Positions 1 to 64,000 of a stretch of DNA of 64,000 nucleotides are shown here, piece after piece (position 1 is the stretch's first letter; each line of letters begins with the position of its first letter). The stretch comes from Reclinomonas americana ATCC 50394 (Eukaryota). The notes beneath the pieces were generated by a model. That model saw only the letters and a program-made list of their open reading frames with translations. It did no database searches and had not been told where the DNA came from. A program made the translations under genes and the position numbers. The DNA lies in the NCBI GenBank assembly GCA_048213135.1, contig PS015173.1, forward strand, positions 1 to 64,000, in the 5' to 3' direction.

Positions 1-2061
1 CTGAAGAGCGATCGTGACACGTTCGAGACTCAGGTGAGCGAGAGACACGCGATACGCCTCTTGTTTGTTCTCGCCGCTGATCCCTGCGAGTAGACGGTGG
101 AGATGGGCCAGATGGTGAAGCGGCTGGAGAGCGAGATTGATCGCATTCGTCGCGAGGGCGACATGGAGCTGGGCATTCTTGTTGCGTCTGTCTCTTCTTC
201 GTTTGTTCACGTACGGGTGAGCTGGCGCTGATACTGCGTGCAGCGACAACATGCCGACACGGAGCGCAACGTGCGTGCCACTGAGCTGACGGAGCTGGCG
301 CAAGCGGCGCAGTCCGAGTATCGGTTACATGATCGCAAGGTGCGGAGCAGACAGAGGGAGGCTGGTGTGGTGTGCGGTGTGCTCATGATGGCCTTGTGCA
401 GCAATCGCTGAGCATACGGCGGGCGCGCATCGTGGAGGAGCTGAAGCATGTGGAGACAAAGACCGCGGTGATCAGCACGACGCCGGCACCGAATGGGATG
501 GTGTCGCTGACTGAGCCGCTGACATCGCGCGTGCAGCGACAGCAAGAGTGCCGCAGTCGCAAGCAGGTGCTTGAGTCGGAGCTGGAGACGTTGCAGCTGG
601 AGGAGTATTGGTTGGAGCAGGATGTTGCGTGTGGAGGGGAGAGATTGAGCTGGTGTGCGAGATTGTTGCACGGACAACTCATCTCGTGCGAGTGACTGCA
701 GACTCTGCGGTTACAACAGTTGCAGGTGAAACGCAAGGCCGACGCCGAGGACACTGTGCGAGCGATTCTCCTCAAGAAGGAAGCAAGGGTTGGCAAGACA
801 GTGTCGTCTGTGTGGTGGGGTGCATATAAAGTGGTTCTCATGGAGAGTGCACGCAGGAACGGGAAATCAACGAGCTGATTCACGGCAAGCAGTTGGAGTT
901 GCAGAGTTTGCGGAGGCGACTCGCCATGCATCAGAAGGAGGGGGTGCGCGATCTACACAACTCGCTTTGTGCCGCTGGGAACTGCAGCTGACTCTCGCTC
1001 TCGCTGTTTGAGCAGTCGGAGAGACTGGCGAAGCGTGGAGCCGAGTTGGAGGCGGAGATTCAGCAGGCCATTCGTGATGCTGGTGATCGCATGCGAGCCG
1101 ACAGGGTGTGTACCATCTGCAAGGCCAGCTGGTACGTGAGTGTGCGCTGGCACTCACGAAAGCCTGCAGGATCGGCAAGTTCGTGAGCAAGCGGAACGGG
1201 AGGCCGATTTTGAGAATGCATGGTATGCGCGACAGAGGTCACTTTCGAAACGCGTGCGCGAGGACGAGGATGTTAGAGTGGCTGCCGAGGTACGTACGAC
1301 CGTGCGACAGATATGTGCGCTGTCACACGCACCTGTGTTGTGACTCGTGGATGCTATTTCTTTTTTCAGGTTGAGGCCGTGGAGCATGAACGAGCAGAAA
1401 AGGAGCTGTGGCAGTGTGTGCAATGTGGCGAGTTCACCTATAATATGGATCCAACCATGTGCAGATACCATGCTGGAGTTGCGCACCTTGACTTTCCATC
1501 TTCTTCTTGTGTCTCGTTGTCTCACCAGGCTCTCGTTGCAGGAGGTACATTGTGCAGTGTTATGCTGGTGATGCAGGTCCCTTACTAACACTGTCTGCTC
1601 TTCATTCCCGTCCACGCCACACAGTATGTGAGTGACTGTCCTCTTGATCACCCCCATTCCTTCACGGTGCTGACATGCATTCTGCAGGCTCCTCAGGTCC
1701 GATGACTGCTTCCATTGCTGCTCTCCTTCTCGTTATTCATCGTGACCCTTTTTGTCTGCTGCATGCAAACAGACGGTTGGCGAGGGAAGAGTGCGTCACA
1801 ACCACACACCCTGTCACTTGCATCGTTCTCAGTTCACTCACCCTTCCCTTCCTCCTCCTCCTCCTCGTCGTCACAGATTCAATTCGTTGTTGCGTACAGC
1901 ACCACCATCATCACCACTCGTCCCACCGCACTGCTCACCCCACGTCACCCACATGCACACAGTGGACGTGCTGCAATCAGACCGGCCACTACGCCCCGAC
2001 TTGTCGCGTCTCCCAACGACACCGACGATACGGCAATCGACCACAACTCACCATTCTCTAG
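1..2061 (+). CDS. 3' part of a multi-exon coiled-coil protein with a C-terminal Cys/His (BTK-motif/CHORD-like) zinc-binding motif
   Basis: Spliced exons give E/R/Q/L-rich heptads (LKSDRDTFETQ-TVEMGQMVKRLESEIDRIRREGDMELGIL-RQHADTER...), then CVQCGEFTYNMDPTMCRYHAG...WTCCNQTGHYAPTC...H and a TAG stop. The 5' end lies outside the window. Confidence 0.65.
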
Positions 2062-2137
2062 AAGCTCTCCCTTTTATGGTCCCTCACGACGATCCTTGTT
2101 TCCCCACCACACTCAAGTACACTACGACTCCTCATCT

Positions 2138-2479
2138 TTACGTACTGGTGGTGGTGGTGGTGGTCGGAGGAGGAGATGATGATGCTTGTTTTCGCTCCGG
2201 AGACTCCTCCAGCGCCTTTTGCGCCATGGCACGAATGCCAGAGAGTGTGTTGGGTGGCCTCTCACCCTCCGCGGGGTACACCACGTACTCGCGCTGTGTG
2301 CATGTGTGCGTCGTATGAGTGACTCAGAGAGAATGATGCATCAGAGATGCGAATGGCGCAACATTGAGAAGGACGCCTTCCAGCACCTCCGGGTGAGTGA
2401 TCACCACAAACGAGGCCACTGGCAGTGTCAGGTAGGTGGCGAACTTGAAGACCTCGAGGAAACCGCGGCGACCAGTCAT
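2138..2479 (-). CDS. PET100: PET100-family cytochrome c oxidase assembly factor (2 exons, intron 2362-2294)
   Basis: MTGRRGFLEVFKFATYLTLPVASFVVITHPEVLEGVLLN|REYVVYPAEGERPPNTLSGIRAMAQKALEE. The LEVFKFxxYLxxP transmembrane motif and NRxYVVYPxExxRPP match PET100 as I recall it from plants and fungi. The spliced product is not in the supplied ORF track. Confidence 0.8.
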
Positions 2480-2555
2480 TCTACACGCACACACAGGCAA
2501 GGAGGAGAGAGTGAATTCGAAGTCGCGATGTCCTGCTTCTCTACTCTCTCTTGTG

Positions 2556-3331
2556 ATGAGGTGCTTAGTGCTGCTCCTGCTGGCACTAGTGGCCTTGTCA
2601 AGTGTGGCGCACGCATTCCCCGCAGGGAGCACGCCACAATGCACAGAGTTGCAGACGTATCAGTTGCGCACACTCTCTCTCTCTCTCTTCTCTCTTCACA
2701 CTCCTCTCTCTTACACACGCGCGAGTGCAGGTTCACATGCGACACACCGTCACCATGCGAGCCCAACAACCTCAGCACACGTTGCGTCTGCACACGCGCA
2801 CTCATTCCCACACACACACACACGCACACTCATCGCAATCAAGCAGAGACATGCACGGTGCGACAGGGCGTCACGTGCACCGGAAGCACCACCTTTACAC
2901 GCAGTCGAGCGTGTGCCTATACGTTGCGTGCGCACACACACACGAGACTCACTTGCTTGTCTGCAAGCTCTCTCACCCCTCCAAACAGGAGCGGTGTTAA
3001 GTTTAGCACGGCGGTGGCGCTGTCGTCCATCTTTGGCGGTCTCGGCTTTGATCGCTGCTACATGGGATACCCGTTCTTGGGCGTGGCCAAGTTTCTGACT
3101 GTTGGTGGAGCACTGGCGTGGGGCTGGCTCGATTTTGTGTTGATCTCCACGCAGGTGACTGGCAAACTCTCGTTTGTTTTGCGTGTTGTCAGTCATTGAT
3201 TGACACGAACACGCGTGTGGCAGGCGATTGGACCGGCGGATGGCACAGCGTGGGATGTGGGACCTGGAGGCCAGCGGTTCTACTCGCTGGGCGGTGATCC
3301 GACGCCACCAGACGGCATGGTGTGGAACTGA
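2556..3331 (+). CDS. TM2-domain protein (TM2D1/BBP-like), 5 exons
   Basis: Signal peptide [20 protein letters not shown], Cys-rich ectodomain, TM2 motif [48 protein letters not shown], then IGPADG. Confidence 0.85.
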
Positions 3332-3384
3332 TTTGCCGCGTGTATTACCACATAAAAGAAAACTATCACCACAAGGGACCCCTC

Positions 3385-6300
3385 TCATCGCCCGGATCCT
3401 CCCGCCATTCCGCCGTCGCCACCTGGTGCGGCGATTGCGTTGCGCAGGAAGGGGTTTTGCACCTGGCGCACACGGGCACCGAACTGCAACGTCGACAGTG
3501 ATTCGCTGGTGTTCAGGCCGCTCGGGCACACCGTCAGAATCATGACGGTCTTTGAGTTGCCGCCGAGTGTGTCCTGTCACGGAGTGGAAAGAGAGAGTGT
3601 GTGTGTGTGCGTGGTGAGCGACTGGAATGGATAGCATACGGAGAGAGTGACGAGGAGAGCGCACCTGCAACAGCAGCGTGAGCTTGGAGTTGCGGTAGGG
3701 AATGTGCGCTTCGCGATTGGAGAGAGCAGACACGACATCGCCAAGAGCCGACAGGCTCTTGTTGATGTGCATGGCCTCCTTCATGCGATCGCCGCTCGAG
3801 CCCGACTTGGAGATGCGCTCCGAGCCAGCCAGATCCACAAACACCAATTTGCTGCGTGGCGTGGTGAGCGACAAGAAGCGAGAGAGACTGAGAGACATGA
3901 GGAAGCACTTGCAAAACCTCTTGGTGACAAAGCCCTCGCGCTGATGGTGCACGTCCAGATAGAGCGTAAAGATGGTGTGCGACCGTGACGAGCGCACATT
4001 GACGCCCGTGCTGTGGACCTGTCGCAGGCGGTTGCCACGGTCCAACAGATCCAACACCTCGATCGGTGTGTTGGCGTACTTGACGGTGGCATTGTGCACG
4101 TACGAACCAAAGCTGCGCAACAAAGGACGGTGAGCATGAGCAGGCCATCAACAACCCCAACAAGAGCAACACTGCAGCACGCAACATTCCGTTCGACTTG
4201 ACCTCCAGTCGGTGACGTGCCGTGGCCGCCGGACCGGCACCACGCATGGTGGACGCGTTGACGACCGACTCGTCGGCCAGCAGGTCGTGGAACTGATCAA
4301 GGTACAGCTGCGAACGGGACGGTCACAAAGTGTCAGATGCGCGCCGATGAATGCATGTGAATACGACAACACATCACCAACCTCGACCATGGAGCAGCGC
4401 ACAGAGTAGCGCGTGTTCTCCGTCGAGTCGCCCTGTGTCAGCAAGTGGAACAGCTCCTCGACAGCCCGCGACACCACGCCACGGTTCGACGGCTCGCCGT
4501 GAATCGTAAATGTCTTGCCACTGCCCGTCTGCCCGTACGCCATCACGCACACATTGTAGCCGTCAATGGCGCTTTGCATGAGGGGCGCCACTTCGGTGAA
4601 CACATCCTCCTGTGTGTGACGTGGCGAGAACACGCTGTGGAGATGGTAGTGAGGAGGAGGGCAATGAGAAAGAGAGACGATGATGAATGTGAAAGTGAGC
4701 ACACGAACCGGAAAAAGTCGAATGGTCGTGCGCCCGTGGACGTGGTGCGCACCACCACAGTCATGTCGTCCATGAGCTCGACAGCGCCCTCGTCGTAGTC
4801 GCGCGACGGATGTGCCTCCTCTGTGTACATCATGCATAGCAAGAGTGAGACGAGAGAGGTCAACAGCACGAGAAACTGTTTTGCCAGACACCCACCGTGT
4901 GGCAGCGTTGGTCGCATGCGGACAACCACACGAATCGTGCCCTTGAGATCCTCCAGCGTGTTGTGCAGCGACTTGCGCAGACGAGTCTCCTCGCGTAGCC
5001 TGGTCACCAGCATCGTATTCTGTCGCTCCAGCTTCTCCGCACGATCCTTCTCAATGGCGCGCTCCGTGGCGGCATTGACAACCACCGTGGCCAGCTCCAC
5101 ATCGCCATTCGCAATGGCCACCAGCGATTGCCGCAAGTCGTCCACGGCAGCTCGAGCACTTTGCGCCATCTGCATGCCACGAGACAGTTGAGGGGGCGAG
5201 AAAAAACAGAAAAACAGACAATGCGTCAAGACGAACCTGCTCATGCTGATCGGCCGATAATCTGGCCTGATGCAGGTCGCGCTCCATGCTCGCAATGTCG
5301 GCCTTTAGTGTGTCACACGCACTGCGATACCTCGCAATGTTCGACTCCAGTTCGTGAATGGTTTCTGCGTGAGAGCGTGACACAAGGTGGCGATTAGTCG
5401 CGCAAAGAAACACAATCAACAAGGATCATCGCTGACCTTCGTGTCGCTTGTGGAACACATTCTTCTGGTCGGCAAGCTCCTGCATCAGCGACAGCTTCTC
5501 GTCGTTCCACTTGTCCTTGTCTTGCTTCCAGATCTGCGGCGCGATGTTAGGAAGTGGGCTCATCGCGTAGATTGAGTGATGATGCAGTACCATGGTCAAG
5601 ATCTCCGTCTCCTCGCCCCAGTTGCGCAGAATGTGCTCCTTGTCGACCTCCCAGTCACGCTTGCCACTCTGCAGCGCCTGCATCACCTTCTCGCGCTCAC
5701 GAGCCACGAAATCCTATGCCACCACGCGTGGTGGGGTGAGCGTCGACAACAACTGAACCATGCCTCAAAAGGGATGGATGACTGTACCTTTTCAGTGGTG
5801 ACGTTGCGGGTGGACTCGGCATACTTGCGCTTCTCTTCCTCCCACAACTGTCGCTCCTCGTGGATCTTGGCCAGCAGGTGCTGCCGCTCTTGCTCCCACG
5901 TGACGACGGCACTCTCCTTGGCCTCGCCGAGCTTTCGCGCTTCGGCCTCCTTGCGGCGCAGCACCTCGCCACGCTCCATTTTCCAGTTGGTGCGCTCGCG
6001 CTCCACCTGCGGGCGAGAAAAATCAACACAGCTGCGTGCGACGGATGCCAGACCGACGTGCAGGCTATCGAACCTGCGCCACAAGCGAATCACGCTGCTG
6101 GATGAGCGCCGCGCAGCGCTTTCTCCACTCCTCACGCTCCCGCTCAAACTCGGTGACAATCGTGCCGCTGGAGCGATCGAGCTCCTGTCGCAGCCGCTGA
6201 TTCTCCTCAAACAGCTCACGCTTCTGCACCTCGGCCTGACGCAGGATCTCGTGCTTCTCCTGCTCCAGTGCAAAGGCATCGTCGGACGGAATCTCAATGC

Positions 6301-7961
6301 CGGCAATCACCACCGGAGAGCCTGCTGGTCTGAGCATGGCCGTCGCCGGCGACACGGCCCTGAATGGTGAAATGTACTTGGAGCCATTGGCGCTGCCGTT
6401 GGTGGAGGACAGATCGGCGGCGGCGGCGGCGGCGGAGGCATTCACGGACAGTCCCGTGGGCGGCACCGTGGTCATCTCACCCGTCACCGCCGACCACTGC
6501 TGCGAGCGTTGCAGCTGCGAGAACTGATTGCGCAGCTCCTGCTGCTGTCGCTGCAACAGCAGCTGCTCCGCCAGGAACTGCTGCTCACGTGACATGCCGC
6601 TCTCGGCGGGAGCGTTGGCGGGTGACGACAGTGGCGGCGCCTTGGGCGCGGGCCGAGAGGGTCGCCCACCGGGACGACTGACGGGCGACGACAGCGACGA
6701 CTGTCGTTCGCGCTCAGCCTGTTGCGTGGTGAACAACAGAGCTGCAAGGAGGGCCGAGAGTGCACACACACACACGCACACACCTGTCGAGCAACTTCGT
6801 TCTGATGCTGCTGCAACTGCTGGCGAATGAGATCATTCTGCTGCGTCTGCACCTCCTCCATCTTGTGGAATTGCTGCTCGAGCGACAGCGACGGCGCTTG
6901 GCGACTCGGAGGCGGCGACGGACCGCGGCTTGGCAGGTTCGGCACCGGACGCGGCGCAACGTATGTCGTGGCTGTGCGATATGCGTCAGCCGGCAAGAGA
7001 AACCGAACCCACAAGATGAGTGTGAAGAACGCAACGAGACATGGCGTAGCGCGCAAGCATCTCGGCGGCCGACAAGCCACCGGCGGGTGAGGAGCGCTGC
7101 GGTGAGTCGGGACGCGTCGATGACATGGCTCCCACCGGTGTGCCGACGGGCTTGATGGATAGCGCCGACGGCGGTTGTCCGTACAGAATCGAGGCCGGTG
7201 TGGCTTGCGATGCGGGCTCGTCGGACAGATACCGGGCCGGCTGCGGTGGCGCGCCCGACACCACCGGTGGATGCGAGGTGGCATTGATCACCGAGTTGGG
7301 TCGGCTTTCCAGAGGCGAGATGAGAGTGAGGAGGAGATGGAGAGAGATGAAGAGATAAAGTACCTGTCGGTGGTGACACCGGCCACTGGCGTTGAAATGA
7401 GCGCAGAGGGATCGGTCTGCGGCGGCGGTGAAGCACCGGGCTCACGCGGTCCGCGCATCAGCGTCAGCTGCGTGCTGTCATTCAACTCAAAGTCCTTGCC
7501 GGTCCAGTGATCGTGCAACTCACGGCCATTGATCAGCAGCGTCTGGGTGATCGAGTGAGCAAGAGATAAGGATGTGTGTGTATGTGTATGTGGTGAAGAA
7601 ACCTGTTCCTCTGCTGGCACACCGGTGACCTTTTGCAGGTTCTTCTTGATCTTATCGACGCGGAGTCGTTGCAGATCGCTGTGTGTGTTCACCAACGTGA
7701 GACACATTTTGTCGTTCCACCGCGCACACGCGCACACCCACCAAAGATAGAGAGAAGAAGAGAGGGACAGGGGAAGAGAGAGCGCGCACACACAATAAGA
7801 GTGGCGACGCAACGCTTTCTTCAGCACCACTCGATATCGCTTGTTATCGCTGGTCGAGAAGACACTGAACGAGATTTTCTCCTGTGTGTGCACGAGTGAG
7901 TGACTGTGCAAGTGCGAGCGAGGGAGAGAGAGAATGAGAGAAAAGGCACCTCCTCGGCCAT
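3385..7961 (-). CDS. Kinesin-14 (C-terminal motor) with N-terminal ubiquitin-like domain, Pro-rich linker and long coiled coil
   Basis: Neck [24 protein letters not shown]-loop [47 protein letters not shown]. Exons can be joined in frame from [12 protein letters not shown] (ATG 7961) to TGA 3385. Confidence 0.88.
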
Positions 7962-8206
7962 TGCGTTCCGCGTGCGTGTTTTTAGGTGGCCCGGTACGCC
8001 GCGAGCACTGTCCTCTTCCCGGTGCCTTTTCCAATGCGCGCCACTTTCCCATCGCCTTTCATTGGCATCACAATCCTCCTCCCGCACAAGCACACACAAG
8101 CACATTCACCCATTCCTTCGCCCGGGCTGCAATGCAAAAAAGAAGAAGAAAAAAACACGAAAGGCAACACAAAAAAGAGGCCAGCACATTCTTCGCCCGT
8201 TCCTTC

Positions 8207-8512
8207 TCAGTAGTCGTAATAGCCGCCGACTTGCGCGACAAACACATCAATCACATCGCCGTCCTCCAGACCGGCCTCCTGTGCCGTTTGCGCATCCTCC
8301 AGGCGCCTAGTGAGCACGACGAGAGAGAGAGAGTGAGAGACAAGCTGTTTCGTTTGTTTTCGTTTTGCTTACTCCGCGCAACTCTCCGTCAAAGGCAAAT
8401 CGCAGACGTGAGATTTCAATGTCTTGCCTCTTCGCGTAGGCGTTGAAGAGCTTCTTCAGTGGTGTCGATTTCTGCGCAAAGGAGGGAGGAGGGAGGAAGA
8501 GGGAGGGAGAGG

Positions 8513-8573
<61 letters not shown>

Positions 8574-8736
8574 AGGTACAGACACAGGGGCACACATAGA
8601 AGAGAGAGGGAAAGGGTGAGCACGTCACACGCTGTCACACACTTGTCTGCGGTGCATGTGTTTGTGCGTGTACCTTGACGCGGAAGTGCACCGAGTTGCC
8701 TTGCTGGTCTTGCACTTGGATGTTGATCTGTGTGTG
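8207..8736 (-). CDS. SUMO: SUMO (small ubiquitin-like modifier); N-terminus lost at the gap
   Basis: INIQVQDQQGNSVHFRVK|KSTPLKKLFNAYAKRQDIEISRLRFAFDGE|RLEDAQTAQEAGLEDGDVIDVFVAQVGG-YYDY*, with the di-glycine followed by a short propeptide. Confidence 0.92.
8513..8569. repeat. (CA)n microsatellite inside a SUMO intron
   Basis: Direct reading. Confidence 0.95.
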
Positions 8737-8756
8737 NNNNNNNNNNNNNNNNNNNN

Positions 8757-11436
8757 CACTGCACGAAGCAAAGTCTGAAAAGTCCCGTCTACTCAATGGA
8801 TATGTCGCCGATACGACTTGCTATGTCACCTTTTTGCTGACTTAGACTTGCTATCTATAGACTCCGGGTGGACATAGACGCAGACATAGACTTTTTATGA
8901 CCCGCTAAGTCAGACTTAGACGTGACTTGAACATTTTGCTGAGTCTGGAGACTTATCGGCGTCTATGTCTACGTCTATGCGTGCTTCTATGTCCATTCCC
9001 GGCAGACTGCTGCAGTGAACTCAGCAGCAGACATTGCAGACATAGTGGACTTTGCATGGCTGACATAGCAGGGTACATATCGAGACTCTGCTGCAGACTT
9101 GGAATCAAACATAGCACGAGAGATTGCAGTTACTTTGCCAGACATAATTCATTCAGGCCAGCCAGGTACCCCGCCTGCTGCACCGGGGCCACCGCACGCC
9201 CGCCCGCTGCAGCGCACACAGCAGGGCAGGCATGCACAGTGGCCTCGTGCAGAGGCTGGGCACACTGGCATACAACGCAGAGAGAGAGGGGGGGAGGAGA
9301 GAGAGAGAGAGGAAAATCCAGCCGCTTGCCCCGCACCATCAGCCGGGAGCAGCGGCACCGGCAGCGATTGCCGCCGCCGCAGCCGCAGCAGCAGCAGCAG
9401 CACCTGCACCCGCAGAGTGGATTCGCAGAGGAGCAAGCAGCTGGCCGAGAGCGGACATCGGTGCCTTCAGACTGCACGTCGGGGCGGCTGCCGATTGAAA
9501 CGATTGCGCACTGCTGCCTCGTGTTTCTGCGAGTTCAAGTGCACAGAGTGTAAGCAACCGTCAACAGAAACAGCAGTGGACTGCCAGTGCACACTCTCCC
9601 GCACACACACAGCGCAGGAAGCGCCACATTCAGTGAGGAACAGTGGTAGGAGAGACAGAACAAGAATGACACCAGTAGACTGGGCAGTGGCAGTGACTGA
9701 GAGTTGCCGGCAGCAGGGAGATAGACACACAAGTGACCTTGCCGGTCACCACGGGTCATTGCTCCCTAGCTCTGCTCACCACAAAACTCACCCACTTCCA
9801 CTGCCCACGCTTCCACTGTCACTCTTGTGCAGCCTCTCCCACCACTGTTCCTCACTGAGTGTGGCGCCTCTTGCGCCGTGCATGCGGAGAGTGCAAGAGA
9901 AAGGGACAAGTGGCCTCGCTTCACGAACACGACGCAACATCAGAGAGCAACTGAAACGACGATAAGGCAGATGCTTTCGATATCGAGAGGTGTCTTCACG
10001 TCCGAGTCGTTGCGTTTGCCACGATTGAGTGGAGCAAAGACCTGGGCGAGTGAGATATTGAGAACAAACTCTTGTCAAGGAATGGCCGCGCAGACGAGGC
10101 GAAGCAGTCGAGACTCACCAGTGCAAAGCCTCACACCGTCATTTTTCCGACACTGCGCTTTGTCGCGATCGACTTGTCACTTGAGAGCCGGATCAGAAGG
10201 TACCATCATTGGCAGCATTCATGACGTCTCAGGCCACTCCATCCAGTTGCACTTGCGCAGTTGTGGTGAGGCCGCGCGAGTGGGCGATTGAGGGTGATCA
10301 CAGCCTCTGGACATGGCGAACAGGGTTGCCTCACACTCAGACACTGCATAGCGCACGCTGATAGTGAGTGGTGGTGCTGTTGCCCGGATTCACGTCATTC
10401 TGTGGCAAAGGAAAGGAGAGGGAGAGCGGAAAAACGCACAGTGAGGAAGCGGCAACTCGCAACTTGACACAACCAATTATGCATGCTACGACACGGGAAA
10501 GGAGCAGGTACACGAGGAGTGCATGGTGTGTGTGTGTGTGAGAGAGAGAGAGAGGAGGGAGAGAGTGGGAGAGAAGAAGAGAGCGAGACAACAGCCATGC
10601 GAGAAGAGCGACAACACAGCGGTAGTGAGCGAGTTGTCTCCATGCCTCAGTAACATGCAGGGATGGAGCACACACGTGACATGACAGCAGAAACATGCAA
10701 CGACACACGCACCACACACACTGCGCATCGCCTGCTCACGTGCGAGAAGAAAAGCGAAAGTGAAGCTCAAAATTGAAGATCGATGTCGATGTCGATGTCG
10801 CACTGCGTCGGGGAATGGCTTCTCTTCTGACTGTGCGAGTGGCATCGGTAATCTACGTTGCCGGCGCACATTCTAGCAGCGGCACGGGACCCGTGCCCAC
10901 CTGTCGCACGATCAGCATGCAAAATCGAAACCGAACGTTCGAACATAGAAATTGACTTATCGGTTTCTCCAAGTCTGTGCTAAGTCTGCGCCGATCAGCA
11001 GCCCGCTTCCTCACAAAACGACTTAGATGTTTTCTGGGGCATGCAGACATAGACTGACTCGGCGGTGGACTTTTGCGGGCGATAAGTTATCGAGTTCGCG
11101 GAAATCAAGGTTCCCGACAAGCACAAATCACGCCGCTCGGTACGACGCCTGCAAAAGTGCCTGTCTGTCGGTGGGCAGTGTTGGAGGAGTCCGAGTAGTG
11201 AGTGCACTGACTGCCACCGCACTTAGTGGACTTGGCGAGACTTTACATGACTTTGCGGACTTTGCAGACTTTGCAAGATAGCGCGGCTGACATAGCTATT
11301 GGCGTCTATGTCACCCATTCCCGGCGGCGTTCGGCAGTGAGATAGACCAGACTCAGCTGAGATAGCCCAGACATATCGTGCTATGACTTGATAAGTCTTT
11401 CATAAGTCCATCCGATCTTTGGACGCTTCGCGCAGT
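8757..11436. mobile_element. Putative non-autonomous CACTA/EnSpm-like DNA transposon (about 2.7 kb)
   Basis: Left end CACTGCACGAAGC (8757-8769); right end GCTTCGCGCAGT (11425-11436) is an 11/12 inverted match. Both ends carry several hundred nt of short subterminal repeats (GACATAG/CTATGTC, AGACTT/AAGTCT) in both orientations. No transposase ORF recognised. Gaps on both sides hide any TSD. Confidence 0.7.
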
Positions 11437-11489
11437 NNNNNNNNNNNNNNNNNNNNGTGTGCCTCACTCTCCCATCCGCGCACAGGCAC

Positions 11490-12247
11490 CGCTCCACCAA
11501 CCGCGCCACCCGTCCGTGTTTGAGGAGCTGTACGCCCCGGACGATTACCTCGGTGGCGACAGTGACGAGGACGACGACGACGACGACGATGACGCTGCGG
11601 TGCCTGTCGACAGCGAGTTTGACAGTGTCGACGACGATGCGTACAAGACGGCCGATGGTTCCGGCGACGAAGCCGCCGGCAACGACAAGTTTGCGGCGAG
11701 GTGGGTGGGCATTGGCAAGCGCATTCTGCAGACGGTGGCGAAGAAGGCCACGGCCGCCTTTGAGCTCGTCCGACCACACCTGCCGTCGTGGAACAGCGAC
11801 GCCGACTACAACGACGACGGCGACAGCGACTACGACGACGACTACGCTCGGCGGCGACAACAGCAGGCCGCGGAGACAGCTGCCACGGCCGCCACGGCCA
11901 CCGCCGTGAAGAACAAGAGCAAGAAGAGCGGATCGTCCATGTCGACGGCCGCGGCCGCCATTGCCCGCCGCAAGCGCCACTCGCTCTCCAACTCGACGCA
12001 CCGCCGCCAGCCGAGCCTCATGTCGCCGGCCAGCCACCAGCTGCACGGCATGGTGCCGCCGCGCATGAACCTGCACCGCGAGGACAACTCCTCGCCGAGC
12101 GTGGCGATCCGCACGCGCGACATGGAGGCCGCGGCGACGGCGGCCGCGTTGCGCTCGTCGACCGAGTCGGTGGACTCGATGCTGGGCGGACGCCGGCGTC
12201 CTCAATTGGACCGAGTTGAACCCGCTGGAGCGGAGTTGAAGGGATAA
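11490..12247 (+). CDS. Terminal exon of an acidic/low-complexity protein, probably the continuation of the minus-strand gene at 12922 on an inverted contig
   Basis: Acceptor cgcacag| then APLHQPRHPSVFEELYAPDDYLGGDSDEDDDD... to a TAA TAG stop. No upstream plus-strand exon is visible. Confidence 0.5.
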
Positions 12248-12712
12248 TAGGGAGTGATCTGCGTAAGAGCGAATGGCGGATCAGAGTGGCGTTCTTGGTG
12301 TGAAAAAANNNNNNNNNNNNNNNNNNNNNNNNNNNNNNNNNNNNNNNNNNNNNNNNNNNNNNNNNNNNNNNNNNNNNNNNNNNNNNNNNNNNNNNNNNNN
12401 NNNNNNNNNNNNNNNNNNNNNNNNNNNNNNNNNNNNNNNNNNNNNNNNNNNNNNNNNNNNNNNNNNNNNNNNNNNNNNNNNNNNNNNNNNNNNNNNNNNN
12501 NNNNNNNNNNNNNNNNNNNNNNNNNNNNNNNNNNNNNNNNNNNNNNNNNNNNNNNNNNNNNNNNNNNNNNNNNNNNNNNNNNNNNNNNNNNNNNNNNNNN
12601 NNNNNNNNNNNNNNNNNNNNNNNNNNNNNNNNNNNNNNNNNNNNNNNNNNNNNNNNNNNNNTCGGAAAGGAAAGACAAGAAGGGAGAGAGGGGAGAGAGA
12701 GAGAGACAGCAC

Positions 12713-12922
12713 CTTGATTTCGGGCGGTGCCACCACATAGACGCGACTGTCGACTGCGTGCTCGTGGATGACCATGACGCCGGGCAGTGCGGCCGTCGTG
12801 TTGCCCTGCTTGTCGGCAGCGTTGAGCCACTTGGGCGCTGCCGTTGTTTGTGACTGCGGCCACCACTGGGTCTGCACCGGAACCTCCACTGTGCTGGGCG
12901 TTGTCGGCGACGAGACGTCCAT
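12713..12922 (-). CDS. First exon of an uncharacterised protein
   Basis: MDVSSPTTPSTVEVPVQTQWWPQSQ...VYVVAPPEIK|gtgctg, after which a CT-rich intron runs into the gap. Confidence 0.5.
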
Positions 12923-13239
12923 GGGTGAAAGAGAGAGGGAGAGAGAGAGGGAGGGAGGGAGAGGAGTGAGGAGACGAGAAAGGAAGTGTGCAGTCAAGGA
13001 CTGTGCGTGAGTGGGGCAGGGAGTTTTTCTTTTCTCCGACCACTCGAAAAACAAAAAACGAGATCGCGTCCGGCGGTTATATTTTGTGTTGTAGTGGTGA
13101 TTGGTTGTCGATTCCCCCTCCACCGATTGTTCGGAGCAACGTGGAAGACACAGTGGCGATGGATGCACGTGTGTGAGGGTGCTGAATCGAAAGAAGCCGA
13201 TAAAGACGAAAAAAGGAGAAAACTGTACAAGTGCGTTTT

Positions 13240-14346
13240 TTACAAGCCGGACGTCAGTTTCGCGCTCGCACTGCACGCGGCGGGAAGTGGCGGGTCCAGG
13301 CGTTGGCAGACCACCGTCAAAAGGTCGTTCTGTGCCTGCAGCTGCAGTGCTTCGGTGTGCACGCCGTTCACAGTCAACCATGGCTGGCAACAGGAGAGAG
13401 TGTGAGCAGTAAATAACACACACGGACGATTTAGTCCAGCAGCGAATATATTGCAACGCAACCACATATCGCAGCGGAGGATTGAGGGCACCCGTGCGCA
13501 CCGCCATCTCGTGCACCAAAAGCGGAGCCTACAGTTGCTGTTGAGAGGGAGAACGCGCAAGGAAAAATAAGCCTACTTCCGCACCTGTGAGCCCTGATAG
13601 CACAGCTGCAGTGTGGCCCACGACAGACCGAGCTGGGTGGCGCACACTTGACCGGCCTGCGCAGCGATGAGAAAGCATGCGACGACAGCAACACAAGCCA
13701 CACACACGCGCTCACTTGGATGGGATTATCGGCGGCTTCCAAGCAAAACGTGTACTCGATCGCCACGGCCGTGCTCGTCATGTTGAATGCGCACGCCTGC
13801 AACGCTTGAGCGTCGCACTCGTCAAACCCATGCGGGCATGTGTAATACCACGTTCTGCGCGTGTGTTGATCACCAGTGTGAGAAGGCAGTGAAACACAAA
13901 GAGAATGCGCGGAAGTGCATGCGAAACTTGCCCATTGGCGATTCGGTGGTATTTCCTGCGCCCGACAATCAGCACACAGACACACTCATGTACACACACA
14001 CGCACTCACCATACGGCACCAGCTCCAGGTTCAATCGCGCACTCATGCCTTCGCCGTGCCACACATCACTCAGTACACCACTGATGAACTGTGCACAAGA
14101 GAGTGAGGACAGAGACGCATGCACACACACAGAGAGACGGAGCACGCAACTGCTTGACTGTACGGGCATCTCGCGGCAAAGTACTGCGCGCGTCACACAC
14201 ATCAGTGTCTTTTCACATTGTGTTTCCCCGCTCTTCGCGCCTTGACTCACCACACCCACGTCCACGGTCTTCACACCGTGCGCAACCGTGGAGGCCACGA
14301 GCACCGCAGCCGCGAGAACGAGCACGAGTGCGACGGCGCGACCCAT
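13240..14346 (-). CDS. IFI30: GILT (gamma-interferon-inducible lysosomal thiol reductase) family, CxxS type
   Basis: Signal peptide; VDVGV|YFAARCPYSQA|FISGVL; LELVPYG; YTCPHGFDECDAQALQACA (GILT signature CQHGxxEC); LNPPLRYV|PWLTVNG. Confidence 0.88.
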
Positions 14347-14398
14347 TTGATGAAAGTGCGGTGGAGTGCCGGTCGACGGAACCTCACTTCATTCAATC

Positions 14399-17088
<2,690 letters not shown>

Positions 17089-17281
17089 TCGGCTCGGTCA
17101 GTTGTTGCAGGCCTCAATACTCGCTGCACCCGCCGTGTTTGTCCTCCTTCTAGAGCGATGCGTCAGCGAGTAAAAACCCAGATGGACTGTGCCGATTACT
17201 CAAACAACTTTTTTCACTCCCAATCCTACATTATGCTACGCCCCCGTTTTTTTTCTTCCTTTTTCTCACCGTTAACTAACA

Positions 17282-18932
17282 TTACGATCGGACGCGAGAC
17301 GCGATGGCGTTCGCCGGTCGATTTGGCAGCACCAACGCCGCCGCCACCTGTCGCTTCTGCGGCTGTCCCTGTGCCGATGTCGGCCGCCGACCCGAAGCCG
17401 ACCCAGTCCGATAGCCACGAGCGCTGAGATCGGCTCCCTCGCCATCGGAACCCGACGGCGACCATTCCGAGTCGCCAATCGAATCCGCGGCGGCAGCCGC
17501 TGTCGGCAGCGTCGGCAACCTTGGTCGGCTGCCAATGTGCAGATCCTCGAGTGTCATAGGCGGTGCCGGTGGCGGGCCGGCCAGCACCGGTGGGGTCGGT
17601 GGCGAGTTGTCGCTGTCGCGCAGCTTGCCCAGGAATCGCCGACCAAAGCGCATCTTGAGGACGGCATCACGAGCCACCTCCCCAAACGTGGTCTTGCCCT
17701 GCGAGTCGCCCACGCTGGCCGACAACTTGCCCATGACGCCACTGACGAGGCCACGCAAGTTGCCGCCAGAGGTCTTGCCGCCAGCAGCTGTCGACGACAC
17801 CAGCTTTTCCGTCGATGCCACCATGGCACTAAACGGATCGGCAGGGTTGCTGCTCGGCGCCTGCGGCTGTCGTACTGATGTGCCTGGGGTTCGTCGAGGC
17901 GACGAGTTGGCGCTGGCCGCCAAGCGCGGCGCCGACACGGGTCGGGTGGCTGTTGTCGGCGGTCTGTCGTTGACATTCAACACGTTTCTGTGAAGCAAGA
18001 TGCATGAGCCTTTTTTTGACAAGGAAGAAAAGAAAAAGGCAATGGAGATGTGCACGCACCCGTCCTTCTCATGCTGCCGCTTCTGGCGAATGGCATGCTC
18101 GCGAGCGTGCATGCGGTCGTGCAAAAAGGCGCTCCGATCGTAGAAGATCTCTGTGCGCTTGTCCTTGACGCGCTGCGAGCGACGCTGATAGGCCGAGTAC
18201 AGCACGTCGCACGTCGGGTGCGAAGCATGCAGTGTCTCCTCGGCAAACTTCAGGTAGTCCTCCATGTTGCACGTGTCGGTCCACAAGTCGACCAGCTCGT
18301 AGGACGCGTCGAAAAACATTGGCCATGAGATGGCTGTCTGACCCCGGCAGTCGTTCTCCCACTCATCCTCCAGCAGCTTGCGCAGTTTCCTCTCCGACAG
18401 GTCGCAGTCGAGCGCCAGCATGATCTTCTGGAAGAAACCAATGTACTCGTCGTGCGAGATGATGCCGTCAAAATTGCGGTCGCACACGCTCCACCACTTG
18501 AGCAGCGCCTCCTTCATGCGCGGATCACGGCGATTCTGTTCGCGCTTCTTGAAGTTCTCCGCATCATACATCTCCATGTTGACCTGCAGAGAGGGAAAGA
18601 GGTGAGCAGCTATACAGGAAAAAATTACCGACATGAGATCGGAACTTGCCTGTCGAGTGTACGACTCGTACGACATGGTTCCCGTCGGCACATCCACCAA
18701 CGCTCCCGCGTCCACACGCTGCTGCAACGCAGCAGCTTCACGTTCAGCGCGTACCTCAATGTCAGGCCGCACCATGTGACACGCCTGCAAGGCGCCACGG
18801 ACGCGCGACCACACCGCCTTGGCCGTCTCGCGCACCTCCACGCCGTGCGAGGTGCCCGCCATCTGCAGAATCGTCTCCTGCGTCTGCTGCCGCGCGAGCA
18901 CCGGCGGTGACGCATTCCTCGTGCCCACACTC
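17282..18932 (-). CDS. EF-hand-containing protein with disordered C-terminus (5' end at the gap)
   Basis: WWSVCDRNFDGIISHDEYIGFF is a canonical EF loop; EDEWENDCRGQTAISWPMFFDASYELVDLWTD follows; two introns. Confidence 0.7.
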
Positions 18933-18993
18933 NNNNNNNNNNNNNNNNNNNNNNNNNNNNNNNNNNNNNNNNNNNNNNNNNNNNNNNNNNNNN

Positions 18994-21900
18994 CCTCACG
19001 CCACCGCGCCGCCAACCCCGGCCCCTCACGGCTGTCGGCACGAGGTCGACCGGCTGCTCGCGATGCCGTGGCCGCTGACGAGCCAGCGGCGGACGACGAA
19101 CCAGACGGCTGAGCGGCGCTCGACTGCGCAACGCACCCGACCGCGCCAACCAGTGGAACGAGAGCGGCGGCCGGAAGCGAAGCCAGCCGCGGCTGCTTCC
19201 AGCATGTCACAATGTTCGTGGCCACATCGGCGGGCAGTCTGGCAAGGAACTCGCGGCCGACAGGCTCGCGGTTGCGGAAAATCATGCCCAACGCCGGATC
19301 ACGAGCAAATGTCGATTCGGTGGCCAGCCGCCGCAAAAACTCAAACAGCGAACCCACCGTTGCCACCGTGCACGACTCGCCCACCGTCAGCGGGAAGCAG
19401 GACGCTGCACAATGCGCAGAGTGAGCGACACACATCCAAGACTGACAACCAAACAAAATAATCGCCGACGCAACGGGCATTGGTCGACAAGGTGGCCACC
19501 AGCTCATCAAACCACAGCTTCAACGCCTGCGCGTCGTCAAACAGGGGATACAGCTGTGGCGCGGACGACGACGTGGATGTTGTCGTGGAGGCGGACGACG
19601 AATCCTCCAACGCCAGCGAGAGGCAGTCGCCCAACAGACGCCCAATCACCGGCATTCCGTCCTTTTGCACAAACGAATGCACCAGTGCCGTCTGGGTCGC
19701 CTTGCGCGCATCGTCAAACAGCGTCACAAACAGCTGCGTGACAGCAAAGAGACTGTACTCGAAAAAGTGCTCTCGATCCGCGGTGGCTACACGGGCAAAC
19801 AACAACAATGCAGAAGCTCAGTCACATGATCCCCCGCAGCGATGTAAATCATGCATGGCTCGGGCGACGCAACACATGGGCTCCAGCAACGACTGCAGTC
19901 CGTCCACAATAGCCGAGGCCACTGCCATGGCCGGAGGCGGTTGTCGATTGGCTCCGTACTGTGACCAAAAAAGGCGATGAGAAGGGAAGGATACCAAAAA
20001 AAAGGAGACAGAGGCACGGCATCGCAACTGATCGGTTCTGCGGTGTCCACACAAGGCGCGCAAAGTACGCCACGGTGGCACTGCAGGACTGGCGGAACTT
20101 GCGCACCAGCTCCAGCTGCGCCTTGTCCTTGGCGCGAGAATCGCCCTCCAGCGTCGGATCAACGCGGTAGTGTCCGTCGGTGAGTGTCAGCTTGACGTCC
20201 GGATGGGCCTTCGCGAAGCGCAACTGATGGATACGAATCAGGCGCTCGCGGCGCAACCAGTGGCTGCCGACGTGACTGCACGGCGATACAGGGGAAAGAA
20301 GTGAGCGAGTAACTCCCCAGCGAGGAGTGGATCAGATGCCGTACCGGAATAGCTGCATGCCGCGACGAATGGTCACCAGCAGCGGGTTGTCGGTGTGATC
20401 TTCCGCCAGACCGGCCAGCGACACGTGAATATTGCTGCGCTTAGCACCACTCTGCAAAATGCCCAACACACGGGTGACCGACACAAGCGCATCCATCACC
20501 TCGTCTGCCGAAGAGAACAAAAACACACAAGCAGGACTGGTTGAGTGCGACGACGGCGTCATCAGAAAGTATAACATGCGAGAGGGTCACCAACCGTTGA
20601 GTTGGCTGTCGGATTCGAGAAGCGCCACATGCCGCTCGTCCAACAGCACATTGATGTGGGTCAAGGCTGGTTATGTGCAGAGAAAAACAAGAGTCAATCA
20701 ACTGCAATATGTCTCTCTCTCCTCCACACCACTCACCTCGTTCGGCACAAGCCATCATAATCATGTCGACCACATCCTGCTGGCCGGCAATGGCGCGGAA
20801 AAACTGGGACTGTCGATCAGGCATCTCACTGGGAGGCGCAAACACGAGTCAGTCAGCAGGACAGCAAGACGGTCAAGTCAGTCAGTGCATGCTGTCGATG
20901 CCTCTCACCTCATGCACAGAAGCTCGGTGAGCTGGTTCACAGCATTCGGCAACTCCTTGAAGGCCGTCACAAACGGCGGAACACGGAAAATGCGCTCCAG
21001 CACCTTGAACACCATGCGTGTGCGCTTGCCAAACGTGTCACTGTCGTCGTCCTCTGGCGACATGCCGTAGAGTGCGACGCGGCCAGACTCGACACGTTCC
21101 TTGTGCTCCGCCATGATGCGCGCCACAGTCTCCTGCAGGGCCACTGCTGAGCTGGGAATTATGTCGGCGTGGTGGCGCAACAGCTCCTCCAATCCGCCAC
21201 CAACAGCGGCAGGAATCTGGTCATCCATCACCTGCGTCATACAGACAGCAATGAATCTCCACGTTAGCTTAAAAGGGCAAGAGAGGAAGAAAGAAAGAAA
21301 GACGCAACATCTTGAGCAAACGCGGGATCCATCAGCGCATCGAGCGAGCGGCGCAGTGGCGCAAGGTCGACCAACTGCGATGACACACGCTCCGACAAAC
21401 ACAGCGCCTCCAACAGCGACGGAAGCGACGTAATGGCAAATGGTTTCCACGGCACCGGCGACTCGCGCAGCGGCGTGAGCACCTCACGCAAGAATGCTGA
21501 CTCGCCTTCGCCCTCACCAATCAACGAGGTGAGGTAGGTCCCGTTGCCCTCCATGTTGATGAGATTGGCCAGCGCCATGGCCGCGTGCCCGTACAGTTCA
21601 CCAAACAGAGTGGCTTTGGCCAGCACCAGGCGAATCGAGCGCGGGTACGAGGTCTCGGCAAAATCGCTCACTCGCAAGCTGCCCTCGGGTGTCACGTGCG
21701 GTGCAATAGCCATGAACAAGTCGGCCATGAATCCTCCGCGCAGAGGTGGCACCTCTGTGTGTGTGTGCGAGTGGCGGAGTGTGAGGAGCGACGATGTGGA
21801 CACGCGGGTTCCGCTTGCAACTCACCTGGAACGCGGCTCGAGCCGGCAGCGGCATTGCACTCGCGCAGCCACGAGTCCACCTCGGCGGCCAGTCGATCAA

Positions 21901-23330
21901 AGAGAACCTCGAGGCCGCCGAGGGAACGCACGGTTTGCGCACCGAGTTGCGACATGGTGGGAATGGTCTCCAGCAGCACCAAACACGCCGAAGTCAGGCG
22001 GTAGAGGGAGGGATGCTGAACGCGGACCAACGACAGTGCCGCCGGCACAATTCCACTGGCACTCATGTCGACACCGGTCAAATTGATTATGGCTTGCACC
22101 ACGGAGAACAACTCGACAAAGTACGGCGTGTACAGCGGAGATGTGGGATCATCTGCAGCACAGGCATGAGATGAAACAATCACCACCACACACACACAAC
22201 AAGCGACAATGTCGGCGGCACACCTCTCATGCGCTCAATGAGCGAGCGAATCAACGTCGGCAGCATGCCGTGATAGTTGTTGGCGCCAAACAAGTCGATC
22301 ATGAAGCGGTCGTCGTTGCCCATGCCTTGCAGGGCGCCCGACGTGAGCAACTGCGACAGGCAACCGAGAGCGAGTGTGCGTGCCGTCGCCGACACATTTT
22401 CCTCGTCCTTGGCCGCTCGCAACAGCTCCTGCACCTCGGCTTGCGTCACGCTCGGGAACTCATAGGCTCCGTGCATGGTCAGCTCTGGAAGAAGAAAAAC
22501 CGGACGTATCAGCCCATGTCGTGCACATGAGACAGGGGAGAGGGAGAGGGTGGCACGCAACGAAGCAAGAGTGCGACAAGTCGCACTTCGGCCCACACTG
22601 GGCGATCGGTCGGAACTTGCTGGAACGAGTATGCACGACGCACGTCGCACCACAAGACTTGCCATAGATCGCGTGGCACTCGGTGTTCGCGCACCAGCGC
22701 GTGGAACAACTCGTGCAGATGTTCACATGAACGACGGCGCATCTCCTCGCCCACGTCGGCCACCACAAACTCATGCAGCGTGTCGGCCTCGTCGGGCAAC
22801 GTAAACTCGAACCGGAATCCACCGGCGTTCGACAACGACGATGAGCCCGCAGAAGCAGCAGCAGCAGTCGCAGGCGATGACGACGATGCTGTGAGACAGT
22901 CATACATGGACGGCGGCATTTCTTCAGTGCCCCATCCCGTGGTGAACGCCGTCAGCAGACCCTCGTGGAATCCGTCGGGCATCTTGGCCAGATGCTTCCG
23001 CCGCTTCAACCGCACCAGGAGCGTGCGCAACGCCAGCAGTGTCACACGCGGCGACGGATGCTGCGTCAGCCGCAACACATGCTCACTGGACGAGTACGTG
23101 CGCACTTGACTGCCCAAGTGAATCATGCGCTCCGTGAACGACAGGACCGCGCACAAAAGCCGCTCGCTCGGCGCCGTCGCGGAAATGGGCGCCGGCACAG
23201 CCGATGACTCGGAGGCAGAGGACGCCGACGAGAGCGACGGGTCGAGGCTGAGTCGATCGACCTCGCTCGCCGCCACTCCCAAAATGTCATCAAAGCGATT
23301 CAGAACCGGAACCCAGGCGGTCAACGTGAG
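18994..23330 (-). CDS. HUWE1: HUWE1/Tom1/UPL1-like E3 ligase N-terminal armadillo region (DUF908/DUF913), partial
   Basis: LTAWVPVLNRFDDIL; LLCAVLSFTERMI...YSSSEHVLRL; RLVALLL; GANNYHGMLPTLIR; MSASGIV; AAMALANLINMEG; ALCLSERV. These motifs are typical of the HUWE1/Tom1 N-terminus. No UBA or HECT domain is visible. Confidence 0.75.
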
Positions 23331-23911
23331 CTACGCACACACACGCACACACACATAGAGAGAGAGAAAGAGTGAGNNNNNNNNNNNNNNNNNNNNNNNN
23401 NNNNNNNNNNNNNNNNNNNNNNNNNNNNNNNNNNNNNNNNNNNNNNNNNNNNNNNNNNNNNNNNNNNNNNNNNNNNNNNNNNNNNNNNNNNNNNNNNNNN
23501 NNNNNNNNNNNNNNNNNNNNNNNNNNNNNNNNNNNNNNNNNNNNNNNNNNNNNNNNNNNNNNNNNNNNNNNNNNNNNNNNNNNNNNNNNNNNNNNNNNNN
23601 NNNNNNNNNNTGTGTGTGTTTTGGGGCAAGGACATGTGTCTAATGTGCATGTTCAACTCCCTCCTCGTGCGCCTGGCCTCGTGTTGCACATGCGCGCACG
23701 CACGGTCATTGCTCCCTGTTGCACCGACACTGACTTGCATCGCGTGTGCATCACAGGTCTTTTTTGCAGGTGTGTCAGGGCGCACTGCACGCGGAGCAAT
23801 TCCCCTTTATCTAAAAAACAATAATCATTCATTCATTCACAGGCAGCCTCCGCGCTCGTTTCCAAGAGTCTGTGTGTGTGTGTGTGAGTGAGTGAGACAG
23901 CACACGAGAGA

Positions 23912-25616
23912 ATGGCGAACGTGTACAACCCGTTCGCTCTGTTGAGCAATGACGGCGCCAGCCCGCCGTCGTCTCCGCGTGCTGCTGCTCCTGCTGCTGC
24001 AGCGCCCGCTGCCGCTGCTGCCGCCGCTGCTGCTCCCAAGCCGCAGCAACAGCAACAGCAACGACCGCAGCAAGCGCGCAACAATGCGGCGGCGCGACCG
24101 GCGTCGGCCGCGCCCGCTGCTGGCGCTGCTGCGGCGGCCTCTGCGGCTGCGTCGGAGGTGTGTGTGCGCGTGCGATGCTCATGTCGTCCTCCTCCCCCTC
24201 TCCTTGCCCCATCCTTGTCTCATGTTGTTGTTAGGGCTTTGAGTCCCGCGCGCCCCGTGGTGGACGCGGTGGTGCCCGTGGTGGCGCTGAGGGCGGCCGT
24301 GGCGGTGGCCGCGGTGGCGCTCCTCGCCCGCAGTCGGCTGGCGCTGTCGAGGGCGGACGCGGTGGTGGCCGCGGCGGCGGCCGTGGTGGCGGTCGTGGCG
24401 GTGGAGTTGCGTTGTGACGAGAGGAGGAGGGAGGAGGTGGTCTTGTATTGGGGGACTTATACGTGTTGTTATCTCGCGCAGCGCGGTGGTGGCCGTGGTG
24501 GCGGCGATCGCAATGACGCCGTGGCAGGTGCTGCTGGTGCCGGTTCTCCCGGTGAGGGTGGCGCGCCGCGCGGTGGACGCCGTGGAGGCCGCGGTGGCGG
24601 TGACCGTGGCGACCGCGGTGATCGTGGTGAGCGCCCCGAGCGTGGTGAGCGCCATGGCGAGCGCCCCGAGCGCCGCGATCGTGCCCCGCGTGAGGAGGGC
24701 GACAAGGATCGCCACTTCTCGCGCACTGGCCGTGGCCGTGAGGTCTCCAAGGGCGGTGCCGGTGGCAAGTACACCTGGGGCTCGGAGGCCGAGCAGGGCC
24801 AGCGCATTCCCAAGTCGCACGGCTCGGCCACGGAGGCTCTGGAGGCTGTCGAGCACGACGCTGTCGACCCGCAGACCCCGGCTGTGGAGGGTGGTGCTGC
24901 GGCTCCGGCCGCCGATGAGGCCGGCAACGGAGAGGCCAGCGCTGCTGCCCCGGTGGAGGAGGAGGACAAGTCGATTGACTACGCCACCTACCGCCGCCAG
25001 CAGGCTGAGAAGGCGGCCGCACTCAAGGCCCAGGTGGCCCGCGTCAAGGTCGACTTTGATGAGTCGCTCCTGCACAAGTCGGAGCCCGCCGATGGCAGCG
25101 ACGAGTACAACGTTGCGCATTTTTTTGTGCACACTACCATCCCCTCTCCTCGGTGGTGGTTTTGCTCATTTTTTCTTTTCCACCTCCACACAGTTTGGCG
25201 AGCACAAGAAGGCCAAGCGCGAGAAGAGCGTGAAGGAGGGCTCGCTCTCCCTGAAGGAGTTCATGCCGGGCGCCGATGTGTCCTACTCGTACAAGGACCG
25301 CGGTGACCGCCCGCCTCGTGGCGGCGGCCGTGGTGGTGGCGATCGTGGCGACCGTGGTGAGCGCGGTGGTCGTGGTGGCGGCCGTGGCGGCGACCGCCCT
25401 GAGCGCGCCGAGCGTGGCGAGAGCCGTGGCGGCGAGCGCGGTGACCGTGGTGGCGATCGCGGCGGTGGCCGTGGTGGCGACCGTGGTGGCCGTGGCGGCG
25501 GTCGTGGTGGTGGCCGTGGCGGTGGCCGCGGTGGTGGACGCGGTGGTCATGGTGGCCCGTCGGCCCCGGTCGACCCGGCCAGCACTGCTGACTTCCCGGC
25601 CCTCGGCAAGGCCTGA
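23912..25616 (+). CDS. SERBP1: SERBP1/Stm1/HABP4-family RGG RNA-binding protein (4 exons)
   Basis: MANVYNPFALL; DRHFSRTGRGREVSKGGAGGKYTWGS; EEEDKSIDYATY; extensive RGG repeats; C-terminal DFPALG. Confidence 0.9.
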
Positions 25617-26392
25617 AACTGAGAAGACGGAAGCAGGTCGTCTGTCTGGCGAGCGGGCATTTGTGTGTGTCGAGCATTCCCCTGTTTGCTTGGTGCCATT
25701 TGCTTTGCTCTGACAGTCGTTTCCCCCCTCCCTACATGTGTCTCTCTCTCTTGTTTCCCTTCTCCCCCAACCCCTCTTCGCATCCCCCTCCTCTCTCTTC
25801 TGACACGCACGCACACGTTGTGGGCGGTGTCTTGCAAATATCACTTTCATGTCGGTGGGTCACCGTGTGGCCCACTCATCACTTGGCTTCACCGGCGCGC
25901 CGACGGCAGTGGTGGTCCATCGCCCCTGCTGCTGTTGCGCTCGGTGGAGTATGCTTTGCTGCGTGCGTCATCCTTTCTCCGTCTGGAAGAGGCTGGCATG
26001 CACGCCCCCTCGATCTTCTTCTTTTTTGCTTGATCTTCCTTGTTGTTTTTTTGGTATGTTGATTCTTTTTCTTTTTTCGCTTGGTGTATCCGGTTGAGTT
26101 GTGTGCGCGCTGTTGTGTTGTTTGCTATTTGTGTTGTTGGTGGTGGTGGTGGTCCGGGAGGGAAGGTGCTGCATGAGGAGGTGGAGGATGTCTTGATTGT
26201 CTTGTTTTTAGTCCTTTTTTTCTTTGCCTTCCCCCCCACTGCACTGCGTGCTGTCTCTGTGTGTCCAATCAGAAGTTTTTTTAGATGTCGTAATCGGTTT
26301 TTCTTTTTTCCCTCCCCCTCTCAACTTCTCCTCCGCCACCCGCTCCTCCTCCCCCAGTCAGGGCTGCGCTTGNNNNNNNNNNNNNNNNNNNN

Positions 26393-27009
26393 CGTCGCTG
26401 GAGGAGTCCGAGAGCGAATCCGTGTCGGACTCACGCACATACACCACCGGCACTGTGTCATCCATCGCCTCGTCCGCCTCTCCCTTGCTCTTATCATCGG
26501 CATCCTCATCCAACTCCAGCTCCTCGTCCTCCTCGTCTTCTACCTCCTCCTCCTCGTCGTCGTCGTCTTCATCCTCCCCGCCATTCTCGTCGTCGGCATC
26601 CTCTCCTGCCAAGTCTGCCGCCGCATCGCCCTCGTCGTCTCCGTCATCCTCCTCTGCCACCTTCTTCTTACTCTTCTTGGACGACTGCTGTTGCGGCTTC
26701 TTGCTTGTCTTGGTCGTGGTCTTGGGTGCCGGCTTGGCCTGCTTGCCCGTCGCCGCCTTGCTGGCCGACGCCGCCGACTTGCCAGAGGCCGCCTTGGCGC
26801 CCTTTGTTGCCGACGTGGGAGTCTTGCTCTTCGGCGCGGCGGCAGCACCAGTTGCCTTGCCACCCGCAGTCGGCTTGCCGCCCTTGGGTGTCGGTGTCTG
26901 CTTGGCGGTCTTGGTCGCCGACGACGACGATGACGATGATGCGGCAGGTGCCTTCTTGCCCGACGACACCTCACCCGCAGCTGCGTCAATGAGAGGGAGG
27001 TTGAGTGGA

Positions 27010-27054
<45 letters not shown>

Positions 27055-30000
27055 GGCGGCGGTGCTCTACGNNNNNNNNNNNNNNNNNNNNNNNNNNNNN
27101 NNNNNNNNNNNNNNNNNNNNNNNNNNNNNNNNNNNNNNNNNNNNNNNNNNNNNNNNNNNNNNNNNNNNNNNNNNNNNNNNNNNNNNNNNNNNNNNNNNNN
27201 NNNNNNNNNNNNNNNNNNNNNNNNNNNNNNNNNNNNNNNNNNNNNNNNNNNNNNNNNNNNNNNNNNNNNNNNNNNNNNNNNNNNNNNNNNNNNNNNNNNN
27301 NNNNNNNNNNNNNNNNNNNNNNNNNNNNNNNNNNNNNNNNNNNNNNNNNNNNNNNNNNNNNNNNNNNNNNNNNNNNNNNNNNNNNNNNNNNNNNNNNNNN
27401 NNNNNNNNNNNNNNNNNNNNNNNNNNNNNNNNNNNNNNNNNNNNNNNNNNNNNNNNNNNNNNNNNNNNNNNNNNNNNNNNNNNNNNNNNNNNNNNNNNNN
27501 NNNNNNNNNNNNNNNNNNNNNNNNNNNNNNNNNNNNNNNNNNNNNNNNNNNNNNNNNNNNNNNNNNNNNNNNNNNNNNNNNNNNNNNNNNNNNNNNNNNN
27601 NNNNNNNNNNNNNNNNNNNNNNNNNNNNNNNNNNNNNNNNNNNNNNNNNNNNNNNNNNNNNNNNNNNNNNNNNNNNNNNNNNNNNNNNNNNNNNNNNNNN
27701 NNNNNNNNNNNNNNNNNNNNNNNNNNNNNNNNNNNNNNNNNNNNNNNNNNNNNNNNNNNNNNNNNNNNNNNNNNNNNNNNNNNNNNNNNNNNNNNNNNNN
27801 NNNNNNNNNNNNNNNNNNNNNNNNNNNNNNNNNNNNNNNNNNNNNNNNNNNNNNNNNNNNNNNNNNNNNNNNNNNNNNNNNNNNNNNNNNNNNNNNNNNN
27901 NNNNNNNNNNNNNNNNNNNNNNNNNNNNNNNNNNNNNNNNNNNNNNNNNNNNNNNNNNNNNNNNNNNNNNNNNNNNNNNNNNNNNNNNNNNNNNNNNNNN
28001 NAGGAGGATCCCTCGTACCGACATCGTGTACTCTACACCGGCAAGGGACCACCAGTGTTGCTCGACAAGGCAGCACTGCAGCGTATTGCAGCCGAAGTGG
28101 CAGCGGCGGAGGCGGCGGCGGCGGCGGCAGCAGCAGCAGCAGCGGAGGCCGAGGCGGCCAAGGCCGCAGCCAAGAAAAAGTCCAGCAGCAAGAAGCCCGC
28201 AGAGGCGAAGAAACCCAGCAGCGAGACGAGTTGAGTGACTGTCTTGTTCTATCCTGCCAGTCAGCGTGTATGGTCATTGTGGAACTGATTGTGGGCCGCA
28301 GAAGCCAAGGACAAGTCTGCGCCTGGCGCCACCAAGGACAAGACGCCCACTTCGGCCAAGAACAAGGACAAGGTGCGTCGCGCACGTACTCGCTCTTTCC
28401 TCGTCTGATCTTGTGTTGACGTCGTGTCGTTGCAGCCGGCGTCGGCGGGTGACAGCGGTGTGGCGTCTCCGCAGCAGGCCTTGTCGCCCTCGCAGTTGGT
28501 GCCTGGCTTCCCCTTCGACCCCAATGCGCAGAGTCCGNNNNNNNNNNNNNNNNNNNNNNNNNNNNNNNNNNNNNNNNNNNNNNNNNNNNNNNNNNNNNNN
28601 NNNNNNNNNNNNNNNNNNNNNNNNNNNNNNNNNNNNNNNNNNNNNNNNNNNNNNNNNNNNNNNNNNNNNNNNNNNNNNNNNNNNNNNNNNNNNNNNNNNN
28701 NNNNNNNNNNNNTCGGATGGTTCTAAGAATGAGCGACCTCGTCGCTTGTCGAAGAAGGCTGCCGACGCACTGGCGGCGGCTGCAGCAGCTGTGGAGCTGA
28801 GGAGAGCTGCTGCGATGAAGAAGAGTGGGGTGAAGTCGTCGACTGCCGCAGCCGAGTCAGGAGACAGCGACGGCGCCGAGGTCATGGAGATTGACGAGGA
28901 CGCGGCAGAGGAGGCCGCTGCCTCTGGCGAGGAGAGCGCCGCCGCCGCCGCCGCCGCCGCTGCACCTCCGTCGAAGAAGCAGAAGAGCAAGGCCGCTGCC
29001 GCACCCGCCACTGCGGCCAACAGCACCACAACCACCACCACCACTTCTACTATCGCAACCACCGCCTCCTCATCATCGGCGAAGAAAAAGGACGACAAGA
29101 CCGCCAAGCCTGTCAAGAAGGCGACAACGACGAACACCACCGCAACACCGGCGGCTGCCACATCCCACAAGAAGAAGAAGGCACCCGCAGCAGCCACAGC
29201 AACAACAGCCGCCTCAGCCGGCGAGACTCCGGGGGAGGGGGAGGAAGGCGGTGTCGCAGTGGCCGAGGAGAGTAGTGGTGGTCCGGCGACAGCGGCGAGT
29301 GAGGAGCAGTCGATGTTGGTGGAACCTCCGCCGCCTGCGCCAGTGGTGATTCCGTACGCAGACGCCGACATGTTTGAAGACGATGACATGGCGGCAGTGA
29401 GTGGCGGCACCTATGGCGCGGATGGTGAGAATGGCGATTATCCGGGAGAGCGCGATGCTGGTGCGTACGGAGCGGAGGATGACTTCGACTATTACGACAG
29501 CGACGGCGAGTTTGTGGGTGATGGACGACCGCCGAAGAAGCGAATGCGACCCGGGTCGCCGTCGACCGGTGGCCCATTCGCCCACAAAGATCGTTCGTTG
29601 CCGAATCCACGCCGGTACCCGCTGGACGAACAGACGTTCTTGGCTCGTCTGTTCCGCTCGCTGGAGGGCACACCGAGTGCCATTACGCGTCCGCCGCGGA
29701 TGGGCTACAAGGATCTCGACATCCACACTCTGTACTACGAGATCATGGCCAATGGTGGATACAGGGAGTCGTGCAAGCGTGACGGAGTGTGGGTGATCAC
29801 GTGGCGAAAGATGCGCAACTACCGGCCGTCCATCACCAATGCCTCAGTTCGCCTCAAGGGCTACTACGAAAAGTACTTGATGCAACTGGAGGCCGAGGAT
29901 CTGGGCAGGATTCACGTGGTACCGTCCACGTCGTCGTTTTCGTCGACGGGTGGCGCGAGCAGCGCTCCTGCACGTTGCGTTTTTTTATGTATCGCCTCGT

Positions 30001-32314
30001 CTTTTGTATTGTCTCCCCATTGTCTCACACACTCGCAGAGGTGACAGGTGCAGGCAAGCGTCGCCGGGAGGACGACGACGAAGCGGGAGGCTTCTCTGGA
30101 GGCGACTCTGACAGTGAACGTGCACTGCCGCCAGTACCCGCACCGGTGCCTTCGTCTGCTGTGGTGTCGGCCGCAGAGTTGGAGAGACAGAAAAAGGAGG
30201 AGGCTCGTGCCAAGAAGCGACGAGAGCGCATCAAGCGGGAGTTGGTGGAGGGTGCGTGCTACAAGAGTGACGTTTGTGTGCGTGTGCGTGTTTTCTTTTG
30301 TCAGAAAGTCACTCTGTTGCGTGCAGATGAGCCATTGCGGCTTGAATGGGTGCCGTATCGTGTGGTACGGTGTCGAATCTTCAAGCATCACTTGGACGAC
30401 TTGTCGCAGGCGTACTTCCCAAGCGAGAAAGTGTGGGACATGAATTCGTTGTCGCGCTTGGAGGATTTGTTTAGGTGTGTCGCGGGATCAGAATTTGTAA
30501 TGGTATTATTTGTGTGCAGCGTTCCTCACCCACTTGCCTTCCATTTACACGTGTCAGTTTTGCGGACGATCGCTTGTCACTCCGAGTGCGCGATCCGCAG
30601 TTTAATAGTGGTTTGTCTCTCTTGTCGCTGCTGCCTGCTGCGTACCGCTGTGTTCACGCATGCTGTGGTGTTGTTCATTAGCGACACTAGAGGGGGAAAA
30701 GGACGAGACGATTGTGGACATTCTCGGCGACGAGCGCGAAATCACGCTTGTGAACGACGGTGCGCCCCATTCGTGAGAAGAAGAATGACAGCAATGTCAA
30801 CAAAGTATATGTATATTGATTGTGAGTTTTTGTGCAGGTCACCGGATACGTGATCAAGCCATGGACATGGCGGTGGACGACGACATGGGTGCCCCTGCAG
30901 CAGCATCATCGCTGTCGTCGCCCGGCTGGAGGCGAACAGGCGAAACGAAACCACTACGCAGTGCCGCCGACGTGCAGCGCGAACTCAATCGCAGAATAGA
31001 GGTGTGAATGTGGTGCCGGATCTTAGTCGCTTGTTTGTTACCCACTCACACATTTTTGGCGTCGGCAGGTTCGCGAGGCACGAATTGTGGTGCACGACTG
31101 CCCTACTGGCCGCCAGTTCTTCCGCTCTATACTTCCGTTCTCGGGCTCGCGGTTGTATCAGTTTGGTGCGGCCGTGTGCGTGGAGACCACGCGCGAGGTG
31201 TTGCGCGGGTCGAGTCGCGAACCGGCCAGCGATGTTGGTCAGTGAGCTTGTTTTCGAGAGTGGGTATCGTGGTGAAGTGACTCTCATTTGCGTGGAACAG
31301 TGGAGGTTGGCGACTTGTGCGCCATGGTGCACACGCCGGCGGTGGTGCTGGCGCTTGGCCCCACACCGCTGTCACGGTCTGGTGAACCGCGTCTGCCCGA
31401 ACACTCGATTGTGTTTGGCTGCGTCTTCCCCGACGACTTGCATCTCTTCCGCGACCTCACCGATGCCGACCAGCTGATTGTTGCGTGCGACGACTCGCCG
31501 TGCATGCCGTCGCTGCCAGTGCTGACAGTTGCCTTTCTTTTCAGTTCGAGGAGGCGCCTGACTTGCCACAACCACCTGCCAAGGCAACGCGACCGGGAGT
31601 TGGTGCGGCTGCTGCAGGTGCGGGGCAATCCTCTGCACTCGCTTCCTCCTCCTCCGCCACCGGTGCAACTGCAGCAACACCCGCCGCTTCGACCGCGGCA
31701 TCGACAGCGGCGACGACCACGACCACCACGACGACAACTGCCACGGCTGCCAACGCCGCAGGCGGTGTGGCGGAGGGCGCGGCGAGTTCTGCCGGTGTAC
31801 TCGGCGATCCCAGTCGCAGCACGTGGCCGAATCGGTTCCCTGTGCGCAAACCTGTGGCGCCTCCCACTCCCGCCGCTGCTCCCGGGTCTTCTGCGGCTGC
31901 TGCGGCTGCGGCGGCCTCGCAACCGACCACCGAACGATGGTGTGAGTTGTACATTCGGTACCGCACGGGAGCTGAGAGGGAAGAGGAGTCACGAGTGCTA
32001 CGGCGTCGCATCGAGTTCGGCTCGGTAGAGAAGCCGGCACTCGGGGCCGAGGCCATTCGTATCCTGCTGGCCGAAGATGGTGTGCCAATTGACTCGATTG
32101 TTTCTGTGCGTTTCTTCCATTACGACGTGACTGGGTGAGTCTCTCTGTGTGTGTTTGTGCAATATGGGGGCGGAAGCATTGTTGTATTGACACTCGTGCG
32201 TTTCTGTAGCGACTTGGACGCCAGTGGATGGGCGCTCATGGACGATCGGTTCCGCCTCGATCTGCAGCCTGGTACCAAGACGCAGTTGCGCCTGCGGCTG
32301 GAGATGATTTCATG
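26393..32314 (+). CDS. ARID/BRIGHT-domain protein with long K/A/S- and acidic low-complexity regions; the exon in 26393-26980 sits on an inverted contig
   Basis: ARID at about 29630-29900: EQTFLARLF...RPPRMGYKDLDIHTLYYEIMANGGYRESCKRDGVWVITW...ASVRLKGYYEKYLMQLE. The true start codon is not located and the 3' end is approximate. Confidence 0.75.
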
Positions 32315-32401
32315 ACCGCGCTAGTTTACTTTTTACACCACCACATTTCGTGGCTGCACACAATACAATACCACTCGTCGCACCACCACGAACATCACCA
32401 G

Positions 32402-33035
32402 TCAATCCACCACCGTCTTGACGTAGGCGATGCGCAGCTTGCCGTCGGCCAATCGGCGAAACCTATACGTGTTGACCCCATGCTTGCGTATCTCACAACA
32501 GCAGCAGCAAAAGAGAAACCACTTGACACGAGCAGAGTACTGCCATTGCACCTCGGCCTCGAGCACCTCCACCCCACCACTGCCGTCGTCAGCAGTGATC
32601 GACGACTTGAAGTGATAACTGTCGATATCCACGTTCGCTCCGACTCGGCTATATCGCAGACACGATCGCATGAACGAGAAGGAACGCTCAACGTGCGCCA
32701 CATACGCCTCAATGCCATGCCGCGTGGCCGAAGGATCTGCACTCAGACAGAGAGAATGATTCTCCGCTCGCAACGCTCACATGCAAGAGTGCGAGACGCA
32801 ACAGTCGGCCACCACATCGTCAGTCATGATGGCGCGCAGGGCATCCGAGTCTAACACACGCAGCGCAGAGTGAGAGACAAAGAGAGAGGCAACGATCGGA
32901 ACAACTCACCACCGGGTGAACAATTGGCCTCTGCAACAACGCAGCATAAGCATCCTCAACAAACAAGAGAGAGGATCGACGCACGCAACGAAAGTAAGCC
33001 TCAATGAGCGCCCTTGCCTCTTCGTGTTCAGTCAT
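32402..33035 (-). CDS. SnoaL/NTF2-like fold protein (4 exons)
   Basis: MTEHEEARALIEAYF|QANCSPG|DSDALRAIMTDDVVAD|YPSATRHGIEAYV...GVNTYRFRRLADGKLRIAYVKT matches the pattern of SnoaL-like domains. Confidence 0.65.
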
Positions 33036-33106
33036 CGGCGGGCGTCCAATTGGTTTTCACACTCCACTCAATCAGAAGAAGACACGTTGCGCGCGCGTGC
33101 AGAGAG

Positions 33107-36100
33107 ATGTCTCTTGCCTCGCACATGCAGACGCACCTGCGCGAGTGGTCGCGTCAGTTGCGTGCCAGTGGGCACGGGGTGACTGCTGCGGCAGTGGGCG
33201 CGGGTGCCAGTGCACTGGTCGGTGCCTGGCTCTGGCATCGTCATCGCACGCAGCAGCTGGCGCGACAGCAGCGCGGAGAGCAGCTCAGTGTGGTGGCGAA
33301 CAAGCACGACCAGCAGCAGCAGCATGCATCGTCGAGGTGAGACGCAGGTGAAAAATGAGAATGAACAGGGAATGTATGACTGACTCGTGTGCGTGTGTGT
33401 GTGTGTGTGTGCTCGCTAGTGGTCGGCGACTGGAGAACGCGCGGTTCTATGCACAGCTGCGGCGACTGTTGAAGATTGTGCTGCCGGGGTGGCGATCGAA
33501 AGAGGCGCTTTTGCTCGGATTGCACACGGGGTTCCTTGTCACGCGCACCTTCCTGTCGATCATCAAGGCCAAGCTTGATGGTGTGAGTGTGTGTGTGTTG
33601 GGTGCTCGGGCGGCGACTGCTGCATTTGGGTTGCCACTCACCGTTCAAATACCTGCTTCATTCGGGCGGGTCGCAGGTGTGCTGGTGAAGACCGTGGTCG
33701 GTGCTGAGCCGCGCGAGTTTGTCAAGTTCCTCCTGCTGTGGTGTGCACTCGGCATTCCGGCCTCCTTCACCAATGCCATGATTGTGTTCCTGGAGAAGAA
33801 GGCGCGCACACCGCTGCGACAACGAATGGTTTCCTTTTGTCAATGCTGATGGTTTCGTTTTTTGTTGTTGTTGTTGCAGGTGGCGCTGGCCTTCCGCACG
33901 CGTCTCATGAACCACGCCAGCGATCTGTACATGAAGGACGAGGCGTACTATCGCACCGTCAACCTCGACGCACGCATCTCCAATCCCGACCAGCTCATTT
34001 GCGAGGTTCGTTTGTAGCGGAGATGTATTGTGTGTGTGTGTGGCACAAAAAGATTCTAAATCTCCTGTCTCCTCCATGCAGGATGTGAACCGATGGTGCC
34101 TGCAGCTGGCGCATCTGCACTCGCAGCTGTCCAAGCCGATTCTCGATGTCATTCTCATGACCGCGCAGCTGGTCTACATGGGCAAGGAGGGTGCGTGGGT
34201 GAAGCTAGAAAATGGATGAGTGTCGTTCGGTATGTTCGCTCACATGCATTGTGTATGCGTGCAGCCGCCGGCTACCGGCAAGTGGCCTTGACGTCGTCGA
34301 TTGCGGCGTTTGTAGTGGCTCTTACGGCCCGCATTCTGAAGTGGGCGCGCCCGCCGTTTGGTCGCTTGGTCGCCGAGCAAGCAAGGGTGAGTGAGCGCAT
34401 GCATCTTGCTCACGTGTCGCTGCTCATCTCACTCTTCTCCGCGGCAGCTTGAGGGCGACTTGCGCTACCGACACAGTCGCCTGATCACCAACGCCGAGGA
34501 GATCTCGTTCTACGGTGGCGCCACGGTGGAGAAGGGATTCTTGAATCGCGCCTACATGGCACTGGTGCGTCAGGTCAACCTGATTTACCGCAAGCGCGCC
34601 GCGTACTCTACCGTCGAGGATCTGTGCATGAAGTACTTGTGGAGCGCCAGTGGCTTCACTATCATGGCGCTGCCGGCATTTATGGCGCGCGCCGACTCAC
34701 GTGTCGCGCAGTCGGGCACCGCTGGTTTGCTGATCACGTCTTCTCCCGCTGTGTTCTTTCCATGCCCCACTCACGTGTCCACACAGGCCGCACGGAGATC
34801 TTCATCACTGCGCGTTCGCTGCTCATCAGCTCCTCCGATGCCATTGAGCGCATCCTGTCGGCGCTCAAGGAGGTGTCGGAGCTCGCCGGCTACACCGATC
34901 GCGTCTCGGAGATGCTCACTGTGTTCGAGGACGTGGCCAAGGGTCGCTACGAGAAGGCGCAATTGCGTGGCACCGACATGTCCGAGTTCCCCAAGCCGGA
35001 GGTTGTCGACGGACAGGACTATATTCAGTTGGATCGCGTTGCGTCTGCTCGCCCCTCTCTTTCTGTTTTCTCCTGCCTGCTCACTCGACGGACCAGGTGC
35101 CGATTGTGTCGCCGAACGGAGACGTGCTGGTCAAGTCCATGTCGTTCACCATGCGCCGCGGCATGCACCTGCTCATCACCGGGCCGAACGGGTGCGGCAA
35201 GAGCTCCATGTTCCGCATCATCGGAGGCTTGTGGCCTGTGCTGGGCGGCCGTCTGGTGAAGCCGGCGCGCCAGGACGTGTTTTACGTACCGCAGCGACCG
35301 TACCTGAGGTGTGTGCACCGTCAAGCACCAGAGTATACATGCAGCTGTCATCCTAATCCTTTGCTGTTTGTAGTCTGGGCAACCTGCGCGATCAAGTCAT
35401 CTACCCCGATTCAATGGAGGTCATGAAGGCCAAGGGCTTCACGGACGCCGACTTGATGCGCATTCTGGACACGGTGAGTGGGGAGAGAGAGAGAGAAAAG
35501 TCGATGTTTCGTGAAGGAACTGCGTGGCTAATGTGGCGGTGTTCATGTGCAGGTCAACCTGCAGTACATTGTGGAGCGCGAGGGTGGCTGGGACGCGAAC
35601 AATAACTGGCAGGACGTGTTCTCGGGTGGCGAGAAGCAACGCATGGGTATGGCGCGCCTGTTCTACCACCATCCGTTGCGTTACTCGACAAGCCTGAGGA
35701 GTAGATTTTTCTTCCCGTCACTCATCACCCACTCTCCCAACAGCAAATTCGCGATTCTTGACGAGTGCACGAGTGCCGTGTCGATGGATGTGGAGGGCAA
35801 GATCTACGATGTACGTGGTGGTGGTGGTGATTGTTGGCAACAATGCTTCACCACGCTCACTCACTATACGTGTGTGATGCAGGCCGCCAAGGATCTCGGC
35901 ATCACTCTGATGAGTGTGAGCCACCGCCCGAGTCTGTGGCGCTACCACAACTGGATTCTGCAGTTTGACGGCGACGGCGGCTGGACGTTCTCGCCCCTGA
36001 ATGCCGAAGAGCGCATGGGTCTGAAGGACGAGAAGGTGAAGCTGGAGGCGCAGTTGCAGGGCATTCCGAAGAGCGTCAAGCGACTGGAGCACATTTGCCA

Positions 36101-36179
36101 CGAGCTGGGCGAGGATAGTGTGGTTCTTCGCGATGTGCAGCATCTGGCCGACGGTACAGGCGAGGAGAGCAGCAAGTGA
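33107..36179 (+). CDS. ABCD1: Peroxisomal ABC half-transporter, ABCD1/ABCD2-like
   Basis: [16 protein letters not shown] (EAA motif); [22 protein letters not shown]; Walker [10 protein letters not shown]; signature [19 protein letters not shown]; Walker [16 protein letters not shown]. Confidence 0.93.
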
Positions 36180-36307
36180 TTCGTGCCGTCGAAACTGTTT
36201 GTTTCTATTCATTGATAGTAAAAGTTGCATTAAAGAGATAGAAAAAATGTATCAAAGAGAGGAGGGGCCGTCAAAACTTGCTGCCGCATCACCACCACAG
36301 TCGCGAC

Positions 36308-37793
36308 TCATCGGACAGTAGACTGTGAAGCCGATCGAAATATAGGTCGACCGCCACCAGCCTCGAGATCGCGCACTCCCGCATCGTCAGTCTCGGCAGG
36401 TCGCTGGCGGTTGACGGACTCCGTTTCGCTTTCGCGCGGCGTACGACTCAGCGGCTCCTCCGAGTTGGTGCTGAGCGGTCCGGGGTAGAAGCTGCAGTAG
36501 GCCGCCACCTGCACCGACACCGCTCAGTGATTGCAGTGGAGATGAAGCGACAAAGGAGGAAGATGAAGGGACGCAACTCCACTGCCAATACCAATCAGTG
36601 AGCCGGCAATGACATCGTCCTGCACAACAACAACAGCGATGAGTGCAACGACGATTACCAACATGCACAGGCAGCACGAATGTACGCAACCGGGTGATGA
36701 AAGTAATTGGCGATGCGACTAAACGACACCACCATGGCATACACCAGCGGCGTGCACGTCAGCGCCACCGTCCACAACCGCCGGCGATGCGGCTGCAGCG
36801 ACTTGGTCTTGCCGGCCAAGTACAAAAAGAGGCACACCATGGTGGCCCACGAGACCGACGAGTGACCCGAGGGAAAACTGAGGTGCGCCTCGCGACACGA
36901 GTCGCCACCGAGCTTGGCGCAGTAGGCGTTGTAGTTGGGTCGCAGACGGCCGACAATGACCTTGGTCACCGAGGTCACTGCGCCAGCCAGCACCAGCGCA
37001 GTCACGTGCGCCAACACCGCATGCACCGAGTCGATGACACGGCGTCCACGCGACACCACGAATATTTGCATGGCCACCACGAGGANNNNNNNNNNNNNNN
37101 NNNNNNNNNNNNNNNNNNNNNNNNNNNNNNNNNNNNNNNNNNNNNNNNNNNNNNNNNNNNNNNNNNNNNNNNNNNNNNNNNNNNNNNNNNNNNNNNNNNN
37201 NNNNNNNNNNNNNNNNNNNNNNNNNNNNNNNNNNNNNNNNNNNNNNNNNNNNNNNNNNNNNNNNNNNNNNNNNNNNNNNNNNNNNNNNNNNNNNNNNNNN
37301 NNNNNNNNNNNNNNNNNNNNNNNNNNNNNNNNNNNNNNNNNNNNNNNNNNNNNNNNNNNNNNNNNNNNNNNNNNNNNNNNNNNNNNNNNNNNNNNNNNNN
37401 NNNNNNNNNNNNNNNNNNNNNNNNNNNNNNNNNNNNNNNNNNNNNNNNNNNNNNNNNNNNNNNNNNNNNNNNNNNNNNNNNNNNNNNNNNNNNNNNNNNN
37501 NNNNNNNNNNNNNNNNNNNNNNNNNNNNNNNNNNNNNNNNNNNNNNNNNNNNNNNNNNNNNNNNNNNNNNNNNNNNNNNNNNNNNNNNNNNNNNNNNNNN
37601 NNNNNNNNNNNNNGCACACAAGTAAGAGAGAGAGAGAGGCAAATGTAATGCAAGTGCGCGTGTTCCGTTTCTTGTTGCACACACACCAAGAACGCGCGCC
37701 CACGGCCACCTCTGTGACAAGAAACGCAATGGCAAGCGCGACTAATGTCACTGCATCGCCGGCATAGGCCCGCAAATGCACTCGCCAACTCAT
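36308..37793 (-). CDS. PAP2-type lipid phosphate phosphatase
   Basis: KVIVGRLRPNY (C1), SFPSGHSS (C2), SRIANYFHHP|DDVIAG (C3). Part of the gene lies in the gap. Confidence 0.9.
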
Positions 37794-37991
37794 GAGAGAC
37801 AGACTGAGAAGAGGAGCGGAATTTTCCTCGCCTTTTGTTGACTCGTTCTTCTCACACAACAAACGCACACGCACACACACACACTTGCACTCTCGTTGCC
37901 TCTGCGTGTGTGTCTGCGCGCGCGTGTCTCTCTCTTGTGAAAGTCGACTCCGACTGTCCGACTACAATCAAACACACACACACTCTCTCTC

Positions 37992-41887
<3,896 letters not shown>

Positions 41888-42008
41888 CGTTCTGCTTCTC
41901 CGCCCCCGCATGCACGCCACCTACCACGTGGTGGTGGTGGTCGAGTAAAATGTTGACACACTGTGTGAAACATGCATTATGTGCACAACCTATTCCGAAG
42001 CGCGAGCC

Positions 42009-43103
42009 TCATCGCCGCGAACGACGACTTGACTGTGTTCGCTGTTGTTGTTGTTGCTGCTGTTGCAGTTGTTGCTGCTGCCGTCCCTCGTACACACCGG
42101 CATAGTAGCCCGAGTAATAGTACGAGAGGAGCAGATTGTGCAGATCGGCGTCGGTGCCCGGCAACGGTGGCGGCGGCATGGGCGACGCCGCAGCAGCCGC
42201 AGCAGTCGCAGTCGCAGCAGCGGCACGAGTCGGCGGCGGAGCGATGCGATATCCGTCCTGGTAATAGACCGGCGTTGGCGCCACCTCCTCCTCCTCCTCC
42301 TCCTCTCCCTCCTCGTCGTCTTCTTCCTCCCCATCGTCGTCTTCCTCCTCGTCATCGTACTCATCCGCCGCCGGCGCCGATGCTTCTCCCACCCCGCCAC
42401 CGTACGACCACGCAGCGTACGGCTGCATTTGCTGCTGCTGTTGCTGCTGTTGCTGGTAGTACGCAGCCCACGCAGCAGCCGTCGGATCCGAGCTCCTGCG
42501 CCACCGCCAGCCACATGTGAGTCCAACGAAGGATAAGAGGCCAGCAATACAAACGCAACGCATAGTACGCGGCCGTGTACGGATCATACTGCTGTTGCTG
42601 TTGCCCGTACCCATACTGCGCATAGTACGCTGCAGTAGCAGCAGCAGCAGTGCTGTCCACTGCATCCTCGGAAGCAGTCTTCGCCTTTGACTTCTTACTC
42701 TTCTTCGCCTTGTCCTTCTTTTTCCTCTTCTCTGCTCCCTCGCCCTCCTCCTCGCCCTCCTTCTTGCTGGACTTGTGCTTGCCATGCTTGTCCTTCTTCT
42801 CCTTGCGCTCCTTCTTTGACTTCTTCTTCTTGTGCTTCTTCTCGTCGTCGTCCTCCTCCTCCTCTTCACTGCGCGGTGGCACACGATGCCGCGCACTGTA
42901 CTCACTCTGCGCCTGCTCCCACGCACGCAGCAGTGCCGAGTCGTCCCACAAATCGCTGTTCTGCTGCGTGGACACTCACAATAAGACCCTTGTGTGTGTG
43001 AGAGAAAGAGAGAGAGAGTGTGAGCGAGCGTGTAGGACGCAACGCGCAGCTCGGCAATGGTGTACGTCACACCAGGCTCCACGTGTGTCACCGGCGTCGC
43101 CAT
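42009..43103 (-). CDS. SMN1: Survival motor neuron (SMN) homologue without a recognisable Tudor domain
   Basis: Gemin2-binding motif NSDLWDDSALLRAWEQA; poly-Pro then the YG box DLHNLLLSYYYSGYYAGVYEG. Confidence 0.85.
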   Translation of the reverse strand: MATPVTHVEPGVTYTIAELRVASYTLAHTLSLFLSHTQGSYCECPRSRTAICGTTRHCCVRGSRRRVSTVRGIVCHRAVKRRRRTTTRRSTRRRSQRRSARRRRTSMASTSPARRRARRRAREQRRGKRRTRRRRVRSQRRRLLPRMQWTALLLLLLQRTMRSMGTGNSNSSMIRTRPRTMRCVCIAGLLSFVGLTCGWRWRRSSDPTAAAWAAYYQQQQQQQQQMQPYAAWSYGGGVGEASAPAADEYDDEEEDDDGEEEDDEEGEEEEEEEVAPTPVYYQDGYRIAPPPTRAAAATATAAAAAASPMPPPPLPGTDADLHNLLLSYYYSGYYAGVYEGRQQQQLQQQQQQQQRTQSSRRSRR

Positions 43104-43165
43104 TGGAGAGACAGAGAGACAGACTGGACACGTGCAGGACACAGCGCAAAACCGTTCGTTTGTCA

Positions 43166-45220
43166 ATGAAGCAGCGAGCAGTGCCCTCGCCTTCCTCTGC
43201 TGCTGCAGCAGCTGCGACTGCTGCGGCGACTGCTGCAGCGACTGCCTCTGCGAATGGAGAGAGTGGCGCATTGCCTGGAACGCCCTCTTCGTCGAGTGTG
43301 TCGGCGACGGCCATGAGTCCAGCAGTGGAGGGTTTGATGAGCGCAGAGGGCGTGGATGCGCGTGGTGGCTCGCCTTTGCATGGGAAAGGCCGCTTGTTGT
43401 CGGCGGCCAGCAGCAGTGCACGTGGCGAGCACGGGGACGGCGGTGGGCATCATAATCACGGCCACTTGTCGGTGTGTGGGCTGAGTGGGCGGGCGATGAT
43501 GCTGGCCACGCTGTGCTTGATTGCGCTGGGAGAGAACTTGAGGTGCGTGCGCACGGAAGTGAGAGAAAGAGACCAGACTGTGAGACTCACATGGTGGCGT
43601 CAATCGCAGTTACTATCTGCCGGCGCCGTTCATTGGGCCTGAGATGATCTCGCGAGGTCTCACGCAGCTGCAAGTTGGTTTTGTCGATGCCAGTCCGTCG
43701 ATTGCGTCGCTGCTGGCGACGCCGTTTGTGGCGCGCGTTCTGCGGGTGCCGGGGCGAGCGCGGATGCTGTTGTATGTGGGTCTGATGTTGCAGATTGCGG
43801 CGTACTCGGCGTTCAGTTTCATGGGCCACGTGGGCGATGGCGTGGGATTCTTAATTGGTTCGCTGACGCTGCAGTCGGCGGTCGGTGTGGCAAGCGCGTG
43901 TACGCAGACCACGAGCCTGACGCTGGCGGCGCGCGCGTATCCGAGTCAGACGGGGTGGGCGCGAGGTGTGGTGGAAACCGCCGTCGGCGTCGGCTTTTTC
44001 CTCGGCCCCGGTCTGTGCAATGTCTCCACGTGTGTTCTCTTGGCGACTGACTGATTTTCTTCCGCGCGCAGTGGTCGGCGGCTTGCTGTACTCGGCCAGC
44101 TCGTTTGCCTTCCCGTTTGTGGTGATGACGGTGTTCATGTGCATCTGCCTGGCGTCCTTTGAGTGCGTGCAACGGAGAGTACGACTGCGCGATGAGGGCG
44201 ACGAGTCCACACTGGATGCTGGCGGCGACGAGATGGACGAGGAGAATGGGGGCGGAGATCCGGAGGATGTGCGCGAATATCGCGGCGAGAAACCACTGTG
44301 GAGAATTATGTTCGGGCGCTGGTGGGTGCTGATTGGCACCATGGCCGTCTACTGCAGCTCGGTAATGTTTGGCCTGCTGTCGGCCACACTCGCACCGGCC
44401 CTCGACGGCACACTCGGCAGCGTGGGTGTGGCCATTGCTCTTGGTCTCACCAATGTGACGTACGTCGGCTCGTCGCTCTTTGCCGGCTGGGTTAGCGACG
44501 GCCAGGCGTGGTCCCGCCGATTGACGCTGCTGGTCGGTTTGTTGGCGTGCGGGCTGGGCACGCTGCTGCTCGGCCCGGCCTCCACCATGCTGGCCGAGCG
44601 GCTTCCGGACGAGGAGGGGCCACCGCTGTCGGCGTTGATGACAGTGTTGACCAGTGTGGTGCTGATGGGACTCGGTGGTGGAGTTGCGTTGTTGTGCCGA
44701 CGTCGTGAGTTGAAGAATGATTACTGAAGACATGGCAGTTTGCATACGTGGCGCCATTCCCCGAGATCACTGCGTCGCCGGACATTGGCGAACGGCGGGC
44801 GCACTTGGCCAGCGCCTTGGCCTTTGCAGCCATGGAGGCCGGGTCGTTGAGTGGCGCTATTGGAGGATCGGAGTTGGTGGAATTGGTGCGTGTGTGCATG
44901 CCGGCATTGTCACCCTGCTGGTTTCGTGCTACTCGATTGTTTTGTTCATTATTTCCTCGTTTTGTGCGCACCAGCTGGGATTCTCCAAGGCCACGCTATG
45001 GGTCGGCGGCTGCATCACTTTTATTTCGGTGCTGAGCATCGTCTACGCGGTGCAGTCGTCGTCGTCGTCATCATCATCAACATCTTCCGGTGACGCAATG
45101 GCCACATCAGGGGCGCTCATCCTCCGCAGCACAACGCAGGCGTCAGCGCTGTCGACGAACCACCAGCGATTAGGGTCGTCGACAGTAATCCAGATGCAGG
45201 AGATTAAATCGGCTATGTAA
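43166..45220 (+). CDS. MFS transporter, SLC18B1-like
   Basis: Multiple hydrophobic helices; SRGLTQLQVGFV; ARGVVETAVGVGFFLGP|VVGGLLYSASSFAFPF; AGWVSD. Confidence 0.8.
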
Positions 45221-45560
45221 GTATTGTTACGGCTGCGGTCTGTCCCGATTGACAACGATATCGAAAAACAGCTCGATCATCTCTCGCTTTCCCTTTAGTG
45301 CGTCACTCGCCGTTCCGTCACTGAATCGACACACCAGCGTAAAACCGCCCGCGCCCCAGCATCACGTGGGCGACGCGCGCGACGAACCGCCTCTCTCACT
45401 CGTCTGGTCGATTATTCCGTCGTTTGTGCGCAATTCTCCCGGAGGGACGATTCTTGTTTCGCCCCAAGTCCACCACTCGCTGAGGAGAGCACGCAACGTC
45501 GTCCCTCTCTCTCTCTCCGTTAAACGCCCCTGCTTGACCTCAAAAAACGACGCGTCCACC

Positions 45561-46103
45561 ATGCCTCACTACCCATCAGCGGTCCACCGGCCATCATCAT
45601 GGACGACAATGATGCTTCTCATCGCCTTCCTCGTACTCTCCGCAGCCACCGCCGCCGCCGCCGCCGCCTCAGCAGCCGCCGCACCACACGCCTCACAAGT
45701 CGAGGAGGCAGTTACGTGAGCGGCTGGGGCGGCGCACGTGATCGCAGAGGTACCTCACACGCTTTACGTGTGCACACAGCGACGCGAGTTCCGCAGCATG
45801 CGACGCGTCATGGCCTCCCTCAACGTGCTGGTCCACACCAACGCCACCGCGCAGAGACTCCACGCGGCACTGGAGGCCGCTCGACGCCTGCAGACTGTCG
45901 GTGAGCACGACACCAATGCCGAGGCGGCGGCGCACGATCACTCGCGCGACGCGCTGATTGCCCGCGTCCAACACATGAGCAAGCTGCAGCAGGAGGTGCT
46001 GGCGGTCTACAAGGGCGCTCGCCGTGATGTTCCACCGGCAGAGTTTGTCAAGATGGTCGAGGCGTTCAAGGAAACGCTTACCACGTACACCTCAACTAAC
46101 TAA
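45561..46103 (+). CDS. Secreted alpha-helical protein, copy 1 of a local three-member family
   Basis: Hydrophobic leader MMLLIAFLVLSAATAAA; EEA|RREFRSMRRVMASLN...LHAALEAARRLQ...SRDALIARVQHMSKL...AEFVKMVEAFKETLTTYTSTN*. Confidence 0.65.
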
Positions 46104-46144
46104 CGGAGTGGAGTAATGAACTTGTCGCTGTTTCGCTGTTTTAC

Positions 46145-46915
46145 ATGCGCTTTGCACTGGCCTCTGAGGCCATTACGACAGAGGTGGCTGCCGCTGGCAC
46201 CAAGCCAGCTGCGTAAGCCGAGCCGGGCAGCAAATCGAAAGAAAGAGAGAGAGTGTGTGTTTGCTCACGCACACACGCAGGTGTTTGTGCTGTTCTACTC
46301 GGAGACGTGTCCACCTGCGCGTGCCTTCTTCCCCTCGTTCACTGCGGTGGCAGAGGAGTACGCCAACGACGCGGTGTTTCTGGTCACAGACTGGGAGCAA
46401 TCACGCGTTTCGTCTTGTCACACACACGCTCTCTCTCACTCACTCACACACTCTCTCACTCTCTGTGTCGTCAGGATCTGGTGCAAGTGCACAGCATCGT
46501 GTCGCTGCCTGCGGTGCTGTGTCTGCGACGCGGTCGCAGCTCACAGGCCGACATTCTGGTCGGGGCGGCCAAGGCGCCACTGGTGCGCTTTGTGCGCACA
46601 CACTTGGGTCTGACGGTGGACGAGCCGCCACCAGTGGTGGCACCCACGCGCGCTCGACCAGCGGCAGCAGTGGCTCCGGCACCACCGCAGAGTGGCGGAG
46701 GAACGACGAGCTCGACGGCCAGTGCGCCCAAGCGATCTGCAACAGCAGCAGCGGCACCTACAGCAGGAGGAGGAGGAGGCAGTAGCAGTCGATCGGCCAC
46801 TGCAGTTGCCGCTGCGCCTGTGCCACACCATCACACGAACGCCGACAGCGACGATGACGATGATTACGGTGGTGGCGAGTTGGACGACGATGACTTGAGT
46901 ACAGATGAGCTATAG
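46145..46915 (+). CDS. Thioredoxin-like protein (CxxA active site) with Ala/Pro tail ending in TDEL; start, and possible fusion to the upstream gene, unresolved
   Basis: (KP)|VFVLFYSETCPPARAFFPSFTAVAEEYANDAVFLVTDWEQSR|DLVQVHSIVSLPAVLCLRRG...ILVGA. Confidence 0.7.
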
Positions 46916-47191
46916 CGGTGACTGGCGAGGAGGGTGAGGAGGGAGAAGGATAAGATGTCGATCTGTCTTGGTCGCCTTGACACAAACGGTGGGGTGGCGA
47001 TAATGACTGTGGAGCACACCCCCTTCACTGCTACTAGCGGATGGACGACGCAGGTGTACCGCAAAACATCGTTGGCAAAACATTTTATATAGCAGCTACA
47101 TAGTTAGTACATGATACAGAATAGTGGGTGACAGTGCCCAGCACGTCGTCTTCTCCAACCAGAGGGTCCTCTCTGGCTGCCGCAAGAGGCA

Positions 47192-47782
47192 TTACTCGGG
47201 ACGAGCAAACTCAGTGAGCGCCGCCTCAAACCTGCACATGCACGACGTGTGAGTGTGCAGTTGTCCCAAGCACAAACATTGGCAAAAAAACGCAACTCAG
47301 ACATGAGGGTGGTGAACTCCTTGATGTGGCGCACGTTCTTGGCGTCGAGGTGCTTGAACGAGGCCTCCACAGTGCCAAACAGCGAGTTCAAGTTGACCAG
47401 CGCACGCTCCAACACAGTGCGGCTGCGCGGGTTCTCGGCACGGCGACCACCGCGTGTCTGGTGCATGCGCATCGAGGTCAGCGCGGCCTCCAGCACACCG
47501 GCATCGGACGAGCTCTGCTTGGCCTGCTCATGCACACACACAGCGTGAGTGGCTCTCTGTGTGATCACTCTGGTCGAGTGCGCGCCTAGTCACCTTGTTC
47601 ACGTGGCGGAGCAGCTGGCGCCAGCTGCGATAGTCGGCGCGGGCCTTCTCGTACAGGGCAGAGGCATCACCCAGGGCTCCCTCGTTGCCAGCGTCCTCGG
47701 CAGAGACGGCAGCGTAGGCGGTGGTGGCGGCCAGAGCGCACAACACCAGCAACAGGAGGAGTGTTCGCACAGAGATGATCAT
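47192..47782 (-). CDS. Secreted alpha-helical protein, copy 2
   Basis: MIISVRTLLLLLVLCALAATTAYA; YEKARADYRSWRQLLRHVNK|AKQSSSDAGVLEAALTSMRMHQTRGGRRAENPRSRTVLERAL...EFTTLMSE|FEAALTEFARPE*. Confidence 0.75.
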
Positions 47783-48509
47783 GATTGGGTGGGGTGGGGT
47801 GGGGTGTGTGTGTGTGTGTGTGTGTGTGGTGGTGTGTGTGTCGTCGGTGGTGGTCGTCGTCGCGGCGNNNNNNNNNNNNNNNNNNNNGTGTGTGTGTGGG
47901 TGTGTGTGTGTCTCGGGTGAGGTTCGCTCGCGGCGTTGATACAAGGGACGGTTGTCTGGAGTGCGGAAGGGTCGGAAGAATGCGTGCGCGCGGTCGGGAC
48001 GATCGGAATAACATGGCGAGCTGCTACTGCTGGGCCGGCACACCTCGCAGAGTCTCGAGAGGCCGTATGCGGTGTAAGCGTGACCCTCTTGTGGCTCGTC
48101 ATCCCACATGGTGTTGCCAGCAAGTCTGCCAAAGTGCAGCTGGTTTTGATAACAAATATATTTCTGTTTTGTTCTCCTCTCTCCTGTCTGCTCGCAGTTG
48201 GAGTGCCGACAAGCTCATTCGTGCGCGATTGGGCGCAGTGCAAGTTCTCGCTGTTTCTTCTCTCGCATGGCAATGGACAACGAGTTTCTAGTCGTTTTTC
48301 TAAGTGTTTTACATTCTACCGTACACCACCAGCAACAAGAAGCAAACAAAATTGGTGCCAACAAGCCATGCAGGCACGCAGGCACACAGACACCGAATCG
48401 CATAACATCGTGATCACGGTGCTGCTCCGTGCGCGCCATTCATGCTGGCACTCGAAAAGGAACCAAAACGTTCTTGTTGCGGCCCAAGGGGCACGCGTAC
48501 GCCTGTCGT

Positions 48510-49250
48510 CTACTCCGAGCGCGCCACGCTTTCCAGCGTCTGCTCGAACTCGCGCACGAGGGTGTTGAACTCGCGAACATCGCGAGCGTTGGTGGAGCTG
48601 TGTGTGCGGAACGCGGCCTCCACAGTGCCAAACAGCTGCACGCACAACAAAACCAAGTAAGCCACCACTTCTACTTCAGGAGCCACCCCCGCCACACCAC
48701 CACCACCACCACCGCGCTGGCCAAGTTTCCCTGCAATTTCGTTAACCACACACCCCATCCTTCTCCTCTCGCTCTCTCTCCGTCCTCTTCGTGCTCACTC
48801 TCGTTTGTCAAACAACGCACCAGTGACAACTGGGAGACCGCACGATCCAGCACCGTACGGCTGCGTGGGTTGTCCATGCGCCGTCCACCACGAGTCTGGT
48901 GCATGCGCATCGAGGTCAGGGCGGCCTCCAGCACACCCGCGTCCATCGTGCTCTCGCGTGCCTGTGCGCTCTCGGCGTGAGTTCAAGCACAACATAGAGA
49001 GAGATGGACAGAGAGAAGGGTCACGCACCTTGATCACGTGGCGCAGCAGCTGCTTCCAGCTGCGAAAGTTCTTGCGCGCACTCTCGTACTCGTCCATCAT
49101 GGCCTGCGTCGGGGTGCTGGGCATCGACAGTGACTGGCGAGCCTCCAGCTCCTCTTCAGCGTCCCAAGCAGACACCGAACACGCCAGCAGCACCACCATA
49201 AACGCGCACAGCGCCAGCACCAGCAGCAGTGGTCTCGTCATCTTGGTCAT
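48510..49250 (-). CDS. Secreted alpha-helical protein, copy 3 (tandem paralogue of copy 2)
   Basis: MTKMTRPLLLVLALCAFMVVLLACSVSA; YESARKNFRSWKQLLRHVIK|...MDAGVLEAALTSMRMHQTRGGRRMDNPRSRTVLDRAVSQLSL|LFGTVEAAFR...EFNTLVREFEQTLESVARSE*. Confidence 0.75.
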
Positions 49251-49703
49251 TGCTTTGGGCGCTGCGTGCTGTCCGCGAAATAATCTGGCGACGCATGTCA
49301 GTCTCATACACACACGCACACACACACACACTCTGCCACTGCTCACCAACACACTGAAAACGAGTATACGCGACAAACGAAGATTGGCGATTGGGTGAAT
49401 AGGAGGTCCGATATTCAGCACAAGTCGCAGTTCTCTCCGACTCGTCCAGCACTGAACTCATATGCGGGTGCGCGAACATGCACTGGCACTATGTGAGGGG
49501 AGTCCGGAATCCGTGCACGTGCATAGACCGTGCATGTGCACATGAAGGCAGTCGTTGTCCTGTCGTCCGGTGATCGGACTAGACCCGGCAAATCCTGTCA
49601 CACGATCTCAGTCGCATTACAGTCGCACATCCACAGCGAGAGAGCACCTGCGTATCCCACTCGTAGGGTCCTTGTGGGGGGCAGTTAATCGTGCACACAT
49701 CCA

Positions 49704-52700
49704 ATGTCTGACAAGAACAAAAGTTGTGTGACATGCCCAGTCTCACGCCTGTCTCACGCTCACCGACTTGTATGTTTGTGTTTGTGTGTGTGCAGGTGGC
49801 TCATCAGGGTCGGCGGGGGGCCGATGGGGTGAGTTGCTTCATCTCACTCCTCGTATCCATTCTGCATCGAGTTTACGATTCTCCGCAGGCCCGGCGCACA
49901 ACACACGCAGTCAAACTGGTGGTGCGTTTTGTGTGAGTGTTGTGGTGCACAGTGTTAGGTGGCTACATTATGTGGAGTGTGAATGAAACAAACATGCAAA
50001 ACGCAGCCGCCGCCGCCGCCGCCACCGCCACAGCGGCACCCACCAAACCGGCATGGAATACCTCCACCAACCCTGCTGCTCGTCCTTCGTCAGCAGCAAA
50101 ACCCCCACTGTGGCCAGGTGAGCTGGTGTGCGCTGACCATGTGCACATTGCCTGAGCTCACCACTCTTGTCCCTTCCACTGCAGGATCGATGACGCGATG
50201 TGCGTAAAAATCGTCTCCTGTGTGTGCTTTCTTTTCTGCTGCGTCTGACAAACTTGATGCACAGCTCCCACAGGCACTGGTGCAGCAACAGGAGTGGGAG
50301 CAGCTGGTCCATCCGGTGTGTGTCCCGTTGGTCTTGTCAGCTCGGTGCACTGCTGTTGTCTGGCTCATCGTCTCGACACAGGTGCTGCTGCCGGCGGAAG
50401 TCGATCCGCAGCGCAGCAACCAGAAGCACGTGAGCTCGAATCATTACATACAGGTGGTGCAGGTTCGTCGGTGGAACCCGGCGCCGGCGTCGCATCACCA
50501 CCTCGTGCAGCCCCGTTGTTCAAGGGTGGCGCAACTGCCGCACGTGATGCCGCGGAGCACAATGGTACGCTCTGTGGTGCCGCCTTTCTTTGCCTCGCTC
50601 GCTTGACAGCAGTAACTCACTCCTAATCCCACGTGTCAGCGCGCGAGGCTGAGAAGCAAGCTCGACGCACCGACGCCGCACTCCGAGGTTGGTTGCTCTC
50701 TCTCGCTCTTCTTATTCTCCCATCGACAAGTGTTGTTGAAAATAGCGTGCTTGGTACATGTGCAGCCAGTGACGTCGCGCCCCGGTGGCCTGCAACCAAC
50801 AAAGGCACGCGTGCCAGTGTGGACGGTCGCGTGGGCGGCGACCCAGGACGAGGTTTGTTTTTCTACCGATACCTGCACCCCTCTCCATCTTGCTGAGTGT
50901 TTTGACCATCGCAGAGGCTGCAAACGACCGTGACAATCGGTCGAAGCGGGCAACTCTGCCACCACAAACTGGGTCGCTGGAAGAATTCCCTGCACTGGGC
51001 GCACCAGCAGGCCCGGGAGCACGCGCTGCGCACTCGTTGTCCTCGTCGGCTGCTGGCGGCTCAGCATCTGCCGGCAGCGGAGCCGTGGATGACATGCGCA
51101 GCATGCCAAGTGCACGACTGCGTGGTCCTGGGGACATCGTCGACTTGCCCCAGCCCCCATCGCCGGGTCGCGGACAACCTCGCCCAGATCAACAATCGTC
51201 GCCATCCTCGGCCGCATCTGGTTCCTCGTCTGTGATAACGGGGTCGGCGGCTGCCTTTGCGGCTGCCGCTGCAGGAGCAGGCGCAAGCGCTACCGCTGCA
51301 GACGCCGCGCCACCAGTGAGCTTCCGAGCCAACACGAAGAAAACTGGTGGTGTATTCTACCGATGGCTCGGTATCGGTCAAGGCTATGAATCGAAATGGG
51401 CCGGGGAGGTGGCGGACGTTCTCGCTCAACCACCGAGCTTTGATCCGTCGGCTCGTCTCGGTGGCGTGACGCGTGTGTTCAGCGGCTTCGATCGCAACAA
51501 TCAGCTCAGGGAGAACTCGGTACGTTGATCCCCGCGGTCGGCTGGTGAGGAAGAACACATGTGATTCAAATTGATGTGTGTGCAGAATTTCAAGGCCGAT
51601 GTGCAGCAAATGATTGATGTCTTCAAGCAATGGTTGGGCTGGGAGGGCTTGGACTTTGGCGCAGAGTACGTGACCATTATCGTCGCGGAGGAAAAGTTGG
51701 CATCGTGCGTACTGTGAACAGCAGAGATGCCTTGCTGTTGTGAATAGTGTGCTCATCGTTGGTGTCAGGTATGCTGTGCTGGGTGGCGTCGAGAGTGACA
51801 TGCGCTCACAAACGGAGCGTGTCGTGGAGCAGCTGTCGAGACTTCTGAACGGCGACATTACTGTCATCAAGCAATGCGTTGACGTCATGAAGGCCTTGCA
51901 GGCAGCGTCTCCGGGTGCCGTGCGCCATTTTGACCACGTTCTTCACGACCTGGTTGAACGGCACCAGCCGCGCACTGAACAAAACTTCCTGTGCCTTCTC
52001 ATGCGCCTGCTGTTGACAGTATCCCTCTCACAAGGTTCACTCCATCGATCGTGAGGCCATGCGTGCGTGTCTGTGTAACTGATGGTGTAAAATATGATAT
52101 TGGCGCAGTCGTGCTGGAGGAGGACTGGATGCTGTTTTGGGAAGGCTGCACTGATGGTATGATGTGATGAGCGGCATCACCCGTTGTTGCCTTTGTTGCG
52201 GTGACTCACGGTGCTGCTCCGGCACAGTCGACTACTTCACGAAGCTGAGAACTGAAGAGCACGTTGCTCGCGACTTTCGCGAGTTCTACCTGCTGCTCCC
52301 GCTCTCTGTTCGAATGGCAGTCAACTTTTCGCGTTACGTCTGCCTCCCGTCATCTTGCCAAGCCGATATCTGTCTTACACATGAGCTCTTGAACATTTTT
52401 CTTGTCACGAAAACAGTGTGGGCCACGGTATGTGTGTTTGCCTGTGTACTGCTAGATGTATGTGCAAATGCTGACCGTCGCTGTGACACGACAGCGACGG
52501 GATTTGATGACCGTGGTAGGCGCACGCCGCTTCAAGGAGCTTTTGGCGCTGTTTCCGAGACCACTCGTGGATGCGGGCTCTGTGGAGAATGCGCAATACT
52601 TGGCATCACTCGTCTCCACCCGACTAGAATTGCAAAACCGCCCGTCTCCCGTTGTGCGCGAGTGGATGGGCACGTTGCTGGAGTGCAGCACCTTGGTTGT

Positions 52701-55700
52701 CACTCACGAGAGTGCTGCGGCGCGTGTAAGTGGAGCTCTGATCGACTTGCTTCTCGCTGACACCAGGAGTAGACCGGTTAGTGTTGTGCCTTTGGTGACT
52801 CAATCCCTCCGCTTGCTCACGTTGTCGCTGCGCAGGACCACATTGTGGAGCGTCTGGAGGCTGTGGTTGACGCAGCCAGCGAAAGCGTATGCCGTGACCA
52901 GGTCATGCAGGCCTTTTGGCATCATTGGGCTGCGCGAGTCGACGGACTGCGTCCCAGTGTGCTGCGGGGGTGAGGCACTCTACCTTCCACATTTCGGTCT
53001 GTTCACCCAGGCGACTCACATTGCCGCGGCTACAGTGTGCTTTCGTCGAGAAAGCTGAAGACTCTGCAGTTGGCGTCGCACTTTGTGTCGGAGGAGGGCC
53101 GTGTGCACATTCAGATATGGGCACGCACGTTGGAACCCGACACGCTGTTCCTGACCGTGAATGCCATCAGCGACGCCATTGACACCAGCCGGGTTAATAC
53201 CTTGCACCCCTTGCTCGTCAACGTGATTGAGGGACTGGCCTCGGTTCCTGGTGCTACTCGCCCAGTTGACACGTCGCTCGCTGCTATACTGCGCATCCCC
53301 GAAAGTCTCATTTCAGTGCGTGCCTATACCAGAGCGCTGTTTTGCGTCATGTAGTAGCGCTCATCTCGTGTTGTCATGTTGCTTGTTGCCTGCAGCTGTG
53401 TCGCCGCATCCAAATGGCCGAACACAGACCTGTCATTCAGGCTGCCTTTGAGAAGGTGACACACAGAGACTGCATGCGGCCAAGTGCACTATTACTGTGT
53501 CTCTGACCGCGCTTCTCCGTGTGAATGCAGCTGCTTCGTGAGTTCCGACCGCGTCAAGTCACCGCTGTCCTCCAACGCGTGTCATTGCAAGTGGGTCTAT
53601 GGAGAGACATGTCGGATGCCGCGCAACGCATCGCCTCGGCCAGTATGATGGTGACACTGTTGCATCAGACTGTACTCCACCTGTGCCAGCGGAATGGGTT
53701 GGTTCGTGAGATGATGATCACGCAGACACGTTTGATGTACCATAACATGCTGACTTTTCTTCTGGCAGACGCCAACTCAACAACACGAAATCATGATCGA
53801 TTGCTGCAACGAAATGGCCCTCAACCCAGAGTTGTCTCTGCTGGAGGTCATCTTCACACTCATCGCATTCGGCGACGCCGTGAGAGACTCGGCCGCCATT
53901 CTCCCGCTGGCCACGCAGCTCAATCACGTGGCGCGCTGGGGTCGTACTCGACTCAGTCGCCTGCCACTTGGCTACAGGGAACTGCAATACCCCAAACATT
54001 TTGAGGCGCAGTTCGTCCAGGTACACACTCGTTCATTCATTCGTTGCTCTCTTTGTTTGTCCTCATCATCTCGGTTTTGTCGCACAGTTGCAAGATGGTG
54101 TCGTATGCTGGGGAGATCGCATCCTCCGTCGCTTGCTTTCCGAAGATGATGTGCTTGCCATCTGCGCCGGTGTCGATGGCTTCAACCAGCTGTGTGAGTG
54201 CTTCATTGCGTCTCTGATTCCTGTGGTTCCCGATGCTTATGTTCTGCTCGCCTTCGTGCGGCCCCTTTTTTTAATCACACAGGCGCCACATGTGGCGTGA
54301 GGCTTGTCGTCAATCCCGCTGAGTTGCAGCAGGCGGTGGAGCGTGCAAAGGTTGCACACGAGCGACTCGAGCTGGCCTGGGAGTGGCTGCGTGGTCACCA
54401 GATTGCCGGCGCAGAGGGTCCTATTGAACCGGTGAGTTGGATTTTTGCCATGCGCGTGTATTGTGTTGCTTTCATACTCAATCTGTCACGCGGTGGTCCT
54501 GTCGCAGTGGAATCGGACCACCATGATATCAGACGCCGACTTTGCAGCACAGCGATGTGCCAACGATCTCCGCCTCGATGAGAGACAGTTTCGCGCGCTG
54601 CATTACTTCCTCGGCCACAAGGTCTGTGCGAGGCTGAAGTGCTGCATTCTACTCTCCCCGTCTGTGCGCTCATCCGTACGTTGTAGAGCATTCTCTTCCG
54701 CAGTTTCTTGGAAGACGAACTTGCGGGTGTTCGCGGCCAGGCCATTGGTTCCACTCAATTCGGGCAGATGGTGACGCGCACCGAACATCGCCTGCATGCT
54801 CTCATCGAAGACAGCCGTGTGCGACTGGCCGATCTTCAAGGCCTGCAACAAGTGACGCGTATTGCTGGTGCCGGCCGTGCTTTCCAAGCCGAGCTGACAC
54901 TAATGTTGCGCGCGCCCGCATGTTGTTGTGTTGCTTTGCCAGTCCTTGTGCCTCACTTGCTCTTTACAGCTCCTCGTACTTCAACGGCAACATGGACGAT
55001 GTGCGCCGTGTGACAGACGCGGAGATTCAACAGCGCATTGAGCGTCTTCAGTGCGCCACCAATGTTCTCGCTGCACGCTCACAGCTCCCAGCACTTCTCC
55101 AGTGCTTGCGCTCGATGAACTTGATGGGAGCGCCGGAAGTTGGCGTCCTCGTTGCGCGTGCGCACGACCTACTGGACGGTGACTCGGACCAGTGGACGTT
55201 GGCTCACGTGCAGCAGTTCCACGAGTCGCTGGTGCAGGCCCTGAATCCTCTCAGCATTGCGCATCTCGACTTCTTTGGTTTGTTCCTCCGATGCAGCAGT
55301 GTGCAGTTGTGTTGCTTTCTGATTCCTGCACAATCCATTGCAGTGGTGGTTGAGCAGGCGCACCCTCTCATCGAGTTCTTGCGTGGCGAGAACGAGTCCA
55401 TCCATGCCATCTTCGACAAGCTCAACACCAATGTCGGACATGCGGGCATTCAGCGGGAGCTGCTGAACGAAGTGCAGGCGGCGTATCCACTGCTGGCGCC
55501 GCTTTTGCGCCCGAACTGCACTTTCCATGAATTGGCGCGCCACATTCGTGGTCGTCTACAAGATGGCCGTGACGGAGCGATGCAGTTGCAGGTGTGGCGT
55601 CTGCGTGCGGTGTGTGTGTGCACTCGTGTCTTTGTACTGACGCTTCGGTGAATGTAGTGTGTTGTGCGCAGTGCGCAGAATCTGACGCAGATCCAGCTGC

Positions 55701-58700
55701 TGTTCCGGGAACGCGATGACGTGAAAATGGAGGACTTGTTGCCGCAAGTTGCGCACCATTGCTGGTGACGGCGAGTTGGGAAGGTCTGCTTGCCCACGCC
55801 AGCGTGCTTTCTTGTGTCATGCAGGTCGTGTTGCTGGTCGAACGAGGCGTGTTTGTGTCGACGCTGCGCGGCAGTCAGATGAAACGCGACACGCTCTCCA
55901 TCTTCTACGATTCGGAGCGCGCAGAAGGCGTTCCTGAGCGCGTACACCTCTCCACTGAACAGTTTGAGGATCTGGTTCGTTGCTGCTGCTATCGCTTATC
56001 GTTCCCTTTTGCTTCCCTTCCATTCACTCACGATCCGACGGCAGTTGCGTGGGGCTGTCATGTGCGAGAGTGAGGCACGGGACGAGCGCGATCGCGAACA
56101 TTTGCAGCAATTTACGGAGGCCATTGGAATCGCTCGTGCCTGCCATCACCTCCGCCTGGCATTGGAGACGGCCGGTCACCCCAACTTCCAGGGCTTGTCG
56201 ACCCCCCTCATTGCAGCGCGTGGTCTCTCGCTGCCACAATTGCGCCGTGCGCAGGAGGAACTGCAGGCCGATCTCGGCGCCTGGAATGGTCGCTTGTCCG
56301 CTAGTCGCCAGCAGTGCAAACCGCTGTACTTGCTGGACACCAGGCAGTTGCTGGTGAGTGTTGTGATCGATCTGGCGGCACGGTCCGACTATTGCGTGCC
56401 TCGACTAAACAACCAAATGACACAGGCCCTCGTGCGCCACTTGAACGAGTTTTCGCGCGCGGCTGCAGCCCCGGGTGCGGCTGGCGGATCGACCGATCTG
56501 CGTGTGGTCGTACTCAAGGCGTACCTCATCGCGTGCTATCCGGAGGTGGCACCCGATCGCTTTGATTCAGTTTCGGTGCTCGGGGCTTTGCAGTCTGTCA
56601 TTGATGGCAGACTGCAAGATTTGGATGCGGCCGTTGCTTTTGTGCAGGCTGGTGGTCAGGCGGTTGGCGTGGTGGAAGATCCGTTTGCCGAAGGTTTGTT
56701 GTCAGCTTGTGTTTGTACGTGCAAGTTGCTGTGCATATATCTGTTGACATTCCTCAATCCTTCACAAAAGAAGGTAACTTTGTGGCGCCAACTGTGTACT
56801 CGGTCTTGCAAGCTGGTCGTGCCGAGGTCTCGCGACTGCTGTTTGAGCTGTTCGGAAAACCGCCGCATCCATCGTGCGTGCTTCCATGCTCCAGCTCGAC
56901 CACGTTTGAAGATGTTGCGTGGCGTCGCGTCCCCGAGGATACGTGTTGTGTGGACAAAATTATTGCTCACGTGTGTGCGGCTGTAGCTCGAGGCATTCTT
57001 GCAACGAGCACAACAATTCTCTGCACTGTTCTTTGCCGTGGTTGGCGTCAATCGGCTCTCATTTGCCGTGCGAGAGCATCTCCTGACGAAACTCACCGAG
57101 ATTGTGGAGGCCAAGCCGCGCGCACCGCTGGCGCAGTTGTACCTTATTTTCACCGAAAAGCAGGGTATGTGCATGTTCACAGGTCTTGTCATTTTGCTGC
57201 GCATGTTATTCACTGCGCACGCATCGCTTTCCGATTGGCCAGGGCTGGACGTGTTCAGTTTCCTGGATCGCGAGGAGCGCACGTCTCAGCAGCTGATGTC
57301 CACGAATCAGTTCCGCGACATTTGTGTCCAGCGCTTCCAGGCCAACCACATCGGCAAGTTCAAGCTGGTGACTGGCGCAGTGGGTGATGGCAAGTCGCAC
57401 TTTATCCGAAAGCGTTTGACGAAGGTGCCTGCGGATGATCCTGCTGCTGCCGATCAGCTGCTCACCTTCACGGTGCCCGTGAACGAGGACTTTAGTCCGT
57501 CGCTGTTCATTCGACACCTGCGCAAGCGAACTGATGCGGCCCAGGTGCGCGTGCACGTGAACGTGTCCCCGTTTGCACCTTGGGACGAATTCGACAGTGC
57601 CTTGGCGCAACTACTGCTCCACGGTGTCGTCCATGACCCCAACACTGGTGAGATGGTGTGCACGACGGGAGCTGCGGGGCTCTCGGTGTGGCGTCTGTAT
57701 GTTGAGATTCCAGTTGGGCCGAACCCGGAGGATCCACTGGCCGTGCAAGACATTCCAGAAACAGAGGCCATTGTACAACGTCTGGCGCCGATGCTGGCCT
57801 TTGGCACGCAGCGCCATGTGACTCCGGATGAGGCCTTTGACATTGATGCCAATGCGCGACTCGTGGCCTCGTACGCACGGCTGTACTACAACAACGCGTG
57901 GGCACAGTGGGCGCAGGCCGACGATTTGCAGGCTGCGCTGCCGGCTGTCGACGACGCTGAGTGCCTGCAGTTGCTGACGCGAGTGTGGACAGAAGGGTGT
58001 CGAAATGTTGCGTAAAGTTGCAGACGGCGCACGTTCAAGTCTGCCCTTCCTCACATTTCTGTCGTGCAGGTGCCGCCCGTGAAGATCTCGCGCCACAATC
58101 TTGTGCTGCTGCTGGCGGAGCGTGTACCTTTCATTGTACGCTTGGTTCGCTACCATCGCGCGATGATGTCGTGGGACCCGCCGGGCCTTGTGGCGCTGCC
58201 GCTGAACGACTACGCTTCCATCTTTGAGTGCTTCCTCGACGAGTGCAACGCCTTCTGCAATCCCGATCTGCGCTCAGACTGGTCATCGTTCAGCCACGGG
58301 TACACGTGTCGGGACTTTGACGAGGCGGCGCCAGAGNNNNNNNNNNNNNNNNNNNNNNNNNNNNNNNNNNNNNNNNNNNNNNNNNNNNNNNNNNNNNNNN
58401 NNNNNNNNNNNNNNNNNNNNNNNNNNNNNNNNNNNNNNNNNNNNNNNNNNNNNNNNNNNNNNNNNNNNNNNNNNNNNNNNNNNNNNNNNNNNNNNNNNNN
58501 NNNNNNNNNNNNNNNNNNNNNNNNNNNNNNNNNNNNNNNNNNNNNNNNNNNNNNNNNNNNNNNNNNNNNNNNNNNNNNNNNNNNNNNNNNNNNNNNNNNN
58601 NNNNNNNNNNNNNNNNNNNNNNNNNNNNNNNNNNNNNNNNNNNNNNNNNNNNNNNNNNNNNNNNNNNNNNNNNNNNNNNNNNNNNNNNNNNNNNNNNNNN

Positions 58701-61700
58701 NNNNNNNNNNNNNNNNNNNNNNNNNNNNNNNNNNNNNNNNNNNNNNNNNNNNNNNNNNNNNNNNNNNNNNNNNNNNNNNNNNNNNNNNNNNNNNNNNNNN
58801 NNNNNNNNNNNNNNNNNNNNNNNNNNNNNNNNNNNNNNNNNNNNNNNNNNNNNNNNNNNNNNNNNNNNNNNNNNNNNNNNNNNNNNNNNNNNNNNNNNNN
58901 NNNNNNNNNNNNNNNNNNNNNNNNNNNNNNNNNNNNNNNNNNNNNNNNNNNNNNNNNNNNNNNNNNNNNNNNNNNNNNNNNNNNNNNNNNNNNNNNNNNN
59001 NNNNNNNNNNNNNNNNNNNNNNNNNNNNNNNNNNNNNNNNNNNNNNNNNNNNNNNNNNNNNNNNNNNNNNNNNNNNNNNNNNNNNNNNNNNNNNNNNNNN
59101 NNNNNNNNNNNNNNNNNNNNNNNNNNNNNNNNNNNNNNNNNNNNNNNNNNNNNNNNNNNNNNNNNNNNNNNNNNNTCCAGCAGCACTTCGTGCAGCAAGA
59201 AGTGCTGCAGCTCGAAGCGCAGATCTGGTCGCACCACACTCTGCTGGTTGATCACCTCCGAGAAGAGAATCAACAGCTCGGTCTTGCCGACACCAGTGTC
59301 TGCACACATAGGCCCCCATGACCCAGTCAGTTACTACGATAGAGAAAACACATAGCAATGCCACAGACAGAGATAGCCTACCGCCCGACAGAACAACATT
59401 CATGCCGACTTTCCGGCGCTCGTTCAGGATGAGCAACTTGATGGCAAAGTCCTGAACACAAGGTGAGCAATGCACAGTGAAATATGCGCAAGACAACGAG
59501 TGCAAACCTTGGTGAGCGTGTACTGCATCCGGTCGGTGATGGCCTTGAGGCGCTCGGCGTGTCGCGACATGCCGAGTCCAATGTTGAGTTCCGAACGGAG
59601 ACGTCCCGTGTGTGCGTGCGCCTCGCGCCCCGTGAGCACGTTCTTGTAGCCATGCGACATTCGCTCGGCCTCGTGCGCCGTGTCGGCATTCAGGCAGAGC
59701 ACGGTCAACTACATGATCAAGCGAAGCGTTAGCAACTACCGCAGCATCAGAGGCGTACGAATTCTTGGCTGTCACTTTACCTGCGCCATGGGAACTCCGT
59801 CGGNNNNNNNNNNNNNNNNNNNNTGGCGAGGGGAATCTCTCGCAAGAGACATTCGGTGACTACTGCAACATGGATGGTGCAGTGCCGCGGCTCGCCCGCC
59901 CGGAAATGGTGATGCTGGCGCTGATTTCTTACATCCTCGCTGTTGGTTGCTCACGATGCGCTGACGCAGAGCCTGGATGAGCTGCACCGCCTGATCGGTG
60001 TCAACATTCCGGAGGACTATCCCAACATGACTGACGGTGAGTGTGCTTTAATGTCATGATGGCGGCAGACGTTTTGTCTGTGCAGGTGTTCACAATAACG
60101 CACCTCTGCTTGTGGGTATCCTCTCAGGCATCACTCGCAAAATGCGCGAGTTTGCACGCGACCTCTGTGCAAGGTTCCCGATTCTGGAGGTCACTGAAGA
60201 CTTCCAGGCTCGCATCGAAGGTCGCATTCCCATGACGGTGTGTATGCTAGCTCGCCAGTGCGCGAAAGCGGCCTAGTTTGCTTACCGCTCTTGTTTGTAG
60301 AGCCGATTCGAACTCGAAGAGTTTGTTCACGACTTTATCCATTTGCAACCGCGTCAAATCTTCTTCAAGACGACCATTGTTGCGTGTGTCGACGAGTGCT
60401 TTCATTGTCCGTTACTTTGCTGACGAGTGCAATGCTGCGCAGCACGAGGGCATTACCGCGTCCACCTTTGTGGAGTGGCTGCGCAGTGGACCCATTCGAG
60501 CGGCTGAGGAGATGCCCGGCACCGTGATTGTGTGTTTCATCGACGAGGAGAACACGTCGCACATTCACGGCGCAGCAAAGGAGGTGTGGCTGCCCCGCTA
60601 TCAACGGCGAAAGTTGCTGTTGCTGACACGAGCTTGTATGTGATGTAGGCTATGGTGGATGGCATGCTGGACGGCGAGCCGCTGCCTGCCAATATCTTCT
60701 TCGTGGCTGCAATCAACCCGCCGCGTCTTCGTCGAGCCGATGAGCGAGACCAACTGCGGTCGCAAAGCCGCATGGCGGACGTGGACGAAGCAGCTGCTGC
60801 CAATGCGCCACGCAACGTGCTCAGTGACAGTGACCGCGACTTTGTCACGTACGCACTGCCGGCGTCGTTGGAGTCGCTGACACTCAACTACGACGAATTG
60901 ACTGCCGCACAAGAGCGTGCGTAGCGTATGTGTGTGTGTTTATATCTTTCGGTGGTTAGTTGCTCACGTATTCTGCAGATGCCTTTGCGGAGCGCCTCAT
61001 TGAGGAGCGCGCCCTCCCGCTGTCAGATGAGCTGCCGAGTCCTAGGTATCGCGAGTTGCAGCAGCTGCAGCGCACGGAGCGTGAATCGCTGCTGGCCATG
61101 ATTCTAGTGGGCCAGAAATTTGTTCGCACCGACGCCAAGCTGCACCGTGTTCGTGTCTCCATTCGCGACCTGGTCCGCGCCGAGACACTGTATCGGTGTG
61201 TGTTACATGTATATCTCTACGGGGAAAGAGCGTGTTTTGTGTTTCGTTTCTGACAACGGTGTAGATTTTTCGTCGCCGGTATACCGCCGGTGCTGTCGCC
61301 TGGAGACGATGTGCTGAACGAGTACGAACTGCGCCAGCAGCTGCACTGGAAGGCCGTTACCATGGCTGTCAGTCTCACCTACTACTTGCGCCTGACACCG
61401 GAGCTTCGTATTCAGTTCGAGCGCAAGATCAACGACTGCGCGGCGCGTCTCCGTGGTCGCCCGCACAACTACAACTTTTCGGAGTGGGAGAGGGATGAGA
61501 TGACCTACTTCTGCAGTCAGATGCACGTGAGTGTTGGACAGTGTCGTCGGTGTGCGTGTTTGCGTTCATGCGATTGGTGGTGTCTCACTCGTATGGGTTC
61601 GACGATCAGCTTCCGCCCGGTATTGCGCTCACTCGCGGTTTGAAGGAAAATGTTACGTCTGCATGCTGAGATGTGTGGTGTGTGCGCCGCTAATATGATG

Positions 61701-64000
61701 AATGTGTGCGCGACACAGCTTTTTGCGTGCTGCGTGTGCATGGAAGCAGGCCTTCCGCTTAACATTGTCGGCGAGCCGGGCACCGCCAAGACACTCTCGT
61801 TTGGCGTGGCCGTCAGTAACATGGGAACTGTTGGTCGCGGACAGACCCTCCTTTCGGCGTTCCGTCGCGTGAAGCCATTCCACTACCAAGCGAGGTATGA
61901 ATTTTGCGTTCCTGCCAACAAAATAATGGAACCCGCCGCTGACTCGCTCCGTGTGTCTCGTGTGCAGCAAGGACAGCTCGGCCGCTGAGATCGAATCCGT
62001 GTTCCAGAACGCCATTGATCTCCAGCGCCGCATGCGCAATCTCAATGGCGAGCAGTGCGTGGTATTCCTCGACGAAGCCGGTCAGTTGTGCCGTACCCTA
62101 CCCCCCGATGTCCAAGTTCTTGCTGAGTTGCCTTCATTGTTGTTTCAGGTCTGCCGTCACAGCGCAAGCAGGCACTGAAGGTCACCCATGCCTATCTGGA
62201 CCATCCGGTCGTGTCTTCTGTGTTTTTGTCCAACACGACACTCGACGCAGCGTGAGTAATTGTGTACGCCCGCTGTCTCTTTTGTGGTGCTCTCGTTCTC
62301 AACAGTTTTGACATTACAGCAAGACGAATCGCATGATCCAAGTGCTGCGCCCGCTCTCGTCGGAGGCCGAACTACGCGAGCTCGCGCACGGCTTCCTCAC
62401 CGACAATTCACCGCAGGCAGCCACTCCGTACCTCGAGGCGCTTGCGGAGGGGCTGTGCAGGGGATTCAAGCGTGTGGTTGAGTTTGCCGATAACCTCTTC
62501 CACATGCGCGATTTCGTGTACTTTTTGCGGTATCTGCGACGAGCCGCCTCTCGTGACGGCGCTCTGGGCGATCAGGTGCGAGTGTGCATTTGCTTGCGGT
62601 GAGAGTGCTGCCCCGCTGTGCCCAAGAATGGCTCTTGTACTGCGCAGTTTGTCGTGTCGGTCGAACACTTTGTGGCCGGCGTGTATCGCAACTTTGGTGG
62701 CATTCCGTCTCACCGATTGCGCCAGGTGCTCCTTTTTTTGTTGTGCGCACGTGATCGTTTCAGTGGCATTGGTGGCTCACCGAGTCGTGTGTAACATTGG
62801 CCAGCTGTGTGACATGTTTGTTGACGAGGTGAACCGTGCAATCGTGGAAAGGTTCGACCCTCCTCCTGAGCACATGCTGCTGCTGATCGACGAGCGGCGT
62901 ATGCAAGACTTCTCGGTGGTCAACGCCCTGCGTGGCAGCCTGGAGGAAAGGCTGAAGGAGGACGAGGACCCGAATCAGGTGTGCAATGTGATGCGCACGC
63001 GTGTGTGTGTGCGCCGTTGACGACTGACGATGTGTGTTGCTCGTGTTCGTCCACGTAGGCCCCGTTCCGCTACACCCTGCTTATCGACCCGACCGAGTCG
63101 CAGCTGTCGGTGCAGCTGCTGTACGACCTCAAGAGTGCGTATAAAACTGAAACCGTAGCTATCGAGTGTGTACTGACCAGGCGAATCTCTCTCTCTCTCT
63201 CTCTTTTGTCAGTTGTGGATCCTGATCGCACGGTGGTGCGATGTGTCACTGCGGATTTCGAGCGTGATGACGACCAGCTTGTCAATCGGCCTTTGGTTCT
63301 TGCTCGCATTGTCGACGCCATGCTCAAGGGTCAGACGGTGGTTCTCATCAACGTTGCGTCTCTCTCTCTCCTGCTGGTCGTCTTGTGGCTTCCTGGATTG
63401 CCAACGAGTCTCGAAACAATCACACAGGGTGCGACCATCTTTACATCGTTGTACGATGTCTTCAATCGGCACTTCATGTGCGTCAAGGGCCAGTACTATG
63501 GTGTGTCACCAACAGTGCGCAATGTCTTAGTTGTTGATATTTACCTCCTTTGTTCCTCGCAGCCAATGTGGCCATCGGAGCCATGTCGCGCTACGTTGTC
63601 GGTGAATATCACTCTTGTCTGTCCCTTAGACTTCTTCGTGTTGTCCACTACTGACACTGTCCGTTGGGTGGCTAGTGCATCGCGATTTCCGTGTCATTGT
63701 CCACTTGCCACTCAAGTCGTTGCCTACTACGCCGCTGCCGTTCTTGAATCGGTGTGTAGCCATGCCCTGTTTTTGTGTGAGTGCAAACTTGCGTGCGCTA
63801 ACTCTCGCCACCTCGTCAGCTTTGAGAAATTCGTTCTTGGTGCCACCGACGGTTTGTAATGCAAGAGGCACCATCCGCGATGTTTGATTCTGATGAAAGC
63901 TTCCATTTGATACATCACTTAGTGCTGGACGAGATGCTGCTTGATCCACGAGTCGCACGCATCCCGACCGTGGACGGTGGATCGGCGCCGCTGTTGCGCG
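49704..64000 (+). CDS. RNF213: Giant RNF213/mysterin-like multi-AAA+ protein (continues beyond the window)
   Basis: LVTGAVGDGKSH; YTLTK|DFAIKLLILNERRKVGMNVVLSG|DTGVGKTEL; HEGIT; FIDEENTS; MVDGMLDGEPLPANIFFVAAINP; VSIRDLVRA; GLKEN|LFA; VGEPGTAKTLS; VVFLDEA|GL; SNTTLDAA|KTNR; FHMRDFVYF; SLYDVFN; VHRDFRVIV; PFLNR|FEK. The motif order matches the RNF213 AAA core. Assigning the low-complexity 5' exons (49704-51500) to the same gene is tentative. Confidence 0.85.

What the first reader, a model, noticed from the sequence alone, without database searches (positions are those of the whole stretch)
181..63358. A major class of introns with +1 register-shifted 5' splice sites (GTTGCG)
Seen: splicing recognisable genes in frame requires about 45 introns that begin GT-T-GCG or a close variant instead of the ordinary local donors GTGCG/GTGAG/GTACG. 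Plus strand: 181, 624, 1478, 1889, 2663, 2781, 2923, 14495, 24406, 25112, 29974, 35038, 35675, 40567, 41270, 44683, 54905, 55748, 56914, 58007, 60379, 63353. Minus strand: 2362, 4185, 7035, 7813, 8382, 13462, 14150, 19474, 21308, 22561, 32802, 32989, 36577, 36690, 42559, 43043, 47296. Six further variants are listed in the next finding. They occur in nearly every gene, mixed with normal donors; the TM2 gene has three in a row. In these sites the near-invariant G+5 is replaced, usually by C, and the G sits at +6. Established: atypical donors such as ACA/GUUAAGU are recognised by U1 base-pairing shifted by one nucleotide (Roca and Krainer, 2009), but they are very rare exceptions in human genes. 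G+5 is also normally read by the U6 ACAGAGA box. Inference: this lineage uses the shifted register as a routine second donor code, implying a modified spliceosome (U1/U6 variants, a bulge-tolerant U6:5'ss helix, or altered Prp8/U1C/LUC7). I do not know of a genome described with this as a major class.
Basis: partly seen in the sequence, partly recalled or inferred. Interest (0 to 1): 0.93.

Follow-up and report, generated by a model that had tools for sequence, protein, structure and literature searches.

The report
Second splice-donor code: GTTGCG introns
In this unidentified intron-dense protist genome about one intron in five starts with GTTGCG instead of an ordinary donor, and these sites look like the normal signal slid along by one base, which would make a splicing oddity known from a few dozen human sites into a routine second code.

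Summary
Observation confirmed. All 39 listed coordinates carry GTTGCG. GTTGCG is 1.15% of the 8120 GT sites. Gene models that know nothing about donors beyond GT choose it for 19 of 163 introns (binomial p=8e-14), and its share rises with stringency to 14 of 69.

Spliced alignment to homologues and one Pfam coordinate test fix 37 introns. Seven start GTTGCG and one starts GTTACG. Of the 39 listed sites, 30 have some independent support and 9 have none. No RNA run and no genome were available.

The class is discrete. The 8 validated members have G at -1 in 0 of 8, at +5 in 0 of 8 and at +6 in 8 of 8. The other 29 have G at -1 in 26 and at +5 in 24 (Fisher p=4e-6). The two anchor Gs keep their spacing and move one base, as the shifted U1 register predicts; a bulged U predicts a retained -1G.

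A textbook U1 end gives no stable duplex with GUUGCGU and would favour the unused GUUGAGU. An ACGUAC-type U1 box fits the usage, so a changed or second U1 is likely but untested.

Branch and acceptor signals are ordinary. These are not U12-type introns and not introners.

The parts
181..243 (+). GTTGCG intron (listed)
   Evidence: donor-agnostic DP at one stringency and self-trained DP
624..719 (+). GTTGCG intron (listed); acceptor uncertain
   Evidence: donor-agnostic DP at one stringency and self-trained DP
1478..1541 (+). GTTGCG intron (listed)
   Evidence: self-trained DP only
1889..1962 (+). GTTGCG site (listed), unsupported
   Evidence: motif present; rank 91 of 93 on composite score
2663..2730 (+). 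GTTGCG intron 1 of TM2 gene (listed)
   Evidence: 68 nt, needed to keep the ORF from ATG 2556 in frame
2781..2846 (+). GTTGCG intron 2 of TM2 gene (listed), not independently tested
   Evidence: 66 nt, in frame and stop-free, so frame is uninformative
2923..2988 (+). GTTGCG intron 3 of TM2 gene (listed), not independently tested
   Evidence: 66 nt in frame; composite score picks the same acceptor
14495..14603 (+). GTTGCG intron, thioredoxin/PDI gene (listed)
   Evidence: chosen in all four donor-agnostic DP runs
24406..24481 (+). GTTGCG site (listed), weak support
   Evidence: composite rank 23 only
25112..25193 (+). GTTGCG intron (listed)
   Evidence: all four donor-agnostic DP runs; composite rank 1
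29974..30053 (+). GTTGCG intron, ARID gene (listed)
   Evidence: self-trained DP
35038..35096 (+). GTTGCG intron, ABCD transporter (listed)
   Evidence: spliced alignment to P0121: no gap within 10 residues, 1 and 10 of 10 identical; to P0123: 2 gap positions on the upstream side, 1 and 9 of 10 identical
35675..35743 (+). GTTGCG intron, ABCD transporter (listed)
   Evidence: spliced alignment, 9 of 10 identical on each side with P0121, no gap
40567..40629 (+). GTTGCG intron, MORN-repeat gene (listed)
   Evidence: all four donor-agnostic DP runs
41270..41340 (+). GTTGCG site (listed), unsupported
   Evidence: composite rank 55
44683..44738 (+). GTTGCG intron (listed)
   Evidence: three donor-agnostic DP runs
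54905..54969 (+). GTTGCG intron, RNF213-like gene (listed)
   Evidence: all four donor-agnostic DP runs
55748..55824 (+). GTTGCG intron, RNF213-like gene (listed)
   Evidence: all four donor-agnostic DP runs
56914..56986 (+). GTTGCG intron, RNF213-like gene (listed)
   Evidence: spliced alignment to P0125, no gap, 4 and 7 of 12 identical
58007..58069 (+). GTTGCG site (listed), unsupported
   Evidence: composite rank 33; P0125 alignment chose another weakly supported junction
60379..60442 (+). GTTGCG intron (listed)
   Evidence: two donor-agnostic DP runs and self-trained DP
61652..61718 (+). GTTACG intron without -1G: variant of the class (not in this finding's list)
   Evidence: spliced alignment to P0125 and P0126, no gap
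63353..63427 (+). GTTGCG intron, RNF213-like gene (listed)
   Evidence: spliced alignment to P0125 (8 and 6 of 12 identical) and P0126, no gap
31480..31544 (+).
   Evidence: two donor-agnostic DP runs and self-trained DP
2294..2362 (-). GTTGCG intron, PET100-like gene (listed)
   Evidence: self-trained DP; upstream exon matches Pfam Pet100 positions 6-33
4113..4185 (-). GTTGCG intron, kinesin-14 motor (listed)
   Evidence: only in-phase GT for this acceptor; length match to P0013
6972..7035 (-). GTTGCG intron, kinesin-14 (listed)
   Evidence: all four donor-agnostic DP runs
7679..7813 (-). GTTGCG intron, kinesin-14 N-terminal ubiquitin-like domain (listed)
   Evidence: same gap-free junction with P0095, P0022 and P0029
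8307..8382 (-). GTTGCGC intron, SUMO-like gene (listed)
   Evidence: Pfam Rad60-SLD: upstream exon ends at profile position 48, downstream starts at 50, split codon between
13384..13462 (-). GTTGCG intron (listed)
   Evidence: one donor-agnostic DP run
14089..14150 (-). GTTGCG site (listed), weak support
   Evidence: composite rank 20 only
19405..19474 (-). GTTGCG intron, DUF908 gene (listed)
   Evidence: all four donor-agnostic DP runs
19787..19873 (-).
   Evidence: all four donor-agnostic DP runs
19959..20028 (-).
   Evidence: all four donor-agnostic DP runs
21232..21308 (-). GTTGCG intron, DUF908 gene (listed)
   Evidence: all four donor-agnostic DP runs
22485..22561 (-). GTTGCG site (listed), weak support
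   Evidence: composite rank 17 only
32737..32802 (-). GTTGCG intron (listed)
   Evidence: self-trained DP
32931..32989 (-). GTTGCG intron (listed)
   Evidence: two donor-agnostic DP runs
36509..36577 (-). GTTGCG intron, PAP2 phosphatase gene, after a 14-codon exon (listed)
   Evidence: all four donor-agnostic DP runs
36620..36690 (-). GTTGCG intron, PAP2 phosphatase gene (listed)
   Evidence: all four donor-agnostic DP runs; Pfam PAP2 match 22-104 of 130 ends on the last residue before the donor
42496..42559 (-). GTTGCG intron, SMN-like gene (listed)
   Evidence: self-trained DP
42964..43043 (-). GTTGCG intron, SMN-like gene (listed)
   Evidence: three donor-agnostic DP runs
47232..47296 (-). 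GTTGCG site (listed), weak support
   Evidence: composite rank 18 only

Best explanation
GTTGCG, followed by T or less often C, is a genuine 5' splice site and the commonest donor hexamer in this genome, used by roughly one intron in five. These are ordinary U2-type GT-AG introns of about 55-135 nt with the same CTNAY branch motif and CAG acceptor as their neighbours. Cleavage is in front of the GTT. They differ only in how the donor is read. Ordinary donors here are anchored by a G at the last exon base and a G at +5. The GTTGCG class has neither, but has Gs at +1 and +6, the same two anchors with the same spacing moved one base into the intron. The most likely mechanism is that U1 snRNA pairs in a register shifted by one: G+1 takes the slot of exon -1G, U+2 is mismatched, and U+3 to U+7 pair where +2 to +6 normally pair. 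The cut is then set at the GU by U6 and U5. Shown: the sites are donors, the class is discrete, and the anchors are shifted. Inferred: that U1 does the reading. Also inferred: because the core is almost always GCG or ACG and not GAG, this organism's U1 box probably has a G opposite that C (an ACGUAC-like box), or a second U1 exists.
For: Real donors: 7 GTTGCG introns and 1 GTTACG intron are fixed by spliced alignment or Pfam coordinates. Donor-agnostic models choose GTTGCG for 19/163 introns against a base rate of 1.15%. 34 of 43 GTTGCGT heptamers are listed or model-chosen donors.

Discrete class, validated set of 37: G-1 is 0/8 against 26/29 (Fisher p=4.3e-6), G+5 is 0/8 against 24/29, and G+6 is 8/8. 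In the model set G-1 is 1/30 against 79/138 (p=1.7e-8). Position +7 is T 32 and C 7 of 39 listed, against T 11, C 23, A 10, G 9 in 53 unlisted GTTGCG sites. All 8 other validated GTT donors (GTTCGT, GTTCGA, GTTGGT, GTTTGC, GTTTTG, GTTTCT) keep G-1, so T at +3 alone does not define the class.

Same downstream machinery: CTNAY lies in the last 30 nt in 22/30 against 77/138 introns, the median branch-to-acceptor distance is 18.5 against 17 nt, and CAG acceptors are 28/30 against 113/138. Median length is 70 against 74 nt.

Shifted registers exist in human cells (Tan et al. 2016, PMC4856993, introduction and passages read).

With an ACGUAC-type U1 box, reported for Mastigamoeba in bioRxiv 10.1101/2022.06.08.495308 (passages read), duplexfold gives a 5-bp shifted helix of -4.2 kcal/mol for both GUUGCGU and GUUACGU and only -1.2 for GUUGAGU. 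That matches the observed usage.
Against: With the textbook U1 5' end, duplexfold finds no stable duplex for GUUGCGU without -1G (+0.5 kcal/mol). It ranks the hardly used GUUGAGU higher at -2.7. GTTGAG passes the composite score at 2 of 28 sites against 30 of 91 for GTTGCG.

The shifted register also predicts some preference for A at -1, the slot of -2A. The listed sites show A 12, C 14, T 11, G 2 of 39, so no exon pairing is visible.

G before GTT is already uncommon genome-wide (239 of 1471), so the low -1G is lack of enrichment more than active avoidance.

Nine of the 39 listed sites have no independent support. The gene finder makes errors: it recovered 19 of the 24 homology-fixed introns known, and it made a false GTTTCG donor in the PDI gene.
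Confidence: 0.55

Rival explanations
1. A dedicated or co-evolved U1. The genome encodes a U1 snRNA, alone or beside a standard one, whose 5' end is complementary to GUUGCGU, for example with an A where C8 normally faces +1G. The class is then read in a 'canonical' register by a different RNA. This overlaps the main explanation and differs in that it requires a second U1 species.
For: The textbook U1 end gives no stable duplex with the class consensus. A hypothetical box complementary to it gives -10.3 kcal/mol. The motif is rigid over 7 nt with no exon contribution, as expected for a well-matched guide. There are precedents for changed U1 boxes matching atypical donors in Entamoeba (ACAAAC with GUUUGU) and Mastigamoeba (ACGUAC), and for standard plus modified U1 variants in Physarum (bioRxiv 10.1101/2022.06.08.495308, passages read).
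Against: No snRNA was seen, because there is none in the window and no genome is held. A second U1 is not needed if one ACGUAC-type U1 serves both classes.
Confidence: 0.2
2. Bulged-U register. U1 pairs with -1G, +1G and +2U as usual, U+3 (or U+2) bulges out, and G+4 to U+7 pair as +3 to +6. This is the 'bulge +2/+3' register of Roca et al. 2012.
For: GTTGCGT equals GTGCGT plus one extra T. The bulge +2/+3 register is documented in human cells for 68 predicted, 54 curated, sites (Tan et al. 2016, PMC4856993, table passage). Other validated donors here look like one-base insertions, for example GTTTTG beside GTTTGC and GTACAG beside GTAAGT-like sites.
Against: This register leaves U1 C9 free to pair with -1G, so -1G should be kept as in the other donors (26/29). 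It is 0/8 in validated, 2/39 in listed and 1/30 in model-chosen members.
Confidence: 0.1
3. No special reading. Donors in this organism are simply degenerate (GT plus little else), and GTTGCG is a compositional favourite among many tolerated sequences.
For: Validated donors are very diverse, with 24 different hexamers among 37 introns, and T at +3 occurs in 8 of 29 ordinary donors.
Against: Independent positions cannot give 19% of introns one hexamer that lacks both of the otherwise near-constant Gs. There is strong dependence between -1, +5, +6 and +7. GTTGCA, GTTGCC and GTTGCT are each more than half as common in the window (50-54 against 93) yet hardly appear as donors: 1 GTTGCA in 237 model-chosen introns and 1 GTTGCT in 168.
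Confidence: 0.08
4. Not real introns, or wrong boundaries. On this reading the reader picked chance motifs, or the true cut lies one base downstream with a non-GT intron start.
For: There are no RNA data. For several validated junctions, moving both boundaries by one base would change at most one residue, so protein homology alone cannot exclude it (reading). Nine listed sites are unsupported.
Against: There are seven homology or HMM-fixed junctions and a roughly 10-fold enrichment in donor-agnostic models. Acceptors are CAG at the expected place in 28/30. A TT start with an acceptor one base past AG has no precedent, whereas GT-AG fits every case.
Confidence: 0.04

Closest known systems
Shifted (+1) U1 base-pairing register at atypical human 5' splice sites (Roca and Krainer 2009, cited as ref. 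10 in Tan et al. 2016, PMC4856993; the 2009 paper itself was not read)
   Same: The intron starts GUU. The consensus-like block, including the G that normally sits at +5, lies one base further in (+6G, +7U). There is no G at -1. Cleavage is still at the GU.
   Different: In humans it is a rare exception with an AAGU-type core that pairs well with the standard U1. Here it is the commonest single donor hexamer (7 of 37 validated introns, 19/163 to 30/168 in models). Its core is GCG or ACG, which pairs poorly with a standard U1 box, and no exon pairing is visible.
One-nucleotide bulge registers, bulge +2/+3 (Roca et al. 2012 as cited; Tan et al. 2016, PMC4856993, passages read)
   Same: One extra U relative to an ordinary donor. 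The register is documented experimentally in human cells.
   Different: Humans have 68 predicted (54 curated) such sites. The register keeps -1G pairing, which this class lacks (0/8, 2/39).
Co-evolved U1 box and atypical donors in Entamoeba (GUUUGUU with AACAAAC) and Mastigamoeba (GUGCGC with ACGUAC); mixed U1 variants in Physarum (bioRxiv 10.1101/2022.06.08.495308, passages read)
   Same: Lineage-specific donor motif with U at +3 and a preference at +7. There is precedent that the U1 pairing box can change. A G in the box opposite a C would explain the GCG/ACG core here.
   Different: In Entamoeba the atypical donor is nearly universal (about 88-90% of introns) and is read in the normal register in an intron-poor genome. 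Here two codes coexist inside the same intron-dense genes, and one of them is displaced by a base. The U1 of this organism is unknown.
U12-type (minor spliceosome) introns
   Same: A rigid 7-nt intronic donor motif with no requirement for -1G, coexisting with a degenerate major class.
   Different: The donor is not RTATCCTT. Branch motif, branch-to-acceptor distance and acceptor are those of the other introns. The share is far above the usual below 0.5% (figure from PMC4856993, introduction).
GYGCGY donors of GC-rich picoalgae (Ostreococcus, Micromonas) and Thecamonas, read by a standard U1 (Irimia and Roy 2008 title and abstract seen; bioRxiv 10.1101/2022.06.08.495308 passages)
   Same: The ordinary class here peaks at GTGCGT, with C at +4.
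   Different: Those genomes are described with one register only. No GTTGCG class is mentioned in the passages read.

Membership tests
Shifted-register 5' splice sites | Intron begins GU and cleavage is at that GU | tested here: met
   GT-AG-only spliced alignment and Pfam coordinates fix 8 junctions. At 4185(-) it is the only in-phase GT for the acceptor. No RNA data.
Shifted-register 5' splice sites | Consensus block displaced by +1: G at +6 and U at +7 instead of +5 and +6 | tested here: met
   G+6 is 8/8 and G+5 is 0/8 in validated members. Position +7 is T 32 and C 7 of 39 listed.
Shifted-register 5' splice sites | +1G occupies the -1G slot, so exon -1G is not required | tested here: met
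   G-1 is 0/8 against 26/29, 1/30 against 79/138, and 2/39 in the listed sites.
Shifted-register 5' splice sites | Exon positions pair one slot over (A favoured at -1) | tested here: not met
   Position -1 in listed sites is A 12, C 14, T 11, G 2. The ordinary class's own -2A preference is weak (50/138), so the test has little power.
Shifted-register 5' splice sites | Shifted pairing to U1 is more stable than canonical pairing and is shown by suppressor U1 | tested here: inconclusive
   duplexfold gives no stable helix with the textbook U1 end (+0.5). With an ACGUAC-type box it gives a shifted 5-bp helix of -4.2. The organism's U1 is unknown and suppressor tests cannot be done here.
Bulge +2/+3 register | -1G, +1G and +2U pair normally, so -1G is conserved as in other donors | tested here: not met
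   0/8, 2/39 and 1/30.
U12-type introns | Donor RTATCCTT and branch TCCTTAAC close to the acceptor | tested here: not met
   The donor is GTTGCG[TC]. The branch motif is CTNAY at a median of 18.5 nt, as in other introns at 17 nt.
Introner-like mobile introns | Copies share sequence along their length | tested here: not met
   All-against-all blastn of the 39 introns gives only low-complexity matches and two self-overlaps.
Co-evolved U1 and donor (Entamoeba type) | Nearly all introns carry the atypical donor | tested here: not met
   The class is 7-8 of 37 validated introns, and ordinary donors share the same genes.
Co-evolved U1 and donor (Entamoeba type) | U1 pairing box changed to match | not testable with these tools
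   No snRNA in the window and no genome held.

The most novel reading that the evidence does not exclude
This lineage runs two donor codes on one major spliceosome. A degenerate exon-anchored code (G|GT..G) coexists with a rigid, purely intronic 7-nt code (GTTGCGT, GTTACGT) read one base out of register. The second code would be served by a U1 whose pairing box has changed (G opposite the C), or by a second U1 species made for it, and U6 and Prp8 would tolerate the extra base at +3 in about a fifth of all introns.
Probability: 0.25. Interest if true: 0.9.

Novelty: new variant of a known kind. Interest (0 to 1): 0.8.

Why it matters
Shifted and bulged U1 registers are known as rare rescue modes of a few dozen to a few thousand human sites. 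Here one such geometry seems to be a standing second code used by about every fifth intron, in nearly every gene of the window.

If RNA data confirm it, the organism is a natural system for asking how the cleavage site is fixed when U1 binds off-register. It also bears on how much slack the U6 ACAGAGA helix and the catalytic centre allow at +3 to +6, and on whether snRNA boxes co-evolve with donor classes.

There is a practical side. Gene finders trained on one donor matrix will mis-splice a fifth of the introns of such a genome. My own donor-agnostic models often chose a neighbouring in-phase GT instead. Protein sets predicted for this lineage are therefore likely to carry small frame-neutral errors.

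Tried and rejected
RNA evidence: no RNA holder was listed for window 1-8700.

Whole genome: none is held, so no U1, U5 or U6 search was possible. An Rfam scan of the window found nothing at gathering score.

Earlier findings: none for this genome, its relatives or the kinesin exon. A word search returned only unrelated notes.

Related DNA: a metagenome scan with a kinesin exon found no relative.

Homologue searches: the TM2 exon found none, so 'three in a row' could not be tested by homology. A representative search with an RNF213-like exon gave only relatives of 36% identity or less. Two of them were still usable for some junctions.

PDB sequence search with two exons of the DUF908 gene gave nothing useful.

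Pfam coordinate tests were uninformative for PET100 (downstream exon), PAP2 (14-codon exon too short) and the GILT-like exons.

A per-site composite score was too unspecific to classify sites, since 979 of 7808 GT sites pass.

First gene-finder versions: codon scores alone under-predicted, with 34 introns. A low intron penalty over-predicted, with 237. A model-suggested 'GTTTCG' variant class was rejected after reading the PDI gene.

Rejected ideas: introners; U12-type; pairing of the donor with the intron's own 3' end, judged by eye on the acceptors, with no enrichment seen and no count made.

Organism: not identified. The best protein matches are an unnamed Logan protein at 60% identity and Naegleria, Acrasis, Willaertia and Andalucia at 49-53%.

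Literature: searches for GTTGCG with intron and splice site (8 papers, none relevant by title or abstract), GUUGCG anywhere (279 papers, top 15 irrelevant), two searches on registers, one on protist donors and one on Discoba introns. None shows such a class. Sequence logos in figures, and supplements, could not be seen.

Full report
What the window is. It is a gene-dense, intron-dense eukaryotic sequence of 57% G+C with 13 runs of N. No whole genome is held for it, no RNA run was listed, and the scan holds no earlier notes on it. The organism is not identified. The closest protein found is an unnamed Logan protein (P0013, 60% identity over a kinesin motor exon), followed by Naegleria, Acrasis, Willaertia and Andalucia at 49-53%.

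Genes recognised are listed below.
- A kinesin-14 with an N-terminal ubiquitin-like domain.
- A SUMO-like gene, a PET100-like gene and a TM2-domain gene.
- A thioredoxin/PDI gene.
- A gene carrying DUF908.
- An ARID gene.
- An ABCD transporter.
- A PAP2 phosphatase.
- A MORN-repeat gene.
- An SMN-like gene.
- A very large RNF213-like AAA gene.

The observation. All 39 coordinates carry GTTGCG. The window has 93 copies on both strands, as many as the classical GTGCGT (88) and nearly twice GTTGCA, GTTGCC or GTTGCT. That alone proves little, so I asked whether the sites are donors without using the motif.

Test 1, homology. I wrote a protein-to-genome aligner that allows introns only as GT..AG and gives no score to any other donor base.
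- With P0013 it recovers 11 well-supported introns of the kinesin gene. A separate enumeration of all in-frame GT-AG pairs gives the same 11 junctions.
- With P0095, P0022 and P0029 it adds two more in the N-terminal domain.
- With P0121 and P0123 it gives 10 well-supported ABCD introns, after I dropped one with a 9-residue gap and three in the unaligned N-terminus.
- With P0125 and P0126 it gives 13 usable introns in the RNF213-like gene. I dropped junctions with gaps, or with under about 8 identities in 24 flanking residues, apart from 63501, which I kept despite a 9-residue gap because both homologues agree on it.
- Pfam Rad60-SLD coordinates run 48, split codon, 50 across the SUMO intron.

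The result is 37 fixed introns. Seven start GTTGCG: 8382, 7813 and 4185 on the minus strand, and 35038, 35675, 56914 and 63353 on the plus strand. One starts GTTACG (61652). GTTGCG is the commonest hexamer of the set. The next are GTTCGT, GTGAGT and GTGTGT with three each.

Test 2, donor-agnostic gene models. A dynamic-programming gene finder scored codon usage, an acceptor matrix, and intron composition excluding the first 10 nt. It required only GT at the donor. GTTGCG is 1.15% of all 8120 GT sites. It was chosen for 19/210, 19/163, 15/105 and 14/69 introns as the intron penalty rose. The binomial p for 19/163 is 8e-14. After self-training of a donor term on +3 to +6 only, it is 30/168, against 13 GTGCGT and 9 GTGAGT.

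The finder is imperfect. It recovers 17 to 19 of the 24 validated introns available at that point, and it often picks a neighbouring in-phase GT, for example at 4185 and 63353. It also skipped a small PDI exon, creating a false GTTTCG donor. I therefore use it for enrichment only, not for fine description.

Per site. Of the 39 listed sites, 7 are validated, 20 are chosen by at least one donor-agnostic run and 27 by the self-trained run. The union is 30. Nine have no support from my models: 1889, 2781, 2923, 24406, 41270 and 58007 on the plus strand, and 14150, 22561 and 47296 on the minus strand. Three unlisted GTTGCG sites are chosen: 20028(-), 19873(-) and 31480(+). Of 43 GTTGCGT heptamers, 34 are listed or chosen donors. 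Of 31 GTTGCGC heptamers, 7 are.

For the TM2 gene, the three listed introns plus a GTGACT intron give one ORF from the ATG at 2556 to a stop. Only the first intron is required for the frame. The other two are 66 nt, in frame and stop-free. No TM2 homologue could be fetched.

The class is discrete. In the validated set the 29 other donors have G at -1 in 26 and G at +5 in 24. The three without -1G are GTACGT, GTGAGT and GTGCGT, which are strong intronic matches. The 8 class members have G-1 in 0, G+5 in 0 and G+6 in 8. Fisher's test on -1 gives p=4.3e-6.

In the model set, where -1 was never scored as a donor feature, G-1 is 1/30 against 79/138 (p=1.7e-8). Position +7 is T in 32 and C in 7 of the 39 listed sites. 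The 53 unlisted GTTGCG sites show no such bias: T 11, C 23, A 10, G 9.

T at +3 is not the defining feature. Eight validated ordinary donors start GTT (GTTCGT, GTTCGA, GTTGGT, GTTTGC, GTTTTG, GTTTCT), and all eight keep -1G. G before GTT is uncommon genome-wide (239/1471), so the class shows absence of the usual enrichment rather than strong avoidance.

What stays the same. Intron length has a median of 70 against 74 nt. Phases and the CTNAY branch motif are alike, with the motif present in 22/30 against 77/138. Branch-to-acceptor distance is 18.5 against 17 nt, and CAG acceptors are 28/30 against 113/138. The 39 introns share no sequence beyond the donor. They are therefore not U12-type and not introners.

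Mechanism. In ordinary donors the two near-constant Gs, -1 and +5, are five steps apart. In the class the two constant Gs, +1 and +6, are also five steps apart. The whole signal has moved one base into the intron while the cut stays at a GU. That is the geometry of the shifted U1 register described for rare human sites (Tan et al. 2016, PMC4856993, introduction read, citing Roca and Krainer 2009, which I did not read).

The alternative one-base bulge at +2/+3 has 68 predicted and 54 curated human sites. It would leave -1G paired and hence conserved, and it is not.

I therefore favour the shifted register, with two reservations. First, no preference for A at -1 is seen, so there is no sign of exon pairing in the new register.

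Second, ViennaRNA duplexfold with the textbook U1 5' end (recalled motif) finds no stable duplex for GUUGCGU without -1G (+0.5 kcal/mol). The ordinary validated donor types tested give -4.2 to -12.2. It also ranks GUUGAGU (-2.7) above GUUGCGU. Usage is the opposite: GTTGAG passes the composite score at 2/28 sites against 30/91 for GTTGCG, and the self-trained model chose it once.

With an ACGUAC-type pairing box, GUUGCGU and GUUACGU both form a 5-bp helix in the shifted register (-4.2) and GUUGAGU does not (-1.2). That box is the variant reported for Mastigamoeba in bioRxiv 10.1101/2022.06.08.495308 (passages read). This matches the usage and the validated GTTACG variant. It is a prediction, not a result: the U1 of this organism was not seen.

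The same preprint gives the precedent that U1 boxes do co-evolve with donors (Entamoeba) and that Physarum has both standard and modified U1 variants. A second, dedicated U1 therefore remains a live rival.

Boundaries. For several validated junctions, moving both boundaries one base downstream would change at most one residue. Protein homology cannot formally exclude a cut after the G. I reject that reading because it needs TT starts and an acceptor one base past a perfectly placed CAG, while GT-AG fits every case. Only RNA data can settle it.

Novelty. Six of my seven searches of the held library bore on this question, and none found a description of a GTTGCG donor class or of a shifted register as a major class in any genome. 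I rate it a new variant of a known kind: GT-AG, U2-type introns with a known but elsewhere rare recognition geometry promoted to a standing second code.

Noticed in passing
window 3400-8000 (-), 33500-36200 (+), 56800-63900 (+): Even the ordinary donors are unusual. T at +3 occurs in 8 of 29 validated ordinary donors, and hexamers such as GTACAG, GTACTG, GTCAGC, GTTTTG and GTGAAT are used. They are nearly always backed by G at -1.
   Followed up: partly
window 61652-61718 (+): A GTTACGT donor without -1G is fixed by two homologues.
   Followed up: partly
window 36578-36619 (-): A 14-codon exon of the PAP2 phosphatase gene lies between two GTTGCG introns.
   Followed up: partly
window 14664-14927 (+): The thioredoxin/PDI gene has a small exon at about 14777-14801 that carries the first half of the active-site motif. 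It is flanked by a GTTGGT and a GTGAGT donor. My gene finder skipped it.
   Followed up: partly
window 7372-7905 (-): The kinesin-14 carries an N-terminal ubiquitin-like domain that it shares with homologues from Naegleria and Andalucia. This is a hint that the organism is related to Discoba.
   Followed up: no
window 49600-64000 (+): A very large AAA/P-loop gene runs off the window end and has only distant relatives (36% identity or less; 4100-5100-residue proteins among them). It looks RNF213-like; that name is recalled and comes from no tool.
   Followed up: no
window 2663-2990 (+), 8385-8620 (-), 3574-3664 (-): Many introns hold (CA)n, (CT)n or (GT)n microsatellites. GTGTGT/ACACAC and GAGAGA/TCTCTC are the commonest hexamers of the window.
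   Followed up: no
window 47299-47568 (-) and 48698-48961 (-): Two neighbouring predicted exons encode closely similar peptides, so this may be a tandem gene duplicate.
   Followed up: no
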